The translations under genes were made by a program, and so were the position numbers. A DNA stretch of 64,000 nt from an uncultured bacterium (GTDB lineage: Bacteria > Patescibacteriota > Patescibacteriia > CAIQCM01). The notes beneath the pieces were generated by a model. That model saw only the letters and a list, made by a program, of their open reading frames with translations. It did not search any database and was not told the origin of the DNA. The DNA is taken from positions 131,740 to 195,739 of the forward strand of contig OY970181.1 in NCBI GenBank assembly GCA_963708045.1, written 5' to 3'. Shown here piece by piece: positions 1 to 64,000 of this stretch. Every line of letters starts with the position of its first letter. Positions within the stretch are counted from its first letter, which is position 1.

Positions 1-1
1 A

Positions 2-193
2 GCGTTAGCACTCTTCGCCGCCCAAAAACCCATTCTAAAACTGATATCCGAGCAAGTAAAATTATCAGAAAACTCAGACGAAGCAATGCAAGGAGCCAAA
101 ACGACATTTAAAGAATTCTTGGATATGCCCGCCGAGGACACCGTGAAAATGTGTATTCTAAAAATTGAAGCAATGGATCTGGCAACTGAATAA
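2..193 (+). CDS. 3' end of a hypothetical protein (partial, runs off window start)
   Basis: Frame open from window edge to TAA at 191-193 (...KMCILKIEAMDLATE*). Absent from ORF track because truncated. No recognisable domain. Confidence 0.3.
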   Translation, partial: ALALFAAQKPILKLISEQVKLSENSDEAMQGAKTTFKEFLDMPAEDTVKMCILKIEAMDLATE

Positions 194-250
194 ATCAAAA
201 ACTGAGGCCGACAATCTTCTCCATCAAATTATCAGAGCAACAATAAAATC

Positions 251-358
251 TGTCATTGCGAGGAGGAAGCGATAGCGAACGACGCGGCAATCTCATTGCA
301 GTATCACCTTGATTGCTGACTTAGATGGAGATTGCCGCGCTACCGCTCGCAATGACGC
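251..358. repeat. Family-A palindromic intergenic repeat, diverged copy (GTCATTGCGAGG...CGCTCGCAATGAC)
   Basis: Imperfect about 100-nt palindrome with the same terminal words as the other family-A copies. Nested inverted repeat cgcggcaatctc/gagattgccgcg. Confidence 0.5.
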
Positions 359-384
359 GAGTTGATGAGGCTATTTGCCACGTG

Positions 385-1533
385 CTACGCGCCACGTGCC
401 GACTTCACTGCCTCGGCAACGACGCGGGCGACTTTTTTGTCTAAAGGGTCGGGAATGATGCGGTCGGCGGTTGGCGTGCCGACGTAGCCCGCGAGCGCCA
501 TCGCGGCGGCGAGTTTCATTTCCACGGTAATTTTTTTAATTCCTGCGTCCATTACACCGCGAAACAGTCCTGGAAAAACCAAAAGATTATTAACCTGGTT
601 GGCAAAGTCGGAGCGGCCGGTTGCGACGACGGCGGCGCCGGCGGCTTTGGCGGCGTCGGGCATTATTTCGGGCGTTGGGTTGGCCATCGCAAAAATAATC
701 GGTTTCGCGTTCATTGATTTTATGTGTTCGGCCGTAACCAGTCCGGCTTTAGAAACGCCAATAAAAATATCAGCACTCTTCATTGCCTCGGAAAAATTAC
801 CGCTTTCATTTTTTAGATTTGACCAAGCAAGCATCGCCCGTTTAGCCGGATTTAAATCCGCGCGGTCGTTGGAAATAATTCCCTGTGAGTCGCAAAGAAT
901 TAAATTTTCTGCGCCATAAGCGCGCAAAAGTTTTGCCGAGGCCGTGCCCGCCGCGCCAGCGCCGGAAAAAACAATCCGGCTCTTTTTTAAATCACGACCG
1001 GTGACGGCGCAAGCGTTAATGAGGCCGGCCAAAATTACAATCGCCGTGCCGTGTTGGTCATCGTGAAAAACCGGAATGTCCAATTCCTTAATCAGCCGCT
1101 CTTCTACTTCAAAACAGCGCGGCGCGGAAATATCTTCCAAATTTATTCCGCCAAAAACCGGCGCGATTCTTTTTACCGTTTCCACAATCTCATCAACGTT
1201 TTGTGTATCAAGCGCAATCGGAAAAGCATCTAGCCCGCCAAATTCTTTAAAGAGTAAACACTTTCCTTCCATTACTGGAATAGAGGCAAGCGGCCCGATA
1301 TTGCCAAGGCCAAGCACGGCGCTCCCATCGGTCACAACCGCGATCGTCCGGCCTTTAATCGTAAGGTCGTAGGCAAGCGCCGGATTTTCCGCAATTTCCA
1401 AACATGGTTTGGCAACGCCGGGCGTGTAAACGGTGGAAAGCATTTCCCGATCGGTCGCCGAAACAACCGGCTTTACCTCCAGTTTGCCTTTATATTTTTT
1501 ATGAAGCTCCATTGATTTTTGTCCGTAGTCCAT
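385..1533 (-). CDS. NAD(P)-dependent malic enzyme (short form, malic + NAD-binding domains)
   Basis: 382 aa. N-terminal YTPGVA...DGSAVLGLGNIG motif and GAGAAG Rossmann motif typical of MaeB/SfcA-type malic enzymes. Confidence 0.85.
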   Translation of the reverse strand: MDYGQKSMELHKKYKGKLEVKPVVSATDREMLSTVYTPGVAKPCLEIAENPALAYDLTIKGRTIAVVTDGSAVLGLGNIGPLASIPVMEGKCLLFKEFGGLDAFPIALDTQNVDEIVETVKRIAPVFGGINLEDISAPRCFEVEERLIKELDIPVFHDDQHGTAIVILAGLINACAVTGRDLKKSRIVFSGAGAAGTASAKLLRAYGAENLILCDSQGIISNDRADLNPAKRAMLAWSNLKNESGNFSEAMKSADIFIGVSKAGLVTAEHIKSMNAKPIIFAMANPTPEIMPDAAKAAGAAVVATGRSDFANQVNNLLVFPGLFRGVMDAGIKKITVEMKLAAAMALAGYVGTPTADRIIPDPLDKKVARVVAEAVKSARGA

Positions 1534-1536
1534 ATG

Positions 1537-1570
1537 TCAACTTTTAACTATTAACTGTTAACTTTTAGGT
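1537..1570. repeat. Family-B repeat unit (AACTTTTAACTATTAACTGTTAACTTTTA)
   Basis: Matches the AACTTTTAACTGTTAACTTTTAAC word seen at six other loci. Lies just upstream of the malic enzyme start. Confidence 0.5.
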
Positions 1571-1657
1571 ACCTTAAATATTATCTCTAATCTTCATAAA
1601 ACACCACTTGACGCGGGGAATTTTATTAAGTAAGACAATTAGGAAAGGAGGCGCTAG

Positions 1658-2101
1658 ATGACGCCGTACATTCGCACACAAATTCCACCAAGCCTCATGG
1701 AGCTCTTCCAAAACATCAAACGAATCCTTGCGGCGCTTCCCGACTTAAACCTCGGAACCAAAAGCGACGGTGAACAGATTTTTCTGGACTGCCATATGGT
1801 CGCGAGGGCAATCGGACGGACATTCTGTCTCAAGGTTGTAGACGGACGATACGCCAACACGTCGCACTCGTGGATTGAGTTCTTCACATCAAATCCTCCT
1901 GCGGCCTGGGTCATTGATACATATCCGATCCTGACTTTTCCTGGCCCACTCCTGCTCATGGCTGAAAGTCCGATTATGCCAGGACAGAAGCTTTATCGGA
2001 GAACAAGAAACTTCGGACGACAGTTGTCATTCTCCTCGCCCGAATTCCGGCGGTCGGTGAATTTAATTGTTGCCGAAATCCGCAGGATCATCCGGTCGTG
2101 A
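1658..2101 (+). CDS. hypothetical protein
   Basis: 147-aa ORF preceded by strong SD (GGAAAGGAGG) 7 nt upstream. Followed by a hairpin terminator. Confidence 0.5.
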   Translation: MTPYIRTQIPPSLMELFQNIKRILAALPDLNLGTKSDGEQIFLDCHMVARAIGRTFCLKVVDGRYANTSHSWIEFFTSNPPAAWVIDTYPILTFPGPLLLMAESPIMPGQKLYRRTRNFGRQLSFSSPEFRRSVNLIVAEIRRIIRS

Positions 2102-2126
2102 CCAACCCTTCCGCGCAAATAACGAC

Positions 2127-2163
2127 GAAGCGGCTTGACGCAATCAAGCCGCTTTCTGTTTAT
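2127..2163 (+). terminator. Rho-independent terminator
   Basis: Perfect 12-bp stem GAAGCGGCTTGA / TCAAGCCGCTTT with CGCAA loop, then T-rich tract. Confidence 0.6.
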
Positions 2164-2282
2164 AAAATTGCAATTAGTTCGGCGGTATCTTGACCAATAG
2201 TATTTTTTGGAGTATAAAAGAATGTTTTGCACCTTAACTTATTGTAGTCAATGAATTGAAACAGCATACCGGGAGGTACGCA

Positions 2283-2999
2283 ATGAAAATTTCGGTCGTA
2301 ATTCCCGCACACAACGAACGTCACTTTATTGTTCGCGCAGTTGAATCGCTCGTAGCACAGACTTTGCCGAGAAACGAATTTGAGATCATCGTCGTAGACA
2401 ATTGTTCAACCGACGATACAGCCAACTTGGCACGCGATGCCGGCGCCGACCTTGTTGTCGCTGAGCCGATCAAAGGAACTAATTCTGCGCGAGCGCGCGG
2501 TCTGAGCGTTGCGCAAGCGCCGATTGTCGCGTTTCTGGACGCCGACTGTTCTGCGCCACCGGACTGGCTAGAGCGAATTTTGCTGGCGTTTAAAACGCAG
2601 CCGCACATCGTTGCGCTCGGCGGCACTTATGATCTGGATTTTGACTCGCAAGCAATGCGCTGCTTTTTCGTTTTTTTCCAACGCTGGCTAATTCCCCTGT
2701 TTATTCACGGCCTAACAGTGTTGTTCAGAAAATCGGCCGCGTTTTTGAAAGGCGGAAACTGGGCAGCGCGGCGAGAAATCCTAAGCTGTGCTGGCATTGA
2801 TACCAGTATTGCCTTTTGGGGAGATGACACCGATACCGCTTGTCGTTTGGCTAAATACGGAACCGTCCGCTGGGACGCGTCGCTTGCCGTTCGCTCATCC
2901 GCGCGTAGATTTAGAAAAGAAGGCACCTTTAGAACCCAACTAAACTACGCCAAAAACTGGTTTTCCGTGTATTTTCTTGGAAGACCCGCAAGGTACTAA
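2283..2999 (+). CDS. family 2 glycosyltransferase
   Basis: MKISVVIPAHNE...DNCSTDDT...D(x)D motif typical of GT2. Start moved to second ATG (2283), the usual GT2 N-terminus. Confidence 0.75.
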   Translation: MKISVVIPAHNERHFIVRAVESLVAQTLPRNEFEIIVVDNCSTDDTANLARDAGADLVVAEPIKGTNSARARGLSVAQAPIVAFLDADCSAPPDWLERILLAFKTQPHIVALGGTYDLDFDSQAMRCFFVFFQRWLIPLFIHGLTVLFRKSAAFLKGGNWAARREILSCAGIDTSIAFWGDDTDTACRLAKYGTVRWDASLAVRSSARRFRKEGTFRTQLNYAKNWFSVYFLGRPARY

Positions 3000-3010
3000 A
3001 ACCTGCCACC

Positions 3011-3056
3011 CTGGACCTATCTCACAGCGCTTGAGACAGGTCCAGTATTATTTTTT
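3011..3056 (+). terminator. Rho-independent terminator
   Basis: CTGGACCT...AGGTCCAG 8-bp stem followed by TATTATTTTTT. Confidence 0.5.
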
Positions 3057-3066
3057 GCCCAGCCAC

Positions 3067-3095
3067 TTGACGCTATAAATGAAATTCTGTATTAT
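3067..3095 (+). promoter_or_regulatory. sigma70-like promoter for rpsP (TTGACG - 17 nt - TATTAT)
   Basis: -35 TTGACG at 3067-3072, 17-nt spacer, -10 TATTAT at 3090-3095. Lies 18 nt upstream of the rpsP ATG. Confidence 0.5.
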
Positions 3096-3112
3096 TATCC
3101 TCATAAAACACT

Positions 3113-3403
3113 ATGCTTAGCATTAGATTAACCCGCGTCGGAAAAACCAAAGAGCCTTCATACCGGCTTATTGTTTTAGATAAACGAAAAGACCCATGGG
3201 GCGACTACCTGGAAAACCTCGGCACCGTGAATCGCCGTGGCAAAGAAAAATCATACAAATTGAACGCCGACCGCATTAAATACTGGATTTCCAAAGGCGC
3301 TCAGCCCACTAACCCAGTTTGGAATATGTTGGTTGACCAAAAAATCGTTGTTGGTTCCAAACGCAAGGCGCACACGGGACATAAGGTTGAAGCGGCGAAA
3401 TAA
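3113..3403 (+). CDS. rpsP: 30S ribosomal protein S16
   Basis: MLSIRLTRVGKTKEPSYRLIVLDKRK...: canonical S16 N-terminus. 96 aa. Confidence 0.9.
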   Translation: MLSIRLTRVGKTKEPSYRLIVLDKRKDPWGDYLENLGTVNRRGKEKSYKLNADRIKYWISKGAQPTNPVWNMLVDQKIVVGSKRKAHTGHKVEAAK

Positions 3404-3432
3404 CTTTTAACTGTTAACTTTTAACTTTTTTA
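3404..3432. repeat. Family-B repeat unit
   Basis: AACTTTTAACTGTTAACTTTTAACTTTTTT immediately 3' of rpsP. Confidence 0.5.
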
Positions 3433-3460
3433 AAAACCTCCGTTCTGCGGAGGTTTTTGT
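3433..3460 (+). terminator. Rho-independent terminator after rpsP
   Basis: AAACCTCCG ttctg CGGAGGTTT followed by TTTG. Confidence 0.6.
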
Positions 3461-3466
3461 GTAATT

Positions 3467-3582
3467 CGTTCCCGAGCATACGAAGGGTTGCAAAGTCACT
3501 AAACAAGCTATGAGATTCCTCGCCGAGCTGAGCTCGGCCGAGCCCTAAACAAAACGACCGCACGGGCTCGGAATGACGGCGG
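3467..3582. repeat. Family-A palindromic repeat (reverse orientation)
   Basis: Contains ...cctcgccgagctgagctcggccgagcc...gggctcggaatgacggcg. Reverse complement matches the copy at 55316-55440. Confidence 0.6.
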
Positions 3583-3874
3583 GGCGCGCCGGGCTCTTGC
3601 TTTAAAAAAGATGGTTTGCTATATTTGCATCCTCGGCCAAAATCTCTCTCTGAGAGAGAAGGAAGCAACCTGCCGAGATAAAAGGAGGGAGCAAAAGAGA
3701 TAATCTAATTTTAACAACGGATTGTTTGGCGGCGGTCACATTACCCCTCAAAACACTTGAGAAGGAAACGAGCGTAAGGCACGAGGGAAAAAAACCGTAA
3801 GCGCCAGCGCGTGGCTGTCAGTTGTACCAACAACTTTCAGCCGCGCGTATCTATAAAACCGAGTCTGTTCTTTT

Positions 3875-3947
3875 TCGGGGGTAGTTCAATTGGTAGAGCA
3901 CCACTTTTGATAAGTGGCCGTTGTGGGTTCAAGTCCCACCTCCCGAA
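3875..3947 (+). tRNA. tRNA, identity ambiguous (class-I fold; anticodon loop UUUGAUA gives UGA by canonical fold, but the U1-A72 pair is Gln-like)
   Basis: 73-nt cloverleaf: acceptor TCGGGGG/CTCCCGA, D-arm GTTC-AATTGGTA-GAGC, anticodon stem CCACT/AGTGG, T-arm GTGGG-TTCAAGT-CCCAC. Confidence 0.6.
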
Positions 3948-4090
3948 CAATTCTATGTTAGATTTTCCGCCTGTGGCTGAATGACATGGCGCTGGCCAAA
4001 ATTTCAACAATCTTGCTAGGCTTGTTGAGACTAACGCCAGAAAATGCAGGTTCAACTCCTGTCGGGCGGACTAGTTAGTACCTTCTTATA

Positions 4091-4208
4091 GAAGCCGTAG
4101 CTCAATGGTGGAGCAACACGTTTCTGGAGGCGTATGCTTCCAAGGTCAGTAACCAAAAGTTATTGATCTGATTCGTGAAGGTTGTAGGTTCAACTCCTAT
4201 CGGCTTCG
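4091..4208 (+). tRNA. tRNA with about 45-nt insertion in anticodon loop (candidate anticodon UCU, Arg)
   Basis: Perfect 7-bp acceptor GAAGCCG/CGGCTTC, D-arm GCTC-AATGGTG-GAGC, T-arm GTAGG-TTCAACT-CCTAT. Anticodon stem ACACG...CGTGA encloses a 52-nt loop that begins TTTCTGG and holds two internal hairpins. Confidence 0.6.
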
Positions 4209-4234
4209 CAAAACATGACGATTGTTTATTCGTC

Positions 4235-4307
4235 GTCCCCATAGCTCAGATGGAAGAGCATGACCTTGGTAAGGTCAGGGTCACAGGTTCGATTCCTGTT
4301 GGGGACT
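4235..4307 (+). tRNA. tRNA-Thr (GGU)
   Basis: Acceptor GTCCCCA/TGGGGAC, anticodon arm TGACC-TTGGTAA-GGTCA, T-loop TTCGATT. Confidence 0.8.
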
Positions 4308-4328
4308 CAGAACGGTTGGTTCTTTTTA

Positions 4329-4461
4329 GAGGCAGTAGCTCAATTTGGTAGAGCGCCGGAATGTCACATTAAACCAAACTTTTGTAACGTTGGTCACGAG
4401 ATAGTGGGTTCAAGGTTTGTTTTAATGCCGGAGGTTACAGGTCCGACTCCTGTCTGCTTCA
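4329..4461 (+). tRNA. tRNA with about 59-nt insertion in anticodon loop (candidate anticodon GUC, Asp)
   Basis: Acceptor GAGGCAG/CTGCTTC (one G-U pair), D-arm GCTC-AATTTGGTA-GAGC, T-arm ACAGG-TCCGACT-CCTGT. Anticodon stem CCGG(A)...(G)CCGG encloses a 66-nt loop that begins ATGTCAC, close to the E. coli tRNA-Asp loop CTGTCAC. Confidence 0.55.
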
Positions 4462-4643
4462 CAATTTCTCCGCTGTTTGGGAACGCCCAAACTTTTCGCA
4501 ACCCAGGTCTGCTACACGCAACCTGGGTTTTGTGATTTAACGCCCATTGATATATTTCTAAAAATTTGCTATACTAATAGTAACCAGTGCTGGCAGTAGT
4601 CGAACCGGAACTGGTCAAGTACTTGTCATTAACTATAGCTGCT

Positions 4644-4970
4644 ATGGAAATGGAAATGGACCAGCAGTTCGTAGAGTATGTGGTCAAGGGGATCGTTAAT
4701 AACCCTAATGACGTCAGGACAGAAAGAACGGTAGACGAGCGCGGAGTGCTCATCACCCTCTTCATCAATCCGGCGGATATGGGTTATGTGATCGGTCGCC
4801 AAGGCCAGACCGCGCGTTCAATTAGGACACTTCTCCGCATCGTCGGAGCAAAGACCAACGCTCGCGTCAATCTCAAAATCTACGAACCCGAGGAATCCCG
4901 CCGCGCTCATATGTCGGCCGCTGCCGAAGCACCGAGCGAGGACGAGAATCCAATGGATTTAAAAATCTAG
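4644..4970 (+). CDS. khpA: KH-domain RNA-binding protein (KhpA/YlqC-like)
   Basis: ...FVEYVVKGIVNNPNDV...MGYVIGRQGQTARSIRTLL...KI matches the KhpA KH fold. ORF track starts at 4587; start moved to the internal Met cluster. Exact start uncertain. Confidence 0.65.
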   Translation: MEMEMDQQFVEYVVKGIVNNPNDVRTERTVDERGVLITLFINPADMGYVIGRQGQTARSIRTLLRIVGAKTNARVNLKIYEPEESRRAHMSAAAEAPSEDENPMDLKI

Positions 4971-4971
4971 T

Positions 4972-5012
4972 ATAAAAAATCCTCTCCGCCTCTGGCGGAG
5001 AGGATTTTTTTA
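4972..5012. terminator. bidirectional Rho-independent terminator
   Basis: Perfect 11-bp palindrome TCCTCTCCGCC-tctg-GGCGGAGAGGA flanked by an A-run (left) and a T-run (right). Lies between the convergent khpA and pilin genes. Confidence 0.7.
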
Positions 5013-5013
5013 A

Positions 5014-5880
5014 TTAAAATTTATTCGTGGCTAAAACGGTTGGATGTTTTTTAATGCCCTCTACATAAAGTCTATGTATCTGCGCCGCGGACAAAGCATC
5101 ATTAAATATCCGCGGCTCATCTATAAATCCGCCAAAAGAAAAACCAGCATTCCCTCCCCATGCACCGCCATAAGGATAAAGCGTACCAATAGCCAAAGGT
5201 ATACTGTTATCTGTTGTTGCCCACGAAGAGATGTTGTGTGTGGCTGTAAGTTTGAGCGAGCCGTCTATGTATATAGAGACAGTTTTTGCAGAATCAACGG
5301 TTGCGGCAACAAATGTCCACTTACCGCTTGGCACAGTGGCGTTTGTAGCGGGTGTATTATAACCCGACACCCCTCCCAGCCCAACATATATTTTTCTGTC
5401 CGCGCCATAACTTAAAGTATAATTATACCCACCATTTCCGTTCCACGGTTTGCTTATTAAAACAGCACCGTTATTTTCTGCGACATCGGGCTTAATCCAA
5501 ATACCTAATGACATATTCCCGCCGCGATATTTAAAACCCGAATAATCATAAGCCTGCACATAATCATTTGATCCATCAAGATAAATTGAATAACCGCTAC
5601 CGCTTGGCGTATCGGTTGACCAAGTTGGACCGTTTAAGAGACTGCCAGTGTGTCCGCTACCCGAAGCATCACTCGCCACTCCTCCCGAGCCTTCGTTAAA
5701 TAACCATATGCCAGCAGGCTCGCCAGCCGTGCGATCAAGATGCGATGCAAACGCCATTCCCGCTGCAATTTTCGCCTTATCCCGAGCGGTTACTAAGGAC
5801 ACCACGGCGATTGATGAAAGAAGACCGACGATGGCAATAACGACGAGAAGTTCAATTAAGGTAAAAGCAGAGCGACGCAT
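5014..5880 (-). CDS. type IV pilin-like protein with C-terminal LamG/concanavalin-A-like domain
   Basis: N-terminal MRRSAFTLIELLVVIAIVGLL prepilin methylation motif with Glu5 and a hydrophobic helix. C-terminal ...IDEPRIFNDALSAAQI... laminin-G-like jellyroll signature. Confidence 0.75.
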   Translation of the reverse strand: MRRSAFTLIELLVVIAIVGLLSSIAVVSLVTARDKAKIAAGMAFASHLDRTAGEPAGIWLFNEGSGGVASDASGSGHTGSLLNGPTWSTDTPSGSGYSIYLDGSNDYVQAYDYSGFKYRGGNMSLGIWIKPDVAENNGAVLISKPWNGNGGYNYTLSYGADRKIYVGLGGVSGYNTPATNATVPSGKWTFVAATVDSAKTVSIYIDGSLKLTATHNISSWATTDNSIPLAIGTLYPYGGAWGGNAGFSFGGFIDEPRIFNDALSAAQIHRLYVEGIKKHPTVLATNKF

Positions 5881-5921
5881 GAATGAATATCTAATTTCTA
5901 ATACTTAATATCTAATCCGAT

Positions 5922-6767
5922 CTATGGAAAAGAGATCTGTCTATTTGTTGACGATGAAATGAGAATTTTGGGGTGCGACAAAACGCTGGCGGCATAATCT
6001 TTTTGTATCGCTTGCGCGGTTAGTGCTTTGGCATAGATCCGGACATTATCAAAATTACCCCAAAAATAATTTGTTGCCACATAACGACCGATCTCCGGCG
6101 CCCCCGTCCCCAAGAACGGACTTGACGGAGAATCGTTCGCGACGAGCGCGCCATCACGGTAAATGCTGCGCTTGTTAGTTGATCGGTTGTAAGTACAAGC
6201 CCAATGATGCCAATTCGTGTCCGTATAGGCAACCGTGTCCAGATCGTTTGAGTAAAAGGCGCAGGTAAAAGCATTCGTCTGCCTGAAACCGACGACCATC
6301 ATAGTGCTGGCACCTACACTTCCCAGCGAAAAGGCGATATCCAATCTATTTATTGCGTTGCGTTTCGCCCAAAAGGAAACCGTGAACGAGTTTGAGGCAA
6401 ACTCGGTGATCGTTCGCGCGGTGGAGGCATATTGGCTTGCGCCGTTCAGGCTAAGTGAACACCCTTTCCCCGATGGCGAATCAGACGACCATTGCGGAGA
6501 ACCGACGGGGGTTCCAATATTTCCACCCCCCGAAGAATCAGCGACGGTTGTGGCGGGAATGCCGACGCCTGTGCAATCGTCAAAATCCCACTGGCCTAAA
6601 ATTTCATCTCCAGCTCCATCAAGAACACTTCTTTCAAAAGATTGCCCGGCCGCAATTTTTGCTTTATCCCGCGCACTGCCAAGCGACACCACCGCGATTG
6701 ACGAAAGAAGGCCGACGATGGCAATGACGACGAGAAGTTCAATTAAGGTGAAGGCGCGACGGGTCAT
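5922..6767 (-). CDS. type IV pilin-like protein with LamG-like domain
   Basis: MTRRAFTLIELLVVIAIVGLLSSIAVVSLGSARDKAKIAAG...FDNVRIYAKALTAQAI. Paralog of 5014-5880. Confidence 0.75.
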   Translation of the reverse strand: MTRRAFTLIELLVVIAIVGLLSSIAVVSLGSARDKAKIAAGQSFERSVLDGAGDEILGQWDFDDCTGVGIPATTVADSSGGGNIGTPVGSPQWSSDSPSGKGCSLSLNGASQYASTARTITEFASNSFTVSFWAKRNAINRLDIAFSLGSVGASTMMVVGFRQTNAFTCAFYSNDLDTVAYTDTNWHHWACTYNRSTNKRSIYRDGALVANDSPSSPFLGTGAPEIGRYVATNYFWGNFDNVRIYAKALTAQAIQKDYAASVLSHPKILISSSTNRQISFP

Positions 6768-6790
6768 TTGTTTAAATATCTAATGTCTAA

Positions 6791-6892
6791 TCCGCCGTCA
6801 TTCCGAGCCTGTCTAGTAGATTTGTCCAAGGCGAGGAATCTCGTAGCCAATTTAAAGACTTTGAGATCCCTCGCTCGCGCTCGGGATGACGC
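6791..6892. repeat. Family-A palindromic repeat
   Basis: GCCGTCATTCCGAGC...GCTCGGGATGACGCC, preceded by the ATCTAATGTCTAATCCG word. Sits in the 5' region of pilin gene 5922-6767. Confidence 0.6.
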
Positions 6893-6946
6893 CTAACAAT
6901 AGACGCTGGCGGGATGCGACGAATATGCTAATATTATATCACGATT

Positions 6947-7609
6947 ATGAAGATAGACTTTGTTTCAATTTTTCCGGAAATGTTTGGGACTTATTTTAAT
7001 GAGTCCATTATGAAACGCGCGGCGGAAAAGCGTCTGATTAAAGTTAAGGCGCACGATTTGCGTAAGTGGGCATCGGGCAAGCACCACAAAGTAGACGATC
7101 GCCCATTTGGTGGCGGCCCCGGAATGGTGATGATGGCGGAGCCGTTTGCGAAAGCGGTTAAAGAGCTAAAAGTTAAAAGTTTAAAGTTAAAAGTTCGTGT
7201 TATCCTAATGTCTGCTTCGGGAAAAACCTTCACTCATAAAGATGCAGTACGGCTTGCCAAGTACAAACACTTAATCTTCCTCTGCCCGCGCTACGAAGGC
7301 GTGGATGCGCGCGTGGAAAAATTTGTTGATGAAAAAATTTCTATTGGCGACTATGTTTTAACCGGCGGCGAACTCCCCGCCATGGTCGTGGCTGACGCAG
7401 TCGTGCGTCATATTCCCGGCGTCCTTGGCAAAGCCGAATCGCTCACCGAAGAATCGCATACAATAGAAGGTGTTACTGAATATCCGCAATACACGCGGCC
7501 GGAAGTTTTTGGCAAACAAAGAGTGCCTGCGGTTTTGCTTTCAGGCGATCATGCGAAGATAGCCGCGTGGAGAAAGAAAAAGATGGGGCAACGAATACCT
7601 AATATCTAA
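6947..7609 (+). CDS. trmD: tRNA (guanine37-N1)-methyltransferase
   Basis: IDFVSIFPEMF, DDRPFGGGPGMVM and SIGDYVLTGGELPAMV are hallmark TrmD (SPOUT) motifs. Confidence 0.9.
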   Translation: MKIDFVSIFPEMFGTYFNESIMKRAAEKRLIKVKAHDLRKWASGKHHKVDDRPFGGGPGMVMMAEPFAKAVKELKVKSLKLKVRVILMSASGKTFTHKDAVRLAKYKHLIFLCPRYEGVDARVEKFVDEKISIGDYVLTGGELPAMVVADAVVRHIPGVLGKAESLTEESHTIEGVTEYPQYTRPEVFGKQRVPAVLLSGDHAKIAAWRKKKMGQRIPNI

Positions 7610-7629
7610 TGTCTAATATCTAATCCGTT

Positions 7630-7745
7630 GGCGTCATCCCGAAGAGCGGGAGCGATGAGGGAACTCAACGTCTCAAATCCACCTCTGCGGTTCCTCGCTC
7701 TAGACAAAACGACCATACGAGCTCGGAATGACGGCAAAAAAAACT
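7630..7745. repeat. Family-A palindromic repeat
   Basis: GGCGTCATCCCGAAGAGCGG...GAGCTCGGAATGACGGC, preceded by CCTAATATCTAATGTCTAATATCTAATCCG. Confidence 0.6.
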
Positions 7746-7777
7746 TCCCCAATAATATTGGGGAAGTTTTTAATAAT

Positions 7778-8287
7778 TTATAAATTCGGATTTGCGATAA
7801 TGTCTTCGCTAACGGATGGAGCTGAACATTTTGCGCGGCTGGCTCGATAAATTTTAATCGCGTCTTCTTGCATCTTGTTCCATTCTAAGCGCGCAGCCGT
7901 CAACTTATCACTCCACGCTTTTACGGCCGAGCCGCGCGTTTTAGAAAGCTCTTTTTTCTTTTCTTTTTTTAAATCTTTGTCCGAAGAATTTACATTGCGC
8001 AAATTTGTGAGTGCATCTTTTACCGCTGTCTTATAACCAGAACGCGATTCGCTTGATAATGAAACATATTTATCACGACCATCTTTTAATGACGCCCGAT
8101 AGGTTGCCAAAGCCGACTTTAGACATAATTTATTTTTTGCATCCGCATTTTTGTCACCAAACACAAAAGCACTAATTTTGTTCTTAATTTGCGCGAGTGG
8201 ATTCACCGACTTGGCGGCGGCCATTGTTCCCACTGAAATAAGAACGACGATCGCGATTAAACCGATTATTTTGTATGTTTTTTTCAT
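7778..8287 (-). CDS. hypothetical Lys-rich secreted/membrane-anchored protein
   Basis: MKKTYKIIGLIAIVVLISVGTMAAAKS signal/anchor. Start moved to the Met preceding the hydrophobic segment. Confidence 0.45.
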   Translation of the reverse strand: MKKTYKIIGLIAIVVLISVGTMAAAKSVNPLAQIKNKISAFVFGDKNADAKNKLCLKSALATYRASLKDGRDKYVSLSSESRSGYKTAVKDALTNLRNVNSSDKDLKKEKKKELSKTRGSAVKAWSDKLTAARLEWNKMQEDAIKIYRASRAKCSAPSVSEDIIANPNL

Positions 8288-8675
8288 AAAATCAGCTATT
8301 TTTACCATCCTAAATGATAGTAACACCAAACGCCTGTTTTTTCAATTTATCCACAGTACCTCCCCACCCCTTATGGCTATTGACGGATTATTCTAAATCG
8401 TTTATTATTGCCACATACTAATCACAACTTCTTTTCGCTTGTTTTTAGAAGAAAAAAGAGTTGAACCTAAAATCGCTTGGTTCCACTCTTTTTTCTTCCT
8501 GAAACGTTTTGGGAAGGGACATTGACAACTCAATCGTGAACCAAAAATTTCTTTCTTTGAAAGAAGAGAGAGATCCCCGGATAATAAACATTCAAAAACA
8601 ATATAGTCATTAAACACATAAGTCTGATGACTCTGGTTGAGTCCACTTCTCCTTAGGGAGATAGGGATTTCTTCT

Positions 8676-10179
<1,504 letters not shown>

Positions 10180-10289
10180 ACAACATTTCTTCACTAGAAG
10201 AATTTGTTGCAGGTCGGTCGTTCGACTGTTAGGTACCTACAGTCGAATGCATATTATCCGAATTCACGATTGAGTTTTCAGTGTCATTT

Positions 10290-10334
10290 AAAAGACACTC
10301 CGCCTAACTGCGGAGTGTCTTTGTATTTGTTTTC
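10290..10334 (+). terminator. Rho-independent terminator downstream of 16S rRNA
   Basis: AAGACACTCCGC-ctaact-GCGGAGTGTCTT 12-bp stem followed by TGTATTTGTTTT. Confidence 0.6.
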
Positions 10335-10420
10335 ATCCCCTTATCTTGACAGAGTAACTCCTGATTGCTAAGGTCGTATATAAATTCGGTCTTTTGTTTC
10401 TTTCAACAACCGAGGGATAA

Positions 10421-10894
10421 ATGCACATAAAAACGCCGAGATATTTAGGGGAACAACTACGTTCTGACCGCAAACGCCAAGGAATGACGCAAGGCGAGTT
10501 GGCCGACGAATTGAATGCGAAACCCAATCGCCCGCAGAATCCTTTTACCCACCAACCCTATAATTTCAATAGGAGCTGGGTGGCCAAGCTTGAATCAGGC
10601 ACACTAGTTCGCGAACTTAATGTGGGGGTGCGGCGGTATCTTGCCGAAGTACTAAATGCAAACGAAGTCCTTTACGTACAACTTCCCACGCATGCAACTT
10701 CAGAATCGCAGAAGGTTATCACCGACGATGACAATGTCTTACCCCTGATCAAACTCATCGCCGCTCAGCCCAAACTAGCCCACCTTTCCTTCAAGAAATT
10801 TTGCGAGCTACGCTATGCGGACAACGTCTGCTCAAGAAGCGGGATATCAATTTTCAATCCGTTTGAGACCGAGACTGATCCACTGAGCAAGTAA
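10421..10894 (+). CDS. XRE-family helix-turn-helix transcriptional regulator
   Basis: N-terminal LRSDRKRQGMTQGELADELNA...VAKLESG is a Cro/C1-type HTH. C-terminal domain unknown. Confidence 0.55.
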   Translation: MHIKTPRYLGEQLRSDRKRQGMTQGELADELNAKPNRPQNPFTHQPYNFNRSWVAKLESGTLVRELNVGVRRYLAEVLNANEVLYVQLPTHATSESQKVITDDDNVLPLIKLIAAQPKLAHLSFKKFCELRYADNVCSRSGISIFNPFETETDPLSK

Positions 10895-11087
10895 ATTGGG
10901 CTCCCAAACTGACCGTCGTTAGATCCACCAGAAATGGTGGATCTTGCTTTATTCATCACGACCCGCCAGCTCCTGAGCACAAGTAATGGACGACGGGTTG
11001 GGTTTTTGGCGTCTTTATATTTACCATATTCCCCTCACTCCACTCCCTCTCCCCTTTTGGGGCGAGGGAGGACGAGGCGAGTCATTT

Positions 11088-11984
11088 TTATAGATGCGAT
11101 TTTTTACGACGAACGATAAATAATTTTGCTGCGGACAAAAGACCGATAAAGGGTAAGAAAACAAGCAGGCTTCTCATTGGCCACTTGGCGTAAGGATCGG
11201 TTGGTAGTTGCGGCGATAACTTTTCAACTCTAATATTACCGGCATTGTCCACGGCCTTAACCCAAACATGGTTTGATAATTTTTGATCTTTAAGTCGATA
11301 TGGGCTCGTCGCAGTAAGCCACGCGTCGGCCTTGGTTACTCCGTCACGCGTCTCTTGAACTTCGTAATAATCAATGCCCGAATCTTTGTCTTGAGTGCTA
11401 AAAACTAAAAAATATGCGCCATTAAAAAGATCCGGCGATGAAGAAATAACGGGTTTAAATTCTTCTGGCGTAACAGAATCCGCTTTTGTTGAATCGGGCA
11501 ACTGGTTTACGTCCGAACCAAAAGATATAAAAGACCATTCCGCAACTTTGGTTTTGGCCACAGTTGCTTTTCCATCGCTTAGAAGCGCGACCGGTTGTTC
11601 AAGCGTTACCTTTCCCGAGCCTGTTGCTTTTGGCAAAAAAACGATTGAAAAAATCTGACCGCGACTACCTTTAAACCCACCTGGAACAATGCCGGCAAAA
11701 TCAATGCGGTTATTTTCAATCTTTGGTATTTTAGCCCAGAAATTAACAAGTGAGTTGCTGTCATTCAGAAACTTAGCTTCTAGTAAATCATCCGGCCACA
11801 CGACAGCGCCGGAAACAGCGTTTAAAACATTGCCGTCAGCATTAAGTTCAAACGACAAAGTAAACGGACGGCCTTTTTCTATTCTGTCTCTTGTCTGAAA
11901 AGAAAAAGACGCTGCTCTAACCGCAGAGAGTGGTAAGAGCAGGGCAGAACAAACGATTACAATAATGTAAAATATTTTTTTCAT
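11088..11984 (-). CDS. hypothetical secreted protein with C-terminal membrane anchor
   Basis: Signal peptide MKKIFYIIVIVCSALLLPLSAVRA. C-terminal hydrophobic helix followed by RRKKSHL. Confidence 0.5.
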   Translation of the reverse strand: MKKIFYIIVIVCSALLLPLSAVRAASFSFQTRDRIEKGRPFTLSFELNADGNVLNAVSGAVVWPDDLLEAKFLNDSNSLVNFWAKIPKIENNRIDFAGIVPGGFKGSRGQIFSIVFLPKATGSGKVTLEQPVALLSDGKATVAKTKVAEWSFISFGSDVNQLPDSTKADSVTPEEFKPVISSSPDLFNGAYFLVFSTQDKDSGIDYYEVQETRDGVTKADAWLTATSPYRLKDQKLSNHVWVKAVDNAGNIRVEKLSPQLPTDPYAKWPMRSLLVFLPFIGLLSAAKLFIVRRKKSHL

Positions 11985-11987
11985 AAA

Positions 11988-13103
11988 TTAGCCTGTCCAA
12001 TAAAAGGCCATAATACTTAAATCTAATAAATCAACTTTGCCGTCGGCGTTAAGATCGGGCCCAGTTGGCGGGTTTGGGCGTCCGTACCAAAACGCAATAA
12101 CCGAGAAGTCAACCAAATTAATCCGCAGGTCGGCATTAAAATCGCCTTTGTCTTTAAGAATGGCTGACGGTTTTGTAACAATACTTTTATCGCTTACTTT
12201 GAATGTATGTGGATCGCTTAGAACACTAATGTCACCGCCGGAAAGAGCTTTGGTCTGCACAGTGTGATCACCCTTTAAAAGCGCATCGGTAGCCATCTTG
12301 TAAAGATAAACGCCGTCGGCGCTTGCTTTAACTTTAGTAACGAACGGATTATCAGAATTAACCGTGATTTCCACTTCGGCGCTCACTGCGGCTTGGCCAA
12401 AAATAATAATATTTTCTCCTTGCTTAACCTCGGACTTGTCCGTGCTCACGGTCGGCGGCAAAAAAATGCCACTAATCTGCGTCATTGACCCGGCGGTTGT
12501 ATAAATAGGAAAAGTGAATAATGTTGAACGCGCCCCTTGTTTGTCTTCGCCGTAAACGGAAAAAGTGTAATTACCCGACGAAAGACCGGTATATGTAATT
12601 GAAAATTTTGCATCCGACCCGGCAATGGTTGTTGCGGCTAATATTCCATCCTTAAGTAAACTAACTTTGCTTAGCGGATAGGCGCGGCCAGAAACAATCA
12701 CGCCGGTCGTAACGATTGTTAAAGGATACGTTGCGCTACCGCCTCCGCCACCACCGCCGCCTCCCCCTCCTCCACCACCACTGCTTGCAACACAACTTAA
12801 GGTATCAAAAGTACAATCGGCTTTGCAGGCCAACGTGCCGCCGCCGCCAAAACCGCGCGAACCGCAGGTCGCACCGAACAAATCAGTTCCATCACACTGT
12901 TCGTTAATTTCTTTTATTCCATTACCACAAAGATTAAGAATTTGAATTTGAAAATTTGCCGAACCAGCCGCTTTTGTTGTGAGCGGCTGAACTAAAAACA
13001 ATACCGCGCCAAAAACTAGCGCCGCCACGGTTGTGGCGGCAAACATTTTCGTAAACCCCTTTTGTAATCTAGTTTGCTCGTTCATTAAACTAAATGACGA
13101 CAC
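11988..13103 (-). CDS. secreted protein with Cys-rich N-domain, poly-Gly linker and C-terminal dockerin-like repeats
   Basis: TM/signal near N-terminus, G14 tract, and two D-x-N-x-D-G-x-V-D-L-L-D-like segments (DFNADLRINLVDFSVIAFW; DLNADGKVDLLDLSIMAFYW). Confidence 0.5.
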   Translation of the reverse strand: MSSFSLMNEQTRLQKGFTKMFAATTVAALVFGAVLFLVQPLTTKAAGSANFQIQILNLCGNGIKEINEQCDGTDLFGATCGSRGFGGGGTLACKADCTFDTLSCVASSGGGGGGGGGGGGGGSATYPLTIVTTGVIVSGRAYPLSKVSLLKDGILAATTIAGSDAKFSITYTGLSSGNYTFSVYGEDKQGARSTLFTFPIYTTAGSMTQISGIFLPPTVSTDKSEVKQGENIIIFGQAAVSAEVEITVNSDNPFVTKVKASADGVYLYKMATDALLKGDHTVQTKALSGGDISVLSDPHTFKVSDKSIVTKPSAILKDKGDFNADLRINLVDFSVIAFWYGRPNPPTGPDLNADGKVDLLDLSIMAFYWTG

Positions 13104-13107
13104 CGAT

Positions 13108-16100
13108 TTAATTAGCTGTAATTGAAAGCACCATATTAACGGAATAGCTACCCACTGGCTGTTCAGCCGGAATTTTCTGGCTAATAGCTACGTCCCTGAG
13201 TGTCCAGTCGCCAACATTATTTGCGGCAGCGGATGCCGAAAGTAAAGTAATATTATTGGTCACGCCTTCACTAAATGCCGCCGCCCCACCCTTAGAAATA
13301 TTTGCCGTCGTGCAACCACTGCACCCACCAACAGCCAAAGTCGCGACCGAAGGATCAATCGTCATCTGGCCACCGAGCGAATCAGTATCCCCGCCGTCGG
13401 CACACCCCGCACTCGTTGAATCGTTGAAATCATAATTTACTGTTCCACCATTCCAATAGTCCGTTGGCGCTTGCGCCGCAAGCGTTAATGTCCAACCGCC
13501 GGCAACACCAGTGTTGTTTACATAGATCTGCTCTGATGATGAACCAAAACTGCCGGTAACATTTTGACAAGAAAAATTAAAATTTGTTGAGCTCATCGCC
13601 ATACTCGGATTAGCGACCGGCGCATAGCTTGCATTAACAATGTCGGCGGTTAAAGAGCCGCCCGACGGATTTAATTCGTCATTGTCCGCGTTCATCGCTG
13701 ACTCAATATTCGCCCAGGATGTTTCAGCATTATGAACGTGCCAAAATGTGAAGCTAACCGTTTGACCCGGAGCGACCGAAGACCAGGTTTTTTCAAATCC
13801 GGTCTGGTCGGCTGTCTGAGTTCCGTGAGAAGCCGTTATTTGAATTGGCCACTCAGCATAAGGAGCGGTTGTCCTACCCAAAAACGCCTCGACGGCAAAT
13901 ATTTGGTAATCGGGGAGATTGTTCTTATCCCAAATCATTCCCATATTGATGAATGTCACCTTATCGTAAGCCGTTTGCCAAAATTTTGACCAGCCAGAAG
14001 GAGAAACCCTTTGCTCCATGATGACGTCGTTAGAAGGGTCGTTGGCAAATCTACCAGCATCATTTGCTGCCCTGTCTGTTCCGTGCCACTGTTCACGTTC
14101 CCAGACCATCGGATATTTATGAGTAGAGCTGCCACCATTATAAAAATCATATGTATTCTTTATATATCTTTTGCCAGAATAATAATTCTGTGTTCTTGTC
14201 GCTGTGATACCATTGTCCAACTGCTGAGCCCAACCTCCAACAACTCCACTAACTGCCGTATTATCGGAGTGCTGAACAATCGTAAAACCGGTATTGCTTT
14301 CGGCCGTTATCCAACTAGCATTTTCATTCGGACTCCACTTTATATCATGTTGATATGGATTAGCTGAGCCCGAAGTATCAGCTCTTATTATGTCATCAAC
14401 ATGAACAGCGACTCTTTCCATACAGTCGGTAGACTGGTCGGCTCCTCCGCCAACTGGGTGAGCCCGAGATTCGGCTTGTAAACCAGCTTGCTCACATTCA
14501 TTTATTGAAGAACAAGCTAAATTGTTATCGGTTGTTGAAGTTGGTTTTGGATAAATAAATGTAGATAAATACTGATTAGCAATATACAAACCATTTGAAC
14601 CCCAGCGCTGGCCCATGTCAAACGTTTGAGTCCAGTTATATCTTGTCGCAAAAAGGTCGGTATCGGTATCAAAAGCGATATCAACATCCGTTGAAACCGT
14701 TCCTGTAGTAGCCATCTGCGGGAGTGAAGCGAATTGAATGTAAAGCGTATGCGAGGAAGTCTCCCACCACCATGCGTTGACGCCAGTGGACTGAGCCGAC
14801 CCCGGAGAGACAGATGCCCCGTTTACGGTTATAGCAAAATTAGTCGGAGAAGAAGTGATCGGATGAATTGGAACCGCCACGGCAATATTCGTACCTGTTC
14901 CGCTTTTCATTCCAAACCCGAAATCGCTTATGGTTGTATGCCAGTGGTCAGTTGACCAGATAGAATTAAAATCCGTATAATTAGCCGGGTTTTGAACCGC
15001 GTCCATTGAAGTTCTTTTAACAGTCATCACAATAGTAAAGGTACTTGCGCTGCTCGTATAATCTATAGAAGGAAAACCAGCGTTATTATCCAACTGCACA
15101 ACAACACTAAAGGAACCGTTATAAGTCTTTGGGTCATCACAACCCATACAAATATTGGAACCGGGATAAATAACCCCTTCAAAACGACTATTGCCGGCGT
15201 TCCATGTCATCGGAGTAGAAAATCCTTGCCCAGCGATCGTGGTGACTTGGGCGCGGGCGTAAGGATAATTAGCATAGGTCAAACCGCCGGTTAGTGTGCC
15301 GTAAACTGGAACCGCCCCCGCCCATCCGTCGGTCGTTTTGCCCAAAGAACTGGCGATGCCGGGTACCACGGGAGCCGGATTTAGAGCAACGGCAAAAGCA
15401 TGCTTGACTGTGGTACCGGTCGTTGAGCAGGTCGTATCAATATTTCCGGTCGCACCCGAACCAGTCCACGTCATACTATCAATCGTCCTTGCAAAATCGG
15501 AAGCAGTTATCCAGTAATCGTTATGCTCAACCCAATCAGTGGTAGGAACTGATGGTTTTGTAAAGTTACGAGTTGTATTACTTGAATAGAAGCTAGCGAA
15601 ATTTAAAAGCACCGAACCAGCGGCCGATACGTTCATACTGGCCGCCCTAACCGTTGTATTACTGGTAATATATTCGGTATTTGAATAAGTATCTATGGGG
15701 TTTGCGGTGTTAAAACCCCCACGGAAAGTTGCAACGGTTATGGCCGTACTTCCAGAAGAAGCAAAACTCCAAGTGTAAGAAGCCCCTTCTCCCGAAGCCA
15801 ATTTCCAATAAAGCATTTGATGATAGGTTGTAGAATACTGGTGCTGGGCCAACAAAGTCCACCCGGTTGGAACCGAATCAACCGCTCCGTTATTGTTGCG
15901 CATAATCAAAGTAAACATGATATCGTTGTTCGCCGTATTGGTCGGTTTGTTAACCACGGCGTTGAACGGGGTGGTTTGGGATGCGGCATTATAGTGAGCA
16001 ACGTTTATAAAAGAGGTTGCCGCCATAGCCTCATGAATTCTTAATTCTTCCGGCAAGTTGCGCAAAGAAGAAAAATTATCAACAACGTTCGGATCATTTT

Positions 16101-16251
16101 CATTTTGAGCAAGCCATAATTTATCAACGATGTTACGTGTGTTAATGTAGGAATCTATCGCCGAAGAAAACAAATAATAAGGAACATTGGAAAAAATGAC
16201 CCCGAAAATGACCAGCGACACCACTAAAAATTTAAGAATTCTTGTTTTCAT
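13108..16251 (-). CDS. large S/T/N-rich cell-surface protein with WxL-like C-terminal domain
   Basis: Signal peptide. C-terminal about 190 aa are homologous to the whole of ORF 18474-19154 and carry two W-T-L motifs (GGWTLTLAAQAP; GDWTLRDVAISQ). Confidence 0.6.
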   Translation of the reverse strand: MKTRILKFLVVSLVIFGVIFSNVPYYLFSSAIDSYINTRNIVDKLWLAQNENDPNVVDNFSSLRNLPEELRIHEAMAATSFINVAHYNAASQTTPFNAVVNKPTNTANNDIMFTLIMRNNNGAVDSVPTGWTLLAQHQYSTTYHQMLYWKLASGEGASYTWSFASSGSTAITVATFRGGFNTANPIDTYSNTEYITSNTTVRAASMNVSAAGSVLLNFASFYSSNTTRNFTKPSVPTTDWVEHNDYWITASDFARTIDSMTWTGSGATGNIDTTCSTTGTTVKHAFAVALNPAPVVPGIASSLGKTTDGWAGAVPVYGTLTGGLTYANYPYARAQVTTIAGQGFSTPMTWNAGNSRFEGVIYPGSNICMGCDDPKTYNGSFSVVVQLDNNAGFPSIDYTSSASTFTIVMTVKRTSMDAVQNPANYTDFNSIWSTDHWHTTISDFGFGMKSGTGTNIAVAVPIHPITSSPTNFAITVNGASVSPGSAQSTGVNAWWWETSSHTLYIQFASLPQMATTGTVSTDVDIAFDTDTDLFATRYNWTQTFDMGQRWGSNGLYIANQYLSTFIYPKPTSTTDNNLACSSINECEQAGLQAESRAHPVGGGADQSTDCMERVAVHVDDIIRADTSGSANPYQHDIKWSPNENASWITAESNTGFTIVQHSDNTAVSGVVGGWAQQLDNGITATRTQNYYSGKRYIKNTYDFYNGGSSTHKYPMVWEREQWHGTDRAANDAGRFANDPSNDVIMEQRVSPSGWSKFWQTAYDKVTFINMGMIWDKNNLPDYQIFAVEAFLGRTTAPYAEWPIQITASHGTQTADQTGFEKTWSSVAPGQTVSFTFWHVHNAETSWANIESAMNADNDELNPSGGSLTADIVNASYAPVANPSMAMSSTNFNFSCQNVTGSFGSSSEQIYVNNTGVAGGWTLTLAAQAPTDYWNGGTVNYDFNDSTSAGCADGGDTDSLGGQMTIDPSVATLAVGGCSGCTTANISKGGAAAFSEGVTNNITLLSASAAANNVGDWTLRDVAISQKIPAEQPVGSYSVNMVLSITAN

Positions 16252-16270
16252 TTCTTGTTTTCACGCTTAA

Positions 16271-17254
16271 TTATTTTTCGCGATATTCGCTTATATAATC
16301 AAGAGCCTGTTTAGATATTTTTTTCATTACTTCTTCTGCTCGTTCTTGGCTATAACCTTTGACCATAACCGTCAAAATATACGGCCTTTTTGGCAAGTAA
16401 ACAATGCCCGAGTCTAAATATATTCCCTTGTCAGTATCAATTCCGATTTTATGCGAGAATAAAATATCATTTAGCATCCCACTTTTGATATATTGGCCGA
16501 ATTCGGTTTCCGAAAGATATCCCAATAATTTTTGCGAGTTTTCTTCCGACAAATATGTTGAATTATAAAGCGCTCTAAATATAGCAGAATATCTTTTTGT
16601 ACCAATTTCTCCGGTATTGGAAATAAAATCCTTGAGTCCAATGTGTGTGTAAACATCTTCAATATCTTTAACTTCAAGATTTCTGGTCAAAATAAAATTT
16701 GCCGTATTGTCGGACTCCGTCAAATCTAACTTAACTAGATCTTCAATGGTAAACGTTGAGCCAATTGGTTCTTTGTATAAATTCCCAAACTTTTCATCTT
16801 TGTCGTTGGCTGTCAGCACTAAGCGATTATCCCATTTCCACTCCCCGCGTTCTATTTTTTTTGTGACTGCCATAGTCACGGGCACTTTAAGGAGACTAGC
16901 CGGCCAAAATTTCATATCATTATTGATTGAAATATTGGCGCCGGTATTCAGATATTCAAAATAAACAGACACTCCATCTTTTCCCTCTAACTTGTTTAGT
17001 TCGTCCCTGAGCGGTTGGATATTGATTATAAGATCATCTTGATTGATAAGTTTCCGGGCGGGATTAAGCAATTTATATTCCCCAACGATATCCGCGACGC
17101 GACCATTTTTTCCGACGACACTTAAAAAAACAGGCGCTAGGAGCGAGGTAATTAAAACCGCCGCAAGCGTTGATATATAAACCCATTTTACGTCTACGTT
17201 TTTTCTATTTTGAATTTTTTGCTTCCAATTCATATTTTTGTTAGCGACTGACAA
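16271..17254 (-). CDS. serine hydrolase of the class-A beta-lactamase / penicillin-binding fold
   Basis: N-terminal TM, then SxxK (ASLLK), SDN (ESDNTAN) and KxG-like (HKIG) motifs. Confidence 0.55.
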   Translation of the reverse strand: MSVANKNMNWKQKIQNRKNVDVKWVYISTLAAVLITSLLAPVFLSVVGKNGRVADIVGEYKLLNPARKLINQDDLIINIQPLRDELNKLEGKDGVSVYFEYLNTGANISINNDMKFWPASLLKVPVTMAVTKKIERGEWKWDNRLVLTANDKDEKFGNLYKEPIGSTFTIEDLVKLDLTESDNTANFILTRNLEVKDIEDVYTHIGLKDFISNTGEIGTKRYSAIFRALYNSTYLSEENSQKLLGYLSETEFGQYIKSGMLNDILFSHKIGIDTDKGIYLDSGIVYLPKRPYILTVMVKGYSQERAEEVMKKISKQALDYISEYREK

Positions 17255-17323
17255 AAAGCAAAAACCCGAAAAAAATCCGGGTTTTTGCGGAACAAAAAAG
17301 TTGAGAAAAATTTCTTAAGACCA

Positions 17324-18463
17324 CTATCGCAAAGGCGGAGTTTTAATTTTTTCACCAGGTTTGACAACATAGGGAGGTTTTAATCCGTTCACCTTAGCAA
17401 GCAGTTTCCAAGAAATAGCGAATCGCTTTGCCAGGGAATTAATATCATCTCCTGCCCCAACCACCTGCTCTACCCATTTTTCCTGAATCCATTTTTTATT
17501 GCGACGATTTTTAACGCAGAGAATGACGACGGCAACCAAAAGCAAGACGACCGCGATTTCTGTTGCCAGGCCGCCCGGGGTTGGCGCGCTCCAAAACCAA
17601 ATTGTCGGGCCAGTAAGCGTTGTTAAATCTTTGCCGCTTTGCACACCAACGCTAGCTTCTGAATTTTTGTCGTAGTCAACAACAAAAGCCGAGCGATACC
17701 ATCCACCAAAGAATGGTTTTTTTATCTCAAAGTTCCAATCAGACGTTTCGCCGCGCATTATTGGAAACTGACCGCCGTACTGTTTATACGGCAAGCCGAA
17801 AAAATACGAAACAGCGACTTTGATATTGGCGTCAATGGAAACATTGCCAGTGTTCTTAACTTGCGGATGAAGGACAGGAACGCCTTTTTCTAAAGTTAAT
17901 GTAAAGCCAGCCAATTCAAGCTTGCGAACAATTTCGCCTGGGATTGTAACGGCCACGCGCAAACCCGTTCGTACCGAAAGAAGCGCACCAACTTGTCCCG
18001 CTTGTTTTACTTTTTTCTCTTGAATATTTATACAACCATCGTGCTCGCCAACCGCCGCGCTTTTGGGCGCGCTGATTGTAAAAGGCACGACTTCGCTCGT
18101 ACCCGGCTCTAGCATTACTTCGCTCTTTGCCAAATTGATCCAGGCGCCAATGTCCAGTTTGTCTTCGGAAAATTGCTTACAAGCAAAAGCGCCGCCGGTT
18201 GAAGGCGTAGAGTCGGTCGCATAAACCATTAAGGTCTTTGTTTCGGCCGAATTATTAACAACAACCACTCCTTCGCTAACCTTAGCGCCCGGTTCCAGAG
18301 TTTGGATAAAAATTGATTCGGTTCGCGGATTATCAGTCCGCGGATATGCCGGACGCCCGCCAAAACCACCATATTCAATGGCTTTGGCCGCGGACAACGG
18401 AATCACGACTGACGATAAAAATACAACGACTGTAATTAGTCTTGCGATTCCTAAAAATTTCAT
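17324..18463 (-). CDS. cell-surface protein (DUF916/DUF3324-like architecture) with TM anchor and C-terminal LysM motif
   Basis: Signal peptide, large ectodomain, TM helix EIAVVLLLVAVVILCV, then GAGDDINSLAKRFAISWKLLAKVNGL...VKPGEKIKTP, which matches the LysM consensus. Confidence 0.5.
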   Translation of the reverse strand: MKFLGIARLITVVVFLSSVVIPLSAAKAIEYGGFGGRPAYPRTDNPRTESIFIQTLEPGAKVSEGVVVVNNSAETKTLMVYATDSTPSTGGAFACKQFSEDKLDIGAWINLAKSEVMLEPGTSEVVPFTISAPKSAAVGEHDGCINIQEKKVKQAGQVGALLSVRTGLRVAVTIPGEIVRKLELAGFTLTLEKGVPVLHPQVKNTGNVSIDANIKVAVSYFFGLPYKQYGGQFPIMRGETSDWNFEIKKPFFGGWYRSAFVVDYDKNSEASVGVQSGKDLTTLTGPTIWFWSAPTPGGLATEIAVVLLLVAVVILCVKNRRNKKWIQEKWVEQVVGAGDDINSLAKRFAISWKLLAKVNGLKPPYVVKPGEKIKTPPLR

Positions 18464-18473
18464 AGATATAACT

Positions 18474-19154
18474 TTAGCTGGCGGTGACGGAAAGAGTCAA
18501 GTTGAGATTGTAATCGCTAGCCGCCGGCTGTTCAGCGGGAATAGTTTGGCTAACCGTGACGCCAGAAAGCTTCCAGTCGCCAATATCATTAGAAGCCGCG
18601 GCGCCAGAGAGAATAGTGATACTATTCGTGGTTGTTTCAACAAAAGCCGAGGCCGATCCTTTGGTCACGCTCGTTATCGCACAAGAAGCACATTGACCAA
18701 CCGCCAACGTACCAACCGAAGGATCAATGCTCATCTGTCCTTTGAGGGTGTCGGTATCGGCGCCATCGGTACAACCAGCACCCGTCGGATCGTTAAAATC
18801 AAAATCAGTGCCGGCGCTATCCCAAAAAGCCGTTGGTGCCGAAGCAGCCAAAGTCACCGACCAACCACTGTCGGCGGCATCTGGATTTTTTACGTAAATC
18901 TGCTGAGTTGTAGTTCCCAAAGTTCCGGTTGAGCTTTGGCAAGAAAAACTAAACGTTTTCGCGGCCATCGCGACCGACGGACTCGCAACCGGCGCATAAG
19001 CGGCGTCAACAATATCAACCGACAAACTGCCGGCATTAATTGTCTGCGTAAAACTTGAGGTGGCGGAAGCTAAAACGTTTGCCCCGCTACCCAAGGCATT
19101 GGCCGCGACAAAGACGGCGACAAGGGCGATCTTTGCCCAATTATCTTTTTTCAT
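18474..19154 (-). CDS. WxL-like domain surface protein
   Basis: Signal peptide. Full-length homology to the C-terminus of 13108-16251. WxL-type motifs SGWSVTL and GDWKLSGVTV. Confidence 0.55.
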   Translation of the reverse strand: MKKDNWAKIALVAVFVAANALGSGANVLASATSSFTQTINAGSLSVDIVDAAYAPVASPSVAMAAKTFSFSCQSSTGTLGTTTQQIYVKNPDAADSGWSVTLAASAPTAFWDSAGTDFDFNDPTGAGCTDGADTDTLKGQMSIDPSVGTLAVGQCASCAITSVTKGSASAFVETTTNSITILSGAAASNDIGDWKLSGVTVSQTIPAEQPAASDYNLNLTLSVTAS

Positions 19155-19279
19155 AAAAATTTTGTTAATGTGAATATGTGATTATAGTTAGATAATATTA
19201 TACAACAGTATCACAAAACATTAAAAAAATATGGGGATAGATTTTTTAAAGCTTTTATGAAAACAAAAATGCACCATCT

Positions 19280-19849
19280 TTAATTTTGCCAACTTGCTCC
19301 GCCCGGCGTCCAAACCGCCCAGCGATAAGCGCCACGAATTGTGGCACCCCACGGCGCAGGATCGGCAAAAGGATCGGTAAGCGACAGCGTTCCTTCTGGC
19401 GTACAGGCGGCAACTATTTTATAATCAATGCCATCAGATTTGTACGCGTAACAACTCCACGATGGCGCACTGGTGCATTCGCCACGAGCCGATGTTGGAT
19501 TAACTTTATTTTCATTTGGATCGTGCGGAAGAACAGCCAAATAAGTTGGCGCCAGATCGGGAATCCAACCACCCGAACCAGTGTCACTTTTTGCCGTCCA
19601 GTTTCCTCCTTCGTTGCATATTCCCCAAAAAGCCGAGCCCGTCAATGGGTACCCAGCATGATCCGCATAATATAACTCCAATGCCTTAGCAATTTGTATA
19701 AGATTAGCCTTGCGCTGAGTATTTCGCGCGTTCATTCTTACCGAACTCAAAGACACAACCGCAATCATAGAAAGCAGTCCAATAATCGCGATCACGACAA
19801 GGAGTTCAACTAGAGTAAAGGCGCGACGGGGCATGACGGATAACATCAA
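19280..19849 (-). CDS. type IV pilin-like protein
   Basis: MPRRAFTLVELLVVIAIIGLLSMIAVVSL prepilin N-terminus. About 185 aa. Confidence 0.75.
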   Translation of the reverse strand: MMLSVMPRRAFTLVELLVVIAIIGLLSMIAVVSLSSVRMNARNTQRKANLIQIAKALELYYADHAGYPLTGSAFWGICNEGGNWTAKSDTGSGGWIPDLAPTYLAVLPHDPNENKVNPTSARGECTSAPSWSCYAYKSDGIDYKIVAACTPEGTLSLTDPFADPAPWGATIRGAYRWAVWTPGGASWQN

Positions 19850-19853
19850 ATGA

Positions 19854-20654
19854 CTAATGTTGCGTGTCTAATGTCGACGACGAAGCAAGAATTTGCGAAT
19901 ACGAAGACGATTCTTCGGCGTAGATTTTTTTAATTTCAGAAGCAGTTAGTGAGCGGTTAAAGATTCTAACGCTATCTATAAGGCCGCTAAAAAATGTAGC
20001 TCCGGCATATATTCCTATGCCGGCGCCAGAATAATTGGCATTATTCAGAGCGGACACAGTCCCCGACCCTGCTAAACCTCCGTCCAAATATACTGAATAA
20101 GAAGTTCCACTTTGGTCAATGACCAGCTGGTGCCAAGCATTTGTGCTTACGCTCCTAGAAACCGTCCCCACCGAAAGATTAATGTCCGGGTACCACGAAA
20201 TCGCGATATTGCTCACGCGTATCAGCGTCGACCTGTACGAAAATATAGGACGAGTTGCGGCGTCTGCGGGCTTGAACCAAAGAGAATACACGAGCGACGA
20301 CGCGGTTGTGTTCACATACGGTATGCTCACATAAGCCGTTGAACCATTGAACGACAGCGAACAGCCCTTGCCGCTCGGAGTATCGGTTGACCACACTGCT
20401 GCTCCGCCGACCAAGGTTCCATTCAACCCATTCCCACTGGTATCATTTGCCGTCGTACCGGAACATTCATCAAAATCCCATTGCGCGAAAATATCATCAC
20501 CTACAACGTGTTGAACCGATTGCTCATAAGAGATACCTTTCGCAAGCCGCGCCTTTTCCCTAGCCGTTGTTAGCGAAACAACCGCGATTGAAGAGAGTAG
20601 CCCAATAATCGCGATCACAACAAGAAGTTCAATTAGGGTAAAAGCACGTTTCAT
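19854..20654 (-). CDS. type IV pilin-like protein with LamG-like domain
   Basis: MKRAFTLIELLVVIAIIGLLSSIAVVSLTTAREKARLA...IDSVRIFNRSLTASEIKKIY. Confidence 0.75.
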   Translation of the reverse strand: MKRAFTLIELLVVIAIIGLLSSIAVVSLTTAREKARLAKGISYEQSVQHVVGDDIFAQWDFDECSGTTANDTSGNGLNGTLVGGAAVWSTDTPSGKGCSLSFNGSTAYVSIPYVNTTASSLVYSLWFKPADAATRPIFSYRSTLIRVSNIAISWYPDINLSVGTVSRSVSTNAWHQLVIDQSGTSYSVYLDGGLAGSGTVSALNNANYSGAGIGIYAGATFFSGLIDSVRIFNRSLTASEIKKIYAEESSSYSQILASSSTLDTQH

Positions 20655-20672
20655 TAACTTTTTTAAAAAAAA

Positions 20673-21491
20673 TTATTTATTAACCGCTGTTAACTTGCCC
20701 GGAAGTTCGGCCAAATACATTTGCCTAACATCCATTGCAGTCAATGCGTTACCAAAAAAATGAACAGAGTCAATAAACCCGACAAGCCCTTGGCTAAGAT
20801 AGCCTATCGCCACAAACCCACTAGCATTTAAATCGTTGGCACTTAAGGCGCTTATATCCGCGGAACCGCGCAGTTTGCTATCCAAATAAACATTCATTAT
20901 GTTAGCGCTTCTGTCTATAGACAATGCCAAAAAATGCCATACGCCATCATTATATTTTCCAGATGCATAAGCAACAATGCCCGTATTATGCAATACGCAG
21001 TCCACTGTACCAGATGATATACTTCCAATTTCACACATCATTCCATTGGCGTTACCGGCGTCGGATTTTCGCAACATTACTCCACGATCAGTTTGTGAAG
21101 TTTTAAACCAAAAAGTTCTGGTCGCGTTGCCGGTGCGGACATCCAAACTGTCGTTATCTGAAATTCTGACATAGCCCGTGGCGGTTGAAGCAAGCGACGT
21201 TCCACTTCCGCTCGGAGTATCCGTTGACCAAGTTGGTCCACCAACCAAAGTGCCGCTGTTCCCGTAATTAGAAGAATCAACAGTGGCCGTGCCCGACCCT
21301 TCGTCCAAGTCCCATTGCCCAACCAATGAATCCCCCTCGGCGCGATCAATTTGCGCAGCAAATTGTTTTGCCGCCGCAAGCCGCGCCTTTTCCCTAGCCG
21401 TTGTTAGCGAAACAACCGCGATTGTTGAAAGCAATCCGATAACTGCGATTACGACAAGGAGTTCAATTAGGGTAAAGGCGCGACGGTTCAT
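20673..21491 (-). CDS. type IV pilin-like protein with LamG-like domain
   Basis: MNRRAFTLIELLVVIAVIGLLSTIAVVSLTTAREKARLAAA...IDSVHFFGNALTAMDVRQMY. Confidence 0.75.
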   Translation of the reverse strand: MNRRAFTLIELLVVIAVIGLLSTIAVVSLTTAREKARLAAAKQFAAQIDRAEGDSLVGQWDLDEGSGTATVDSSNYGNSGTLVGGPTWSTDTPSGSGTSLASTATGYVRISDNDSLDVRTGNATRTFWFKTSQTDRGVMLRKSDAGNANGMMCEIGSISSGTVDCVLHNTGIVAYASGKYNDGVWHFLALSIDRSANIMNVYLDSKLRGSADISALSANDLNASGFVAIGYLSQGLVGFIDSVHFFGNALTAMDVRQMYLAELPGKLTAVNK

Positions 21492-21630
21492 ATTGATACA
21501 GTATCATTTTTGTTATGGTATATAAAATTGGCGCTCTTCGATTTTAATAGAGTTATTTGAAGAGATTCAGCGTAAAATCACAATCAAATTTTTAGTGTCT
21601 AAAAATTTTTTTAAAACTAACTGTAATATA

Positions 21631-22089
21631 TTACGTCCCGTTCGGGGAAATACAATAATTATAAACCGCACCGCCTGAGCAACCAGAATAATCATAGGCG
21701 TTTCCGGTTGCTTTTTCCATATTTGCACATAGAATATAGCGCGTTTTATTATCTATATTCTGGTATAAATAATCACCAATTTGGTTATGTTGAGTCGGGT
21801 CTAACGGAGTACGAGCCAAAAACGATACAATGTCCGACTGAAAACCCGCCCCGAGACCGCCCGCGGGGTTGGAAATGAACGTGCACCAGCCGGCGGAGTT
21901 GCGGGGCAAATAACTGTTGACATCGGCAAATAACTCAATCGCCTGCGAAATTTGCCGCAGGTCGGCCATTCGCTTGGCATCGCGAGCTTTTACTCGCGAA
22001 GCACTCAAAGATACGACCGCGATTGTTGAAAGCAGTCCGATAATCGCGATTACGACCAGAAGTTCAATTAGGGTAAAAGCCTGTTTCAT
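21631..22089 (-). CDS. type IV pilin-like protein (small)
   Basis: MKQAFTLIELLVVIAIIGLLSTIAVVSL. 152 aa. Confidence 0.75.
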   Translation of the reverse strand: MKQAFTLIELLVVIAIIGLLSTIAVVSLSASRVKARDAKRMADLRQISQAIELFADVNSYLPRNSAGWCTFISNPAGGLGAGFQSDIVSFLARTPLDPTQHNQIGDYLYQNIDNKTRYILCANMEKATGNAYDYSGCSGGAVYNYCISPNGT

Positions 22090-22205
22090 TTTATAAATAT
22101 TAAATACACCAGTCGTGCAGATTGATTTTATTATATCACTATCCCCGCAATAAAACTCAAAAAAATCTCCTCATTTTGTTGAGGTTTCGCCTCGACAAAA
22201 ATCTG

Positions 22206-22760
22206 TTAATTTCCCTGATGATCAACGTAGAGCATTGGACTCCTCGCGGGCGGGACGGTCGGACTAAACGGGTCGCAAAAATAATAACTGCCGTCTAAAT
22301 AAACATTATCCCTATAACCGCGCGATGCGCATCGGTCCGGATCAGATGTGTTTTCCAAATTAGCGATCAAATCATACTTACTACCGGATGCATTACTATA
22401 GTAAGCATAAGTAAAATTTCCTTGAAATGTCGGATCCGTAATATTCTTATTTATCGGGTCAGCGGGCAGAACAGTAATATAGGTTTGAAGCATTGTTTGC
22501 AAACTTAACCACCGCGCATTAGAGCAGGTGTCCAAATCGGTCGTGGCGCTGCAGGCCCAAGGAGATGCTACAACGGGAAAATGACCATTGTCGTCATAAT
22601 AAAGATCCAGAGCGAGTTTTATTTGCCGTAAATCAGACTTCCTTTTCACATCACGTGCCGCTATCCTGCTTTTATCCATTACAACAACCGCAATCGTTGA
22701 AAGGAGGCCGATGATCGCGATCACGACTAAGAGTTCAATTAAGGTAAAAGCGCGCTTCAT
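22206..22760 (-). CDS. type IV pilin-like protein (small)
   Basis: MKRAFTLIELLVVIAIIGLLSTIAVVV. 184 aa. Upstream region paralogous to that of 21631-22089. Confidence 0.75.
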   Translation of the reverse strand: MKRAFTLIELLVVIAIIGLLSTIAVVVMDKSRIAARDVKRKSDLRQIKLALDLYYDDNGHFPVVASPWACSATTDLDTCSNARWLSLQTMLQTYITVLPADPINKNITDPTFQGNFTYAYYSNASGSKYDLIANLENTSDPDRCASRGYRDNVYLDGSYYFCDPFSPTVPPARSPMLYVDHQGN

Positions 22761-23077
22761 TTTTATGAATAACTAGGATTAAATTTTTAATTTCTAGTTT
22801 GCAAAATACTCATTCCAGCGAATAATTATTATATCACTATTTCCACCAAAACCGCCGAGACACATCTTTTGTTGAAGGTTTCGCCTCGACCAAAATAGGC
22901 CAACCCCCTATGGAACCGAACATTCCAAAGGGGGTTTCTTTTTTATCACGACAATCTTTTTGCGATCGAGCAAAGATTGTATTAGATATGTCGAGGCGAA
23001 ACCTCGACAGGTAGAATATATTTTTTAAAAATATAAAACCGCCGTTTTGTCCTCGTCCTCGTGGACAATAACGGCGG

Positions 23078-23641
23078 TTATGGGTTTTGTTGCGGCGGCT
23101 TCTTTTTCATCAACTCTTGTTGCATATAATATTGAGTCCATCCGAGGACGCCGGCGCAACAATCAGGGTCACCGAGCGGCGGACGCGAATCAATGACGAT
23201 TCCAAAATATTTGTTTAGGTGTTGAAACGGCTGACCAAGGTCAATGACGTTTTTCCCGTCCGTGCTATTCCAAGCGTGAATGATTGGCGCGGCCGGACCA
23301 ATCATCAACCCCTCAACGTAAAAAATTCCTTCCGCTTGCGCTTTTAGGTAGCTGTTTTCGTAACAATGCCACGACTTTTGGAAGTAAGGCACAGGATTTG
23401 GCAACGGCCGAGGCGAAAATATTCTTGCCTTTGCAATTAACTCGTCGTCCCAGCCAAAGTCCGCGGCGTGTTCAATCATAAACTCGCGCGGACAAGGAAG
23501 ACTCGCCGAAATACGACGGAAAAGCGCTAGGTCTTCGCCCTCAAGCGAACAATATAGTTTTTCAATCCAACCCGGCGTTCGCCAACCCCGACAACTTTCA
23601 ATCCAACTACGGCCATAAAACTTATTTTCAAAGAGCTTCAT
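23078..23641 (-). CDS. hypothetical protein
   Basis: 187-aa ORF. No recognisable motif. Terminator-like hairpin AACCGCCGTT...AACGGCGGTT downstream. Confidence 0.45.
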   Translation of the reverse strand: MKLFENKFYGRSWIESCRGWRTPGWIEKLYCSLEGEDLALFRRISASLPCPREFMIEHAADFGWDDELIAKARIFSPRPLPNPVPYFQKSWHCYENSYLKAQAEGIFYVEGLMIGPAAPIIHAWNSTDGKNVIDLGQPFQHLNKYFGIVIDSRPPLGDPDCCAGVLGWTQYYMQQELMKKKPPQQNP

Positions 23642-23644
23642 CGT

Positions 23645-24586
23645 TCACCTCCTTTCTCGTCCAGATCTAAATATTCTTAGCATTTTTAGCATTTTTTGTC
23701 TACCTGCGCTACCCCCTGTACTAGACGGGTACATCGGTAACAAGTGCTCGTGCTTGTAGATGAAATTGATCGGTGACATATACCCCAGGGTTTGGTGCGG
23801 CCGACGGAAGTTGTATTCGATCAGCCACTCAGTGAGCCGTCGGTTGAATTCGGCGCAGTCGTCGGTCATGTTCCCGAGCTGAACAAACTCCTCTTGTAGG
23901 GTTCGGTTGAACCGTTCGTTCGTCGCGTTGTCCTTGGGTGTTTTGATCCGCGAATGATATTGGGGAATATTTAGAGCAAGACACGCGTCAGCAAACCGTC
24001 CCTTGAACTCGCTGCCGTTGTCATGCCCAACGTTCTCTATCTTCCCATCAACGAGATGATGGAGGCGATAAAGAAAATCGCGAGAATTTGATGAACTCTT
24101 TGACGTATACATCCGGGCAAAAGCTAGTTTAGAGTGTTTGTCAATGGCGGTGAAGATGAAACGCTTCTTGCTTTTCCAATAAATAACGACGGTATCGAGG
24201 CAGAGTAGAAACCCCGATCGTTTCTTGGTCTTGAGGTCGGTGATCTTCTTGCGTTTAACACTATTCTTTCGTTTTTTGTTGATCCTGGCTTGTTTTATTG
24301 GGTGGTAATAGAGACGGTACTTCTCAATAGTCTTCTGCACCTTCCACTCAGAAATGATCTCGTGATATTCTGTGTTATAGAGAGTGGCGATCTTCGCTTT
24401 TCCATAGCGGATATGCGTCCTCTTCAACGAAATGATTCGTTCAGCTTGGAGCGGGGTAATGGCCCGCTCTTTGCGTTTCTTGGGGGTACGATCAAGTTCT
24501 TCAAGGGTGCGGAGGTTGGCATCGTTAAAGCGTTTCTTCCATTTCCAAAAGGTCTTGGGGGCGATGCCAAAATGACGAGCCGTCAA
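23645..24586 (-). CDS. IS481-family DDE transposase (integrase core domain), main reading frame
   Basis: DTVVIYW...FTAIDKHSKLAFARMY...GHDNGSEFKG...NERFNRTLQEE...RRPHQTLGYMSP are rve-domain D-D-E blocks. N-terminal HTH partly in another frame. Confidence 0.75.
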   Translation of the reverse strand: MTARHFGIAPKTFWKWKKRFNDANLRTLEELDRTPKKRKERAITPLQAERIISLKRTHIRYGKAKIATLYNTEYHEIISEWKVQKTIEKYRLYYHPIKQARINKKRKNSVKRKKITDLKTKKRSGFLLCLDTVVIYWKSKKRFIFTAIDKHSKLAFARMYTSKSSSNSRDFLYRLHHLVDGKIENVGHDNGSEFKGRFADACLALNIPQYHSRIKTPKDNATNERFNRTLQEEFVQLGNMTDDCAEFNRRLTEWLIEYNFRRPHQTLGYMSPINFIYKHEHLLPMYPSSTGGSAGRQKMLKMLRIFRSGRERR

Positions 24587-24830
24587 AAGAGCGTTGCCGC
24601 CGTGCTCCTCGTGCCAAAGGAACCAATCTAGTCAACGTCTAGCGGGAACGGAGATGCCGATCAGGTCGGCGACGGCGCGAAGGCGCGCCCGACGCGATTT
24701 AGTTAAAACGATACCGGGTTTGAAATACCCGCCGGTGTGGAACCAACGAAGCGTATGATTGCTCATAGAAAGATGAGTTAGATGGGTAACAGTCTCATTT
24801 TAACCCCATTCGAGGAGTGTTACCGATGTA
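23730..24830 (-). mobile_element. IS481-family insertion sequence (about 1.1 kb) bounded by 13-bp inverted repeats TACATCGGTAACA
   Basis: Left IR 23730-23742 and right IR 24818-24830 are exact reverse complements. Encloses a DDE (rve) transposase. Lies 145 bp from tRNA-Ile. Confidence 0.7.
24632..24766 (-). pseudogene. N-terminal HTH segment of the IS481 transposase in a different frame (frameshift)
   Basis: MSNHTLRWFHTGGYFKPGIVLTKSRRARLRAVADLIGISVPARR*, then in the adjacent frame LDWFLWHEEHGGNALLTARHFGIAPK runs into the main ORF. Single-base frame change near 24600-24635. Confidence 0.5.
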
Positions 24831-24974
24831 TCTCATCTTCTCCACCCCCAACTGGCCATCTTGCGGCACTTGAAAGAAAATACTTTATTTGATATAAACT
24901 ATAGCAAAGGGGCGCGTCTGTCCCTTGTTGAATTTCCGGCGCAAGGCGCGTGATTCATAAAATTGAACTTTTGG

Positions 24975-25051
24975 TGGGCGCATAGCTCAGTTGGTTAGAG
25001 CGTTACACTGATAATGTAAAGGTCCCTGGTTCGAATCCAGGTGCGCCCACC
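24975..25051 (+). tRNA. tRNA-Ile (GAU), CCA encoded
   Basis: GGGCGCA acceptor, anticodon arm TTACA-CTGATAA-TGTAA, T-arm CCTGG-TTCGAAT-CCAGG, then CCA. Flanked by a ttttggtg/caccaaaa processing stem. Confidence 0.9.
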
Positions 25052-25173
25052 AAAAGTTTAAAAAATCTTATTAAAAATACCACCTTATATAAAGTGGTAT
25101 TTTTAATTTTAAAAACTTGATAATCATTAACTTTTGTGATAAAAAATACTTAACAAAGACTTGGGAGGGATCA

Positions 25174-25425
25174 ATGAAGATAAAAGTTTATACGGCTAAC
25201 GGCTTGCGTCGCGCCCTGGCTAGAGCAATTTTAAAAGCGGCTATTCACTGTCTGCGCTACGCGCCCGATTCAGATGCCGCCACAAAACATGTTTGGGCAA
25301 CGTACCGGTTCTTTCTCGCCACCTTTCCCGTGGAAACAGACTTTGCGACTTTTTCAAAAATGGTCGCGTCACACGTTGCCGAAGCAAATCAACGTTTTGG
25401 CACAAGCGGTTGCGTCACTTGTTAG
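25174..25425 (+). CDS. small hypothetical protein
   Basis: MKIKVYTANGLRRALARAILKA... preceded by GGGAGGG SD 6 nt upstream. ORF track starts earlier at 25117. Confidence 0.4.
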   Translation: MKIKVYTANGLRRALARAILKAAIHCLRYAPDSDAATKHVWATYRFFLATFPVETDFATFSKMVASHVAEANQRFGTSGCVTC

Positions 25426-25545
25426 TCCGCAACCCTCCGACCGCCAGGCTTCATGCCCGGCGGTCAAATTTTTAAAAAGGGGCGATGGCCTAAGCCACCG
25501 CCCCGAGAGAACCTCTTTAGATTACAAAACGCCAACCAAACACTA

Positions 25546-27774
25546 TCAGTAACCGGGTACGCTAATGAATGTTGCTGCCGTGAATCTAACCGCTGCCTGC
25601 CAATCCCCTCCTCCAACCACCAAATTAATCCGGTCAGGCGTCATACCACTATTGACCATGACCGAGAGATATTCACTGCCACTACTATTACAAGAGATTG
25701 GATAGTACGCCATCTCTGTTCCTGCGGTGATCTCCAGATAAGGTTGATTATAGCAAGTGATTGACGAGGTGGCGTAGTCAAACCATACCATCAACCATGC
25801 ACGGGTAAGAAACACGACTTGCAGACTATCAAGCAATTCCGTTCCAGTCACCGAAGAAGCTTGCATCCGCGGATCTTTCGGACGAGCGCCGATCAGACTT
25901 GGACAACCGTAAGTGCCAGGTGTTGCATCGCAGATCGTGTATGAACCGAAACAATTTCCGCCTGAACACGTGCCGTTGTTATTGCACGCCGAATTGCAGG
26001 CACCGCAACTGGCCGGATCGGTCATTAAGCTCTTACAACCGTTTGTGCAAGCGGTTTGCGTCGGATCTGCACAGATACAACTTGTCGTTGTCCCAGAAGT
26101 GATGCAGTTGCTACCGGCCGGGCAGGCGTTCCCGCACGACCCACAATTGCTATTACTGCTCTTTGTGTCCGTGCAGACACCGCAATCGGTGAGGCCACCG
26201 ATACACTTGCAGCTGCCAGAAACGCAGGCTTGGTCTCCTCGGCACGGCTTGCCACAGCCGCCACAGTTGGCGGTATCAACTTTCGTATCGTGGCATTGAT
26301 TATCGTTGCACTTTGTTGTTCCACCTTCGCAGACAATTCCACAAAGGCTGTTTGAGCAGATTGTCCCGTTTGGACACGGTTTGTTGCAGCCGCCGCAGTG
26401 GGCGGTGCTATTTTTAGTGTCCGCGCAGACGCCGCAATCAGTGAGGCCACCGATGCACTCGCAACTGCCGGAAACACAAGCTTGATCTGTGCGACATATC
26501 TTGCCACAAACGCCACAGTTGGCGCTTTCGGCTTGCAGGTTGTGACACTGCTCATCGCTACACTTCGTCGTTCCGGGTCCACAAACGGTTTGACACGAGA
26601 TACCGGACATTGGGTGATTTGGGTCGTAGACACAGGTCTTTCCCGGAGCGCACGTTTTTCCGCACTCCCCGCAGTTTGCGGGGTCGTGAAGGTAGTCCAC
26701 GCACGCATTTCCGCACAGCATCCTTGCAATCGGACATTGACATGTGCCGGCCGTGCATGATTGCGCGGCGAGACAAGCGTTTCCGCAAGTCCCACAATGC
26801 GTGTTGCTAGTCTGCGTATTAACGCAGGCGCCGCCACAGTCAACGAGGCCGTTTGCGCAGCCGCAAACGCCTGCGACACAATCTTCGTCCGCGCGGCAAG
26901 AGGTACTACACCCCCCGCAAAAACGCGGATCGTTTTTTGTGTCACGATAATTGCCATCGCAGAGAATTATGCCGTCGCCTGGAAGCGACTCGCAAACCCC
27001 CGCCGAGCAGTATTCGTTTAGAGCGCAAGTGCGGCCACAGGAGCCGCAGTGCGCCGGATTAAAGCGCACATCAATGCACGCTTCCGAACAAAGCAACAAA
27101 CTTCCCGGACAAGACGGCGCGTCGGGTAAAATAGATACATCGATAGAGGCATCTACGGCCACGAACTGAGCATCGGGAGGAGCGACGATTTGCGCGTCAG
27201 GAACTAAAATTGCGACTTCGGGTGCCGTGTCTTTTGGTTGAATAATGCCGACCTCGGTTTGGGAAATCAGCACCGTGTCACGAGACAAAACAACATCGGC
27301 AATTGCCGACGCGCCGTCGGTAACGACATCAATCACTATTTTTACGTCTTCCGACAACACCGCGTCGCGAGCAAGTGGTGTTTCTCTTCCCGCTTCAGGC
27401 ATCATTGCGACCGGTGAGTCACTCACGATGCCGGCGTCTTTTGTTGCTGCATCATTTTGAGCCACGGAAGCGTCGGGGATGATAGCCGCGTCGGTGTTGC
27501 AAGACAAACCGCTTAGACTGAAAATCCCGTTCACGCAGGTATACCTCGTGCAGTTGATGACGAAGGTTGCGCCCGAACCATAGGTGCTCGTTGAACCATT
27601 ATTAACGTTGGTCAAAACACAAACTTTGGCATCGGATAGCGCGTCTTTTGGCACAACCGGTGTTGCGACGGCCGCGTCAGTTAGCTTTGCTTTTCCACTA
27701 CCTCCGCACGCCCCGCCCAAGATTAGGCAAGCCGCGCTACTAACGAAAAACGAACAGATAATTCTTTGCCTCAT
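25546..27774 (-). CDS. secreted cysteine-rich repeat (lipo)protein
   Basis: Signal with lipobox-like LILGGAC. At least 10 tandem about 40-aa repeats of pattern C-x-G-G-L-T-D-C-G-V-C-x-D-T-K-x-x-x-x-H/N-C-G-x-C-G-x-x-C. SD GAAAGAGG before the 27774 ATG. Confidence 0.6.
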   Translation of the reverse strand: MRQRIICSFFVSSAACLILGGACGGSGKAKLTDAAVATPVVPKDALSDAKVCVLTNVNNGSTSTYGSGATFVINCTRYTCVNGIFSLSGLSCNTDAAIIPDASVAQNDAATKDAGIVSDSPVAMMPEAGRETPLARDAVLSEDVKIVIDVVTDGASAIADVVLSRDTVLISQTEVGIIQPKDTAPEVAILVPDAQIVAPPDAQFVAVDASIDVSILPDAPSCPGSLLLCSEACIDVRFNPAHCGSCGRTCALNEYCSAGVCESLPGDGIILCDGNYRDTKNDPRFCGGCSTSCRADEDCVAGVCGCANGLVDCGGACVNTQTSNTHCGTCGNACLAAQSCTAGTCQCPIARMLCGNACVDYLHDPANCGECGKTCAPGKTCVYDPNHPMSGISCQTVCGPGTTKCSDEQCHNLQAESANCGVCGKICRTDQACVSGSCECIGGLTDCGVCADTKNSTAHCGGCNKPCPNGTICSNSLCGIVCEGGTTKCNDNQCHDTKVDTANCGGCGKPCRGDQACVSGSCKCIGGLTDCGVCTDTKSSNSNCGSCGNACPAGSNCITSGTTTSCICADPTQTACTNGCKSLMTDPASCGACNSACNNNGTCSGGNCFGSYTICDATPGTYGCPSLIGARPKDPRMQASSVTGTELLDSLQVVFLTRAWLMVWFDYATSSITCYNQPYLEITAGTEMAYYPISCNSSGSEYLSVMVNSGMTPDRINLVVGGGDWQAAVRFTAATFISVPGY

Positions 27775-27957
27775 GCTACTACCTCTTTCTTTGTCAGAGA
27801 ACATTTATTTGGCTATTTTTAGCCAAATCAAAAACACGTCTTTCACGGCTTAAACATAGACCCGCACCTTAAGGATGTCAAGCAACCAAAAAAGAAATTT
27901 AAAATTCTTAACTATTATTAGCAACTGTGTTAAGGTAGCGGCCGAGAGGAGAAAACC

Positions 27958-28434
27958 ATGCCCACAATTGCAATTATGCGTCATGGGGTGGCTTTAGACC
28001 TCCCCTACCGCGGCCTAACTTCTGGAAGCTGCCGACAAACAATCGCGCTTACGGAAGCGATTGCAGAAATTTTTAACCAAGAGCCGCTCATTATTTGCGC
28101 TGAGGAACGCGAGGCAAAAGAAACTGCCAACCTCGTCGCCGTAATGTTTAAGACGACCTTTGTCGTCAACCGCGCTCTTTCAGAAAATGGCCGCCCCGAG
28201 GAAATGGACGAACTTATCTGTTCATTACTTAAGAAGACGCGGCTGGTTATTATCGTCACGCACCGAAAACGGACAACCCCGTTTTTAAAATCGCTGATGA
28301 AAATATCCGGGAAACCATTGCACAAGAAGCCGACCTTTGTGCCAAAGCTCTTTGAAATTGTTCCTAGGATCATCTTGGTTAATACCGAGACAATGGAAAC
28401 AAATACCATCCGCGCCAAAAGGCACGGCAAATAA
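27958..28434 (+). CDS. histidine phosphatase family protein (SixA-like)
   Basis: IAIMRHGVA matches the RHG catalytic motif of the phosphoglycerate-mutase/SixA superfamily. 158 aa. Confidence 0.5.
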   Translation: MPTIAIMRHGVALDLPYRGLTSGSCRQTIALTEAIAEIFNQEPLIICAEEREAKETANLVAVMFKTTFVVNRALSENGRPEEMDELICSLLKKTRLVIIVTHRKRTTPFLKSLMKISGKPLHKKPTFVPKLFEIVPRIILVNTETMETNTIRAKRHGK

Positions 28435-28476
28435 ACACTTTGCAGTTTTACAACTTGACCGAGTCAGGAGAACACA

Positions 28477-28941
28477 ATGAAACGTCTAGCATTCATTCCC
28501 CTGCCAAAAATATTGACGCAGCCAAAAGATCTTCTTGATATAGGTGCAGCACTGAGCGGACTTTTCACCAATCAGGAAGACATTCTCTTGCTTCGTCCGC
28601 CGGACGCCGATACATTTAGAGCGGCACAAACAATCCTCGCCGGTATTTCTAGCACGGCCGCGATTCAGCCAGACCAACTTTGCTCTACTTCGGCGCTTCT
28701 AAATCAAACTCCGGACGATTTTGCATCTATCTGGAAGGTAGCGCGGGCGTCAAAAAGAAAATTAGTTGTTGTTCTGGCGTCGCCCGAGTATATCCATAGT
28801 TTTTTCGGCTGGCGCCTTTCGCGAAATCTCCGTCGGAACGGCGCCTTATTGCCCCTACCCCTGCCGATCACTGCTGAACGCGTTCTTGTCTTTACGCGAT
28901 CAACACGACGTTTCTCGTTCCTTGAGAAAAAGACAAGGTGA
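28477..28941 (+). CDS. hypothetical protein
   Basis: 154-aa ORF in a coding-dense stretch. No motif recognised. Confidence 0.4.
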   Translation: MKRLAFIPLPKILTQPKDLLDIGAALSGLFTNQEDILLLRPPDADTFRAAQTILAGISSTAAIQPDQLCSTSALLNQTPDDFASIWKVARASKRKLVVVLASPEYIHSFFGWRLSRNLRRNGALLPLPLPITAERVLVFTRSTRRFSFLEKKTR

Positions 28942-29036
28942 TCAAACCACCAACGCCACACCTAACCAGCCGTCCTGATAACAATCGGGACGGTTTTGCT
29001 TATATACAAAAAAGCCACCTATTAGGGTGACTGTTT

Positions 29037-29111
29037 TGGTGCCGAGGGCGAGAGTCGGACTCGCCACGCCAGCCTCTTCAGGGCTGCGCTCTACCGCTGA
29101 GCTACCTCGGC
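29037..29111 (-). tRNA. tRNA-Phe (GAA), CCA encoded
   Basis: Reverse complement GCCGAGG-TA-GCTCAGCGGTAGAGC-G-CAGCC-CTGAAGA-GGCTG-GCGTG-GCGAG-TCCGACT-CTCGC-CCTCGGC-A-CCA. Confidence 0.85.
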
Positions 29112-29118
29112 AAATTAG

Positions 29119-29586
29119 TTATTGGTTACGATTGCGAGCTAAAATATTACCAAATTGTCGTTTTAAGATCAAGACCATAATAAACCCGCCATTTAGATCA
29201 TTGGCCAGGTCTTTCATTGTGTCGGCGTTAGACGGTTGGCGCAGAATTGACGGAAAAATTATATCAAAAGCAAATTCATAAAACTCCCAAACAATACCAA
29301 CCAAAGCCACGCACCCAATAACGCACAAAATAAAAAAGTACCAAGGAAGCGGCGATAATTTTTTAGTTTTTATCGCGTCAGCAATAAACGTAATAATCGC
29401 AAAGGCAACACACGCGCCACCAATTAGGTGAAGTGGAATGTCTATCCAGTCCCAACCGCTATTCAGGTAAAAACCAGAGTAGGAAAAAATTAAATGCAAA
29501 CACCCAAGCATAAAGCCTGGGAACAAAGCTTTCACAAAAACCGGAAACGCCGGTACTCTGCTAATTTTTTTAGAACTTTTTTGCAT
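29119..29586 (-). CDS. hypothetical integral membrane protein
   Basis: Four predicted hydrophobic helices. 155 aa. Confidence 0.5.
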   Translation of the reverse strand: MQKSSKKISRVPAFPVFVKALFPGFMLGCLHLIFSYSGFYLNSGWDWIDIPLHLIGGACVAFAIITFIADAIKTKKLSPLPWYFFILCVIGCVALVGIVWEFYEFAFDIIFPSILRQPSNADTMKDLANDLNGGFIMVLILKRQFGNILARNRNQ

Positions 29587-29683
29587 TAAATCAATTATAC
29601 CACAGACTATTGATATTTAAACCAAAAAATGATAAGTTTTGGTAGAGACAAAAGCGCCAAGGTTTTACAAATTTCTTCCGCGT

Positions 29684-29755
29684 CGGGCTGTAGCGAAGTG
29701 GTATCGCGCCTGTTTTGGGAACAGGAGGCCGTGGGTTCGACCCCCACCAGCCCGA
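29684..29755 (+). tRNA. tRNA-Pro (UGG)
   Basis: CGGGCTG acceptor, anticodon arm CCTGT-TTTGGGA-ACAGG with G37, T-arm GTGGG-TTCGACC-CCCAC. Flanked by a 10-bp processing stem atttcttccg/cggaagaaat. Confidence 0.85.
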
Positions 29756-29778
29756 TACGGAAGAAATTTTTAATAAAT

Positions 29779-30072
29779 ATGACAAATACAATAATTTCAA
29801 TATTATTTTTCGCCGTCGGAATTGCTGGCGCCGTTTTGCTGATTGGCGCATTTTATTTAGCTCAGGTAAATCGTTGGAAAGCCGACGACTTTGCTTACGA
29901 CGCGGCTAATTTTTTTGGCAGTTTGCTTTTGGTCATTTACGCGACCTGGATAATGTCCTGGCCGTTTCTTATTTTAAATACTGTTTGGATGATTGTTTCG
30001 CTTTTTGATATGATCCGCGACATTAAGCGAGATCATCCAAAAAAGAATTTAGAGCCTGGCAATAAGATTTAA
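29779..30072 (+). CDS. small hypothetical membrane protein
   Basis: Internal Met of ORF 29629-30072 placed after the tRNA. Three hydrophobic helices (IISILFFAVGIAGAVLLIGAFYL...). Confidence 0.4.
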   Translation: MTNTIISILFFAVGIAGAVLLIGAFYLAQVNRWKADDFAYDAANFFGSLLLVIYATWIMSWPFLILNTVWMIVSLFDMIRDIKRDHPKKNLEPGNKI

Positions 30073-30138
30073 AAAAGCGACTAATTTGTCGAAGGTTTCG
30101 CCTCGATGGTCGAGGCGAAACCTCAACAAAAAACACCG

Positions 30139-30609
30139 ATGATTACTTTTCATAATCCAACTGACGGCGAGCAAACTTTCAATCAGATGATTGACGGCAT
30201 TGTTTCGTTCGCGAGCGAAGAGTCTAAAGACGGCTATTCGCTGATGGTTGGGACGGACTCCGAAATGTCCGACGAAACTTCGTTTATCACCGCTGTTGTT
30301 ATTCATCGCCACGGCAAAGGTGGCCGATACTACTGGGCAAAGATGATAAAGCCACGGTTTCCAACGCTCCGCGATCGCATTTGGCAAGAAGCGATTTTTT
30401 CCATTTCCATTGCCAAGTCTATTGTTGAAGAACTCGCCAAGCGGGAAATAGAAAATAATAATGTTCAAATTCACGTTGACATTGGCGAACACGGACCAAC
30501 GAGAATGTTGATTCAAGAAATCACCGGCTATGTCCGCGGCAATGGTTTTGCCGTTTACATTAAACCCGAATCTTGCGCCGCTTCGTCCGTGGCCGATCGC
30601 CTTACTTAG
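30139..30609 (+). CDS. RNase-H-like fold protein of the YkuK/DUF458 type (tentative)
   Basis: LMVGTDSE...FITAVVIHRHGKGGRYYW resembles DUF458. First ATG of the ORF (30106) lies inside a hairpin motif, so start moved to 30139. Confidence 0.4.
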   Translation: MITFHNPTDGEQTFNQMIDGIVSFASEESKDGYSLMVGTDSEMSDETSFITAVVIHRHGKGGRYYWAKMIKPRFPTLRDRIWQEAIFSISIAKSIVEELAKREIENNNVQIHVDIGEHGPTRMLIQEITGYVRGNGFAVYIKPESCAASSVADRLT

Positions 30610-30636
30610 GGTTTAGGGGTTAGGGTCTAGGGTTTA
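30606..30636. repeat. telomere-like G-rich microsatellite (TTAGGG/TTTAGGG variants, about 4.5 units)
   Basis: ttagggtttaggggttagggtctagggtttag, overlapping the stop codon of 30139-30609. Confidence 0.6.
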
Positions 30637-30739
30637 GTGACGCCGATCCCAAAACCTCTTCTGGTCTTGGCAAAAAGAAATATAAATAGTAATATCTCTT
30701 CTTAGTTATTTGAATATTAAACAAGTTCGTATCTAGCGA

Positions 30740-30811
30740 GCGGGTATAGTATAGCGGCTATTACACGAGTTTTCCAAACTCGTTATGAGAGTTCGACTCT
30801 CTCTACCCGCT
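30740..30811 (+). tRNA. tRNA-Gly (UCC)
   Basis: GCGGGTA acceptor, anticodon arm CGAGT-TTTCCAA-ACTCG, T-arm GAGAG-TTCGACT-CTCTC, discriminator U. Confidence 0.8.
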
Positions 30812-30835
30812 CATTGGATATGAGTTTTTAATTAA

Positions 30836-31798
30836 ATGTTGATCCAGGATAAAATCTACGGCGATTTTAAGATAACCGATCCGATTATTGTAGAATTGAT
30901 GGGGACGGCGGCTTTTGAACGACTCAAGGGCGTTTGCCAATTCGGCATTCCAGATAAATATTGCAGCAACAAGGGATATTCCCGCTTTGATCATTCTGTT
31001 GGTGTATATATTTTGTTAAACCGATATGGTGCATCCGAGGAAGAACAAGTTGCCGGCCTCTTGCACGATATCTCACATACTGCTTTTTCACATTTAATTG
31101 ATTGGGTTGTTGAAGGGGGCAATAAACAAAAAGAAGATTTCCAAGACAAGGCGCATTTATCTGTTTTAAAACAACCTGAAATATCTAGTATTTTAAAACG
31201 CTGCGGTTATACGGCCGAAGGCATCGCTAATCATCACCGTTTTAAACTTCTTGAAAGCGAGATACCCAACCTTTGCGCCGATAGAATTGACTATACCCTG
31301 CGTCAATTTACCCGCACGATGGTTGAAGCGTGTTTGCCAAAAATTATTATTTTTCAAAAGGAATTTATTTTTTCTGACGAACAAAGTGCCTTGATTTTCG
31401 CCGACAATTACCTAAGACTGCAGGTTACGGAATGGGCTGGTTACGAAGCGTGCACCAGGATCATATTACTTTCGGGAATATTAAAAAAAGCCATAAAAAG
31501 CGAGGATCTGTCAATCAATGACTTCTGGCAAACGGATGATTTTATCATTAACAAAATAATTAGAACCAATAAGAAAGAGTACTTAGATATTTTAAAATTA
31601 TTAGAAAAAAAAGACTTGCGTTACTTACCTAAAGGAACAGAAACCGTGGTGCAAAAATTTCGTCACGTTGACCCAAAAATTTTGATTGACGACAAAACAC
31701 TTCGCCTAAGTGAGCTGAACAACGATTTTAAGATGCGTCTAGAAAAAGCAAAAGGAGACAACTCGCTAGGTGTGCTGCCCGGAGTTTATAATATATAA
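30836..31798 (+). CDS. HD-domain phosphohydrolase
   Basis: H...HD motif (FDHSVGV...LLHDISHTAFSH...DRIDYTLRQ). Confidence 0.65.
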   Translation: MLIQDKIYGDFKITDPIIVELMGTAAFERLKGVCQFGIPDKYCSNKGYSRFDHSVGVYILLNRYGASEEEQVAGLLHDISHTAFSHLIDWVVEGGNKQKEDFQDKAHLSVLKQPEISSILKRCGYTAEGIANHHRFKLLESEIPNLCADRIDYTLRQFTRTMVEACLPKIIIFQKEFIFSDEQSALIFADNYLRLQVTEWAGYEACTRIILLSGILKKAIKSEDLSINDFWQTDDFIINKIIRTNKKEYLDILKLLEKKDLRYLPKGTETVVQKFRHVDPKILIDDKTLRLSELNNDFKMRLEKAKGDNSLGVLPGVYNI

Positions 31799-31853
31799 AT
31801 TCTATTTAAATCAATAAAGTATCTTCCCCCGATGGTCATCGGGGGCGTGATTT

Positions 31854-32696
31854 TTAAAACATCTTCCTATAAAACTTCGCCGCGTCTTCTGGTGCGACGG
31901 GGTTAATGTTAAAACCCATTCCAATTTCAATCGGTCCCAAATGCGCGCCGCGCGGCGTAACTTTTATATAAAAATGCTGATCCTTGTCCATAACTCGCTC
32001 GTGCATATAAAAATTATATGGCACGTCAAGTTTTTTTATGCCGAGTAAAATTCCTTTTAGAGCGATAGCTATTGATTTGCGCTCGTTTAAAGTTAGATTG
32101 GAAACGTTGTCCAAATGACGGCGCGGATAAATTCGTGCTTCATAAGCGTATTGCGAAGCAAACGGCGCAAAAACAAAAACATTTTTATCGGAATAAATTT
32201 TGCGCGGGCTTTTCTCTTCTTTTATAATAATATCGCAATAAGGACATCGCCCAGTTTTAGCTTCATAGATATGTTCCCAGTGCATCTTATCCTGAAGGTG
32301 CGGCGGAATAAATTCCATTCCAATAACTTGCGAATGTTCGTGAGTTTTTGACGCTCCCGCCTCGGCGCCGTGATTTTTAAAAACCATCACTTGCTTAATG
32401 CGCTTGTCCTTTTTCATTTCTTTTAAGCGTTCGCCGTAAATCCCGATTAGCGTTGATATTTCGCTTACCGAAAGATCGGCAAGCAAGGCATCGTGTTTTG
32501 GCGTATCTATTACAACCTCTTGCCGTCCATAAACTTTTGGATACGACGGCGAAAAAGCCGGATACTTGTTCGGCAGAACGCGTGTCTTAAGTCTGCAAAA
32601 AGGGCACGATATTTTCTTTCCAAATCGTTTTGCGCGCACCGGCGCAATCAGCGCGTATTTATCTTGCAAATAATCTTTCCTAAGTTCGGGGGTCAT
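31854..32696 (-). CDS. galactose-1-phosphate uridylyltransferase-like (GalT / HIT branch) nucleotidyltransferase
   Basis: CPFC zinc-site motif near N-terminus and HxHxQ-type active-site block (KTHEHSQV). 280 aa. Confidence 0.55.
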   Translation of the reverse strand: MTPELRKDYLQDKYALIAPVRAKRFGKKISCPFCRLKTRVLPNKYPAFSPSYPKVYGRQEVVIDTPKHDALLADLSVSEISTLIGIYGERLKEMKKDKRIKQVMVFKNHGAEAGASKTHEHSQVIGMEFIPPHLQDKMHWEHIYEAKTGRCPYCDIIIKEEKSPRKIYSDKNVFVFAPFASQYAYEARIYPRRHLDNVSNLTLNERKSIAIALKGILLGIKKLDVPYNFYMHERVMDKDQHFYIKVTPRGAHLGPIEIGMGFNINPVAPEDAAKFYRKMF

Positions 32697-32762
32697 ATAT
32701 TTATAGTATACTCTATTCCCAACAACTCATCTTGTCTGTTTATTTATAAGCAGACAAGATTA

Positions 32763-33539
32763 CTACCCTGCTCGCAGCGGCTTTCCCAACTTCCAAAGCG
32801 TTTCAAAAAACTGCGCATAACTTTCCGCGATTATTTTACTAGAAATCGTTACGCGCGAAACCGGTTCGCCAAAAATGTTAAAGCCGACTGAATTTGGCCA
32901 AACATTGGTGTTAACGAGACCAGTAAACAAACCTGGCAGTAAACGAAATTCAAACGCTTGACGAAGACCGTGCGTTTTTTTAAGCGTTTCGCTTTGACCC
33001 TCGCTACCGATATAACGAACGCCGATCTTTTTCTTTTGACGCAACCGGTCGTATTCCCCTATGCGCATTCCCATTGTTTCAATAAATTTATCGCCCGAGC
33101 CACCAATCACTAGTAAGGTTGTGCCGGGTGCCGCGCGATCTAGCAAATCAAATTCGTGAGCCACATACGAATCAACACCTTGGAATACTTCAAACTGCTG
33201 TTCCTGCGGGAGCACGATCATGGATCTTAACTTTTCGGCAACCTCGTCCGCTAACCGTTTTTGCTGTTCTATGAGACGAGAAAGGACACTTGGGTTTTTG
33301 GCGCTAAATTTTTTCCGCCCGTTTCTTATGACATGCTGAGCCAACCCTTTTTCTTCTAACTTTTCTAACGCCCGATATACGTACTGCCCGTGCAAAGCCG
33401 TTTTTACGATAATTTTTGAACTTCCCACTTCGCCCAATTCAAGCATTGCCACATATACCATTGCCTCGTTTGGAGTTAAACCCAGACGTTCTAAGTCAGC
33501 TATCACTTTAGCGTTATCAAGATTTTTTGATGAATTCAT
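32763..33539 (-). CDS. TrmB-family transcriptional regulator
   Basis: N-terminal LGLTPNEAMVYVAMLELGEVGSSKI winged-helix is typical of TrmB. C-terminal sugar-binding-like domain. Confidence 0.5.
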   Translation of the reverse strand: MNSSKNLDNAKVIADLERLGLTPNEAMVYVAMLELGEVGSSKIIVKTALHGQYVYRALEKLEEKGLAQHVIRNGRKKFSAKNPSVLSRLIEQQKRLADEVAEKLRSMIVLPQEQQFEVFQGVDSYVAHEFDLLDRAAPGTTLLVIGGSGDKFIETMGMRIGEYDRLRQKKKIGVRYIGSEGQSETLKKTHGLRQAFEFRLLPGLFTGLVNTNVWPNSVGFNIFGEPVSRVTISSKIIAESYAQFFETLWKLGKPLRAG

Positions 33540-33732
33540 AATTTTCCCAATGTTTATATGTATATAATATCATACTTTTTATCATCATACAATCTTGACA
33601 AAAGTGCATAAGTCTGATAAAGTACTATCAGAAAACGATGAGCAAGGGTTTGGAGAGAGACCTAAGCTCAATGAAACAAGGAAGTCTGGCGACTCTCTCT
33701 ATGTGAAGGAGTCGCTCTTTTAAAAACAATTT

Positions 33733-34284
33733 TTGAGAGGGATGAACATGACCACCGTTAGTGAATTATTCATACAAATGATTGCGGCTCAATGCAAGAG
33801 AACTGAAACGATATTTAAGATGGTCGTTGACTACACCAAACCTTTTAGTAATTGCCACTACCTTACAGAGTTTGGCGGCTATGATTGCGTTGATATGGAA
33901 AGATTCTGGCTTGCCAGTACTGGTAAATCAGAAAGGGTTGAGATCGAGATGCAGTATGTAACCATTCTGCGCACCGTCACCACAGAGGAGGTGCTTAACG
34001 AGATGGAAAAGTGCGGCCTTCGCCCGGCAAACTTTAGAGAGTTGATGACTTTTGATGAAGTCAATCCATATGCTGTATCACACCCAGAATACGATCCAAT
34101 TGTCGCTCTTGGCGTGTCACAAGATGACGTAAAAAACGACAACTACACCTGTATTTGCAGGGATGAGGATGGTTGTCACCATATCAAATCGTATTACAGA
34201 GGATTCGGCCGACGGCGTAATGAATGGAACGGTAAATATGTTAGGTTCCTTGCCGTCCGAAAGGAAAGCGAAAAAGCTGTCTAG
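33733..34284 (+). CDS. hypothetical protein
   Basis: 183-aa ORF. GAGAGGG SD. Start may be the third ATG (33748). GGAGGTCTGA...TCAGACCTCC hairpin downstream. Confidence 0.45.
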   Translation: MRGMNMTTVSELFIQMIAAQCKRTETIFKMVVDYTKPFSNCHYLTEFGGYDCVDMERFWLASTGKSERVEIEMQYVTILRTVTTEEVLNEMEKCGLRPANFRELMTFDEVNPYAVSHPEYDPIVALGVSQDDVKNDNYTCICRDEDGCHHIKSYYRGFGRRRNEWNGKYVRFLAVRKESEKAV

Positions 34285-34544
34285 ATCGCGACAACGAGTA
34301 GTGACGTTCGTACATCATAAATCGGAGGTCTGACCGCACATCAGACCTCCCCCAACTTGAGACGATCATAATTACAATCTTTTCTCAATCGTAAAAAGAT
34401 TGTAACGGTTGGTCGGATGAAGAAGGGGAAAAAATTACTTCCAACCCCAACTAAATTTCGCTCGGCAGAAACCTACCTTCTATTGGTTTGTGAGAGGAGA
34501 AAAACACTTCAATATCGCACAGTAATATATTTTAAAATGATTAA

Positions 34545-34775
34545 CAACTTGCCCTCCCCTTAGGGTAAGGGGAGGTAGGAGGGGTTACGAACGCCGCATC
34601 AATGTTTGTGCGGTATAAAATATAGTTTTCAAAACTCCATTGGTATTTTTAAAACATCATCGTCATAGACATATTCAGAACTCTCCCTACCCTCCCTTTT
34701 ACCAAAGGGAGGGCTAAGATGCTTTGATGCTAAATGAAACTTTATCTAAAATACGAGGCCAGGAGATTTCTCATC
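34545..34775. repeat. Family-C composite hairpin repeat element
   Basis: Shares ggtaaggggaggtaggaggggttacgaacgccgcatcaat... and ctctccctaccctcccttttaccaaagggaggg blocks with 52370-52935 (opposite orientation) and 61478-61760. Confidence 0.55.
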
Positions 34776-35267
34776 CTACCCTCTCCCATTTTTGGGCGAG
34801 GGTGTTAAGACGGCCGCTGCATATGCGATCGCGAGGGCGTCGGCGGCGTCGTCGGGCTTGGGTATCTTGTCCAATTTAAAAATAATTTTTACCATCTGCT
34901 GCATTTGTTTTTTGTCGGCACTGCCGTAGCCGGTTAAGGATTGTTTCACTTGTCCCGGACCGACCTCAACAACTTTAGCGCCGGACTCGGAACACAAAAG
35001 TAAAATAACCCCGCGTGCCTCCCCGACCGCGGTCGCGGTTTTTACATTTTTTTGGAAAAAAAGTTTTTCCACACCAATAACTTCAGGTTTGTATTCACGG
35101 ATGATCTTGCCCAGGTCGGTTTTAATCATCTGCAAGCGCAAACCATGATCGTCAGTTTTGGGTGTTTCAATGCAGCCGTATGCTACGGCTTGTATTTTGC
35201 TGCTAAGTTTTTCGACAACCCCATAGCCAACGCGGCCAATGCCGGGGTCGATGCCGAGAATTACCAT
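34776..35267 (-). CDS. ruvC: crossover junction endodeoxyribonuclease RuvC
   Basis: MVILGIDPGIGRVGYGVV... matches RuvC catalytic N-terminus. 163 aa. Confidence 0.85.
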   Translation of the reverse strand: MVILGIDPGIGRVGYGVVEKLSSKIQAVAYGCIETPKTDDHGLRLQMIKTDLGKIIREYKPEVIGVEKLFFQKNVKTATAVGEARGVILLLCSESGAKVVEVGPGQVKQSLTGYGSADKKQMQQMVKIIFKLDKIPKPDDAADALAIAYAAAVLTPSPKNGRG

Positions 35268-35300
35268 AACTTTTAACTATTAACTGTTAACTTTTAACTT
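35268..35300. repeat. Family-B repeat, left arm of inverted pair flanking the four-helix-bundle gene
   Basis: aacttttaactattaactgttaacttttaactt. Reverse complement of the arm at 35657-35691. Confidence 0.6.
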
Positions 35301-35642
35301 GCCGATTACGGCGTTCAATATTCTTTGGACTTCGTGCAATACTTCAAATGATTTTTCGTATTGATCTTTATTACCATATATCTCAATCGCCAAAAGCATT
35401 TGCGTTTCTAATTCCGCCGAGGATCCATACGCAATATATAGAAACTGAATGTATTCTTTTAAATTATGTCTTTGTTTTCCTTCGGCGATATTTGAAGGAA
35501 TTGAAACAGCCGCTCGTCTCATTTGGGAAGACAATCCGTATGTTTCTTGCTTGGGAAAGCTATCGGTTATCCGATAAATTTCTTTTGCCAAATCCATTGA
35601 TTTAGACCAAAAAGTTAGCTCCCGAAATGACTTTACATACAT
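35280..35642 (-). CDS. four-helix-bundle protein (23S rRNA intervening-sequence protein family)
   Basis: ...LSSQMRRAAVSIPSNIAEG...YIAYGSSAELETQ... is the signature of the TIGR02436 / S23-like four-helix-bundle family. 120 aa. Confidence 0.7.
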   Translation of the reverse strand: MYVKSFRELTFWSKSMDLAKEIYRITDSFPKQETYGLSSQMRRAAVSIPSNIAEGKQRHNLKEYIQFLYIAYGSSAELETQMLLAIEIYGNKDQYEKSFEVLHEVQRILNAVIGKLKVNS

Positions 35643-35656
35643 ACGAAGCCGGCAAC

Positions 35657-35691
35657 AAAAGTTAAAAGTTAAAAGTTAACAGTTAAAAGTT
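35657..35691. repeat. Family-B repeat, right arm of inverted pair
   Basis: aaaagttaaaagttaaaagttaacagttaaaagtt. Confidence 0.6.
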
Positions 35692-35695
35692 CGGC

Positions 35696-36400
35696 TTACT
35701 CCGCATTCGTATAAACTTCGTTCACATCCTCGAGCTCATCAAGCGCTTCCAAAAGCGCGTCGAGATTCCCCTGTTCCGCATCGGGAACGGGGATGCGGTC
35801 TTTGGGGATCCATTGCCAGCCGGCGAATTCTACTTCTTCGGCTATGTTGTTTTTTACTTTTTCTAAATTATCCAAGTGTGTGTAGACCGTATAGCCATCG
35901 TCTTCATAAATAACATCGTCAGCACCAGCGTCAATTGCTTTTAATTCAAACTCATCATTTTGCGCTTTTCCAAATCGCAAAACTCCACGATGCTGAAACA
36001 TCCATTGAACACTGCCGGCGCCGGCGAGCGAGCCGGTGTGAACGGCGAGCGCGTGTTTTGTTTCGGCAACGGCCTTGTTCCTATTTGATGCCAAGCATTC
36101 AATAAGAATGGCGACGCCGCCCGGACCATAGGCTTCATAAAGCAAAGTTTCCAACTGTTCCGCTTCCGCGCCCGCACCAACCGCTTTGGCAATGGCGCGA
36201 TCAATGGCGTCTTTGGTAACCCCGGCTTGTTTGGCCGTATCCATTACTAAACGCAATTTAAAATTCATCGCGGGATCCCCGCCGCCGTTTTTTGCCGCCG
36301 TTGAGATTAGCTTTAACATTTTACTGCCGACAATCGCTTTGGCACGATCGGCCGATCCTTTGGCGCGTTTTACTTTTGCCCAATGGCTATGCTTTGACAT
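35696..36400 (-). CDS. yebC: YebC/PmpR-family DNA-binding regulator
   Basis: MSKHSHWAKVKRAKG...NGGGDPAMNFKLR... is the canonical YebC N-terminus. Start moved to the MSKHSHW Met. Confidence 0.85.
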   Translation of the reverse strand: MSKHSHWAKVKRAKGSADRAKAIVGSKMLKLISTAAKNGGGDPAMNFKLRLVMDTAKQAGVTKDAIDRAIAKAVGAGAEAEQLETLLYEAYGPGGVAILIECLASNRNKAVAETKHALAVHTGSLAGAGSVQWMFQHRGVLRFGKAQNDEFELKAIDAGADDVIYEDDGYTVYTHLDNLEKVKNNIAEEVEFAGWQWIPKDRIPVPDAEQGNLDALLEALDELEDVNEVYTNAE

Positions 36401-36474
36401 ATTGACTTTCAAACATATATAGAGTATTATTGTCTTATCACGATGAGGGGGCACACCTAAGGCTCGTCCGAAGG

Positions 36475-36993
36475 TTACTCCCCCTCTTTTTGATTTCTGG
36501 CCAACTTGTTGGCCAGATTATTTATATATACAAAATAAGTCCTAAATTTCCTGAGCAATGCTGAATACTTATTAGGATTAGGAATTATTATGTGAAGCAG
36601 TTTTTTACAATCTTCTAAATATTCAATCAAGCAATGGAAGTCTCCGTCACCAGAAATAATAATTGACTTATCATAATTTTCATACTCAATCATTGCGTGT
36701 AATACCAGTTCAGCATCAACATTTCCCTTTATAAAAACCTTACCGTCTTTTTTGTATTCCAGGGTTGGTTTAAAAACAACTATATAACCGGCCTTCTGAA
36801 GCAAAGTATAAAGCGATTCGTTTCCACGAACATAACCAATAAAAACAAAGGCTTTGTCTATTTTGTATTTATCTTTTAAGTAAACGAAAAATCTTTGGAA
36901 ATCCAACGTCCAGCCGCAACCCTTTATACCAAGGTTAAGGTTCTGACTATCAATAAAGGCGTAGATTTTTTGTTTAGGCATTATTTGATCCAT
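36475..36993 (-). CDS. NYN-domain (LabA-like) protein
   Basis: AFIDSQNL...GNVDAELVLHAM...IISGDGDF matches the PIN-like NYN domain. Confidence 0.55.
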   Translation of the reverse strand: MDQIMPKQKIYAFIDSQNLNLGIKGCGWTLDFQRFFVYLKDKYKIDKAFVFIGYVRGNESLYTLLQKAGYIVVFKPTLEYKKDGKVFIKGNVDAELVLHAMIEYENYDKSIIISGDGDFHCLIEYLEDCKKLLHIIIPNPNKYSALLRKFRTYFVYINNLANKLARNQKEGE

Positions 36994-37075
36994 ACCTGCA
37001 TCTTCCCAAAAAACACTATTTTAATCAAACGCAAATCCCCGCCATATGGCGGGGAGGGTTGTGTCACTAAAAATG

Positions 37076-37882
37076 TTAATTTCCCATCGCGACCTGATTT
37101 TTTCTTTTTTCTTCGGCGTATAATTTATGTACTTGCATAGCGGTGAGTGCCCCCGCATAAACGTGAATTTCATCCATAAAAGCATTGGCGGCATAAGAAA
37201 CAATTCCACCTATTTTAAGATCAACGCTGTTATTCCAACTATTTCCAACCGTCGTCGCGGTTCCTGCAAAATGCCCGTCAATGTAAAGGTTGCGCGTATT
37301 AGCACCGTTAACTGTTCCGACAATTTGATGCCACTTTCCTAAATCATCTCCGCGCTTAGAGACAAAAGGAGTGTTAGAGACACTGGAAGCGGCCAACAAA
37401 AACCCATTATTATTAAAACCATATGCCGAAGAAAGACCAAATACTGCACTATCGCCTTTAAGTATATAAACGGAAGGGGTGGAGACATTCTGATAAACCC
37501 AAAAAGATACCGTGAAATTATCCGCGAGATCCAAACTGCTTGAATCGGGAACGCTTATATATTTTCCAACGGCATTAAAATTTAAAGAGCACCCTGATCC
37601 GGAGGGCGTGCTTGTTGACCATATTGGAGAACCAACAAAAGTACCGTTATTATTATTACCCGACGAATCACTTACGGTTGTGCCCGAGCATTCGTCAAAA
37701 TTCCAGTATCCAGCAGTCTGATCACCGACGGCGCGATCAACACTAGCGGCAAACTGTTTGCCAGATGCAACCCTCGCCTTTTCGCGCGCACCGCCGAGCG
37801 ACACCACCGCGATACTAGAAAGCAGACCAATCACGGCAATGACGACAAGAAGTTCAATTAAAGTGAAGGCGCGATGGGACAT
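37076..37882 (-). CDS. type IV pilin-like protein with LamG-like domain
   Basis: MSHRAFTLIELLVVIAVIGLLSSIAVVSLGGAREKARVASGKQFA...DEIHVYAGALTAMQVHKLYAEE. Confidence 0.75.
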   Translation of the reverse strand: MSHRAFTLIELLVVIAVIGLLSSIAVVSLGGAREKARVASGKQFAASVDRAVGDQTAGYWNFDECSGTTVSDSSGNNNNGTFVGSPIWSTSTPSGSGCSLNFNAVGKYISVPDSSSLDLADNFTVSFWVYQNVSTPSVYILKGDSAVFGLSSAYGFNNNGFLLAASSVSNTPFVSKRGDDLGKWHQIVGTVNGANTRNLYIDGHFAGTATTVGNSWNNSVDLKIGGIVSYAANAFMDEIHVYAGALTAMQVHKLYAEEKRKNQVAMGN

Positions 37883-37892
37883 GACGGAATAT

Positions 37893-38732
37893 CTAATGAC
37901 TAATCCGGCTAGTGAGCGACGATTTGTTTATTGTTTCCAGTGCGATTTTATTTTCATCACTTTCTTCAGCGTACAATTTATGAACCTGCATGGCGGTTAA
38001 CGCTCCGGAATACACATGAATCTCATCCAAAAGGGCGTTTGCGGAATATAGCGTGTTCCCGCCAATTAAAAGATCAATGCTATTATTCCAACTCGTCCCC
38101 GCTCCCGTCGCCGTGCCGGCAAAATGACCGTCTAAATAAAAACTTCGTACATTTGAACCATTGACAGTACCGACAAATTGATGCCAAACACCCGTATCAC
38201 TTCCGCGCCTAGGTGCATAAGGATCAAGACTGACATTGTATGTAGCCAACATAAAACCATTACCACCAAAACCATACGCTGGAGCAAGCCCACCCAATGA
38301 GTCACTGCCCTTAAGCATAAATATGGATGTATTCACATTGTTCTGGTAAACCCAAAAAGATATTGTGAAGTTGTTGGAGAGATCCAAACTACTTGAATCA
38401 GGAATGTTTATATAATTAGCGGCGGCAGTAAAATTCAAAGAACAACCCGAGCCGGAGGGTGTATTTGTTGACCATGTTGGAGAGCCGACGAAAGTGCCGT
38501 TATTATTACCCGACGAATCGTTTGCGGTCGTGCCCGAGCATTCGTCAAAATTCCAATACCCAACGGTCTGGTCACCGACTGCACGGTCAACTGTGGTGGC
38601 AAACTGTTTACCAGACGCAACCCTCGCCTTTTCGCGCGCACCACCAAGCGACACCACCGCGATACTAGAAAGCAGACCAATCACGGCAATGACGACAAGA
38701 AGTTCAATTAGGGTAAAGGCACGACGGTTCAT
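37893..38732 (-). CDS. type IV pilin-like protein with LamG-like domain (tandem paralog)
   Basis: MNRRAFTLIELLVVIAVIGLLSSIAVVSLGGAREKARVASGKQFA...DEIHVYSGALTAMQVHKLYAEE. Start moved to MNRRAF. Confidence 0.75.
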   Translation of the reverse strand: MNRRAFTLIELLVVIAVIGLLSSIAVVSLGGAREKARVASGKQFATTVDRAVGDQTVGYWNFDECSGTTANDSSGNNNGTFVGSPTWSTNTPSGSGCSLNFTAAANYINIPDSSSLDLSNNFTISFWVYQNNVNTSIFMLKGSDSLGGLAPAYGFGGNGFMLATYNVSLDPYAPRRGSDTGVWHQFVGTVNGSNVRSFYLDGHFAGTATGAGTSWNNSIDLLIGGNTLYSANALLDEIHVYSGALTAMQVHKLYAEESDENKIALETINKSSLTSRISH

Positions 38733-39205
38733 GGATATAAAATATAATAATTTGGCCAAACATTGTGACAACTAGAAGAACAACTCATTTTGTCTGGGTC
38801 ATTTGTTCCTTCAATAGTCATCGCTAAACAATATTGTTCGTTGCTATTTTTTTGATAAACATAGACTGGCCAATTTCCACAGGTTACGGTTCGCGATCCG
38901 CGCTTTTCAAAATCAGGATCTTGGGGCAAAGGGTTAAGATATGGAGCAAGCGCCGCCGCAAGATAGCCGGTAGATACCCAACACGCCCAATCACTAGCAC
39001 AGGCGCCGACGCTTCCTGGATAGGCACTATTGTCGGCGTAATACATTTCTAAAGCCTTCGTTAACGCTCTCATATCTGTCTTTCTTCTAACGTCACGGGC
39101 TTTTGCTCTCGTGCTACTTAACGAGACTACCGCGATTGTGGAAAGCAAACCAATAATCGCAACGACGACAAGAAGTTCAATTAAAGTGAAGGCACGGCGT
39201 TTCAT
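38729..39205 (-). CDS. type IV pilin-like protein (small)
   Basis: MKRRAFTLIELLVVVAIIGLLSTIAVVSL. Start moved to MKRRAF. Overlaps the next gene by 4 nt. Confidence 0.7.
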   Translation of the reverse strand: MKRRAFTLIELLVVVAIIGLLSTIAVVSLSSTRAKARDVRRKTDMRALTKALEMYYADNSAYPGSVGACASDWACWVSTGYLAAALAPYLNPLPQDPDFEKRGSRTVTCGNWPVYVYQKNSNEQYCLAMTIEGTNDPDKMSCSSSCHNVWPNYYILYP

Positions 39206-39207
39206 AA

Positions 39208-39747
39208 TTACCAGCTTCGTGCGTCGGGAGTAGAAACCTGCCAAGCCCAAGTTAGTCTCACCGGATCAACGAATGGATCAGTCGCACTCATTATACCTTC
39301 GGGAGTACAGTGGGCTAATAATTTATAATCTGTCCCGTTTGACCTGTAATAATAACAATTAGAACTCGGCGACGTTAGACAGCCGGCGTTTGCACTACTG
39401 GTATTTCCCTTGCCGCTATTTGGGTCATGCGGCAGTTGCGCCATATAAGAAGAAAAATTTGGTATCCACGCGCCAGCACCAGAGTCGGGATATGAATTAA
39501 CGCTTGCACAATTACCAAACCATGAAAGCACACCCGTAACTGGTGGCACCAGTGTAGGCGGATATCCATTATTATCGGCATAATATAATTCTAACGCTTT
39601 TGAAACTTGTACTAGGTTTGCCTTACGCTGAGCGTTCCTTGAATTCATTCTTGTCGCACTTAAAGACACCACCGCGATCGTACCAAGGAGGCCGATAATA
39701 GCGATGACGACAAGAAGCTCAATTAAAGTGAAAGCGCGATGGGACAT
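39208..39747 (-). CDS. type IV pilin-like protein (small)
   Basis: MSHRAFTLIELLVVIAIIGLLGTIAVVSL. Paralog of 19280-19849. Confidence 0.75.
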   Translation of the reverse strand: MSHRAFTLIELLVVIAIIGLLGTIAVVSLSATRMNSRNAQRKANLVQVSKALELYYADNNGYPPTLVPPVTGVLSWFGNCASVNSYPDSGAGAWIPNFSSYMAQLPHDPNSGKGNTSSANAGCLTSPSSNCYYYRSNGTDYKLLAHCTPEGIMSATDPFVDPVRLTWAWQVSTPDARSW

Positions 39748-39849
39748 GACGGAATATCTAATGTCTAATTTCTAATCCGACTAGTGAGTGATAATTTGTT
39801 TATTGTTTTTAGTGCGATTTTATTTTCACCACTTTCTTTAACGAATGTG

Positions 39850-40341
39850 TTAATTTAAATTCACTATACATTCAATAAAGTTAGCGTTCACTGTGCGAAC
39901 CGTTCCCATTCCACAAGTTGCCGGGGGGGTAAGTAAATAATCTATGGCAGGTTGACCACCGTAAGATGCTGATGGAGAGCCGTTGTAAATATAACCGCCA
40001 TAGCCGCGTGAATTTTTATCATCAGGATCGGTGGGTTTGTTTATGAAAGGAGTAAAGAAAGCATCCACTGTTCCGCTTACAGGATATATAGAAAAACCGC
40101 CCGTGCATGAGGAACTTATACATTTCCAAAAATTACCGCCCGTATCTGGATACGCGCCATTGGCATCAAACCCTAGGTTAAAAGCAGTCACTAGTTGTTT
40201 TACATCGGCAATTCGTTTGGCGTTTAGAGATCGGCTTCGCGCTGTACTCAAACTCATCACCGCAATCGTGCCAAGGAGGCCGATAATCGCGATGACGACC
40301 AGAAGTTCAATTAAGGTGAAAGCGCGATGAGTGTTAAGCAT
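39850..40341 (-). CDS. type IV pilin-like protein (small)
   Basis: MLNTHRAFTLIELLVVIAIIGLLGTIAVMSL. Confidence 0.7.
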   Translation of the reverse strand: MLNTHRAFTLIELLVVIAIIGLLGTIAVMSLSTARSRSLNAKRIADVKQLVTAFNLGFDANGAYPDTGGNFWKCISSSCTGGFSIYPVSGTVDAFFTPFINKPTDPDDKNSRGYGGYIYNGSPSASYGGQPAIDYLLTPPATCGMGTVRTVNANFIECIVNLN

Positions 40342-40478
40342 GGGGCTTGTGGCAAATGGCTTGTAGAAAATTACGAATACATTATACCACTATAACAAAA
40401 ACTCCCCCGTTTTATTGAGGGAGTTTTTGGTTTAGCTATTTAGCCATTTGCCACAAGCTGCAAACCCCATTATCCGTC

Positions 40479-40769
40479 TTACCGATTCGGAAAAGGTTCC
40501 AGAGCAAAAATGGATTTAGCCTCAGTGTCGTTTAAAACATTTTTCTTGTTCAAAAGATTGACGAGAAGTTTAACTTTTTCGTCTTCTTTGCGCATCATCA
40601 CAACCATATCGCCTTTCATATCCAAAAGCTTGTCATCAAGATAATCCTTGGTGACCATGATAGATTTAATCTGCGTAATTTCGCCTTTTATAGAGGCCAG
40701 ATCTTGATCCACTCGGTTTGAAAACTCACCAATGGCTTCAAGAATTTCATTTTTAGAAGCGTCTTCCAT
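40479..40769 (-). CDS. hypothetical coiled-coil protein
   Basis: 96-aa ORF flanked by a directly repeated terminator-like module (40395-40460 and 40815-40890). Confidence 0.35.
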   Translation of the reverse strand: MEDASKNEILEAIGEFSNRVDQDLASIKGEITQIKSIMVTKDYLDDKLLDMKGDMVVMMRKEDEKVKLLVNLLNKKNVLNDTEAKSIFALEPFPNR

Positions 40770-40911
40770 ATACAGATAACATATACCTCTTTCCGGCCAA
40801 GTTCAAGGATATGCAAAAACTCCCCCGTTTTATTGAGGGAGTTTTTGTTTCTATTTGCTATTTAGCCATTTGCCACGAGCCACGTGCTACGTGCCACAAG
40901 CCACGCGCCAA

Positions 40912-43900
40912 CTAATCGCGCGGGACGTTGTAGCCGGTACCGGCAGGAATCAAGCGGCCGATGATGACGTTTTCCTTGAGGCCGTCCAACGGATCAAGCT
41001 TGCCCGTAAGCGAAGCGTTGATGAGCACTTTGGCGGTTTCTTGGAAGGACGCAGCTGAGAGCCAAGAACGAGTGGAAAGCGAGATTTTGGTAATACCCAT
41101 AAACATCACACTACCCTCGGCAATCTTGCCCTTAGCCTTTTTGACGGTTGCGTTCGCGTCGTCAAATTCGGCGCGTTCCACAACTTCGCCCGGAAGCAAA
41201 TCCGTGTCGCCCGACTCGGTCACAGTAATGCGGCCGAACATCTGGCGAATAATTGTTTCAATATGTTTGTCGTTAAGGCGCTGTCCTTGTGACGAGTAAA
41301 TCGTCTGAATGTCCTTAAGGAGATAACGCTGAACGGCGTCGCGGCCTTTAAAGGTAAAGAGTTCGTGCAAGTCTAAGTCGCCTTCGGTAAGTTGGTCGCC
41401 AGGCGTAACCATATCGCCATCTTTAACATAGAGAACATAACCTGGCGGAATGATAAATTCTTTTGAACCATTTACCTCGCGAACAATCTTCACTGTTTTT
41501 TCGCCGACTTCCACAATGCCGCCGTTTTCACAAGTCAGTTCGGTGCCATTTTTCTTAATGACAATCACTTGCCCCGGAATAACTTCGGCTTTGGTTTTTA
41601 CTTCCACCTTATCGCCCTTGCCGATCTTCACAATTTCTTCGGCATTCTCTTTATATGTAATGCGGATAATTTTTTGACCTGGGAAGGTTTCCAAAACTTT
41701 CTTGCCGCTTGCTGATTCAATAACTTTGCGTTCAACTTCTTCAAGCGTCACCTTGCCGGCAACATCGGTCGTAATCGCCCGGCGCTTTGGCGCGCGCGCT
41801 TCAAATAATTCTTCAACGCGCGGCAAACCCTGGGTAATGTCCAAGCCGGCGACGCCGCCAGAGTGGAAAGTACGCATCGTAAGCTGGGTGCCAGGTTCGC
41901 CAATGGACTGCGCGGCGATAATACCAACCGCCGTACCAAACTTAACTGGATTGTTGGAAGCAAGGTCAAGTCCGTAACATTTCTGACAAACGCCTTTGGA
42001 CATTCGGCAAGTAAGGACGGAGCGAATTTTGACTTCGGTAACGCCAGCCTTGCCAATCTCGCGTGACAATTCGTCGGTAACATATTCGCCCTTGGCCACG
42101 ATAACCTTTTTGGTTTTCGGATTAACCACGTCTTCCGCGATATTGCGGGAAAGAACGCGAGCGGCCAAAGTCTGTCCCATTGCTTCGGATTCTTTTCCAA
42201 TAACCAAGTAACCGTCTTCGTCGCCGCAGTCTTCCATTCGAACAATCGTGTCTTGAGCCACGTCAACCAAGCGGCGCGTAAGATAACCGGCGTTCGCCGT
42301 ACGAAGGGCGGTGTCGGCCAAACCTTTACGCGAACCGTGCGTACTAATAAAGTACTCAAGCACGTCAATACCTTCTTTAAATGATTTTTTGACCGGGAGT
42401 TCAATAATTTCACCGGCTGGGTTGGACACTGGACCTTTCATACCAACCATCTGTGTGAGCTGTGACCAAGAACCGCGAGCGCCGGACTCTACCATTGAGA
42501 AGACCGGACCCGACTTGTTCATCTGTTCCTTGGAAAGCTTAACAATCTTGTCCTTAACATCCATCCACACTTCAACAATTTTACTGTGGCGTTCGGAAAC
42601 GGTGAGCAAACCTTCGTTGTACTGTTCTTCAATTTCTTGTACGCGCTTGTCGCCAGCATTAATTTCTTCGGCTTTGCCTTTAAGGTCAGGCAGGTAATCC
42701 ATACCCCAAGAAAAGCCGGACTTGGTGATGTACTTAAAGCCGATTGTTTTAAGATCGTCCAAAAATTTCGCCGTGCGATCTAGGCCTTCGTTAACAATGG
42801 AGCGCTTTACGATCTCACCAATCTTTTTGGCGTCAAGGTGATCGTTTACAAAGCCGATTGTTTCTGGGAGCACGCGGTTAAGAATAACGCGTCCAACCGA
42901 AGTCTGAACAATTTCCATTGTCTTCCCCGTGCCGCGGCGGATGCGGCAAGGTTCTTGCAATTTAACTTTACCCATTTCAAACGCTTGAATCGCTTCGCCT
43001 TCCGAACCAAAAGCCTTCATCTTTTCCGGAACTGGCGCGCTCGCGGTCATATAATAACAACCCCAAACAATGTCGCGGTTAGGCGTACAAATTGGCGAAC
43101 CGTGCGCGGGCTTGAGTAAGTTTTTGGTAGACAACATTAATTCGCGCGCTTCGGTTTTTGCTTCTTCAGTCAAGGGCACGTGAACAGCCATTTGGTCGCC
43201 GTCAAAGTCGGCGTTAAAGGCAGTACAAACGAGCGGATGAATTTGGATCGCCTTACCTTCGATAAGCACCGGCTGGAAAGCCTGAATACCGAGGCGGTGC
43301 AAGGTTGGAGCGCGGTTAAGAAGCACGAGCGCGTCCTTGGTTATTTCTTCAAGAAAGTCCCAAACTTCGGCGTGGTTGGCTTCAATAAAACGGTTGGCCG
43401 AGCGGATGTTGTGAACAAAGCCGCGGTTGATAAGCTTGGAGATAACGAACGGTTTAAAAAGTTCCAAGGCCATTCGTTTTGGAATACCGCATTGGTGCAA
43501 AAGCAAATTAGGACCGACAACGATAACTGAGCGGCCAGAGTAGTCAATGCGTTTGCCAAGCAAGTTTTGGCGGAAGCGTCCTTGCTTTCCTTTAAGCACA
43601 TCGGCAAGCGACTTAAGCTGACGCTTGTGGCCGCTTGAAGCAACGACGGTTTTGGATTGACGCGCCGAGTTGTCAATAAAGGCGTCAACCGCTTCCTGAA
43701 GCATGCGCTTTTCATTTCTGGTAATGACTTCGGGCGCATTTAATTCCAACAAACGCTTTAAGCGGTTGTTGCGGTTAATAACGCGGCGATAGAGATCGTT
43801 CAAGTCGGAAGTGGCAAAACGTCCGCCATCAAGCGGCACCATTGGGCGAAGGTCGGGCGGGATGATCGGAATGTTTACCATAATCATCCACTCGGGACGA

Positions 43901-44808
43901 ATCTTGTTGACCTTCATTGAGTGCAAGAGCTTCATTCGGCGCACCATGCGTTCAACTTTGGCGCCGGTTGATTCGCTGATCTGCACTTTAAGCGCTTCAA
44001 TCGTTTTTTCCAAATCAATTTTCCGCAACAGTTCGCGAATCGCTTCGGCACCGATCCCCGCTTCAAAAAGATGACCGTATTTAAGCGAGAATTCGTGATA
44101 CGTTGCTTCGGAAATAATGTTAAGCGGGAAAATTTCTTTAAGGTCGCTTTCGGCGATTTTGAAATCTTCTTCAAGTTCGCCAAGTTTGCGATCTTTGTTT
44201 TTGAGCGCTTCATCCAAGCGCGAAGTTTTTTTGCTGGCCTTTTCGCCTTCAATATTTTCCGAATTTATTCGCGTAAGGGCTTGCTCGTATTCGTTTTCAA
44301 TTTGTTTTTTCTTGCCCTTGTATTCGTTCTTGATTTGCTCCAAGGTTTCCTCTTTTAATTTTTCATCAACTTTGGTGATGATAAAGGAAGCAAAGTAGAT
44401 GATCTTTTCCAAATTGATCACGGAAAGATCAAGCACGAGACCGATTTTTGAGGGCACGCCACGGAGGTACCAAATGTGCGACACCGGCGCGACAAGTTCA
44501 ATGTGTCCCATTCGTTCGCGGCGAACGAGCGAAGTGGTTACTTCCACGCCGCACTTGTCGCAGACGATTCCCTTGTAGCGAATCTTTTTATATTTTCCGC
44601 AGTAGCACTCCCAGTCTTTGGACGGCCCGAAAATTTCTTCGGCAAAGAGACCACTCTTTTCCGGTTTTTGCGTGCGGTAGTTGATGGTTTCGGGTTTAGT
44701 GACTTCGCCGTGCGACCAAGCGCGAATGACTTCGGGTGAAGCCAAGCGCAAACGAATGGAGTCAAAGTCGGCGATTTTTAGTTGTTCACGATTTTCAAAA
44801 GGATTCAT
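40912..44808 (-). CDS. rpoC: DNA-directed RNA polymerase subunit beta'
   Basis: 1298 aa. NADFDGDQMAVH catalytic motif, zinc-binding CxxC...C blocks near N-terminus, trigger-loop regions. Confidence 0.95.
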   Translation of the reverse strand: MNPFENREQLKIADFDSIRLRLASPEVIRAWSHGEVTKPETINYRTQKPEKSGLFAEEIFGPSKDWECYCGKYKKIRYKGIVCDKCGVEVTTSLVRRERMGHIELVAPVSHIWYLRGVPSKIGLVLDLSVINLEKIIYFASFIITKVDEKLKEETLEQIKNEYKGKKKQIENEYEQALTRINSENIEGEKASKKTSRLDEALKNKDRKLGELEEDFKIAESDLKEIFPLNIISEATYHEFSLKYGHLFEAGIGAEAIRELLRKIDLEKTIEALKVQISESTGAKVERMVRRMKLLHSMKVNKIRPEWMIMVNIPIIPPDLRPMVPLDGGRFATSDLNDLYRRVINRNNRLKRLLELNAPEVITRNEKRMLQEAVDAFIDNSARQSKTVVASSGHKRQLKSLADVLKGKQGRFRQNLLGKRIDYSGRSVIVVGPNLLLHQCGIPKRMALELFKPFVISKLINRGFVHNIRSANRFIEANHAEVWDFLEEITKDALVLLNRAPTLHRLGIQAFQPVLIEGKAIQIHPLVCTAFNADFDGDQMAVHVPLTEEAKTEARELMLSTKNLLKPAHGSPICTPNRDIVWGCYYMTASAPVPEKMKAFGSEGEAIQAFEMGKVKLQEPCRIRRGTGKTMEIVQTSVGRVILNRVLPETIGFVNDHLDAKKIGEIVKRSIVNEGLDRTAKFLDDLKTIGFKYITKSGFSWGMDYLPDLKGKAEEINAGDKRVQEIEEQYNEGLLTVSERHSKIVEVWMDVKDKIVKLSKEQMNKSGPVFSMVESGARGSWSQLTQMVGMKGPVSNPAGEIIELPVKKSFKEGIDVLEYFISTHGSRKGLADTALRTANAGYLTRRLVDVAQDTIVRMEDCGDEDGYLVIGKESEAMGQTLAARVLSRNIAEDVVNPKTKKVIVAKGEYVTDELSREIGKAGVTEVKIRSVLTCRMSKGVCQKCYGLDLASNNPVKFGTAVGIIAAQSIGEPGTQLTMRTFHSGGVAGLDITQGLPRVEELFEARAPKRRAITTDVAGKVTLEEVERKVIESASGKKVLETFPGQKIIRITYKENAEEIVKIGKGDKVEVKTKAEVIPGQVIVIKKNGTELTCENGGIVEVGEKTVKIVREVNGSKEFIIPPGYVLYVKDGDMVTPGDQLTEGDLDLHELFTFKGRDAVQRYLLKDIQTIYSSQGQRLNDKHIETIIRQMFGRITVTESGDTDLLPGEVVERAEFDDANATVKKAKGKIAEGSVMFMGITKISLSTRSWLSAASFQETAKVLINASLTGKLDPLDGLKENVIIGRLIPAGTGYNVPRD

Positions 44809-44816
44809 AATTAACG

Positions 44817-44846
44817 AGGGTTTAGGGTTTAGTGTTTAGGGTTTAG
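44817..44846. repeat. telomere-like (TTTAGGG)n microsatellite filling the rpoB-rpoC spacer
   Basis: gggtttagggtttagtgtttagggtttag. Overlaps the rpoB stop codon. Confidence 0.6.
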
Positions 44847-47800
44847 TTATGACGACCCTCATTTTCTGGTGGCGCGACCTTTTCTTTTGTGGACATATCC
44901 ACGCGAACATTGTTTTTGAGAAGTTCCACGTCCAAGCCCAATCCTTTAAGTTCACGAATAAGGACGTTGAATGATTCTGGAACGTTTAATTTTTTGATCG
45001 GCTCGCCTTTGATAATTGATTCGTAGGCTTTGGAGCGGCCGGCGACATCGTCGGATTTGATGGTAAGAATTTCCTGAAGGGTGTGTGCCGCGCCGTATGC
45101 CTCCAAGGCCCAGACTTCCATTTCGCCGAAACGCTGACCTCCGAATTGCGCCTTACCGCCCAAAGGCTGTTGCGTGATAAGCGAGTACGGACCAATGGAG
45201 CGCTGGTGGATTTTATCTTCCACCATGTGGTCAAGTTTGAGAATGTAGTTGTAACCAACCGTCGCTTTGTTGTCGTACGGTTCGCCAGTGCGGCCGTCAA
45301 AGAGACCAATCTGACCGTCTCGTGGGAAGCCGGCGGCTTCAAGTTCGTTTTTAATGTTGGTTTCGTTGCAGCCGTCCAAAACCGCCGAAGCCACGTTATA
45401 ACCCAAAGCGTTGGCCGCGAGACCCAAGTGCGTTTCCAAAATCTGTCCAAGGTTCATACGCGAGACAACGCCAAGCGGCGACAAGATAATGTCAATCGGC
45501 GTGCCGTCGGCAAGGAATGGCATATCCTGAATCGGCACGATGCGCGAGATAACACCTTTGTTACCGTGACGGCCGGCGACTTTGTCGCCGACTTGAATTT
45601 TGCGGAGGTCGGCAACGGCCACCTGAATAGACTGAATAACGCCCGGCGGCAATTTGTCGCCCGCGTCGCGCGAGAAAACTTTTATGTCAACAACTTTGCC
45701 GTGCTTGCCTTGTTCCAGGTAAAGCGATGAGTCGCGCACGTCGCGAGCTTTTTCACCAAAGATGGCGCGTAAAAGTTTTTCTTCGGCCGAAAGTTCGGTT
45801 TCACCCTTGGGCGTAATTTTTCCAACCAGGATGTCGCCGGAAGTAACTTCGGCGCCAATGCGGATGATTCCTTGTTCGTCCAAATTTTTTAATTTTTCTT
45901 CGGACACGTTCGGGATGTCGGAAGTAATTTGTTCCGGTCCGAGTTTGGTGTCGCGAACTTCCACCGTCCAGTTTTCAATATGAATGGAAGTAAAGCGGTC
46001 GTCTTCTACCATTCGCTCGGAAACGATAACCGCGTCTTCGTAGTTGTAACCGTCCCAAGAAAGATAAGCAACGAGAACGTTTTGTCCGAGCGCGAGTTCG
46101 CCCTGGTCAACGGCGCCGCCGTCAATTAGACCCGAACCAACCTTAACCTTGTCGCCGCGATTTACCGATGGGCGCTGGTTAAGACAAGTTGACGAGTTCG
46201 TGCGCATAAACTTGTTTACGCGGTAGGTCTTAAGTCCGCCTTCACTGTCCTTGACCGTCACGTGCGCGCCATCTATTTCAACAACTTCGCCGTCAACGTC
46301 AGATACAACCACTTGGCCGGAGTCGCGCGCGGCGCGGCCTTCAACACCCGTGCCGATAATCGGCGCGTCGGGCTTAATGGTTGGAACGGCTTGGCGTTGC
46401 ATGTTCGTACCCATAAGCGCGCGGTTGCCGTCGTCGTGTTCCAAGAAAGGAATAAGCGAGGTCGCAATAGAAACAATTTGTTTTGAGGAAACGTCCATAT
46501 ACTGGACTTCGGAAACATCGGCCACGCCTGGTTCGCCCAAACGACGCACGGCAACTTTGTCCTGCACAAAATGGCCGTCTTTGTCGGTCGGCGTTGTGGC
46601 TGGAAGGGTGATGGCTTTTTCTTCGGCAAAAGCGTTTAAGTAGACAATCTCGTCCGTGACTTTCATTTTTCCAGTTTTGTCTTTAACGACTTTGCGGTAA
46701 GGAGTTTCAATAAATCCGTATTCATTGACGCGGGCGAATGATGCCAAGTGGCCGACCAAACCAATGTTCGGACCTTCTGGCGTCGCGATCGGACAAATGC
46801 GGCCGTAGTGAGTTGGGTGCACGTCGCGGACGTCAAAGCCGGCGCGTTCGCGCGAAAGTCCGCCTGGACCCATCGCCGAAAGACGGCGCTTGTGTTCAAG
46901 CTCGGCCAGCGGATTGTGCTGATCCATAAACTGCGAAAGCTGGGATGACATAAAGAACTCGCGGATCGCGCCAATCACCGGTCGCGCGTTTACAAGTTTG
47001 CCTGGCGTAAGAAGCGACATATCCATCGTGGACATTCTGTCTTTTACAATGCGCTCCATACGAGCCAAGCCGACGCGGAAACGATTTTGCACCAGCTCGC
47101 CGACCGCGCGGACGCGGCGGTTTCCAAGATGGTCAACATCGTCAGCTTCTTCTTGCGTGATGTTCAAGTGAATAATCTCTTTAATGATGGTAATGACATC
47201 GTCCTTCGTTAGCATGCGCTTGGTTGGATCGTCTAGGTCGGCGTCGGTCCAATTTTTTGCAGCAAAGCGCTGGATAAATTTGTAGCGACCAACTTTACCA
47301 AGGTCGTAGCGCGCGGTGTTCCAGAACATTGAAGAGACAAGCGAGCGCGCGTTGTCCACGGTCGCGAGATCGCCCGGGCGAATGCGCTTGTAAACTTCAA
47401 TCATACCTTCGTCTTCGTTTGTGGAAGGATCCTTGTCAATCGTATTTTGAATGTAACGAATAGAAGGATGAATGTCGGCGCTTTCAAAAGTTTTCAAAAT
47501 TTCTTCGTTCGTGCCAATGCCAAAAGCGCGGAGCAAAGCCGTGACCGGCGCTTTGCGCTTGCGGTCAATTTTGACCCAGATAACATTGGAGGCGTCGGTT
47601 TCCATTTCCAACCACGCGCCGCGGTTAGGAATAATTTTGGCGCCGTAATAATGACGGCCGCGGAAAGGTTCGGTCGTAAAAAAGACACCCGAAGAACGGA
47701 CGAGCTGCGAGACCACCACGCGCTCAATGCCGTTAATCACAAAGGTGCCGCGCTCGGTCATCACCGGCACGTCGCCCAAATAAATTTCTTGTTCCTTAAC

Positions 47801-48115
47801 ATCTTTGGTGCGATTGTTGGTAAGCACTGCTCTCACCCGAAGCGGCGCTTCAAAATTAATATTTTTTTCTTGGGACGTGCGCTCGTCAAACTTTGGCTCG
47901 TCCAAATAATAATCCGTAAACCGGAGCTCTAGGTCGCGGCCGATAAAATCTTTGATCGGACTAATTTCGTCAAAAAGTTCGCGCACACCTTTTTCAAGAA
48001 ACCATTTGTAGGAATCTTTTTGAATTTCTATTAAATTCGGGAGCGGAAGAAATTCGGTGGTGAGTCCGAAATTTCGCCGTTCTTTTTCCGTTGGCTTTTG
48101 GCGTTTGAAGATCAT
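44843..48115 (-). CDS. rpoB: DNA-directed RNA polymerase subunit beta
   Basis: 1090 aa. Conserved blocks ...GRHGNKGV..., ...NMQRQAVP..., and the C-terminal Rpb2 domains. Confidence 0.95.
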
Positions 48116-48493
48116 GGTGGTTTGATCTGTTTAATTATTAGACGCTGGAGATTAGAGGTTTGAAATTAGAGTGAAGAAGTTCGTCGTCCGTCTTCTAACA
48201 TCTAGTCTCAAATCTCTAATCTCAATTTTTTTAGAATACAAAAAACCGCCCACGCCTCCAGCCGTCGTTCAATCGGGCCGTGAAGCATTGGGACAGGGTA
48301 AGATTTTAATTGGGGAGAAGTTTAGGCATGCGCGCGGATCGCAGGCCTTATCTGCCGCTTACGGCAAGCAGTAAAGCAAGCGAGCGTGGTTGTACAGCGG
48401 ATAAAACCGCTCCGGATAGCCCGAGCGGTTCTAAATCTGTATTTCTTGCTTTAAAGCTACCTCCGGACGGAGGTTTTGTCAACACTCTTTACG

Positions 48494-48580
48494 AACTTTT
48501 AACTTTTAACTTTTAACTTTTCAAAAAATGGCTAATTTTATACTTTTTTCTTCACTAAAAGTTAACAGTTAAAAGTTAAC
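48494..48580. repeat. Family-B inverted-repeat pair (AACTTTTAAC x4 ... AAAAGTTAACAGTTAAAAGTTAAC) with about 35-nt spacer
   Basis: Left arm 48494-48521, right arm 48557-48580. Predicted long hairpin upstream of rpoB. Confidence 0.55.
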
Positions 48581-48590
48581 ACCTCAACGG

Positions 48591-48619
48591 TTGACATTTT
48601 ATCCACAACGTGCTATAGT
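48591..48619 (+). promoter_or_regulatory. strong sigma70-like promoter (TTGACA - 17 nt - TATAGT) with no protein gene downstream
   Basis: -35 TTGACA at 48591-48596, 17-nt spacer, -10 TATAGT at 48614-48619. Next about 350 nt lack a convincing ORF and run into a family-A repeat. Confidence 0.45.
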
Positions 48620-48772
48620 ACTTTGTTAATGATTCTCTGAGGAGAGAGTTATCTGACAAACGCTTTAGCCTTTCTTGGGAGAGAAAAGGCTGATTCCAGA
48701 CTCTGGAGAGAGTCAAAAAGGCATTCTTGTTCAGCAGGAGATGCTTCTTTGTTTATTACTCTTATGTAACGG

Positions 48773-48869
48773 CGTCATCCCGAGGATACGAGGGAACTCA
48801 AAGTCTCAAAGAAAACTTAGAGCTTCCTCGCCCTGGACAAAACGTCCTTACGGGCTCGGAATGACGGCG
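48773..48869. repeat. Family-A palindromic repeat
   Basis: GGCGTCATCCCGAGGATACGAGGG...CGGGCTCGGAATGACGGCG. Identical to the copy at 49598-49696. Confidence 0.65.
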
Positions 48870-48975
48870 AGAAAAAGAGATTAGATGTTAGAGATTAGAT
48901 TTTAGAAGACGGAGGACAAACTTCTACATTCAAAGCTCAAATCTCTAAGATCTATTATTCTTTCCAATAAAGTTC

Positions 48976-49293
48976 ATGAGGGTCGTGAATTTCATTGGGA
49001 AGAAACAGAAAGTTCATCACAACATCTGGCTCGTAAAACGAGTCACGCAGTCCAGCGTAACGGGCGGGAGACATACGATGAAGGGGAAAAAGATTGACGC
49101 CATAACCAACTACCTTTTTTTCTTCGGTTTTATAACGACCTTCGTGGCGATCGTATTTGCGATCCACCATCTGGTCACGGACAATCTTGTATCTGAAAAG
49201 ATTACCGTTGCATGCGCTTCTTTGGCTCTTGTGGCGGTAGCTGCCATCTTGCTGTGTTGTTGGATTGAACGATTCATAAAACGAATTTCGTAA
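48976..49293 (+). CDS. possible small membrane protein (alternative to antisense ORF 48955-49332)
   Basis: Two hydrophobic helices (YLFFFGFITTFVAIVFAI; ASLALVAVAAILLCCW). True start possibly the internal Met near 49078. Confidence 0.25.
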   Translation: MRVVNFIGKKQKVHHNIWLVKRVTQSSVTGGRHTMKGKKIDAITNYLFFFGFITTFVAIVFAIHHLVTDNLVSEKITVACASLALVAVAAILLCCWIERFIKRIS

Positions 49294-49597
49294 CACGACA
49301 CAAGTACACAACAACCGGCCTAACGGCCACACATTTGCCTAGTGATGGGCAAGAAAGGCTTCGTCGTGAAGAAAGAGAAGAAAGATACAGCTTTCACAAT
49401 GACCTTGTGGAACAAAATCGTCCTTGCTGCAATCTGCTTGCTGATTCTAATTCCAGTAGTCGCCAGCGTCATCGTTTGGCACTAACAACAACCTCAACGC
49501 GAGCGCACTTTGGTGGATAACAACCACCCCGTGCGCCTCTCAACAGAGCTCACAAAGAAAATATCTTTGCTGGCTCTCTGAGAAACAACCAACACAC

Positions 49598-49696
49598 GGC
49601 GTCATCCCGAGGATACGAGGGAACTCAAAGTCTCAAAGAAAACTTAGAGCTTCCTCGCCCTGGACAAAACGTCCTTACGGGCTCGGAATGACGGCG
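49598..49696. repeat. Family-A palindromic repeat (exact duplicate of 48773-48869)
   Basis: 99-nt identity with the upstream copy, about 825 bp apart, same orientation. Confidence 0.65.
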
Positions 49697-50260
49697 AAAT
49701 ATTTCAGCGTTCGTTTGGGGGAGGAGGGTGTCTGCGATCCCGAAGGGCAATCGTAGCACTGGTGCCAAGGTTAGGAGAATCGGACTTGTCTGATTCGGCC
49801 CAACCAGAAACGCCGCTCTTATGTCGAGCTTGCTCAACAACAACTACTTCCCCAAACGAGCGCCTGAAAATGCATAAGCGTCCTTTGATGGTCTTTGCCA
49901 TACCGATAAAGATGACAAGACAAAGGCAACATGCAAAACAAAACCCATTCTGGCTACGCCAACGCGGCTAATGGTCAAGTCTCCGCACGGACTTGGGCGT
50001 GTCACACGGTGGCGGCGAAGGTGAAACGATTTTCACTTCGCCGCCACCGCTACCGATCTAAGGAATGTTCACGTGAAAATTCTTTTGATCGGTTCAGTAA
50101 CAACTGAATCAAATGCACCTTGAATCAAAACGGACTGATTTGGGGGTTGGAGGGGCCCTATAATTATTGAACATCTTTTTTGTTCGCCATAGGCCAATTT
50201 ACCAACCCCAACATCAGTCCGTTTTTGTATCACAACCCAGAAAACCAGAGGAGATTCCAG

Positions 50261-50752
50261 ATGAGTAAAAAAGTATCCGTTTTAGTGGTCGGCAATAATA
50301 ATTTTTCCAAGATGGTTGAACAGCGATTCAACGTTAGTAGCCGCCTTGGCGTTGCCGATTTACAAATACTTTCAGTCGGAGACGTCGGAGACGCGCACGA
50401 CATTCTCCTACTTGGAGAAGAAATGATTGACGCAATTTTCGTTCAGGGCGACAACCCCTTTGCGATTAGCCTGCTTCGATCAAGTGGCTTTGGTGGACAC
50501 TTTGCCGCATTTGGTGGCGAGTCAATGGACGTTGATGAGGCACACAAATTTGATGTTGTGCTTCACAACGACACGCCAAATGGCATAACGCAGGCAATTT
50601 GCTTGCTACTCCAATATCTCAACCTAACCTCGGATGACGGCATTGAGTTTATGCCCGACGACGAAGTCCAACTGGTTGAAGACGAGGGTTGGAACGTGGA
50701 TTCAAAGGTACTTCGCGCGATCGGCGATTTTGACGCGCAGGCAGCGAGCTAA
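50261..50752 (+). CDS. hypothetical protein
   Basis: MSKKVSVLVVGNNNF... with SD AGGAG 7 nt upstream. No motif recognised. Confidence 0.4.
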   Translation: MSKKVSVLVVGNNNFSKMVEQRFNVSSRLGVADLQILSVGDVGDAHDILLLGEEMIDAIFVQGDNPFAISLLRSSGFGGHFAAFGGESMDVDEAHKFDVVLHNDTPNGITQAICLLLQYLNLTSDDGIEFMPDDEVQLVEDEGWNVDSKVLRAIGDFDAQAAS

Positions 50753-51198
50753 CGCCGAACGCTGGCGCGGAACAGACAACCCTGTCTGTTCCGCGTCTCA
50801 ACTTTATGAGCGAAACCAGATTCCTTATTACTTGCCCATATTCTAAGGTGTAAAATACATAAACGAGGATCAATTTAAAAAATTTTTCTCGTCATCAAAA
50901 GTTAATCGTTAATAATTACACAGCATCACATTAAATCGCGATCGCGATTTAATGTGATGCGAGGGTTTAATCTATTACTGTTAGCTTAGACGACCTTGGT
51001 TGCTTAAAAGATTTTTTAAATTGCTCCTTGTCCGCTGTCCAATAATTTCTTCCAACTTTTACCGATCGGATAAAGTCGGAAGAAAATAAACAGCGACCAG
51101 AAACGAGCAAAAAATTTCGTATACGGACAAAAACATTTTTCGGGAAATGTTTAGTCCAAAGAACCTTCACATCAATTCCCGAATACGGAGACAACATC

Positions 51199-51993
51199 AT
51201 GGAACATTGTAAGTTTTTAGGAATTACTCTTCCAGGCCATTCCTTGCCAATCTGTTCTGGCAAAGCGGATGTACAGCAATTGATCATGCCGCGGAGAGGA
51301 CAATCTGAATCTAAACAGTACAAACCAGAAATGGTCGAGGCAATTTGCAATCATTGCTTGGCGACCATGAAAGATGCTCACTCGTCTAGGGGTAGTTCTT
51401 TAGAGCTGGTCGCTGTATACACCGAGATTGCCCTTGTTGAAAAGTTTCATGCGATCAGTTTGGGGAATGGAGAAGGGATGAATCTTCGCCAAGGATTATG
51501 TTCGCGTAAAGAATGCGCAAACAGTCTGCCACATATCGGCATACAAGCAATCCAATTCCAAGGAGAAGCATTCCCAATCTGCCACAGATGTAAGCACGCA
51601 TCTATGATAGCTGCCATAAAACACACGGACATGCGTCTATTTCCTGGCCCTATCGCTGATGTATTCATCGCTGCAAGAAAAAATCAGCAGCGTCAACAGG
51701 ACAAGTTGGCAAAACGTACAAACCCCAATGCCGCACAAATAGCAGCAGAGGAGAAACTAAGAAAGGAAGAGACCCAACGTCAAGCAGATGAAGCGGCAAG
51801 AAAAGTCGCAGAAGAAAAACGAGAGCAAGAGCTCAAACAGCGAGACGAACGATTTGTGTTTATGTTCGATTGTTTTCCGCGCACATCAGACATTACGCCC
51901 ATCACCCCCGCGCCGACGCCAAAAAAGAAGGGGCCGGCTGATCTCAGGGTTGTCGGCAGCCTAGAGGACAGGCGACGGGGCACGCGTTCCTAG
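51199..51993 (+). CDS. hypothetical Cys/His-rich protein with Lys/Glu-rich coiled-coil tail
   Basis: 264-aa ORF. CxxC/HxxC pairs suggest zinc binding. C-terminal KEETQRQADEAARKVAEEKREQELKQRDER. Confidence 0.35.
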   Translation: MEHCKFLGITLPGHSLPICSGKADVQQLIMPRRGQSESKQYKPEMVEAICNHCLATMKDAHSSRGSSLELVAVYTEIALVEKFHAISLGNGEGMNLRQGLCSRKECANSLPHIGIQAIQFQGEAFPICHRCKHASMIAAIKHTDMRLFPGPIADVFIAARKNQQRQQDKLAKRTNPNAAQIAAEEKLRKEETQRQADEAARKVAEEKREQELKQRDERFVFMFDCFPRTSDITPITPAPTPKKKGPADLRVVGSLEDRRRGTRS

Positions 51994-52369
51994 CCTGAAT
52001 CTCTTCACACGCCTTCGCGCCGGACTTAAGCAAGTTGATAAGCTCAACTCTTAAGTCCGGCGCATCAGATTTAAGTTCATAATCAAAAAACGATTGCGGA
52101 CTTAAAACTGATAAAACAACTATCTTGACAAAACCGTTTTTTGCGACTACAATTTAATTTATGCAAAATTCGCGGCCGAACATCGGCTGCGGTGCGGCAC
52201 TGCCGCCGAATAGAAACATTAAAGCGACGTTTCAACTTAACGTTGAAACAAATCTCTCTCCTCTTCGCTTTTTGACTTCGACTCGGCATTGCATTTCGCC
52301 AATCCGCAGCCTATGTTTCGCCACGAGGCAAAACCCTCCGATGATTATCGGAGGGTTTTGAATTAATAG

Positions 52370-52935
52370 GATAGAGCGAACGAACTCCCCCTACCCCCTC
52401 TTTTGCAAAGAGTGGGCAAAGACTGGTTAAATCTCACAAGGCACCATTATAAAAAGAGGGGGATAAAATCGCGAAAAAATCTTAGTCCTCCCTTTGGTAA
52501 AAGGGAGGGTAGGGAGAGTTCTTAACGTATCTATGACGATAATGTTTTAAAAATACCGATGGAGTTTTGCAAACGATCTTTAAAACTGTGCAAAAATTGA
52601 TGCGGCGTTCGTAACCCCTCCTACCTCCCCTTACCTCCGACGTTTTGACCTCTTAAAATAATTTGGAGGTCGGAGTCCGATCAACATCGGACCTAAGGGG
52701 AGGAAAAGATTTGTTGTACGTTTTATCAGATTTTTTCTATACCCATAGTTTTAACCTTCTCTTTCGGCTCGAGACTGATCTCCGCCAAAGGCGGATCTAC
52801 CCTCGGGTATGACACCTTTTGCGTAAGGGCAAAAGATCTCATGGCTACGTATTTTAGATGAAATTTCATTCAAACATTAAAGCATCTTTCCCCTCCCTTA
52901 AGGTAAGGGAGGGGAAAGTGGGTTATGAGTGTATG
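52370..52935. repeat. Family-C composite hairpin repeat element
   Basis: gaacgaactccccctaccccctcttttgcaaagagtgggcaaagactgg, cttagtcctccctttggtaaaagggagggtagggagag and revcomp-of-34560 blocks. Confidence 0.55.
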
Positions 52936-53033
52936 GAGGAAGAGTTGTTTCTTATTAAAAATATTCCATCGTGCGACATTGAGGCGTTCTTCCCTCTTTA
53001 TCATAACCGTATTTCCTGCTATATTTCTTAAAT

Positions 53034-55292
53034 ATGTCCCGCAAAAAATCAAACAAACTTGTTCGTTGGCATTGGGAAGTTTCGCCGGAGGTAGAACGCT
53101 CTATTTCCGCGGTTGTGCTGATTGCTTTGGGTGTGCTTTTTGGAATGGCTTATTTTGGTTCGGCCGGCGTGGTTGGGCGCTACTTGGACGCCGGACTGGG
53201 CTTTGTTTTTGGCCTTGATCGCTTTATTGTTTCTATTGTTTTCATTGGCCTTGGCTTAACCCTACTTTTTCGCGGCCACCTGCGTGCCACGGTTTTGCTA
53301 GGCGCATTTTTTTCACTGCTTTCCTTAAACGCCCTTGTCCAAATAATTACTATTCCCGCGGGTGCGACAATGCCGATGAGCGCGGGCGGCGGCGCCCTTG
53401 GACTGTTTTTGGCGAATCCGCTTGTTAAAATGCTTTCTCTTTCCGGCGCGGTGGTTATTTTATGCGCCATCCTTATCGCTGGACTAGTGCTTATTTTTGA
53501 CGCTTCGCTTGCCTCTTTTGGCGAAGCGCTAAAATTTATTACTATTCCTTTTAGAAAACTTTTTGCACCGGCCGCTTCAACTTTACCCAAACAAAAACCA
53601 ACCACGATTAAGGGCATAGACGACTCGCCTGTTGAAGAGCCCGAGGAAAAACCGGAAGAAGACGAGGAGGAAGAGGAACAAGAAGAAGAAAAAGAAAATT
53701 TGAAAACAAAAACCGCCGCCGTCCCCGAGCCGGTCTTTACCGTTGCCCCACTTCCACGCCGCATCCATCGCCGAATTGAAATTCCGCTTGATTTGCTTGA
53801 AACAAAAAGCGGTAAAGCTTCGGCCGGCGACATTCGCGCCAACCAAGAAGTCATTCGTCGGACATTGGAGCAATTTAATATTCCCGTTGAAATGGGCGAC
53901 GTTTCGGTTGGCCCAACCGTCACGCAATATACGCTAAAGCCATCCGAGGGCGTCAAACTTTCTAAAATTATTAATCTTTCAAACGACCTCGCGCTCGCGC
54001 TCGCGGCGCATCCGATTCGTATTGAAGCGCCAATCCCAGGCAAGTCACTCGTCGGCATTGAAGTACCTAACCAAACCGTTGCCATCGTTAAAATCCGCGA
54101 AGGCGTTGAAGCGCCAAATTTCCATTTGGAAAAACATATTTTGCCAATTGTTTTAGGGAAAGACGTGGCTGGCGAACCGTGGGTTGCCGACGTTACCAGA
54201 ATGCCGCATATGCTCGTTGCCGGCGCGACTGGTTCGGGAAAAACTGTTTGTCTGAACACGATTATTGTGTCGCTGCTTTTCCGCCTTGGACCCGACGACC
54301 TAAAGTTTATTATGATTGACCCGAAGCGCGTGGAACTGCCGTGCTACAACGGCATCCCCCACTTGCTCACGCCGGTTATTACCGAAGTTCCCAAAATCGT
54401 TAATTCGCTCAAGTGGTGCATTACGGAAATGGAACGCCGCTTTGATTTGCTTGCCAAACTTGGCCGACGCGACATTGCTTCGTACAACAAAGAGGTTGAT
54501 GAAACGATCAAAAAAAATCCCGAGTCCCCGCTTTCGCGCTTGCCATACATCGTTGTCGTCATTGACGAACTTGCCGACCTGATGGCGACTTCGTCCCAAG
54601 AAGTTGAAGGTTCAATTGTTCGTTTGGCTCAGCTTGCCCGCGCCATTGGCATTCACCTCATCGTTGCAACTCAGCGCCCATCGGTTGACGTTATCACCGG
54701 TTTAATTAAAGCCAACATCACGACGCGCATTGCCTTTGCCGTTGCCACTTCCACCGACTCACGCACGATTATTGACACCTCGGGCGCGGAAAAATTACTC
54801 GGCCGCGGCGACATGCTTTACACCACCGCCGAACTTTCCAAACCAAAACGCATTCAGGGCGCTTATGTAAACGACGAAGAAATTCGCCGCGTGGTTGAAT
54901 ATCTTAAGTCGCACGCCGACGGCGAACCCGAGTACCGCACCGACATTGTTGATCGGCCAAAAGCAATGGGGCCGTCCGGCGAATCTTACGATGATTCCGA
55001 AGACGATCTTTTGCCAGAAGCGCGCGACTTGGTCGTTGCCGCTGGCAAAGCCTCGGCTTCGCTTTTGCAACGCCGACTAAAAGTCGGTTACGCGCGCGCC
55101 GCCCGCTTGCTAGACTTAATGGAAACACAGGGCGTAATCGGTCCAGGCGACGGCGCCAAACCGCGCGCGATTCTTGTAAAACGTTCCACGGCTGGAATCC
55201 CAACACCCGGAGATGAATCCGCCGGATCTGTAACAATTTTCGCGGATGAAATATCAGAACCGAGCGACGATGATGACAAAGAGAATATTTAA
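53034..55292 (+). CDS. ftsK: DNA translocase FtsK/SpoIIIE
   Basis: N-terminal multi-TM domain, acidic linker, Walker A VAGATGSGKTV, Walker B IDELADLM, C-terminal gamma winged helix (LLQRRLKVGYARAARLLDLME). Confidence 0.9.
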   Translation: MSRKKSNKLVRWHWEVSPEVERSISAVVLIALGVLFGMAYFGSAGVVGRYLDAGLGFVFGLDRFIVSIVFIGLGLTLLFRGHLRATVLLGAFFSLLSLNALVQIITIPAGATMPMSAGGGALGLFLANPLVKMLSLSGAVVILCAILIAGLVLIFDASLASFGEALKFITIPFRKLFAPAASTLPKQKPTTIKGIDDSPVEEPEEKPEEDEEEEEQEEEKENLKTKTAAVPEPVFTVAPLPRRIHRRIEIPLDLLETKSGKASAGDIRANQEVIRRTLEQFNIPVEMGDVSVGPTVTQYTLKPSEGVKLSKIINLSNDLALALAAHPIRIEAPIPGKSLVGIEVPNQTVAIVKIREGVEAPNFHLEKHILPIVLGKDVAGEPWVADVTRMPHMLVAGATGSGKTVCLNTIIVSLLFRLGPDDLKFIMIDPKRVELPCYNGIPHLLTPVITEVPKIVNSLKWCITEMERRFDLLAKLGRRDIASYNKEVDETIKKNPESPLSRLPYIVVVIDELADLMATSSQEVEGSIVRLAQLARAIGIHLIVATQRPSVDVITGLIKANITTRIAFAVATSTDSRTIIDTSGAEKLLGRGDMLYTTAELSKPKRIQGAYVNDEEIRRVVEYLKSHADGEPEYRTDIVDRPKAMGPSGESYDDSEDDLLPEARDLVVAAGKASASLLQRRLKVGYARAARLLDLMETQGVIGPGDGAKPRAILVKRSTAGIPTPGDESAGSVTIFADEISEPSDDDDKENI

Positions 55293-55315
55293 CCAAATAC
55301 CTAATATCTACTCAC

Positions 55316-55440
55316 GGCGTCATTCCGAGCCTGTCCGGTCGCTCTGTCCAAGGCTCGGCCGAGCTCAGCTCGGCGAGGAATCACGAAGCTTGCTAGAGAC
55401 TTTGGGTTCCCTCATCGCTTCGGCTCTTCGGGATGACGCC
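55316..55440. repeat. Family-A palindromic repeat, flanked by CCTAATATCTA / TAGATATTAGGT inverted words
   Basis: GGCGTCATTCCGAGCCTGTCC...GGCTCTTCGGGATGACGCC. Outer words aatacctaatatcta (55296-55310) and attaggtattagatattc (55449-55466). Confidence 0.65.
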
Positions 55441-55469
55441 AAAACGGATTAGGTATTAGATATTCATAA

Positions 55470-55859
55470 ATGTCCCACTCCTTCCCGCCACAGCCCATTA
55501 AAAACAACCAACTCTTCGCCTCACACCGAGCGAAGAGTGTTGTTTATATCGTTGGTTTTTTTATTTTGGTCGTGGCGATAATTGTTTGGGAAATAATCCG
55601 CGTGACCGCGCCGCCGCTGCTTATTATCAACAATCCGCCGGACAATCTGTTGTCCAACCAAGCGACGATTGTCGTTTCCGGCCGCGCCGCGCCCAATTCA
55701 ACCGTTGTCATTAACGACGAATTTACCGCGACCGATCTTTCGGGAAACTTTAACGAAACTTTGGACTTGCGCACCGGACTAAATGTCATTACTATTAGTG
55801 CGTCCAAACGCTTTGCCAAACCGAATGTTATATATAGGAGGGTGGTGGTGGCGAAATAA
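55470..55859 (+). CDS. hypothetical membrane-anchored protein
   Basis: N-terminal TM helix VVYIVGFFILVVAIIVW. 129 aa. Confidence 0.45.
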   Translation: MSHSFPPQPIKNNQLFASHRAKSVVYIVGFFILVVAIIVWEIIRVTAPPLLIINNPPDNLLSNQATIVVSGRAAPNSTVVINDEFTATDLSGNFNETLDLRTGLNVITISASKRFAKPNVIYRRVVVAK

Positions 55860-55942
55860 CTTTTAACTGTTAACTTTTAACTTTTCTGGTAAAATCAATG
55901 GTCTAAGAAGTTAAAAGTTAAAAGTTAAAACCTAAAAGTTAA
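55858..55942. repeat. Family-B inverted-repeat pair with about 24-nt spacer
   Basis: Left aacttttaactgttaacttttaactttt, right agttaaaagttaaaagttaaaacctaaaagttaac. Lies between 55470-55859 and recA. Confidence 0.55.
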
Positions 55943-55952
55943 CAAAAAACGT

Positions 55953-57026
55953 ATGGCCAAAAAAGATGTGAATCCTCGCTTTGCCGCCGCGATGGAGGCG
56001 ATGAAGCAAATTAAGGAAAAATTCGGCGAAGGCTCCATAATGAAGTTTGGCGAAGCCGGACATATGAAGGTGGACAGCATTCCCTCGGGTTGCGCGTCCT
56101 TAGACATTGCCCTTGGTTGCGGCGGTTTTCCGCGCGGCCGCGTGGTTGAAGTCTTTGGACCGGAAGCTTCGGGAAAAACCACTCTTGCTCAACACGTGGT
56201 TGCCGAAATTCAGCGCCAAGGCGGCATTGCCGCTTTCGTTGACGCCGAACACGCTCTTGACCCCGAGTATGCCCGCAAAATTGGCGTTAAAGTTGACGAG
56301 CTGCTTATTTCGCAACCAGACAATGGTGAACAAGCTTTGGACATTGTGGAAACACTTGTCCGCTCCAATGCTGTTGACGTGATTGTTGTTGACTCGGTCG
56401 CGGCGCTCGTCCCCAAAGCGGAAATTGAAGGCGATATGGGCGATCAGCATATGGGCTTGCAAGCGCGACTGATGTCACAAGCGCTTCGCAAACTAACGCC
56501 GGTTATTTCTTCATCGCACACCTGCCTTATTTTCATTAACCAAACGCGAATGAAGATCGGCGTCTTCTTTGGCAACCCCGAAACAACGACCGGCGGCAAT
56601 GCCCTAAAGTTTTACGCTTCGGTGCGCATAGAAATTCGCCGCGCCGCGCAACTTAAGAAGGATGAGCGCGTTATCGGCAACCGTGTAAAAGTTAAGATCG
56701 TCAAAAACAAAGTCGCGCCACCTTTCCGCAACACGGAGTTTGATATTATGTACAACGAAGGCATTTCCGTGACCGGCGACCTTGTTGACACAGCCACGCT
56801 TTGGGAAATCGTCAAAAAAAGTGGTAACTCGTATTCCTACGGCGAAGTTAGACTCGGCGTTGGCCGCGAAGCCAGCAAACTTTTCCTAAGAGAACATCCA
56901 GAAGTTTTTGAAGACATTAGAAAAGACCTCTTCGCCGCCGTCGCCGCCAAAGAAGTTGAAAACAACAACGTCGGCGGTTCGTCGGTTGCCGAAGCGCCAG
57001 CGAGCGAAGAAAATAAGGAGGCATAA
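55953..57026 (+). CDS. recA: recombinase RecA
   Basis: [11 protein letters not shown] Walker A, ...[14 protein letters not shown]..., L2 loop region. 357 aa. Confidence 0.95.
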
Positions 57027-57136
57027 CACCCCTCACCCGGCCTTCGGCCACCCTCTCCCACACTTGGGCGAGGGTTTTCCGACCAAACAAAAATCACCCC
57101 GATGACTATCGGGGTGATTTTTGTTTTAGATAATTT

Positions 57137-60100
57137 TTAGTGAACGACGCAAACAATGTCTGGATCTGCGCCGGTTCTATAAAAGGCTCCAGCGGACAAT
57201 CCGCCAGTTATTGCAGCCGCGTTGTTCGCGTAAACAGGAAGACCGATGACCTGCAATTTACTAGTCGGTACCGCTGTTCCAATGCCGACATTACCATTGT
57301 ACAAAATAGTCATTGCTCTTGCGAGCACTCCATCTTCTAAAGGAGTAGTATCAAAGAATAAACTTGCTCCTGTGTGGGTGACTGAATTATCTGTAATAGT
57401 ACTGCCAATTCTGGCGCTATTAACTAAGGTTGTAGCATTGCCAGCACCACTTAGATAGTTTGTGGCTCTAAATAAAATGCCTCCACCATGACCTCCATAA
57501 GGCAAAGTATTGGCCGCGGCTGAAATTGTCAGAATGTCGGAATAACTCGTTCTAACTCCGGTTTCCAAACGATAAACTTCTCCTTTGGTTCCTGGCGTCG
57601 CCGTCCCAATGCCAACGTTGCCGCTTGATCCTGACTGTAACAATACCGATGAGCCGTCAATTTTGACCGGATTAGAATAGCCGGCGGTTACAATTTGCAT
57701 AGCGGCGTTAACCACGGTGCCGTTGTATACCCATTTTATAGAACCGACACCGCCACCGCCCTGGCCGACGTAAATAGCACTATCAGCAGCCGTATCGCCA
57801 ACCACGATTGCCGTATTAGCCGTTAAAGCGCCTAGATCAGAACCAACAACCAGCTTTTCATTCGGCGTCGTCGTCCCAATGCCAACATTACCATCTGACT
57901 GCATTGTCATTACGGTCACATCGGCGAGTTGGGCAGCGCTGTCGGCATTTTTTAAATTTATGTCAAACCTAGTTTTAGGAGCGGTAGCAACACCAGCCGA
58001 ATATCTTCCAATCGTAAAATCAACTATTTCAGGCCATACAAGACCATCTATATTTGGCCTTCCTAATCGTTGAACAATTTGTTGACCAACTGCATATTGT
58101 GTACTTGTTCCCGAAACCGTTTCTAGCTTCGCCCCCGGACTCGACGTCCCAATACCAACATTGCCGTTGGATAATATGGACATAGCGTTTGTCCAAGAAA
58201 TAGTATTTCCAGCCGTTCCACTGGGCGCAACGAGAAAAATTAATCCATCACTAGATTTGATCATCGCCGCATAATTGCTTACTGCGTAGGTTTGAGTATC
58301 ACCGGTACCCTGATAAGCGTTCCAACCCATCCAAGCATCACCATTAGAACGACTTACGCCCATCGTAAGTGGGCGATTTGCCCCTGAACCAAAATACAAC
58401 TCAAAACTTTTTCCTGGAGCCCCCGCCCCTTCAACAATAGATAGTTTACTTCCTGGCGACGTTGTTCCAATACCAACGTTGCCGGTATTGTTACTATATA
58501 TATTGTTTCCTGACGCAGTCCAATAGTTTGTGCCACCAGCAGCCGGCCACGAAGTTTTACAGTTACCGGCAATACACAAACTTGTGCCATTTACTTCGCC
58601 GTTCACATCAAGCAAATAGCTTGGCGTGGCCGTACCAATGCCCAAGCGGCCGATGGAGGTAAGACGCATAACTTCTCCAACCACACCAGCATTTCTCATT
58701 TGAAAGACTAAGTCACCAGCAGTTGATCCTACGGTATGACTGGTAAAAACTGCGGAGATGAAAGATGTTCCTACTATACTACCCGCAGTATCACCGGTGG
58801 AAAAACGCAGAGAGGCGCCATTGTTAACGGTGGCGTTGGGATTAGTAATTCTAATAGCGGGATTAGGAACAGTGGTCGCGGTATAGGTTGTTGCGTCGGA
58901 CGCCGCTACGTCAAGTAAGCTGTTTGGGACGGTTGTCCCAATGCCGACATATCCATTTGTCGCTAATTTCATTATCATCGTTGTACCACGAACAAAGAAC
59001 ATATTGCCGTTGGTCGTGTCTTCGGTGCGTAAGATAAGGTCGTTTGCAAGCGACCCCGTTACATATTGGCCAACACTCGTTGCCAAACCAAGAAAAACTT
59101 TAGCAACGCCGGCATTTTTTATATTTAGCGCTGGCGCGTTTGGCCCATCAATACTCATACCGTCAGCAATCGTGGTTGTATAGACATGGAGTTTGCTGGC
59201 CGGCGCCGAGGTTCCAATGCCGACGTTCGTTCCGTCATCAGCAACCTGCGAATCGCCAAGCGTCGCACCGTCGGGCGTAAACTTTGGCAAATAATTAAGC
59301 GTTCCCGAGCCAGAAATACTGCCACCGCTTCCGCTAGCAAATAAACATACGCGCCCAATATTGCTGGCGGAATAACTACTGGTGGTCCAAGCACCGCTTG
59401 TTGCCAAAGTATATATATAGCCGTCGTGAATAAACGACCCGCTCGGACTTGACCAATATGCTTTACCATCAACCGATCTTCCAGCTGTATAACCAGTTGA
59501 ACAACTGCTGGTGTTGGAATATACAATCGGAGCGCTATTTGACAAACACACACGGCCAGCAGTACCGGTACCGGCGGTGGTCCAGGTACCATCCGTCGCC
59601 AAAGTATACGAATTACCGTCGTGAATAAACGACCCGCTCGGACTTGACCAATACGCTTTACCATCAGTTGGTCTTCCGGCGGTATAACCAGCAGGACAAC
59701 TACTTGTTCCCGAGTAGATGATTGAAATTGGCGCGGAACCACTGCCCGACCCACCGCTTGGATTAGTGCCATTATAAGAGTGTGCCGAATGAGCTGCATA
59801 ACTAACAGTAACAAATTCATCTTGTCCAGCGACGACCGACATCCAATAAACTTGTCCCGAATTTGGATTATCCGGCGACGTAGCGATTCTCCAAGTTATA
59901 CCATCGGTTGATTCAATTATTGCCGGCGCGTTATATGCGGCAACTATCACAAACTTTCCATTTCCATAAGTTACATTATACCCAGAAGCGGCTGTGGCGC
60001 TTGTTCGTGAAGTCCAAGTAATACCATTAGGCGAAGTCATGATTTGCGTGCCCGCGCTAACTGCAACAAAAAGACCATTACCATAAGCAACTGAGATCCA

Positions 60101-61399
60101 ACCAGCAACAGGACTACTTCGCGCTGTCCAAGTAATACCATCTGGTGAAGTCATTACTTGATTAGCCGAACTACCCTGATCCTGTGCAACCGCCACAAAA
60201 GTTCCATTGCCATAGGCAACCGAACTCCAAATATTAGTATTTGCCGGTGCGCGACTGGTCCAAGTAACACCATCGGGCGAAGTCATAACTTGTTCGGCTG
60301 TTGGATAGGCGGCATTACCTTTGCCAACGGTAACAAAAAGACCATTGCCATATGTAACCCCACGCCAAAATTGATTATTCCAAGAACCAGACGTTCTTTT
60401 TGTCCAATTTACACCATCGCTTGAGGTAAGGGCGAGAAAGGCAGACGTGGAATTAACTTGATCTCCAACCGCAACAAAGGTGCTATTGCCAAACGCTATT
60501 GAATACAAACCGCTGTATTGATTTGAGTCGCCGCTAACCGTACGCATAGTCCAACTAACCCCACCAATAGAGGTAGCTATTTTATATCGTTTAGTACCTA
60601 TGGTTGCATTGTCTGTGCCAACGGCGACATATACTCCATTGCCGTATGATACGCTAGTCCATCTATCATCACCATCATTGGTATATGGACCACTGGGAAG
60701 ATCGTCGCCAAATTCCCAATCTCCCCATGTGCTTGAAGTTGAACCACTGCCACCGGTACAATTTGTCCCATCAGCAAGACAGACCTTGACGCCGTTTTGC
60801 GTAATATCACCGCTAGCATTTAGCGTACCCGTGATATCCAATTTATATGCTGGATTAGTGTTACCAATACCGATGTTGCCGATAGTATGACCAGAGTAAT
60901 CACCATCTATTCTCATTCTTTCAACTCCATTTGACGAGAATCTAATTGCAGACCTTCCATCATCGCCCCTAGCAGAACCAGACATAAATATAGAACCTCC
61001 TGTAGCTGAGCCAGGAGCTTCTCCATAAAGCTCAAGCCCTCCACCCGTTCCAAACAAAGTTCCCCAACGTTGATTAATTGCATCAAAAGCAAACCCAGCC
61101 GTACCAGATTTAACTTCTAATTTGTATGTAGGCGTCGTCGTTCCAATACCGACACTCCCGCCAAAAATTCCGCCGCCGCTAAGCCAAAAACTTCCCGTTT
61201 GCGCGGCTGTGTTTTGGTTCCAAATCGGTGGGGCAATATTATTGTTCGGCGGCGATGCTGATGGCTCTGACCAAGTTTGCGCCAAAACTTTACTGCCAAA
61301 AATTCCTAGACCGGCGATTATTAAAAGACAAAATAAGCCGACACCGGCGCGAAAACGGAAATACTTGAATCGCTTTTCCGCTTTTTTAAAATTTACCAT
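57137..61399 (-). CDS. giant (1420 aa) cell-surface protein with Asp-box (BNR) beta-propeller repeats and tail-fibre-like GNVGIGTT repeats
   Basis: N-terminal anchor/signal. Six or seven repeats S-x-D-G-x-T-W-T-x-R...YGNG-x-FVAV. Repeated GNVGIGTTSPGAKL / GNVGIGTATPGTKGEV / GNVGIGTAVPTSKLQV motifs. Internal about 150-bp tandem DNA repeat near 59270-59580. Confidence 0.65.
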   Translation of the reverse strand: MVNFKKAEKRFKYFRFRAGVGLFCLLIIAGLGIFGSKVLAQTWSEPSASPPNNNIAPPIWNQNTAAQTGSFWLSGGGIFGGSVGIGTTTPTYKLEVKSGTAGFAFDAINQRWGTLFGTGGGLELYGEAPGSATGGSIFMSGSARGDDGRSAIRFSSNGVERMRIDGDYSGHTIGNIGIGNTNPAYKLDITGTLNASGDITQNGVKVCLADGTNCTGGSGSTSSTWGDWEFGDDLPSGPYTNDGDDRWTSVSYGNGVYVAVGTDNATIGTKRYKIATSIGGVSWTMRTVSGDSNQYSGLYSIAFGNSTFVAVGDQVNSTSAFLALTSSDGVNWTKRTSGSWNNQFWRGVTYGNGLFVTVGKGNAAYPTAEQVMTSPDGVTWTSRAPANTNIWSSVAYGNGTFVAVAQDQGSSANQVMTSPDGITWTARSSPVAGWISVAYGNGLFVAVSAGTQIMTSPNGITWTSRTSATAASGYNVTYGNGKFVIVAAYNAPAIIESTDGITWRIATSPDNPNSGQVYWMSVVAGQDEFVTVSYAAHSAHSYNGTNPSGGSGSGSAPISIIYSGTSSCPAGYTAGRPTDGKAYWSSPSGSFIHDGNSYTLATDGTWTTAGTGTAGRVCLSNSAPIVYSNTSSCSTGYTAGRSVDGKAYWSSPSGSFIHDGYIYTLATSGAWTTSSYSASNIGRVCLFASGSGGSISGSGTLNYLPKFTPDGATLGDSQVADDGTNVGIGTSAPASKLHVYTTTIADGMSIDGPNAPALNIKNAGVAKVFLGLATSVGQYVTGSLANDLILRTEDTTNGNMFFVRGTTMIMKLATNGYVGIGTTVPNSLLDVAASDATTYTATTVPNPAIRITNPNATVNNGASLRFSTGDTAGSIVGTSFISAVFTSHTVGSTAGDLVFQMRNAGVVGEVMRLTSIGRLGIGTATPSYLLDVNGEVNGTSLCIAGNCKTSWPAAGGTNYWTASGNNIYSNNTGNVGIGTTSPGSKLSIVEGAGAPGKSFELYFGSGANRPLTMGVSRSNGDAWMGWNAYQGTGDTQTYAVSNYAAMIKSSDGLIFLVAPSGTAGNTISWTNAMSILSNGNVGIGTSSPGAKLETVSGTSTQYAVGQQIVQRLGRPNIDGLVWPEIVDFTIGRYSAGVATAPKTRFDINLKNADSAAQLADVTVMTMQSDGNVGIGTTTPNEKLVVGSDLGALTANTAIVVGDTAADSAIYVGQGGGGVGSIKWVYNGTVVNAAMQIVTAGYSNPVKIDGSSVLLQSGSSGNVGIGTATPGTKGEVYRLETGVRTSYSDILTISAAANTLPYGGHGGGILFRATNYLSGAGNATTLVNSARIGSTITDNSVTHTGASLFFDTTPLEDGVLARAMTILYNGNVGIGTAVPTSKLQVIGLPVYANNAAAITGGLSAGAFYRTGADPDIVCVVH

Positions 61400-61477
61400 A
61401 TATTTAAAATGACTAATTTATACCTAGTTTGTATTCTATTATAGAACAAGCGATATTTTATGTAAAACGAGAAGGAG

Positions 61478-61760
61478 TGTACCGAGAAACGAACTCCCCC
61501 TACCCCCTCTTTTGCAAAGAGTGGGCTAAGACTGACTACAGATCATAAGTCTGCGATTATACAAAGAGAGACGATAAAAGGCGCGAAAAATCTTAGTCCT
61601 CCCTTTGGTAAAAGGGAGGGTAGGGAGAGTTCTGTTTTATTACGTTAGAACGAAACGAACTCCCCCTACCCCCTCTTTTGCAAAGAGTGGGCTAAGACTG
61701 GTTACAGATCATAAGCACATCATTGCGCAAAGAGGGGGCGAATATTTTTGTACATTTTAT
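61478..61760. repeat. Family-C composite hairpin repeat element (two tandem units)
   Basis: Two units starting cgaaacgaactccccctaccccctcttttgcaaagagtgggctaagactg at about 61480 and about 61652. Confidence 0.55.
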
Positions 61761-61816
61761 GAAAAGACAGATAATGGTAGTATTAAGCAGGGTTAATTAA
61801 CAAACCTTTTGTATAT

Positions 61817-62404
61817 ATGCACAGGAAATTTCCTTTTGCGCTTATTGTCATCATTATTATTTCTAGTTCTTTTTTAACCAGCTTTGCGATTGTCGCCCAT
61901 CTCTATAGCAAGCCACAGAAGACGAACAAGCTGGGGACCGATTATATGTATGGCTATTCAGCCGGCACCAACGATGCCAAAAAACTACTCGCCGCGAGCG
62001 GAATAATTATTCCTTCAATTTCTCCAGAAATTACTTCTCTTTCGGGAACAATCAAATCTATTAGCGGGGACATGTTAGTAATGACCGTTCTTGGGGACGC
62101 ACCGACCGACTCTCTTAATACTCAAGAATTAAACGAGCGTGTTGTTTTGGTTTCTGAGCAAACAAAAATTATTTCCAGAACCTCAAAAACTACTGCCGAG
62201 ACAGCGGCCGAGTTTAAGGAACTGCAAAAAAGCACAAAAGCGGGGAAGCCACTGCCACCACCAAGTCCTTTTAAAGAAACTGCTGTTAAAATTTCCGCTC
62301 TTAGCGTCGGAACAACGATAACCGTAACCGCGAACGAAAATATTAAAAATGCCAACACGATAAACGCAACGGAAATAACTTTTACGAGCGTTGGGACGAA
62401 ATAA
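61817..62404 (+). CDS. hypothetical secreted protein
   Basis: Signal/anchor FALIVIIIISSSFLTSFAIVA. 195 aa. Terminator hairpin downstream. Confidence 0.45.
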   Translation: MHRKFPFALIVIIIISSSFLTSFAIVAHLYSKPQKTNKLGTDYMYGYSAGTNDAKKLLAASGIIIPSISPEITSLSGTIKSISGDMLVMTVLGDAPTDSLNTQELNERVVLVSEQTKIISRTSKTTAETAAEFKELQKSTKAGKPLPPPSPFKETAVKISALSVGTTITVTANENIKNANTINATEITFTSVGTK

Positions 62405-62470
62405 GTTTTTAAGGTCATAGATCAAAAACCCTCATCCGCCCTTTCGGGCACCTTCCCCCATTTTTGGGGG

Positions 62471-62516
62471 AAGGAATAATAAAATAAAAACCTCCCCGCG
62501 GCAAGCGAGGGAGGTT
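62471..62516. terminator. bidirectional Rho-independent terminator between convergent genes
   Basis: ACCTCCC-cgcggcaagcga-GGGAGGT stem with an A-run on the left and TTTTTTG on the right. Confidence 0.55.
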
Positions 62517-62533
62517 TTTTGTTTGTTTAAAAT

Positions 62534-63097
62534 TTATTCCGTGGTTCGTTCCACGTACTCGCCGGTTTCGGTAGAGACAACGACTTTTTCGCCTTGTTTG
62601 ATAAATATCGGCGCGTTGATTTTTAAACCCGTTTCTAATTCTATTTCTTTGCTCGCGCGGTTAGACGTGTCGCCGCGTACGGCGTCCGATGCTTGCGTCA
62701 CCACGTAAGAAATTTTCTTAGGGAGTTCAATGTTCACCGGATTGCCTTCAAAAAGGACAATCATACAATCCAGTCCTTCTTTTAAATACGACATTCGGTC
62801 GCCGATCATTTCCTTGGGTACCGCAACTTGTTCATAGCTTTTTTGATCCATAAACGTGGAAGTTGTGGCATCCGAGAAAAGATATTGCATCTTCTTTTTT
62901 TCCACGTCCACAACGTCCAATTCTTCACCGGACTTAAAAGTATTTTCTACAACTTTGCCCAAGCGAACATTCTTAAGGCGCGTGCGCACAAAGGCCGAGC
63001 CCTTGCCCGGGTTAACATGCTGAAATTCCACGACCGCATAAAGGTCGTTTTTCCAGCGAATGACTACGTCTTTTGCGATGTCGGCAGTGGTTTTCAT
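62534..63097 (-). CDS. efp: elongation factor P
   Basis: 187 aa. KOW-like N-domain with conserved loop VNPGKGSAF carrying the modifiable Lys. Confidence 0.9.
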   Translation of the reverse strand: MKTTADIAKDVVIRWKNDLYAVVEFQHVNPGKGSAFVRTRLKNVRLGKVVENTFKSGEELDVVDVEKKKMQYLFSDATTSTFMDQKSYEQVAVPKEMIGDRMSYLKEGLDCMIVLFEGNPVNIELPKKISYVVTQASDAVRGDTSNRASKEIELETGLKINAPIFIKQGEKVVVSTETGEYVERTTE

Positions 63098-63101
63098 AAT
63101 T

Positions 63102-63174
63102 AACTTTTAACTGTTAACTTTTAACTGTTAGGCTCCGTCCGTCCTAAAAGTTAAAAGTTAAAAGTTAACAGTTC
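63102..63174. repeat. Family-B inverted-repeat pair with about 16-nt spacer
   Basis: Left aacttttaactgttaacttttaactgtta, right aaaagttaaaagttaaaagttaacagtt. Lies between efp and epmA. Confidence 0.55.
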
Positions 63175-63175
63175 G

Positions 63176-64000
63176 TCAGCTAAATATTTCCGATGCTGGA
63201 AAGAGGAGAACGTCGTCAATATTTTTTGCGCCGGTAAGCAACATCACGAGCCTGTCCACGCCAAGCGCGTTTCCGGCGGCGGATTTTATTTCGCCGAGTG
63301 CGGCGAGCAAATCTTCGTCAAGCGGCGGAACGTCTTTGCCGAGCCCTGCGCGTTCTTTTGTTTCTTCTTCAAAGCGACGGCGTTGCTCTGCCGGATTAAC
63401 CAATTCGGAAAACGCGTTGCATAATTCCATTCCGCCAGCGTACGCTTCAAACCGTTCGGCATAGCGCGGGTCATCTGTTTTTGCCCGAGCGAGCGCCGCC
63501 ATTTGAATTGGATAATCGTAGAGAATTACCGGCTCGTCCTTTCCAAGTTTAGACTCAATTTCGGTTAGAAAAATCTTAAAAAAACAATCGTCAAACGAGT
63601 CGTTCGGCGAAACGGCATATCCGCGTTCGGTTGCCGACGCAGCCATATTATCACGGGTTAATATTTGGTCAAGATTTAGCCCGATTTTAGCAAAAGCATC
63701 TTTTACCGAAAGACGTTTCCATGAACCATGAAACATGAACCATGAACCATTAACCGCTTGTGCGCAATATTTAACTAATCGCTCTGTATCATCCATCATT
63801 TTATTGTAGTCAGCATCAACACGATACCACTCTAGCATTGTAAACTCTGGGTTATGCGTCGCGCGGTCGCCAAAGCGTTTGCCAAACGGTTCTTCGTTTC
63901 TAAAAACTTTTCCCAGTGAAAAAATTTTGTCCATTCCGGCGGCCAACATTTTTTTGCAAGAAAATTCGGGCGAGGTAATTAAATATGCTGGTTGTTTTTT
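63176..64000 (-). CDS. epmA: EF-P lysine34 beta-lysyltransferase (EpmA/PoxA, class-II LysRS paralog), N-terminus beyond window
   Basis: Class-II aaRS motifs: FRNE, EFTMLEWY, GGMELCNAFSEL, GLGVDRLVMLLTG. Frame stays open to the window edge past the first Met at 63949. Confidence 0.75.
   Translation of the reverse strand, partial: KKQPAYLITSPEFSCKKMLAAGMDKIFSLGKVFRNEEPFGKRFGDRATHNPEFTMLEWYRVDADYNKMMDDTERLVKYCAQAVNGSWFMFHGSWKRLSVKDAFAKIGLNLDQILTRDNMAASATERGYAVSPNDSFDDCFFKIFLTEIESKLGKDEPVILYDYPIQMAALARAKTDDPRYAERFEAYAGGMELCNAFSELVNPAEQRRRFEEETKERAGLGKDVPPLDEDLLAALGEIKSAAGNALGVDRLVMLLTGAKNIDDVLLFPASEIFS

Follow-up and report, generated by a model that had tools for sequence, protein, structure and literature searches.

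Family A, a dispersed head-to-head hairpin repeat of a Patescibacteria genome that is probably a REP/REPIN-class mobile element

A dispersed family of small palindromic repeats, designated Family A, was analysed in a 64-kb window (the whole stretch of DNA under study, 64,000 nucleotides) of the 1.19-Mb contig of a Patescibacteria (CPR) genome. All six of its elements in the window consist of a pair of hairpin units in inverted, head-to-head arrangement, the CGTC tag of each lying on the outside. On the evidence set out below, Family A is probably a non-autonomous mobile element of the REP/REPIN class, a head-to-head heterodimer of CGTC-tagged hairpin units. The suggestion in an earlier note on this DNA that these repeats could be mobile miniature elements thus held up, as they form a dispersed, small, palindromic and non-coding family with empty orthologous sites in relatives.

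Family A copies in the window

Searching the whole window for the end motif GGCGTCATYCCGAG with up to two mismatches gave 12 matches against 0.72 expected, a count reached in none of 100 shuffled sequences. Five of the six Family A copies are paired end-motif matches and the sixth, at 3467-3582, has a decayed left end; no further copies were found in the window with a looser scan. Seven copies had been listed in the earlier note, of which six were retained, while the seventh (251-359) was assigned to a related but distinct sister subfamily. The copies and the features discussed with them are as follows.

3467-3582, plus strand: Family A copy, 3' of the rpsP terminator; its T-unit (3515-3578, minus strand) is intact
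6794-6893, minus strand: Family A copy in the intergenic region from which a pilin-like gene (5922-6767, minus) and trmD (6947-7609, plus) diverge
7630-7736, plus strand: Family A copy that follows the trmD stop codon (7609) and precedes a canonical terminator hairpin (7739-7771)
48771-48869, plus strand: Family A copy made of a short C-unit (48773-48796, CGTCATCCCGAGGATACGAGGGAA), a spacer and a long T-unit (48823-48866, minus strand)
49598-49696, plus strand: Family A copy, an end-motif pair that aligns, flanks included, with positions 1234-1340 of relative L128
55316-55440, minus strand: Family A copy between ftsK and the ORF at 55470-55859, inside the loop of a TCTAAT-word hairpin
251-359, no strand assigned: sister-subfamily copy of the same architecture, with stems ATTGC/GCAAT (TGTCATTGCGAG...CTCGCAATGACGCG) and ends GTCATTGCGAG...CTCGCAATGAC
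48872-48948, no strand assigned: TCTAAT/GAGATTAGAG word hairpin, context only, adjoining the 48771 copy and present in L127 without the element
55297-55312 and 55447-55466 (span 55297-55466), no strand assigned: arms of a TCTAAT-word hairpin, context only, enclosing the 55316 copy

The 7630 copy had been drawn to 7745 and truly ends at 7736. Four copies (3467, 7630, 48771 and 49598) lie one way and two (6794 and 55316) the opposite way, so that both orientations do occur in the window, as previously noted; however, the 3467 copy, which had been described as reversed, has the orientation of the 48771 copy. Each copy is indeed intergenic and lies between real genes (rpsP/tRNAs, pilin/trmD, trmD/ORF, upstream of rpoB, and ftsK/ORF129). 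The only ORFs that overlap the copies are short spurious ones, with peptides RRHSEPVR... and SFRGARSDEES...; the earlier note had already attributed those of the RRHSEPVR type to the elements. Such ORFs are of concern for annotation, and in-frame peptide inserts in real proteins are also possible. Canonical terminators adjoin copies at 3434-3456 and 7739-7771.

Positions 48769-48870 and 49596-49697 are identical across 102 nt, confirming that the 48771 and 49598 copies do not differ. This is the only identical Family A pair within the 64 kb, and since the remaining copies are only 72-77% alike, most are considered old. The 3467 copy is an older member of the family: its C-unit end has decayed (TTCGTTCCCGAGCATACGAAGGG), and the palindrome nested within its T-unit at 3522-3538 is the same as the extra 17-nt palindrome at 55358-55374 in the T-unit of the 55316 copy. 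The C-unit stem of the 7630 copy is extended (GAAGAGC-GGGA-GCGATGA). The sister-subfamily copy at 251-359 has the tags TGTC and CGTC, and further members of its subfamily were found in relatives L124 (6272-6398) and L128 (1863-1964 and 3875-3949).

Unit architecture and covariation

The short unit of an element reads CGTC-ATCCC-GA-R..Y-GA-GGGAW and the long unit CGTC-ATTCC-GA-GCCC..GGGC-GA-GGAAT, with a conserved spacer of approximately 26 nt (CTCAAAGTCTC...) between them. The CGTC tag is found at the start of 11 of 11 intact units, ten of these by regex scan and one, the C-unit at 6866-6891, added by eye. The stem opens with A-T and then T-A (ATYCC/GGRAT), and is composed of five Watson-Crick pairs, a tandem G.A/A.G mismatch (GA...GA) and one to four more pairs, the mismatch being followed by a covarying R-Y closing pair and then a variable top. 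Loops of 4-5 nt are found only in short units, those of the 48771 and 49598 copies (GATA) and of the 7630 and 55316 copies (GGGA/CGAA), and the tops of long units measure 18-38 nt. Metagenome relatives usually have 7-8 nt within the tandem G.A, closing pair included. A short conserved tail 3' of the stem reads CTC, CCC or CGC.

Pairing between the Y of ATYCC and the R of GGRAT within one unit was scored in 258 units, drawn from 125 elements of genome and metagenome contigs (L001-L121) and 4 window copies, giving C/G in 162, T/A in 70 and a mismatch in 8. Among units of 24 heterodimers, the local match holds in 41 and fails in 1. The closing pair after GA, scored in 250 units of L001-L121, is G..C in 180, A..T in 19 and another combination in 16. 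With seven Family A copies, a model of local hairpins gave 94% pairing, four pairs with compensatory changes and a covariation score of 0.187, compared to 0.092 for shuffles (0 of 500 reaching it), whereas a long-range model of the same seven gave 87.6% pairing, no compensatory changes and a C.A mismatch in all seven.

The earlier note had proposed that each copy folds as one long imperfect hairpin, and had suggested covariation as a check. Such a fold is thermodynamically possible, and nearest-neighbour folding in fact prefers the long-range fold of the whole element (z about -4) over isolated units, which are not notably stable (z 0 to -1.8). The single long hairpin was nevertheless rejected as the evolved structure due to its lack of compensatory changes and its systematic C.A mismatch, covariation having been found for the unit hairpins and not for the long hairpin. 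Comparative evidence therefore supports two separate unit hairpins as the structure kept by evolution.

RNA-fold z-scores reach -5.3, on both strands, as might be expected if the copies were structured small RNA genes or cis-regulatory RNAs. This reading, in its sRNA form also raised by the earlier note, was abandoned as highly improbable. No match in Rfam was obtained for the window at gathering score, or for two copies at E-values up to 10; the two strands fold equally well, the orientation of copies to genes is mixed, no promoter accompanies them, and the apical parts show no structural conservation. Copies are also variably present among close relatives, and one lies in frame within a gene of a relative.

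Empty and filled sites in relatives

Comparison with relatives, another check put forward earlier, revealed presence/absence polymorphism at each orthologous site that allowed comparison. L122, L123 and L124 all lack the 6794 copy in the corresponding intergenic region, and also the 7630 copy 3' of trmD, where L124 keeps the TCTAAT words. Neither L128 nor L125 has the element at the 55316 site: the word hairpin is the same in L128 but its loop is plain, and in L125 the hairpin consists of other words. The site orthologous to the 48771 copy is empty in L127, and the 49598 copy differs from its L128 ortholog (1234-1340) by 5 substitutions and a 9-nt indel over the element. A reciprocal case is provided by the sister-subfamily copy at L128 1863-1964, whose site in the window, near 50073, is cleanly empty. 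In L129-L131 an epmA-like gene contains an insert, in frame, of approximately 21-27 amino acids that is absent from the ortholog in the window. With polarity (insertion versus deletion) assigned by parsimony, these sequence comparisons indicate that Family A is mobile. Since the 48771 copy is 100% identical to the 49598 copy and its own site is empty in a relative, at least this copy is a very recent insertion, with the 49598 copy as its probable donor.

The CTAATATCTAAT words beside several copies had been taken for inverted-repeat flanks of a MITE-like structure, but they lie outside the element and are present in element-free relatives. TCTAAT words were rejected as element or MITE ends, as they occupy the same orthologous positions in L124, L127 and L128, where the element is absent. 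The flanks of the 55316 copy fold as a hairpin once the element is removed. These word structures are thus best read as pre-existing host hairpins that Family A has abutted or entered.

A classical MITE, the deletion derivative of a DDE insertion sequence recognised by its terminal inverted repeats as double-stranded DNA, would be of similar size (approximately 100 nt), and Family A does end in inverted repeats of 14-15 nt (GGCGTCATYCCGAG / CTCGGRATGACGSC). An rve-type (IS481-like) transposase is encoded in the window at 23645-24586; however, this sole transposase of the window lies in unrelated surroundings, away from any Family A ends, and the window showed no insertion sequence bounded by such ends. 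The target-site duplications that the earlier note had proposed to look for were found neither in the flanks of the six copies nor in two filled-versus-empty comparisons at clean empty sites. In addition, covariation keeps the pairing inside each end and not just the end sequence, and one end consistently reads ATCCC and the other ATTCC, each matched by a compensating partner of its own. Taken together, these observations make a MITE of this kind very unlikely. No conserved target sequence was found at Family A insertion sites.

Somewhat less improbable, though still unlikely, is that the copies are structural modules serving the host, such as 3'-end stabilisers, terminators or protein-binding sites, spread or homogenised by recombination or gene conversion. 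Several copies lie just 3' of genes (rpsP, trmD and ftsK), strong folding is predicted for the complete element, as RNA or as DNA, and the conservation of the approximately 25-nt ends over GC contents of 0.35-0.76 could mean a conserved binding partner. On the other hand, canonical terminators already adjoin copies (3434-3456 and 7739-7771), orientation to transcription is mixed, in close relatives the orthologous sites are without the element and nothing visible stands in its place, and one copy in relatives is within coding sequence. Gene conversion would also be unable to make a copy at a formerly empty site.

In the Family A heterodimer each unit has its tag and G.A-bearing version on a different DNA strand, so that either strand, once single-stranded, presents a single complete hairpin with its tag. 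The irrelevance of orientation to genes would be explained in this way. Copying is inferred to proceed via single-stranded hairpin DNA with an enzyme acting in trans, for which the only candidate seen is P0272. New intergenic sites would be gained in this manner, often beside or in the loops of AT-rich word hairpins and terminators, with occasional landing in frame inside a gene. Any effects on transcripts, for example as 3' hairpins, would be secondary.

Distribution, candidate enzymes and known systems

A cyanobacterial origin, suggested at first by the heptamer words, was rejected, as all named relatives of TrmD and RecA are Patescibacteria. The Family A end motif is abundant in soil metagenomes, where approximately 25 nt at each end are conserved across contigs with GC contents from 0.35 to 0.76. 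A strict-pattern scan of reference genomes matched only one Ca. Solibacter MAG. Among plasmids, BLASTN of one copy gave no match and consensus units gave near-chance matches only, and viral contigs had 0 matches to paired ends. Nothing relevant was recovered by literature searches with the end sequences and typical peptides. Among the papers searched, none connects Patescibacteria to REPIN or RAYT.

P0272, a Y1_Tnp homolog (Y1/HUH, RAYT-like) located among housekeeping genes, is the one such protein seen on the source contig; no Y1_Tnp gene lies within the 64-kb window, and 701 kb of element-bearing metagenome contigs yielded no RAYT. Flanking the RAYT genes of L128, L132 and L133 are REPs that are not related to Family A, of the ..AGGCGAAACCT.. 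type in L128 and L132 and a different palindrome in L133/L134. For this reason the L128 RAYT, located directly after recA, was rejected as the cognate transposase. The stems of Family A and of the L128 RAYT REPs have only a 7-bp sequence in common (TTCCGAG/CTCGGAA), which is suggestive at most. Five copies of the ..AGGCGAAACCT.. REP type are also present in the window.

CPR bacteria are usually described as streamlined and repeat-poor. The CGTC REP type, known in other bacteria, is here found in Patescibacteria, and because a genome of only approximately 1.2 Mb here offers both a recent copy event that can be dated and, in close relatives, sites that are cleanly empty, this lineage is a compact place to seek the mobilising activity. 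CGTC-type palindromes have been catalogued since 2013, and to our knowledge nobody knows what moves them. We offer as a speculative proposal that Family A and its soil-metagenome relatives, whose shared ends are so common over a wide GC range, form an undescribed branch of CGTC REPs with a fixed tandem G.A under a GNA-type mini-hairpin, still actively copied in this 1.19-Mb genome. Candidate enzymes are very few in such a genome, one RAYT-like Y1 transposase having been seen and one IS481-like. It could therefore reveal the long-sought mobilising enzyme of CGTC REPs, or else a host factor whose conservation accounts for 25-nt ends that are the same across phyla.

Elhai and colleagues are said to have described in 2008 small dispersed hairpin repeats or MITEs of cyanobacteria (Nezha), found beside heptamer words and nestable in other repeats. 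By description only, these resemble Family A in being very small, dispersed and hairpin-forming, although the host here is not a cyanobacterium. Rickettsia palindromic elements (RPE) are likewise palindromes of approximately 100 nt that can lie in frame in genes, as in the epmA-like genes of L129-L131, but all window copies are intergenic, and lineage and sequences differ. The stem of dRS3 is ATTCCC..GGGAAT, which the ATTCC/GGAAT of Family A resembles. In REPINs, as in Family A, the mobile unit consists of two inverted REP hairpins and a spacer, is intergenic and makes no target duplication (Bertels & Rainey 2011), and the host here has a Y1/HUH homolog in P0272. REPINs differ in having a GTAG tag in place of CGTC and a REP-flanked, single-copy RAYT gene, while the RAYTs of L128, L132 and L133 are flanked by REPs other than Family A.

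The closest likeness is to the CGTC-tagged REPs, which include Neisseria dRS3 and Rickettsia RPE-4/RPE-6 (Di Nocera, De Gregorio & Rocco 2013, BMC Genomics 14:522, PMC3733652). Their units have an unpaired CGTC (or TGTC/CCTC) tag, an 8-9 bp stem starting A-T, T-A, a loop of 4-5 nt and a 3-nt unpaired tail of consensus CCA; they are mostly head-to-head dimers with conserved 20-100 bp spacers, often in palindromes, and some are intragenic (PMC3733652). Family A differs in that its stem has a fixed tandem G.A/A.G mismatch instead of a plain 8-9 bp Watson-Crick helix, its loop is 4-5 nt in some short units only, with long-unit tops of 18-38 nt, and its tail is CTC/CCC and not CCA. Patescibacteria are outside the five phyla reported, and the peptides VIPSEA.. 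and SFRGARSDEES are missing from the intragenic list (PMC3733652). The earlier note's REP-like label nonetheless named the right class, as Family A has the head-to-head dimer layout of CGTC-tagged REPs. Both have CGTC on the outside of each unit, open their stems with an A-T and then a T-A pair, form dimers (often heterodimers) with a conserved spacer, insert in palindromes, flank no transposase gene, and occasionally give in-frame genic copies with peptides starting VIP...

Family A copies and the host chromosome

The window was scanned for the Family A end sequence GGCGTCATYCCGAG with two or fewer mismatches, giving 12 matches on the two strands where 0.72 were expected. The Family A end matches form pairs approximately 100 nt apart, defining five elements, and a sixth has a decayed left end; looser scans found no extra Family A copies in the 64 kb. 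Of the seven copies counted in the earlier note, six belong to Family A, whereas the copy at 251-359 belongs to a sister subfamily with the same layout and different stems.

Family A and sister-subfamily elements in the window
6794-6893, Family A element, paired GGCGTCATYCCGAG ends
7630-7736, Family A element, paired GGCGTCATYCCGAG ends
48771-48869, Family A element, paired GGCGTCATYCCGAG ends
49598-49696, Family A element, paired GGCGTCATYCCGAG ends
55316-55440, Family A element, paired GGCGTCATYCCGAG ends
3467-3582, sixth Family A element, left end decayed
251-359, sister-subfamily element, Family A layout with different stems, GTCATTGCGAG...CTCGCAATGAC

The stretches 48769-48870 and 49596-49697 are identical across all 102 nt, and the remaining Family A copies are 72-77% alike. 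The intergenic placement claimed earlier held for every copy: each lies between real genes, and only short spurious ORFs overlap the Family A copies. Family A is a real, mobile repeat family of the REP type.

The window is core chromosome, carrying a malic enzyme gene, rpsP, a tRNA cluster, a KH-domain gene, trmD, a 16S rRNA gene, rpoB, rpoC, ftsK, recA, ruvC and efp, and its exact TrmD, RecA and RpoB sequences were found on a 1,188,223-bp contig. Named relatives of RecA were all Patescibacteria (Uhrbacteria, Buchananbacteria, Magasanikbacteria, Parcubacteria), as were those of TrmD save one (Candidatus Binatia). The host is thus a small-genome member of the candidate phyla radiation. A cyanobacterial host, suggested by heptamer word repeats, is ruled out by these same relatives.

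Several other features of the window were recorded. The 16S rRNA gene (8670-10177) is followed by neither a tRNA nor a 23S gene, and its 515 region reads GTGCCAGCAGCAGCGGTAA in place of the normally universal ...GCCGCGGTAA. Rfam tRNA matches of 118 and 133 nt at 4091-4208 and 4329-4461 (possibly also at about 3960-4070), uncalled by ARAGORN, look like tRNA genes with inserts of 45-60 nt, in a cluster that holds tRNA-Ser and tRNA-Thr. Two non-coding blocks upstream of rpoB (48229-48470 and 49700-49870) are conserved with L125-L128, contigs from relatives of the host, whereas the intervening sequence turns over; Rfam gave no match to either block at gathering score, and the blocks could be RNAs or leaders not yet annotated. 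Three clusters (5014-6767, 19280-22760 and 37076-40341) contain at least 12 paralogous pilin-like genes, the source of the window's largest direct-repeat families; every gene scanned carries an N-terminal methylation motif, and several a LamG-type domain. Another repeat family (..CCCCCTACCCCCTCTTTTGCAAAGAGTGGG..) lies at 34564-34725, 52474-52635, 52377-52459, 61486-61568 and 61652-61734, the first two being a 162-nt pair, 89% complementary and 17.7 kb apart.

Filled and empty sites in relatives

Contigs from close relatives of the host were obtained through TrmD, RpoB and RecA homologs. The earlier note had proposed looking for presence or absence of copies in related genomes, and empty sites were indeed found in L122-L124, L125, L127 and L128. 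Neither site beside trmD is occupied in L122, L123 or L124 (TrmD 87-88% identical). In the ftsK/ORF129 region the window has an element inside the loop of a TCTAAT-word hairpin, while L128 (RecA 90%) shows this hairpin with a plain 26-nt loop and L125 a hairpin of other words, neither with an element. The element at 49598-49696 has an ortholog with alignable flanks at L128 1234-1340, and 5 substitutions and a 9-nt indel separate the two elements. Its 100% identical partner at 48771-48869 has no counterpart in L127, where the site is cleanly empty; L127 and L128 come from one sample. The simplest reading of these sequences is that 48771-48869 is a recent copy, 827 bp from its donor, made after the split from the L127/L128 relative. 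Reciprocally, the sister-subfamily element at L128 1863-1964 faces a clean empty site near window position 50073. Target-site duplications, also to be looked for according to the earlier note, were absent from every copy and every filled/empty comparison.

Family A-like elements were also found in frame inside a class II synthetase-like (epmA-like) gene adjoining efp in three relatives, where they add ...ALSFRGARSDEESQSRNNASRSLVSLGMMG..., about 21-27 residues lacking in the window ortholog (63176-64000).

In-frame Family A-like copies
L129, 15255-15341
L130, 12875-12955
L131, about 15281

In L128 a 145-nt unit, consisting of a Family A element and 38 nt of its flanking sequence, is duplicated in tandem at 1051-1345, followed by approximately 165 nt of further palindromic repeats that the window lacks.

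The TCTAAT words, previously read as MITE-like outer inverted repeats, belong to arrays of 7-nt words with a stop codon in each, which form hairpins at many gene ends. That reading fails, since the words are present at orthologous sites lacking an element, as in L124, which retains them where the window has a trmD-flanking element. They are neighbours or targets of Family A, outside the element proper.

Arrays of 7-nt words (those of the window at gene ends, with hairpins)
3402-3429, window
7598-7625, window
35257-35300/35657-35698, window
48152-48228, window
48491-48600, window
48872-48948, window
63102-63173, window
882-950, L125
7740-7850, L125

The window words are TCTAAT[AG] and AACTTTT/AACTGTT in hairpin arrangement. 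At orthologous intergenic positions L125 and L126 (RpoB in the same 90% cluster) have other words, TTAGGG[GT] and TAGGGT[CA], and L127 has ACGAAT-type words at one orthologous site; the words are replaced wholesale between close relatives.

Folding of the two units

Aligned in one orientation, Family A copies begin with a short unit, GGCGTC-ATCCC-GA-R...Y-GA-GGGAW, followed by a conserved spacer (CTCAAAGTCTC...) and a long unit that is the reverse complement of CGCCGTC-ATTCC-GA-GCCC...GGGC-GA-GGAAT, so that the CGTC tags face outward at both ends. The general unit pattern was written CGTCATYCCGAG..GAGGRAT, and a unit as a DNA oligonucleotide d(CGTCATCCCGAGCGAAGCGAGGGATC). Dyad symmetry exists at two levels, end with end and inner segment with inner segment; the alternative is that each unit folds on itself. 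Combined, end pairing, inner pairing and a small GGAC..GTCC hairpin form a three-way junction; on either strand, as RNA or DNA, this is the fold of lowest energy (z about -4 to -5), while isolated units are not rated stable by nearest-neighbour energies (z 0 to -1.8).

Both models were applied to seven copies of Family A, of which four lie in the window and three in relatives. The long-range model, corresponding to the long imperfect hairpin of the earlier note, paired 87.6% of positions with no compensatory changes, a C.A mismatch in all seven copies and a failed pair in three, so that sequence comparison does not favour that proposal. The local unit model paired 94%, with compensatory changes in four pairs (for example G14-C28 to A14-U28, the long-range partner still being C). 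The covariation that the note had suggested looking for is present in these unit hairpins, with a score of 0.187 against 0.092 in shuffles, reached by none of 500. In a set of 258 units (125 elements from L001-L121, the fetched genome and metagenome contigs, plus the four window copies), the own-unit partner matched the third stem base (C or T) in 232 and mismatched it in 8; in 24 elements with differing ends, 41 units matched locally and 1 did not. The tandem GA is closed by G..C in 180, by A..T in 19 and by another combination in 16 of the 250 units taken from L001-L121, and the part enclosed is often GCGNAGC. The oligonucleotide d(GCGAAGC) is a DNA mini-hairpin of unusual stability. Comparative evidence thus favours the unit folds over the long-range fold, although energies point to the three-way junction; the evolutionary signal sits in the units, and either fold may form in the cell.

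Only two Family A copies have a 17-nt palindrome, GCCGAGC-NNN-GCTCGGC, nested in their long unit (3522-3538 and 55358-55374). The palindrome also stands free beside an element in L128 (about 1376-1392) and represents a subfamily marker or a nested insertion.

Candidate enzymes and place among known repeats

The window encodes one transposase (23645-24586, minus strand), IS481-like with HTH_32, rve and rve_3 domains, and no Family A ends were found near it. It adjoins an unknown 187-aa ORF (23078-23641), just upstream of tRNA-Ile. The source genome does have a RAYT-like enzyme, because P0272, a Y1/HUH transposase homolog, is encoded on the 1,188,223-bp contig, outside the window; its neighbours there are genes for a thioredoxin reductase and a PEP-utilising enzyme, one on each side. 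In L128 a Y1_Tnp (RAYT-like) gene directly follows recA with inverted pairs of CTTCCGAGGCGAAACCTCGGAAG on both sides, and the RAYT homologs of L132, L133 and L134 are flanked by REPs of their own, CCGCAAGGCGAAACCTTGCGG in L132 and another palindrome in L133/L134. The window has five GGCGAAACC-type REPs (GTCGAGGCGAAACCTCGAC), one as an inverted pair.

REPs of the GTCGAGGCGAAACCTCGAC type
22180-22194, window
22874-22888, window
22992-23006, window
30091-30125, window
9661-9745, L128, flanking RAYT gene
10514-10572, L128, flanking RAYT gene
1700-1850, L132, flanking RAYT gene

Since these RAYT genes are flanked by other REPs, Family A is not the RAYT-flanking REP of this clade, and 701 kb of metagenome contigs bearing elements with these ends yielded no RAYT. 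By analogy, we infer that a trans-acting HUH enzyme would copy Family A via single-stranded hairpin DNA.

Among reference genomes a strict paired-end pattern matched a single one, a MAG of Ca. Solibacter whose copy shares the layout. A looser pattern matched at least 120 metagenome stretches, mostly soil contigs by name, with GC of 0.35-0.76; among the matches listed, nearly all share about 25 nt per end, CGTCATCCCGAGCG(A/T)AG(T)CGAGGGAyC, with variable centres. Viral contigs had no matches to the paired ends, and plasmids essentially none.

Family A works like a REPIN, but lacks the GTAG tag of that group and does not flank the RAYT genes of the relatives above, and it departs from the MITEs in having no target duplication and no parent IS seen in the window. 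The closest description, in PMC3733652, is the CGTC-tagged REP superfamily, which takes in Neisseria dRS3 and Rickettsia RPE-4 and RPE-6 and was reported from Proteobacteria, Chlorobi, Bacteroidetes, Spirochaetes and Thermotogae. As described there, these REPs carry a CGTC tag with stems opening with A-T, T-A, occur mainly as head-to-head dimers with conserved 20-100 bp spacers and frequent heterodimers, are placed within pre-existing palindromes, have in-frame intragenic copies (peptides such as VIPAKAGI) and lack a dedicated transposase. Family A agrees in tag, AT start, dimer layout, spacer, insertion in palindromes, intragenic copies and absence of a linked transposase. It differs from that description in a fixed tandem G.A within the stem rather than a continuous 8-9 bp helix, in loop size (above all in the long unit), in a CTC rather than CCA tail, and in a host phylum, Patescibacteria, new to those reported. 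Peptides typical of the Family A variant are absent from the intragenic table in that paper, and one of its four families may already cover the variant, the comparison being with its text descriptions. A recent copy event, clean empty sites, an in-frame genic copy and a tiny genome make this a useful case for finding the mover. The class is already known, with a putative mechanism; Family A is best filed under the CGTC-tagged REPs, in a new host phylum, and is possibly a distinct tandem-G.A variant of them.

Follow-up and report, generated by a model that had tools for sequence, protein, structure and literature searches.

A patescibacterial 64-kb window with twelve type IV pilin genes, six of them with a LamG jelly-roll predicted in place of the pilin head

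Among the attachment devices of CPR/Patescibacteria, type IV pili have the best support. What is to be made of a stretch of patescibacterial DNA in which pilin genes are numerous and half of them encode a lectin-type domain? The stretch analysed here, referred to as the window, comprises 64,000 nucleotides of contig OY970181.1 from an uncultured bacterium (positions 131,740 to 195,739 of the forward strand; all coordinates below count from its first letter). The initial annotation had read these genes as a diversifying repertoire of pilus-tip adhesins.

A six-frame scan with the pattern [GA]F[TS][LI][IVL]E[LVIM] gave exactly 12 matches in the window, corresponding to 12 minus-strand genes whose products all start with an almost uniform prepilin N-terminus that includes Glu5. 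Two of these lie at 5014–5880 and 5922–6767, five within 19280–22760 and five within 37076–40341, in agreement with the number and locations first proposed. The domain searches suggested at that stage were carried out, and all 12 proteins exceed the cutoff for Pfam N_methyl (PF07963; 27–31.6 bits, cutoff 21.2) and match TIGR02532, while their N-terminal parts align with the PDB sequences of geopilin, PulG, PilE and PAK pilin. Each begins with a basic leader of 3–5 residues with Ala at position −1, followed by Phe at +1 (in 105 members of the family, position −1 is occupied 53 times by G, 40 times by A and 11 times by S). Phe1 and Glu5 are invariant across the 12 and the hydrophobic alpha1N is nearly so. 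The N-terminal consensus proposed earlier holds for Glu5 and alpha1N but not for the K/R at −2, where KQAF, RSAF and HRAF are also seen. When all 766 stop-to-stop fragments of the window were searched with an HMM of the 12 proteins, the same 12 alone were recovered (E = 1e-47 to 1e-86), which excludes chance; no additional or decayed pilin copies were found in the window, the best further match having E = 0.04. The 12 genes are confirmed as a paralogous family of type IV pilins. At least four further pilin genes lie outside the window on the same 1.19-Mb contig, giving a family of at least 16.

By length the family falls into two halves, as had been noted: six short pilins of 152–184 aa and six longer proteins of 266–288 aa. 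All six of the latter, here called LamG-pilins, match Laminin_G_3 (PF13385; 52.5–88.8 bits, cutoff 27.6), and at least eight LamG-pilins are encoded genome-wide. Those in the window are found at 5014–5880 (288 aa; N_methyl 28.4, Laminin_G_3 88.8 bits), 5922–6767 (281 aa; 27.0 and 72.9 bits), 19854–20654 (266 aa; 28.4 and 67.6 bits), 20673–21491 (272 aa; 30.0 and 52.5 bits), 37893–38732 (279 aa; Laminin_G_3 71.8 bits) and 37076–37882 (268 aa; Laminin_G_3 66.5 bits), the last being a tandem duplicate of its neighbour and the final gene of the third cluster. Two signatures quoted for the domain in the initial annotation were located in 37076–37882 (DEIHVYAGALTAMQVHKLYAEE) and 5014–5880 (IDEPRIFNDALSAAQI).

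The AF2 model of the 5014–5880 protein (pLDDT 90.7, pTM 0.86) consists of a helix at residues 8–51 (pLDDT >90) followed by strands at residues 55–259. Foldseek matched this model to ConA-like carbohydrate-binding modules (CBMs) and lectin domains, with probability 1.00 and ~230 aligned columns for domain 4 of AbnA (E = 3e-11), the HCN domains of the neurotoxins BoNT/TeNT and the lectin domains of trans-sialidases. Positions 58–262 of the family profile match 4qvs (1e-27) and AbnA domain 4 (4e-20). A pilin sheet is absent from the six long proteins by AF2, Foldseek and profile alike, with the jelly-roll starting at residue 55 and the spacing between alpha1 and LamG amounting to only ~3 residues. 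Because the modelled helix runs directly into the jelly-roll and the profile matches to solved LamG structures begin at position 58, the LamG jelly-roll is predicted to take the place of the pilin head, directly after alpha1. The C-terminal LamG/ConA domain annotated in these six genes is thus present (PF13385), but its description as an add-on to a pilin is not borne out by the AF2 model and the profile. The replacement of the head would hold for the whole of this widespread family, and is relevant to the way in which large subunits are accommodated in a type IV filament.

An architecture of this kind raises the possibility that the LamG-pilins are themselves the principal subunits, each of them alone or several mixed polymerising through alpha1 into a filament sheathed in lectin domains in the manner of archaeal pilins and archaellins, in which an alpha1 helix carries an Ig-like beta-sandwich head without an alpha-beta roll. 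In all six LamG-pilins Glu5 and alpha1N are identical to those of the short pilins, and the ~3-residue spacing in a model of pTM 0.86 puts LamG in the head position. Column entropy rises from 0.81 bits in alpha1N to 1.6–2.0 bits in residues 55–110 and 251–260 and to 2.5–3.3 bits in residues 111–250; the alpha1-proximal LamG strands are conserved, as a packing interface would be, and the central part of the domain (residues ~111–250) is highly variable. Against this arrangement, at least eight divergent paralogues would be unusual for major subunits, and no characterised bacterial major pilin is known to have a head as large as ~230 residues.

What the LamG domain might bind is suggested by its relatives. 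LamG domains in general count proteins and steroids, too, among their ligands. For the LamG-pilins we infer glycan binding from the fold and from family homology, which includes AbnA domain 4, described as a ConA-like CBM in which a Ca ion is bound octahedrally (PMC9110388). Covariation of Cys64 and Cys97 (both present in 34 sequences, neither in 56, one in 15; Fisher 1e-14) supports an extracytoplasmic location. A search of 1.84 billion representatives with the LamG domain gave 910,130 matches, with domain boundaries at ~55–270, and the best 150 were all giant multi-LamG surface proteins other than pilins, with up to 37 copies per protein. A match to TafC of the haloarchaeal Tat-fimbria was rejected, its 59.8 bits falling far short of the cutoff of 410; since it is confined to the LamG part, the similarity is at the level of the domain.

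Of the short pilins, those at 19280–19834 (184 aa; N_methyl 30.0 bits) and 39208–39747 (179 aa; 28.8 bits) belong to a 'CTPEG' subfamily and are 58% identical in the identity matrix, and the second shares 69% identity with a paralogue outside the window (P0248). The others are encoded at 21631–22089 (152 aa; 28.3 bits), 22206–22760 (184 aa; 28.7 bits), 38729–39205 (158 aa, GspG-like; 31.6 bits) and, as the first gene of the third cluster downstream of rpoC, at 39850–40341 (163 aa; 30.7 bits). The AF2 model of the 38729–39205 protein (pLDDT 81.7) has the lollipop shape of an alpha1 helix (residues 8–59) with a three-stranded sheet, so that an alpha1 helix is predicted in both kinds of pilin. 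Foldseek matches of this model to pilins are not significant (best E = 0.6). At the sequence level, positions 6–103 of the short-pilin profile match PulG (5wda), and also geopilin, Myxococcus xanthus PilA and Thermus PilA4/PilA5; GspG/PulG pseudopilins and T4a major pilins share alpha1, F1 and E5 with the short pilins.

This likeness to pseudopilins admits a different function for the clusters, namely that their product is a pseudopilus of the competence (Com-type) or type II secretion kind, serving mainly for the uptake of DNA or the export of proteins, in which the LamG subunits are accessory and not host adhesins. All 12 pilins give sub-threshold NCBIfam matches to GspG, GspH and ComGC, and eight to ComGE; homologues carry the JGI label 'type II secretion system protein G', PF08334 (T2SSG) is present in many homologues, and DNA uptake has been proposed for CPR type IV pili (PMC5220378). 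The matches, however, are largely restricted to alpha1 and fall far below the equivalog cutoffs: TIGR01710 (GspG) is matched by all 12, with 27.4 bits against 88.85 for the first member, whose ComGC score is 19.3 against a cutoff of 75, and no window pilin reaches the curated NCBIfam cutoff for GspG or ComGC. The T2SSG Pfam model hits a single window protein, 38729–39205, and below its cutoff (18.7 bits, cutoff 21). TM7x mutants in T4P-2 pilins, moreover, kept wild-type competence (PMC11623550), and DNA uptake would leave at least eight lectin-type subunits unaccounted for. We regard a pseudopilus role as improbable.

The arrangement of the genes and the sequences ahead of them suggest how the two kinds of pilin might be related. 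LamG-pilin genes lie downstream of short pilins, the gaps measuring −4 to 139 nt, and by gene order and gaps the two form operons. An extended −10 promoter-like 12-mer, TAGTGnTATAAT, occurs on the minus strand 40–79 nt upstream of the ATG of three short pilins and is restricted to them, with copies TAGTGATATAAT at 22130–22141 (ahead of 21631–22089) and at 22828–22839 (ahead of 22206–22760), and TAGTGGTATAAT at 40381–40392 (ahead of 39850–40341). These three exact matches compare with 0.01 expected in the window for a pattern that was picked after viewing these very sequences, and a scan for the sigma-70 consensus found sites no more numerous than in shuffled sequence. Terminator-like hairpins were noted at 22169–22184 for the 22206–22760 pilin and, GC-rich, at 37036–37055 for the 37076–37882 gene. 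The pilins at 22206–22760, 21631–22089 and 39850–40341, each with its own promoter-like element, are the foremost candidate major subunits. That the strongest such elements precede short pilins and not LamG-pilins also speaks against LamG-pilins as principal subunits, even though LamG-pilin genes in relatives can be solitary, flanked by housekeeping genes and not by a short pilin. Taken with the number of paralogues and the size of the head, this makes a lectin-sheathed filament of LamG-pilins rather unlikely.

A second upstream element is a heptanucleotide array, (ATTAGAY)n, at 5886–5916 on the minus strand, 4–8 nt upstream of an ATG, with similar arrays at 6778–6791, 37891–37904 and 39753–39776. 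An 18-mer of the heptad occurs nine times with up to three mismatches, against 0.05 expected, and TRF likewise reports rows of period 7; the period-7 arrays are spread across the window and are not pilin-specific. A 23S_rRNA_IVP/bAvd-like gene at 35280–35642 was considered as a sign of a diversity-generating retroelement (DGR) acting on the pilins and set aside, as it lies between yebC and ruvC with no reverse transcriptase nearby.

Among the ~50 other window ORFs scanned there is no match to T2SSE, T2SSF, PilM/N/O or Peptidase_A24; the earlier statement that pilus machinery is lacking nearby stands for the window, which has no PilB, PilC, PilD, PilM or PilT gene. With a PilB query from a Zambryskibacteria locus (L023), the 120 matches listed were all at least 71% identical and none came from the source contig; in the genomes of relatives, PilB adjoins short pilins. 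The lack of machinery in the window, and the scattering of the genes among housekeeping genes, would suit LamG-pilins that never polymerise, with alpha1N, once the leader is cleaved, as a membrane anchor only (or a short pseudopilus stub) for cell-surface lectins engaged in the capture of polysaccharide nutrients or in envelope contact. The frequency of the LamG unit in giant non-pilin surface proteins points the same way, as do the numerous concanavalin/lectin surface proteins reported from CPR genomes (PMC5220378). Set against this are the operons shared with short pilins and the history of the N-terminus.

Most window paralogues have their nearest relatives in other genomes and not in their own. 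The tandem pair 37076–37882 and 37893–38732 shares 72% identity, with dS ~0.9 and dN/dS 0.20. In the N-terminus shared by the family, third-codon identity is 0.475, and codons for the same amino acid are identical in 47% of cases. Glu5 is nevertheless strict and alpha1N near-invariant across these old paralogues, and such invariance amid randomised synonymous sites argues for selection beyond that on a mere membrane anchor. An anchored, non-polymerising lectin is accordingly an unlikely account of these proteins, if one that still deserves some weight.

The same figures bear on the proposal that the repertoire is diversifying. General gene conversion of the N-termini, for which a check had been proposed, is rejected, since the synonymous sites are randomised (third-codon identity 47%). 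Local 5' conversion between neighbours may have occurred, to judge from the higher 5' identity of adjacent gene pairs and from a dS in the tandem pair of 0.39 over the first 55 codons compared with at least 0.74 elsewhere. Positive or diversifying selection is likewise rejected, dN/dS being 0.12–0.40 in every segment of the tandem pair, the only one recent enough to measure. Diversification as an ongoing process is therefore not upheld: relatives in foreign genomes are closer, and dS, dN/dS and the randomised synonymous sites all tell against it. The closer orthologues elsewhere and the dN/dS of 0.20 instead speak for the LamG-pilins being a stable, fixed panel.

We consider it reasonably probable that the short pilins form the shaft of a type IV pilus and that the LamG-pilins are glycan-binding subunits present in low number, all served by one shared machine. 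The prepilin peptidase would cleave the leader, and a single assembly machine, with its genes in another part of the genome, would draw the subunits from the membrane by means of alpha1. Short GspG-like proteins would build the filament shaft, and the LamG-pilins, most likely glycan-binding subunits and probably of low abundance, would join the pilus in small numbers. By analogy with Streptococcus sanguinis PilB/PilC, they would most probably be placed at the tip or close to it. The retention of Glu5 in all of them and the ~3-residue spacing are compatible also with incorporation along the shaft. Each LamG-pilin would present a different glycan-binding surface, and together they would constitute a fixed panel of lectins for polysaccharides of the host or of surfaces.

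A more adventurous version, to which we give little credence, is that the headless alpha1-LamG proteins self-polymerise on the archaeal plan into alternative lectin-coated pili, the choice among them possibly being made through the variable-copy (ATTAGAY)n arrays that immediately precede their start codons. Were it true, one CPR cell would make several alternative pili, each of a different sugar specificity.

Where homologues have a named source, it is mostly a MAG of the Patescibacteria group (Paceibacterota, Taylorbacteria, Uhrbacteria and others), and the matching genome loci include Kaiserbacteria and Saccharibacteria. Together with the 1.19-Mb size of the contig, this makes a CPR origin likely. 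Proteins identical to those of the window occur in the samples ERR15459707 and ERR12035931, whereas an exact 50-mer had no match in the GTDB representative genomes. The N_methyl and PF13385 pair is precomputed for nearly all of 120 listed homologues, whose database labels include 'prepilin-type N-terminal cleavage/methylation domain-containing protein' and 'LamG-like jellyroll fold domain-containing protein'. In 80 loci with the pattern [GAS]FTLIELLV, most matches cover the N-terminus only and come from many phyla, with a handful at full length (Kaiserbacteria, Paceibacterota, Saccharibacteria, Phycisphaerae, Pirellulales). Because their orthologues are conserved in related genomes, the at least eight divergent lectin-type pilins constitute a concrete candidate set for host recognition.

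These results overturn no current view, as the architecture had been catalogued before. The combination of N_methyl (IPR012902) and PF13385 belongs to the most frequent architectures of modular pilins, CPR examples included (Raynaud 2021, PMC8179133), and the same Pfam pair (PF07963 and PF13385) is found in the six window proteins. In that sequence-based catalogue, a modular pilin has a complete pilin module and, connected through a short linker, a further module, whereas the LamG-pilins retain alpha1 only. Of the characterised examples, PilC of S. sanguinis binds glycans through its lectin module and is part of a PilABC tip complex with a proposed role in adhesion (Shahin et al. 2023, PMC9934059). 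It resembles the LamG-pilins in its class III signal peptide and its module of the ConA-like lectin/glucanase superfamily, but is a 52.8-kDa protein with a small, distorted pilin head and Ig-like and galectin-like modules; the LamG-pilins (~29 kDa) have neither head nor Ig module, and the 60 best PDB sequences for the family profile do not include PilC. The second, PilX1 of Nanosynbacter lyticus TM7x, is also a pilin with a jelly-roll, lectin-like domain from a CPR organism, a minor pilin with a beta-jelly-roll resembling L-type lectins, for which host glycans are the proposed ligands (Grossman et al. 2024, PMC11623550). There, a lollipop pilin is followed by a C-terminal domain that NCBI CD-Search does not recognise, as opposed to a clear PF13385 domain that replaces the head. 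Since these characterised modular pilins (S. sanguinis PilB/PilC and TM7x PilX1) keep the head and those of the window do not, the analogy is weaker as regards packing. Archaeal type IV pilins and archaellins, with a class III signal peptide and an alpha1 followed by an all-beta sandwich, follow the same plan as the LamG-pilins, but as a functional analogy only, their heads being Ig-like and not LamG, with no sequence relationship detected. The protein type is thus already catalogued, and lectin-type minor pilins are already characterised in two systems; set beside TM7x, which has one lectin-like pilin per pilus system, the source genome encodes at least eight.

A six-frame scan of the window with the motif [GA]F[TS][LI][IVL]E[LVIM] returned 12 matches, all on the minus strand, and gene ends were set by extending every match to its start and stop. 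The products comprise six short pilins of 152-184 aa (19280-19834, 21631-22089, 22206-22760, 38729-39205, 39208-39747 and 39850-40341) and six long LamG-pilins of 266-288 aa (5014-5880, 5922-6767, 19854-20654, 20673-21491, 37076-37882 and 37893-38732), whose genes together cover 8,058 nt (12.6% of the window). This division, and a near-invariant prepilin N-terminus including Glu5, had been proposed in the initial annotation, and both are confirmed here: A(-1), F1, T2, L3, E5, L6, L7, V8, V9, A11, G14, L15, L16, I19, A20 and V21 are invariant in the 12-protein alignment. The HMM searches that it had recommended place all 12 proteins above the gathering score of N_methyl (PF07963; 27.0-31.6 bits vs 21.2) and all six long ones above that of Laminin_G_3 (PF13385; 52.5-88.8 bits vs 27.6), and NCBIfam TIGR02532 matches all 12. 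We are almost certainly dealing with prepilin-type proteins, six of which carry a LamG jelly-roll. An HMM of the 12 proteins, run with filters off against the 766 stop-to-stop fragments of at least 40 aa in the window, recovered the same 12 only (E = 1e-47 to 1e-86); the next match has E = 0.04, so the window holds no additional or decayed copies and the 12 are not a chance result.

The long proteins are predicted to consist of the N-terminal pilin helix (alpha1) followed directly by the LamG domain. An AlphaFold2 model of 5014-5880, computed from a 105-sequence homologue alignment (pLDDT 90.7, pTM 0.86), has a single helix at residues 8-51, strands starting three residues on (55-58 through 250-259) and two short C-terminal helices after them. 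Undetected domains or a model without alpha1 had been named as grounds for giving up the assignment; the domains are detected and the helix is modelled. Foldseek aligned about 230 columns of the model to ConA-like jelly-rolls in the PDB, among them AbnA domain 4 (5hon, E = 3e-11), the HCN domains of botulinum and tetanus toxins and NTNH, and the lectin domain of trans-sialidases, with no pilin structure among the best 50 matches. The Laminin_G_3 fold is also suggested by weak matches to Toxin_R_bind_N (19.5-23.4 bits, under its cutoff of 23.8). Matches of the family profile to solved LamG-type domains start at position 58-59 (4qvs, 1e-27, positions 59-262; 5hon, 4e-20, positions 58-262), positions 3-72 match geopilin, gonococcal PilE and PAK pilin, and the repeat unit of giant multi-LamG proteins corresponds to positions ~55-270. 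The fold model and these independent boundaries together indicate that LamG substitutes for the globular pilin head and is not added onto one; the C-terminal ConA/LamG domain first described stands, with the architecture corrected from an extended to a replaced head. Because AbnA domain 4 is a ConA-like, type-B-CBM-like module with a Ca ion (PMC9110388), the LamG-pilins are putatively glycan-binding. Lectin-sheathed homopolymers built on the archaeal plan offer another use for such a protein, one that we regard as quite unlikely. In tblastn searches, PVC-group MAGs (Phycisphaerae, Pirellulales and Planctomycetota; related loci L004, L007, L016 and L040) match most of the alpha1-plus-LamG protein at 25-27% identity, and the headless design may not be limited to CPR.

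Conservation within the LamG-pilins is uneven. Over 105 homologues, column entropy is 0.81 bits in the first half of alpha1, 1.76 bits in its second half, 1.6-2.0 bits at residues 55-110, 2.5-3.3 bits at residues 111-250 and about 1.6 bits in the last strand (G-x-I-D-E-x-R-I), so the helix-proximal part is constrained and the central part free to vary. A common assembly interface with a variable exposed surface would produce such a pattern. Cys64 (FDECSG) and Cys97 (GxGCSL) covary, with both present in 34 of the 105 homologues, neither in 56 and one in 15 (Fisher 1.4e-14, a value that ignores phylogeny); in the window, the pair is present in four of the six long proteins and wholly absent from the other two. 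The covariation suggests a disulfide and an extracytoplasmic location.

For the short proteins, the view that they are classical pilins holds at the sequence level and only loosely for the fold. Their profile matches geopilin (3e-17), PulG (5wda, 7e-11 over positions 6-103), M. xanthus PilA, Thermus PilA4 and PilA5, PAK pilin and PilE in the PDB. The AlphaFold2 model of 38729-39205 (80-sequence alignment, pLDDT 81.7) is a predicted lollipop with a helix at 8-59 and strands at 116-121, 124-129 and 153-157; Foldseek found nothing significant for it, the three best matches being pilins at E = 0.6-1.8. A homologue search with the same protein gave 3,513 matches, many of which have PF08334 (T2SSG) or the JGI name 'type II secretion system protein G', and the NCBIfam models for GspG, GspH, ComGC and Myxococcus PilA match all 12 window proteins, all far under their equivalog cutoffs. 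A mainly competence or secretion role is, in our judgement, improbable.

As initially claimed, the pilus machinery is not nearby: among the ~50 other window ORFs scanned, none matches T2SSE, T2SSF, PilM/N/O or Peptidase_A24. In relatives, one or two orthologues of 5014-5880 sit between ftsH and smpB, away from machinery, and at other CPR loci short pilins lie beside a 575-587-aa ORF with a secretion-ATPase Walker A motif (GxTGSGKS/T), which at the related locus L023 is a GspE/PulE-family PilB homologue (PF05157 and PF00437). The reading we favour, with moderate confidence, is that a type IV machine whose genes lie elsewhere would process and assemble both kinds of protein, the short pilins forming the shaft and the LamG-pilins serving as low-abundance, probably distal, glycan-binding subunits. 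A rival reading, in which they are membrane-anchored lectins that do not polymerise, we consider rather unlikely. The 12-mer TAGTGnTATAAT lies 40-79 nt upstream of 22206-22760, 21631-22089 and 39850-40341, once each (three in the window vs 0.01 expected, a statistic that is indicative only, the pattern having been picked after seeing the sequences), and a terminator-like hairpin follows 22206-22760. LamG genes have no element of this type; the spacing to the pilin gene that precedes each is -4 to 139 nt. The three short pilins with the 12-mer are the strongest candidates for major subunits.

The two LamG genes at 5014-6767 lie on the opposite strand, with a KH-domain gene (4587-4970) on one side and, on the other, a gene (6947-7609) that we take, from its N-terminal sequence alone, to be trmD. 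The five genes at 37076-40341 come after rpoB and rpoC and end at a GC-rich terminator-like hairpin (37036-37055). Those at 19280-22760 are flanked on one side by an rve-family transposase gene (23645-24586) and on the other by a block of genes for secreted or surface proteins. The transposase (313 aa) and a 187-aa ORF, immediately upstream (23078-24586, minus), are a possible route for moving this cluster. The block directly downstream (11088-19154, minus) encodes a 226-aa signal-peptide protein, a WxLIP_PGBD+LysM protein, a beta-lactamase-family protein, a 1047-aa protein without Pfam match, a Big_6/dockerin-like protein and a 298-aa protein with a C-terminal transmembrane anchor, and looks like a WxL-type cell-surface locus. 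Elsewhere on the minus strand, 25546-27804 encodes a 752-aa secreted protein with at least four Stig1-like cysteine-rich repeats (PF04885, 108.5 bits; the family is named after plant stigma proteins), and 57137-61399 a 1420-aa protein without Pfam match that has an N-terminal transmembrane/signal segment and repeated 'YGNG.FVAVG'-like motifs, which suggest a beta-propeller-type surface protein.

The initial annotation had also proposed a diversifying repertoire, and this we do not uphold. Four extra paralogues lie outside the window on the same contig (1,188,223 bp), namely the LamG-pilins P0037 (271 aa) and P0094 (272 aa) and the short pilins P0248 (175 aa, 69% identical to 39208-39747) and P0328 (178 aa), giving at least 16 pilin genes and at least eight LamG-pilins. 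Head identity among paralogues is 30-40% for the long and 22-52% for the short proteins, except in the tandem pair 37076/37893 (69%). Of the eight LamG paralogues, five have a foreign-genome protein as nearest neighbour in a neighbour-joining tree of 106 proteins; 22 foreign proteins are nearer to 5014-5880 than its best own-genome paralogue (best foreign matches 66%, 61% and 59% identity vs at most 41%). This does not hold for the tandem pair, which are mutual nearest neighbours, or for 5922-6767, nearest to 19854-20654 in a set whose derivation from 5014-5880 homologues limits the comparison. For the tandem pair, dS = 0.91, dN = 0.18 and dN/dS = 0.20, with all segments at or below 0.40. Mean pairwise identity across the coding region for the first half of alpha1 is 0.79, 0.91 and 0.475 at first, second and third codon positions, and where two genes encode the same amino acid they use the same codon in just 47% of cases; the invariant N-terminus is thus, on codon evidence, kept by selection on the protein, and neither general gene conversion nor recent duplication accounts for it. 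Local 5' conversion between adjacent genes is possible, since dS in the tandem pair is 0.39 in codons 1-55 vs at least 0.74 elsewhere. The repertoire is diverse and appears to be old and stably inherited, with no sign of ongoing diversification in place.

The window also has several repeat elements. Four pilin genes are preceded by a tandem (ATTAGAY)n array, 2-4 copies long, that stops 4-8 nt short of the ATG (5886-5916, 6778-6791, 37891-37904 and 39753-39776), with a degenerate array before 19280-19834 and further arrays at 7594-7624 (minus) and 55448-55461 (plus), one also preceding a 129-aa membrane protein (55470-55859) that starts MSH like two of the pilins. Genes so preceded have no Shine-Dalgarno sequence. 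The 18-mer occurs nine times with up to three mismatches (0.05 expected); copy number varies from gene to gene, so phase or expression tuning is conceivable. Relatives lack the arrays and have TATAAT-like hexamers 6-9 nt before the ATG. Period-7 arrays are frequent throughout the window, most of them (AAAAGTT)n or the complementary sequence (for example 1539-1567, 3401-3429, 35267-35300, 35657-35691, 48494-48521, 48556-48579, 55857-55885, 55908-55942, 63100-63130 and 63145-63173), and 17 of 19 are intergenic vs ~16% of the window being non-coding. Several abut start codons (malic enzyme, ruvC, rpoC and efp), an (AAGTTAA)n array lies upstream of recA, and several are inverted pairs that would form heptad-built hairpins; a literature search found no description of them in CPR. 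The 23S_rRNA_IVP (bAvd-like) gene 35280-35642, between yebC and ruvC, is flanked by inverted arrays, (TAACTTT)x4.9 and (AAAAGTT)x5 (35267-35691), which put the entire gene inside a potential long stem; a DGR was rejected here because no reverse transcriptase is nearby. Intergenic TTAGGGT/AGGGTTT arrays of 4.3-4.6 copies, the unit being that of plant-type telomeres, (TTTAGGG)n, occur at 30606-30637 and 44817-44846 (the rpoB-rpoC gap). The GC-rich 11-mer GGGATGACGCC occurs eight times with up to one mismatch vs 0.92 expected (6883-6893, 7630-7640, 48771-48781, 49598-49608, 55430-55440 and three one-mismatch sites); three copies adjoin ATTAGAY arrays inside a longer common sequence, TCCCTCATCGCTxCxGCTCTTCGGGATGACGCC. 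The 11-mer is possibly an intergenic element of REP or MITE type.

Proteins of the LamG-pilin kind are already known, CPR included. An InterPro search for IPR012902 proteins with extra domains found more than 1,200 in 264 architectures, with PF13385 among the carbohydrate-binding modules in the 15 most frequent and several representatives from CPR lineages (Raynaud et al., 2021; PMC8179133). Most CPR bacteria have multiple concanavalin/lectin-domain surface proteins, and type IV pilus genes are frequent in their genomes (Castelle et al., 2017; PMC5220378). PilX1 of the Saccharibacteria TM7x is a jelly-roll, L-type-lectin-like minor pilin, and TM7x host binding is inhibitable by sugar (Grossman et al., 2024; PMC11623550). 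In S. sanguinis, the lectin module of PilC binds sialylated glycans, and PilC forms a tip complex with PilA and PilB (Shahin et al., 2023; PMC9934059); its pilin moiety retains a small distorted sheet, with an Ig-like module between it and the lectin, whereas the window LamG-pilins appear to have no head. What this locus adds is a set of at least eight LamG-pilins in 1.19 Mb, the age and separate conservation of the paralogues, and an explicit statement of head replacement.

Follow-up and report, generated by a model that had tools for sequence, protein, structure and literature searches.

Does an ultra-small CPR (Patescibacteria) bacterium encode a version of the WxL/WxLIP (Csc) clusters of Lactobacillales and Bacillales (Siezen 2006; Hassan and Williamson, PMC9772566, PMC10599100)? 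The question is raised by one locus in a stretch of 64,000 nucleotides, called the window here, for which a preliminary description proposed such a cluster. The assignment of the host to CPR is very likely right: the named homologs all come from Patescibacteria MAGs, and the genome has 1.19 Mb.

The locus is a tight operon on the minus strand (window positions 11088-19154), counted as seven genes, six of them named here. The five ORFs initially recognized (11988-19154) are all present at their positions in one orientation, but the extent was drawn too short, since a 298-aa gene at 11088-11984 also belongs to the operon, as judged from the short gaps and the conserved synteny. The operon begins with the gene of the small protein, which is followed by those of the membrane anchor, the beta-lactamase-fold protein, the large protein of 1047 aa, p371 (dockerin protein), and p298 (cohesin-like membrane protein), with intergenic gaps of 10, 69, 19, 4, and 3 bp. 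The features are as follows.

18474..19154, minus strand: small protein, 226 aa, with signal peptide, N-terminal peptide STSxFTQTINA, and an all-beta WxL-like domain of ~185 aa (ORF)
17324..18463, minus strand: membrane anchor, 379 aa, with signal peptide, PGBD/DUF916, HBD-like Ig domain, TM helix, basic tail, and LysM (Pfam, HHalign, Foldseek)
18020..18349, minus strand: PGBD (DUF916) domain of the anchor, residues 39-148 (Pfam envelope; HHalign and PDB alignments)
17588..17938, minus strand: second Ig-like domain of the anchor (HBD/DUF3324-like), about residues 176-292 (Foldseek, global HHalign, AF2 strands)
17513..17572, minus strand: TM helix of the anchor, about residues 298-317, followed by the basic cluster KNRRNKK (hydropathy, AF2)
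17336..17464, minus strand: LysM domain C-terminal to the TM helix, residues 334-376 (PF01476)
17258..17288, minus strand: terminator-like hairpin (13-bp stem and T-run) between the anchor and beta-lactamase-fold genes, a pattern match from a consensus scan
16271..17254, minus strand: membrane-anchored class-A beta-lactamase-fold serine hydrolase (Pfam Beta-lactamase2, PF13354, E 4.6e-37)
13108..16251, minus strand: large protein, 1047 aa, with signal/anchor sequence, passenger of ~860 aa, and C-terminal WxL-like domain (ORF, database searches)
13111..13659, minus strand: C-terminal WxL-like domain of the large protein, residues 865-1047 (identity to the small protein)
11988..13103, minus strand: p371, with Cys-rich N-terminal region, Gly linker, Big_6 Ig-like domains, and C-terminal type I dockerin (Pfam, profiles)
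12009-12149, minus strand: type I dockerin of p371, residues 319-365 (Dockerin_1)
11088..11984, minus strand: p298, 298 aa, with signal peptide, weakly cohesin-like N-terminal domain, Ig-like domain, and C-terminal TM anchor (family profile)

In the same consensus scan, the total number of terminator-like sites in the region is not above chance.

The membrane anchor is a true full-length WxLIP homolog (DUF916/PGBD, DUF3324-like domain, and TM helix), in agreement with the layout first proposed for it. The Pfam scan recognizes WxLIP_PGBD (PF06030) at 29.5 bits, just above the cutoff of 27.3, and LysM (PF01476) at 33.2 bits, but not DUF3324 (PF11797), a domain covered instead by the Foldseek match to 9i1y and by the global HHalign alignment. 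The family profile matches EfmWxLIP1 in the PDB (E 3e-6). Against eight canonical WxLIP proteins, HHalign probabilities are 98% (local mode) and 99% (global mode), with E 2e-17 over 320 columns, and the global alignment spans signal peptide, PGBD, HBD, TM helix, and basic tail. The AF2 model (pLDDT 86; helix 296-329) has as best Foldseek matches the crystal structure of Enterococcus faecium WxLIP (9i1y_A) and the solved complex with long WxL (9i25_C), with both Ig-like domains aligned (E 1.7e-14, 275 columns), about six orders of magnitude ahead of the next-ranked matches. Identity to the E. faecium protein is 18% (~17-18% to Firmicutes WxLIP generally) and the rmsd of 6.5 Å probably reflects a different inter-domain angle. 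The canonical PGBD motif NQIDKxxxYFDLK is not conserved in the CPR anchor.

Unlike the WxLIP of Csc clusters, the CPR anchors have LysM, in one to three copies, C-terminal to the TM helix (found in 67/75 anchors, with three copies in L063, L064, and L067). Across the family, the helix has a mean Kyte–Doolittle hydropathy of 2.5-3.3, with a net charge of +1 to +5 (mostly +3 to +5) on its C-terminal side and of -1 to +2 (mostly 0) on its N-terminal side. By the positive-inside rule, the LysM is predicted to be cytoplasmic. Such a location fits no known WxL model and counts against a WxL-type reading.

The small and large proteins share their C-terminal domain. Residues 865-1047 of the large protein align with 42-226 of the small one (56% identity, E 3e-64); the match, first said to cover all 226 aa, is confined to the mature domain because the signal peptide and the 11-aa N-terminal peptide are excluded. 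Paired W-x-L motifs, attributed to both proteins, are literal in the large protein (WTL at 920 and at 1016) but not in the small one (WSV at 98, WKL at 194). The large protein is S/T-rich, as noted before (S+T 21.7%; 25.2% in the small protein). The small protein has at least 934 CPR homologs, without Pfam annotation. Its residues W98, W111, W194, and four Cys are invariant. Proteins with the shared domain make up a large family without annotation (681 clusters at 50% identity, with small and large architectures both represented), and the domain lies at the extreme C terminus in 153 of 153 complete occurrences. Upstream of it, the passenger region of the window's protein has no match in Pfam, NCBIfam, PHROGs, or the PDB, and a passenger HMM matched none of 79 related loci. 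The passengers of other large proteins are diverse and include an H-type lectin and PATR repeats.

Is this shared domain a WxL domain, as had been supposed? The evidence is divided. Of 48 family members, not one is matched by Pfam WxL (PF13731), at E values up to 10, HHalign probabilities against canonical WxL are 1.7%-10%, the CPR-domain HMM found nothing among canonical WxL proteins, and the family profile matched no PDB chain. In the alignment, the second canonical W is a Leu in CPR, W194 (formerly taken for a second WxL) faces the mid-domain GTW of canonical WxL and not motif 2, and the CPR domain has a Cys-rich, Asp-rich insertion absent from canonical WxL. These observations favor a view, unlikely in our estimate, in which kinship with the Firmicutes system is limited to the anchor; the shared domain would be a beta-domain specific to CPR and unrelated to WxL, recruited independently as client of a DUF916-type anchor. 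On the other hand, the deep-profile global HHalign alignment with WxL is collinear from end to end (149 columns, score 20.2, P 7e-4); the best of 40 block-shuffled profiles scores 10.2, the reversed profile 10.4, and four real beta-rich decoy families 0.4-2.5. Many CPR members score 12-13 bits with a custom HMM of canonical WxL. The failure of the Pfam model is not specific to CPR, since the model barely finds or misses genuine Firmicutes large-WxL domains. Finally, the two systems are identical in architecture (always C-terminal, with a small and a large version) and in how the genes are ordered around a proven WxLIP homolog. The weak collinear profile similarity, better than in all controls, suggests a relationship to WxL, although a WxL identity is not established.

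The Csc clusters have the same core trio: a small secreted single-domain protein, a DUF916+DUF3324+TM protein, and a large protein with the small protein's domain at its extreme C terminus, behind variable adhesin-like modules. The locus reproduces the csc-type logic initially proposed, and its small-anchor-large gene order is that of Listeria L003. In both systems, further surface-anchored proteins are encoded in the operon. In CPR, however, the small and large copies have a near-identical layout with the same spacing, whereas small and large WxL domains of Firmicutes differ in topology; the four invariant Cys and the acidic insertion also set the CPR domain apart. The cohesin/dockerin pair takes the place of the LPxTG partner of Csc, the beta-lactamase-fold gene is optional, and the host is a CPR bacterium instead of a gut Firmicute.

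We consider that the locus is a highly diverged CPR version of the WxL/WxLIP ("csc-type") cell-surface complex, with a probability of about 0.65. The exported anchor would be kept in the cell's own membrane by its C-terminal TM helix. Through beta-strand complementation, its PGBD would capture the beta-domain in which the small and the large protein both end, a binding mode seen in the solved E. faecium WxLIP–long WxL complex and in AlphaFold models of Firmicutes pairs; the likely donor is a conserved, poorly ordered hairpin at about residues 150-170. The large protein would thus be displayed with its highly variable passenger outward, where it would probably bind host cells or substrates in the manner of an adhesin or lectin, and the small protein would be a cargo-less partner or a platform subunit.

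The fold classes are in line with such strand complementation and also suggest another reading. The AF2 model of the small protein (all-beta, pLDDT 75) has no Foldseek match with E ≤ 0.001; the 50 best matches do not include the WxL chain of 9i25, which counts against a WxL identity of the shared domain. The weak top matches are the donor-strand-complemented subunits CsuA/B, CanA (cannulae), FimA, and SafA, and the second-tier matches of the anchor are the chaperones CfaA, PapD, Caf1M, and CsuC. In chaperone-usher pairs (PapD, Caf1M, CsuC with CsuA/B), a two-Ig-domain protein donates a strand that completes the incomplete beta-sandwich of its client. Further, the peptide STSxFTQTINA is highly conserved in small proteins only, with alternating hydrophobic residues, and unstructured in the model, and several loci contain two to four small-protein genes. 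The small protein might then polymerize through this peptide as donor strand into a fiber, a monoderm analogue of chaperone-usher pili, with the large protein as tip adhesin and the WxLIP-like protein as chaperone or membrane base. This we find distinctly unlikely: the fold matches of the small protein are all non-significant (E ≥ 0.026), the operon has no usher-like or polymerization machinery, and polymerization is unreported for canonical WxL systems. Among the differences from the chaperone-usher pairs are the lack of an outer membrane and the tethering of the CPR anchor to the membrane, the chaperones being soluble in the periplasm. A fiber overlaps with the CPR WxL/WxLIP complex and does not exclude it.

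The last two genes probably encode a second, independent tethering pair. In p371, Big_6 is recognized by Pfam (E 8.5e-8), and the dockerin, already proposed for this gene, is borne out at the family level: Dockerin_1 gives 22.5 bits in the window protein, just below the cutoff of 22.9, but matches 18 of 22 family members (best E 2e-9), and the family profile matches the solved dockerin 2y3n_B (E 8e-7). The p298 family profile matches the cellulosomal cohesins 5aoz and 5m2o (E 6e-4 and 2e-3), a weak assignment, with Pfam Cohesin matching 2/21 members. The genes are syntenic in 23 (p371) and 22 (p298) loci, a paralog of ~600 aa often following p298. As in the cohesin–dockerin pairs of cellulosomes, p298 is likely the (membrane) receptor for the p371 dockerin, although neither glycoside hydrolases nor a scaffoldin are present.

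The hydrolase at 16271-17254 is of the beta-lactamase fold, as described, with the motifs S120xxK, S181DN, and K257SG/K269IG. The ATG at 17233 is likely its true start; a 320-aa gene call for the protein exists in another assembly. It is an optional accessory that might serve in local peptidoglycan remodeling: 16 of 79 loci have it, and in all of these but L075 it stands between the anchor and the large protein.

Synteny is kept across more than 10 CPR lineages (~79 genomes at species level), among them UGA-recoded ones, in which all 21 in-frame stops are TGA. In 70/79 loci the anchor gene comes immediately after the small gene, and of the 51 loci whose downstream sequence reaches 6 kb or more, 44 have the small-anchor-large trio. 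The system is therefore ancient in CPR and not a recent transfer from Firmicutes, one of the origins first envisaged. A recent acquisition, or a cassette borne by a phage or mobile element, would recall the frequent location of Firmicutes WxL clusters on plasmids (113 plasmids carry WxLIP) and would fit the low, atypical GC of the beta-lactamase-fold gene (0.365). It is very improbable given the low identity to Firmicutes WxLIP, the radiation-wide synteny, and the host-like GC of the other operon genes (0.42-0.52, with 0.462 in the window); nothing relevant appears in PHROGs or in a viral fold search, and neither integrase nor transposase flanks the locus.

No paper in the literature searched describes this CPR system, in line with the earlier remark that such loci are not commonly described, but traces exist in two supplementary tables: orphan DUF916 matches in TM7x and Kazan, and a cluster in Southlakia epibionticum (Saccharibacteria; Wang et al. 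2023, PMC10633639), the one CPR organism in culture for which Tn-seq data exist. This cluster, SEML1_0625-0628, is listed in the supplementary tables only, without discussion in the text. It contains a large FN3/RCC1 protein, a 188-aa protein with a "WxL domain-containing protein" as best structural match, a 316-aa "DUF916" protein with PapD-like ECOD domains, and an LPXTG-like gene. The ECOD assignments of the DUF916/WxL-like pair are of the same fold class as the fold matches of the CPR locus; the anchor, compared by annotation, is shorter and without LysM. The four genes, possibly of a different subfamily, are all non-essential in Tn-seq, a point against the proposed reading of the CPR locus.

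For the CPR bacteria, the probable role of the operon is the surface display of adhesin-like proteins of high variability. If the shared domain were unrelated to WxL, the system would work like a WxL cluster without WxL domains.

A preliminary description had placed five surface-associated ORFs on one strand at 11988-19154, and all five are found there, on the minus strand, with their coordinates unchanged. The genes are tightly packed (intergenic gaps of 10, 69, 19, 4, and 3 bp) and, because a 298-aa gene at 11088-11984 continues this tight series, the real unit is 11088-19154, one gene longer than claimed. From its upstream end, the operon reads:

18474-19154, minus strand: small protein, 226 aa
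17324-18463, minus strand: anchor, 379 aa, WxLIP-like
16271-17254, minus strand: beta-lactamase-fold protein, 327 aa
13108-16251, minus strand: large protein, 1047 aa
11988-13103, minus strand: predicted dockerin protein (p371)
11088-11984, minus strand: weakly cohesin-like membrane protein, 298 aa (p298)

The anchor is a WxLIP homolog. A WxLIP is defined by a signal peptide, a PGBD (DUF916), an HBD (DUF3324), and a TM helix (PMC10599100). After its signal peptide, the anchor matches Pfam WxLIP_PGBD (PF06030, the renamed DUF916) with 29.5 bits for a cutoff of 27.3, and the DUF916 assignment made earlier passes that check. For PF11797 (DUF3324/HBD), on the other hand, Pfam sequence search gives no match in the anchor. 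The proposed DUF916/DUF3324 layout stands for DUF916 and the TM helix. The second Ig-like domain is a candidate HBD by profile and fold: it aligns with the HBD of 9i1y (the Enterococcus faecium WxLIP EfmWxLIP1 alone) in Foldseek (275 columns) and also in global HHalign. The anchor family profile matches EfmWxLIP1 in the PDB (9i1y, and 9i25 where it is in complex with a long WxL protein; E 3e-6). Against eight canonical WxLIPs from Firmicutes plasmids, HHalign gives 98% probability in local mode and 99% in global mode (E 2e-17, 320 columns), with the global alignment spanning the signal peptide, both domains, the TM helix, and the basic tail. The AF2 model of the anchor (pLDDT 86) has as its top Foldseek matches 9i1y_A and 9i25_C (E 1.7e-14, 275 columns, both Ig-like domains); the second tier consists of chaperone-usher chaperones (PapD-like), about six orders of magnitude weaker. 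An AF2 helix at residues 296-329 forms the single C-terminal TM helix, and the mean hydropathy of this segment is 2.5-3.3 across the anchor family. Identity to Firmicutes WxLIPs is ~17-18%. The canonical NQIDKxxxYFDLK motif is absent from the anchor; the aligned segment, R-x-DNPRTESIF-x-HTLEPG, differs from it and is conserved within the anchors of the Candidate Phyla Radiation (CPR). In some lineages the anchor exceeds this length by ~90 aa and has an insertion close to where PGBD and HBD meet (comparison loci L021, L044, L050, and L055 from other genomes), and the 476-aa DUF916 orphan of a Kazan bacterium (Hassan et al. 2023, Table S5) has the size of these longer anchors. Tandem duplications of the small + anchor pair also occur in some lineages (L022, L036, L045, and L057).

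Residues 334-376 of the anchor (17336-17464) form a LysM domain (PF01476; 33.2 bits, cutoff 20.9) that also matches LysM chains in the PDB, and the LysM check suggested for the locus is thus positive, in the anchor. A LysM follows the TM helix in 67/75 anchors, with three copies in L063, L064, and L067. The net charge after the TM helix is +1 to +5 (mostly +3 to +5) and before it -1 to +2 (mostly 0). Because basic charge follows the helix, the positive-inside rule would put the LysM tail in the cytoplasm, an atypical place for LysM. We know of no WxL model, and of no usual role of LysM, that accounts for a cytoplasmic LysM. A LysM domain after the TM helix is a new feature relative to the WxLIP definition.

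Residues 865-1047 of the large protein align with residues 42-226 of the small protein (56% identity, E 3e-64), and the shared unit is therefore a C-terminal domain of ~185 aa. The match of the last ~190 aa to the entire 226-aa protein, as first described, holds for this C-terminal region; in the small protein, neither the signal peptide nor the short peptide at the N-terminus is part of it. The family comprises at least 934 matches at 90% clustering and 681 clusters at 50% identity, and none of these matches carries a Pfam annotation. The domain occupies the very C-terminus in 153/153 complete occurrences. Carriers range from 107 to 1961 aa (the full-length ones from ~210 aa upward), the small proteins having ~210-260 aa and the large ones up to 1961 aa. 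A small architecture (domain only) and a large one (passenger plus domain) are the defining feature of WxL proteins (PMC9772566), and the CPR family shows exactly these two. The AF2 model of the small protein is all-beta (pLDDT 75). W98 and W194 do not vary among the family members. The paired W-x-L motifs claimed for both proteins are literal in the large protein (WTL920 and WTL1016); in the small protein they read WSV98 and WKL194, the first of which is not W-x-L. Residues 105-160 of the small protein correspond to a CPR-specific insertion, with the invariant cysteines C72, C128, C155, and C158 and an acidic stretch, DFDFND...GCxDGxDxD, of low pLDDT. This insertion could be a loop that disulfides stabilise or that binds Ca; canonical WxL domains are without it.

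Sequence searches do not assign this domain to WxL. Neither the small nor the large protein matches any Pfam model, WxL (PF13731) included, or has a WxL match in NCBIfam, contrary to the expectation of the preliminary description, and 0/48 family members match PF13731 (cutoff 25 bits), even at E <= 10. The same model recovers 6/6 canonical small WxL proteins and a Listeria large WxL protein at exactly 25.0 bits, and gives no match with an E. faecalis large WxL protein: it is insensitive to genuine divergent WxL domains. Sequence searches of the PDB return nothing relevant, whether the query is the small protein or the profile of its family. With the AF2 model of the small protein, Foldseek gives no significant PDB match, and the WxL chain of 9i25 is not in the top 50. 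Shallow alignments in HHalign give 19 non-significant columns around the first motif, so that deeper profiles are needed. These were built from 143 CPR domains and 126 canonical small WxL proteins.

HHalign global scores of the CPR domain profile and of the controls
CPR domain versus canonical WxL: 20.2 (149 columns end to end, P 7e-4, probability 10%)
40 block-shuffled templates: at most 10.2
Reversed profile: 10.4
Four real beta-rich decoy families: 0.4-2.5

Many CPR members score 12-13 bits with a custom HMM of canonical WxL proteins; in the opposite direction, a CPR HMM finds nothing among canonical WxL proteins. In the HHalign register, the CPR start GxLxVDIV corresponds to the canonical strand GxLxxDxV, and IYVxNPDAADxGWxV, with W98, to IxVxDxRGxxxGWxV, which is WxL motif 1. 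W194 falls on the canonical mid-domain GTW, and the Trp of canonical motif 2 on CPR Leu221. In the gene-cluster definition of Hassan et al. (2023), the operon has the layout of a WxL cluster, with one WxLIP, two proteins sharing the same C-terminal domain, and one gene between; the fit depends on accepting the shared domain as WxL.

A scan of species-representative genomes yields 79 loci, onto which HMMs of the window proteins were mapped. Their labels include Saccharibacteria, Levybacteria, Peribacteria/Peregrinibacteria, Gracilibacteria, Doudnabacteria, Kerfeldbacteria, Dojkabacteria, Microgenomates, Paceibacteria, Colwellbacteria, and Falkowbacteria. The anchor gene directly follows the small gene in 70/79 loci, and the trio of small, anchor, and large genes is present in 51/79; of the 51 loci whose downstream sequence reaches 6 kb or more, 44 have it. 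Small and anchor proteins are 50-77% identical across lineages, including L049, whose 16S rRNA is 78.7% identical to that of the window. For the passenger of the large protein, on the other hand, searches of Pfam, NCBIfam, PHROGs, the PDB, and the 79 loci turn up no relative; at other loci, some passengers contain recognisable modules (H-type lectin, PATR repeats, DUF7483, Ig-like) and others none. The picture is that of a conserved display module with fast-evolving cargo.

The hydrolase claim holds for the beta-lactamase-fold protein, which matches Beta-lactamase2 (PF13354, E 4.6e-37) and keeps the catalytic motifs SLLK120 (SxxK), SDN181, and KSG257/KIG269. It reaches 78 bits for an NCBIfam true beta-lactamase cutoff of 200 and, since it scores below the NCBIfam cutoffs, it is a member of the fold and not a demonstrated beta-lactamase. 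The gene occurs in 16/79 loci, between the anchor and the large protein in all except L075. It has 36.5% GC (window, 46%) and resembles an accessory insertion. A terminator-like hairpin (17288-17258, 13-bp stem) precedes it, so that transcription of the small and anchor genes may exceed that of the downstream genes.

The protein p371 contains a Big_6 match and, as judged from its family, a predicted dockerin. In the window protein, Dockerin_1 (PF00404) stays just below the Pfam cutoff (22.5 bits vs. 22.9); the assignment made earlier draws its support from the orthologs, with matches in 18/22 at E <= 0.01 (best 2.3e-9), and from the family profile, which matches PDB dockerins (E 8e-7). The N-terminal module of p298 weakly resembles cohesins, and the protein ends in a TM anchor. 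Pfam Cohesin (PF00963) has no match in the window p298 and matches 2/21 of its orthologs weakly (best E 5.6e-4); the p298 profile matches the PDB cohesins 5aoz (6e-4) and 5m2o (2e-3) over only ~55 residues. A cohesin-dockerin tether between p298 and p371 is a reasonable but tentative proposal. Orthologs of p371 are found in 23 loci and of p298 in 22, in the order of the window, and a ~600-aa p298 paralog is often next after the p298 ortholog.

The operon is immediately preceded, on its own (minus) strand, by five genes resembling those of type IV pilins (19280-22760, N_methyl motif); the genes at 19854-20654 and at 20673-21491 also carry Laminin_G_3/ConA-like lectin domains. This adjacency is not conserved elsewhere: a pilin gene lies less than 10 kb away in L049 only. 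Convergent to the operon end, there is a solitary bacterial 16S rRNA gene (8670-10177), with no 23S or 5S within the 64-kb window. The same lone-16S arrangement occurs in L049 (18190-19587), and the 78.7% identity between the two 16S genes comes with an apparent alignment gap near the 5′ end. The stretch that separates the operon from the 16S gene encodes a 157-aa protein on the plus strand (10421-10894); by eye, its N-terminal segment resembles an XRE-type helix-turn-helix. Rfam tRNA matches at 4091-4208 (118 nt) and 4329-4461 (133 nt), at neither of which ARAGORN makes a call, could be tRNA genes interrupted by an intron or in some other way.

Proteins identical to those of the window lie on a contig of 1.19 Mb. 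All named homologs come from Patescibacteria/CPR MAGs, which supports well, short of proof, the attribution of the locus to a CPR genome. Some contigs with the operon (TPA assemblies) carry other labels, "uncultured Gammaproteobacteria," "Ectothiorhodospiraceae," "Pseudomonadales," or "Christensenellaceae" (L019, L021, L026, L029, L044, L049-L051, L055, L057, L059, L070, and L079); these are probably taxonomic mislabels. In Gracilibacteria/Peribacteria loci, several ORFs look fragmented, and the in-frame stops are all TGA (21/21; L011, L012, L014, L020, L023, L027, L033, L039, L042, L048, and L076). Since TGA is expected in UGA-recoded lineages (genetic code 25), these genes are taken to be intact and not pseudogenes. 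Horizontal transfer from Firmicutes had been suggested as an origin. As a recent event, it is rejected on the conservation and synteny across CPR lineages, the ~17-18% WxLIP identity, the host-like GC of the operon (except for the beta-lactamase-fold gene), and the UGA-recoded carriers. A phage or mobile-element origin is rejected as well, as PHROGs and viral fold searches are without phage signal; the small-protein model has no significant Foldseek match among viral structures. Given the low Firmicutes identity, the host-like GC, and the lack of phage signal, the system is ancient within CPR rather than newly acquired.

We regard the homology of the anchor, the two architectures, the operon, and its conservation as shown, and beyond these we propose a mechanism of display. 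The membrane-tethered WxLIP would use strand complementation to capture the C-terminal domain of either protein, small or large; variable adhesin or lectin cargo would thereby be displayed, and the p298-p371 pair could act as a second tether. Several observations lead to this proposal. In Firmicutes pairs, AlphaFold predicts that a PGBD hairpin is inserted as a strand into the WxL sandwich (PMC10599100), and a WxLIP-long WxL complex is solved (9i25, among the Foldseek matches of the anchor). The counterpart hairpin of the anchor, at ~150-170, has several invariant positions yet low pLDDT (58-73), the pattern expected of a hairpin that orders on binding. Mature small proteins start with a conserved peptide, STSNFTQTINA, unstructured in the AF2 model and absent from the large proteins. 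Last, the weak, non-significant Foldseek neighbours of the small protein are donor-strand-complemented fibre subunits, the weaker neighbours of the anchor are PapD-like chaperones, and the DUF916/WxL-like pair of Southlakia has these same ECOD classes.

A fibre built by true strand exchange is a less favoured alternative. In a bolder reading, the operon would go beyond a diverged WxL cluster and encode a surface assembly based on strand exchange throughout the CPR. The small subunit would then use its conserved, disordered N-terminal peptide to polymerise or to cap large variable adhesins, a chaperone-like WxLIP would hold the assembly, and the conserved LysM tail, on the cytoplasmic side, would link it to the state of the cell-wall precursors. 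In another version, episymbiosis would bring the TM helix, together with the LysM tail, into the envelope of the host; Hassan et al. propose that the WxLIP TM helix goes into the host. We consider such an assembly improbable. If true, it would be a lineage-defining host-attachment organelle of Patescibacteria, and the WxL systems of Firmicutes would have branched off from an older machinery for display by strand complementation. Display by strand complementation on a membrane-tethered WxLIP is the reading we prefer.

WxL clusters are viewed as a speciality of Lactobacillales and Bacillales, with roles in gut adhesion and virulence. The locus had been presented as not commonly described in CPR, and in the searched literature we found no paper linking WxL or DUF916 with Patescibacteria or CPR; traces do occur in supplementary tables and annotations. 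A few CPR anchors are already named "DUF916 domain-containing protein" by NCBI. Table S5 of Hassan et al. (2023) has orphan DUF916 matches in TM7x and in a Kazan bacterium, without a WxL partner. In the structure-annotation supplement of Wang et al. (2023), SEML1_0626 of Southlakia is DUF916-like and SEML1_0627 WxL-like, beside a large FN3/RCC1 protein; the cluster is all non-essential in Tn-seq and the text of the paper is silent on it (PMC10633639). Two essential Southlakia proteins were rejected as orthologs of operon members, the dockerin protein SEML1_0315 (unrelated neighbourhood) and the LysM protein SEML1_0652 (LysM-LysM-CHAP). New here are the membership of the orphan CPR anchors in complete clusters conserved across the radiation, the large cryptic family that constitutes their client domain, and the features proper to CPR: the LysM tail, the Cys-rich acidic insertion, the predicted cohesin/dockerin pair, and the optional hydrolase.

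A complete, cryptic counterpart of the WxL cluster, with a recognisable WxLIP as anchor, is thus conserved across the CPR, and the "orphan DUF916" matches in CPR genomes are thereby explained. The shared-domain family merits a new Pfam entry or a clan link. To our knowledge, the attachment biology of episymbionts is largely unknown beyond type IV pili. Hundreds of large, variable "hypothetical" surface proteins of CPR receive a function hypothesis, that of cargo displayed via a conserved C-terminal module, and become candidate host-recognition factors for episymbionts. Saccharibacteria are now open to genetics, so that the display hypothesis is directly testable. The origin of WxL-type display would move deep into monoderm evolution.
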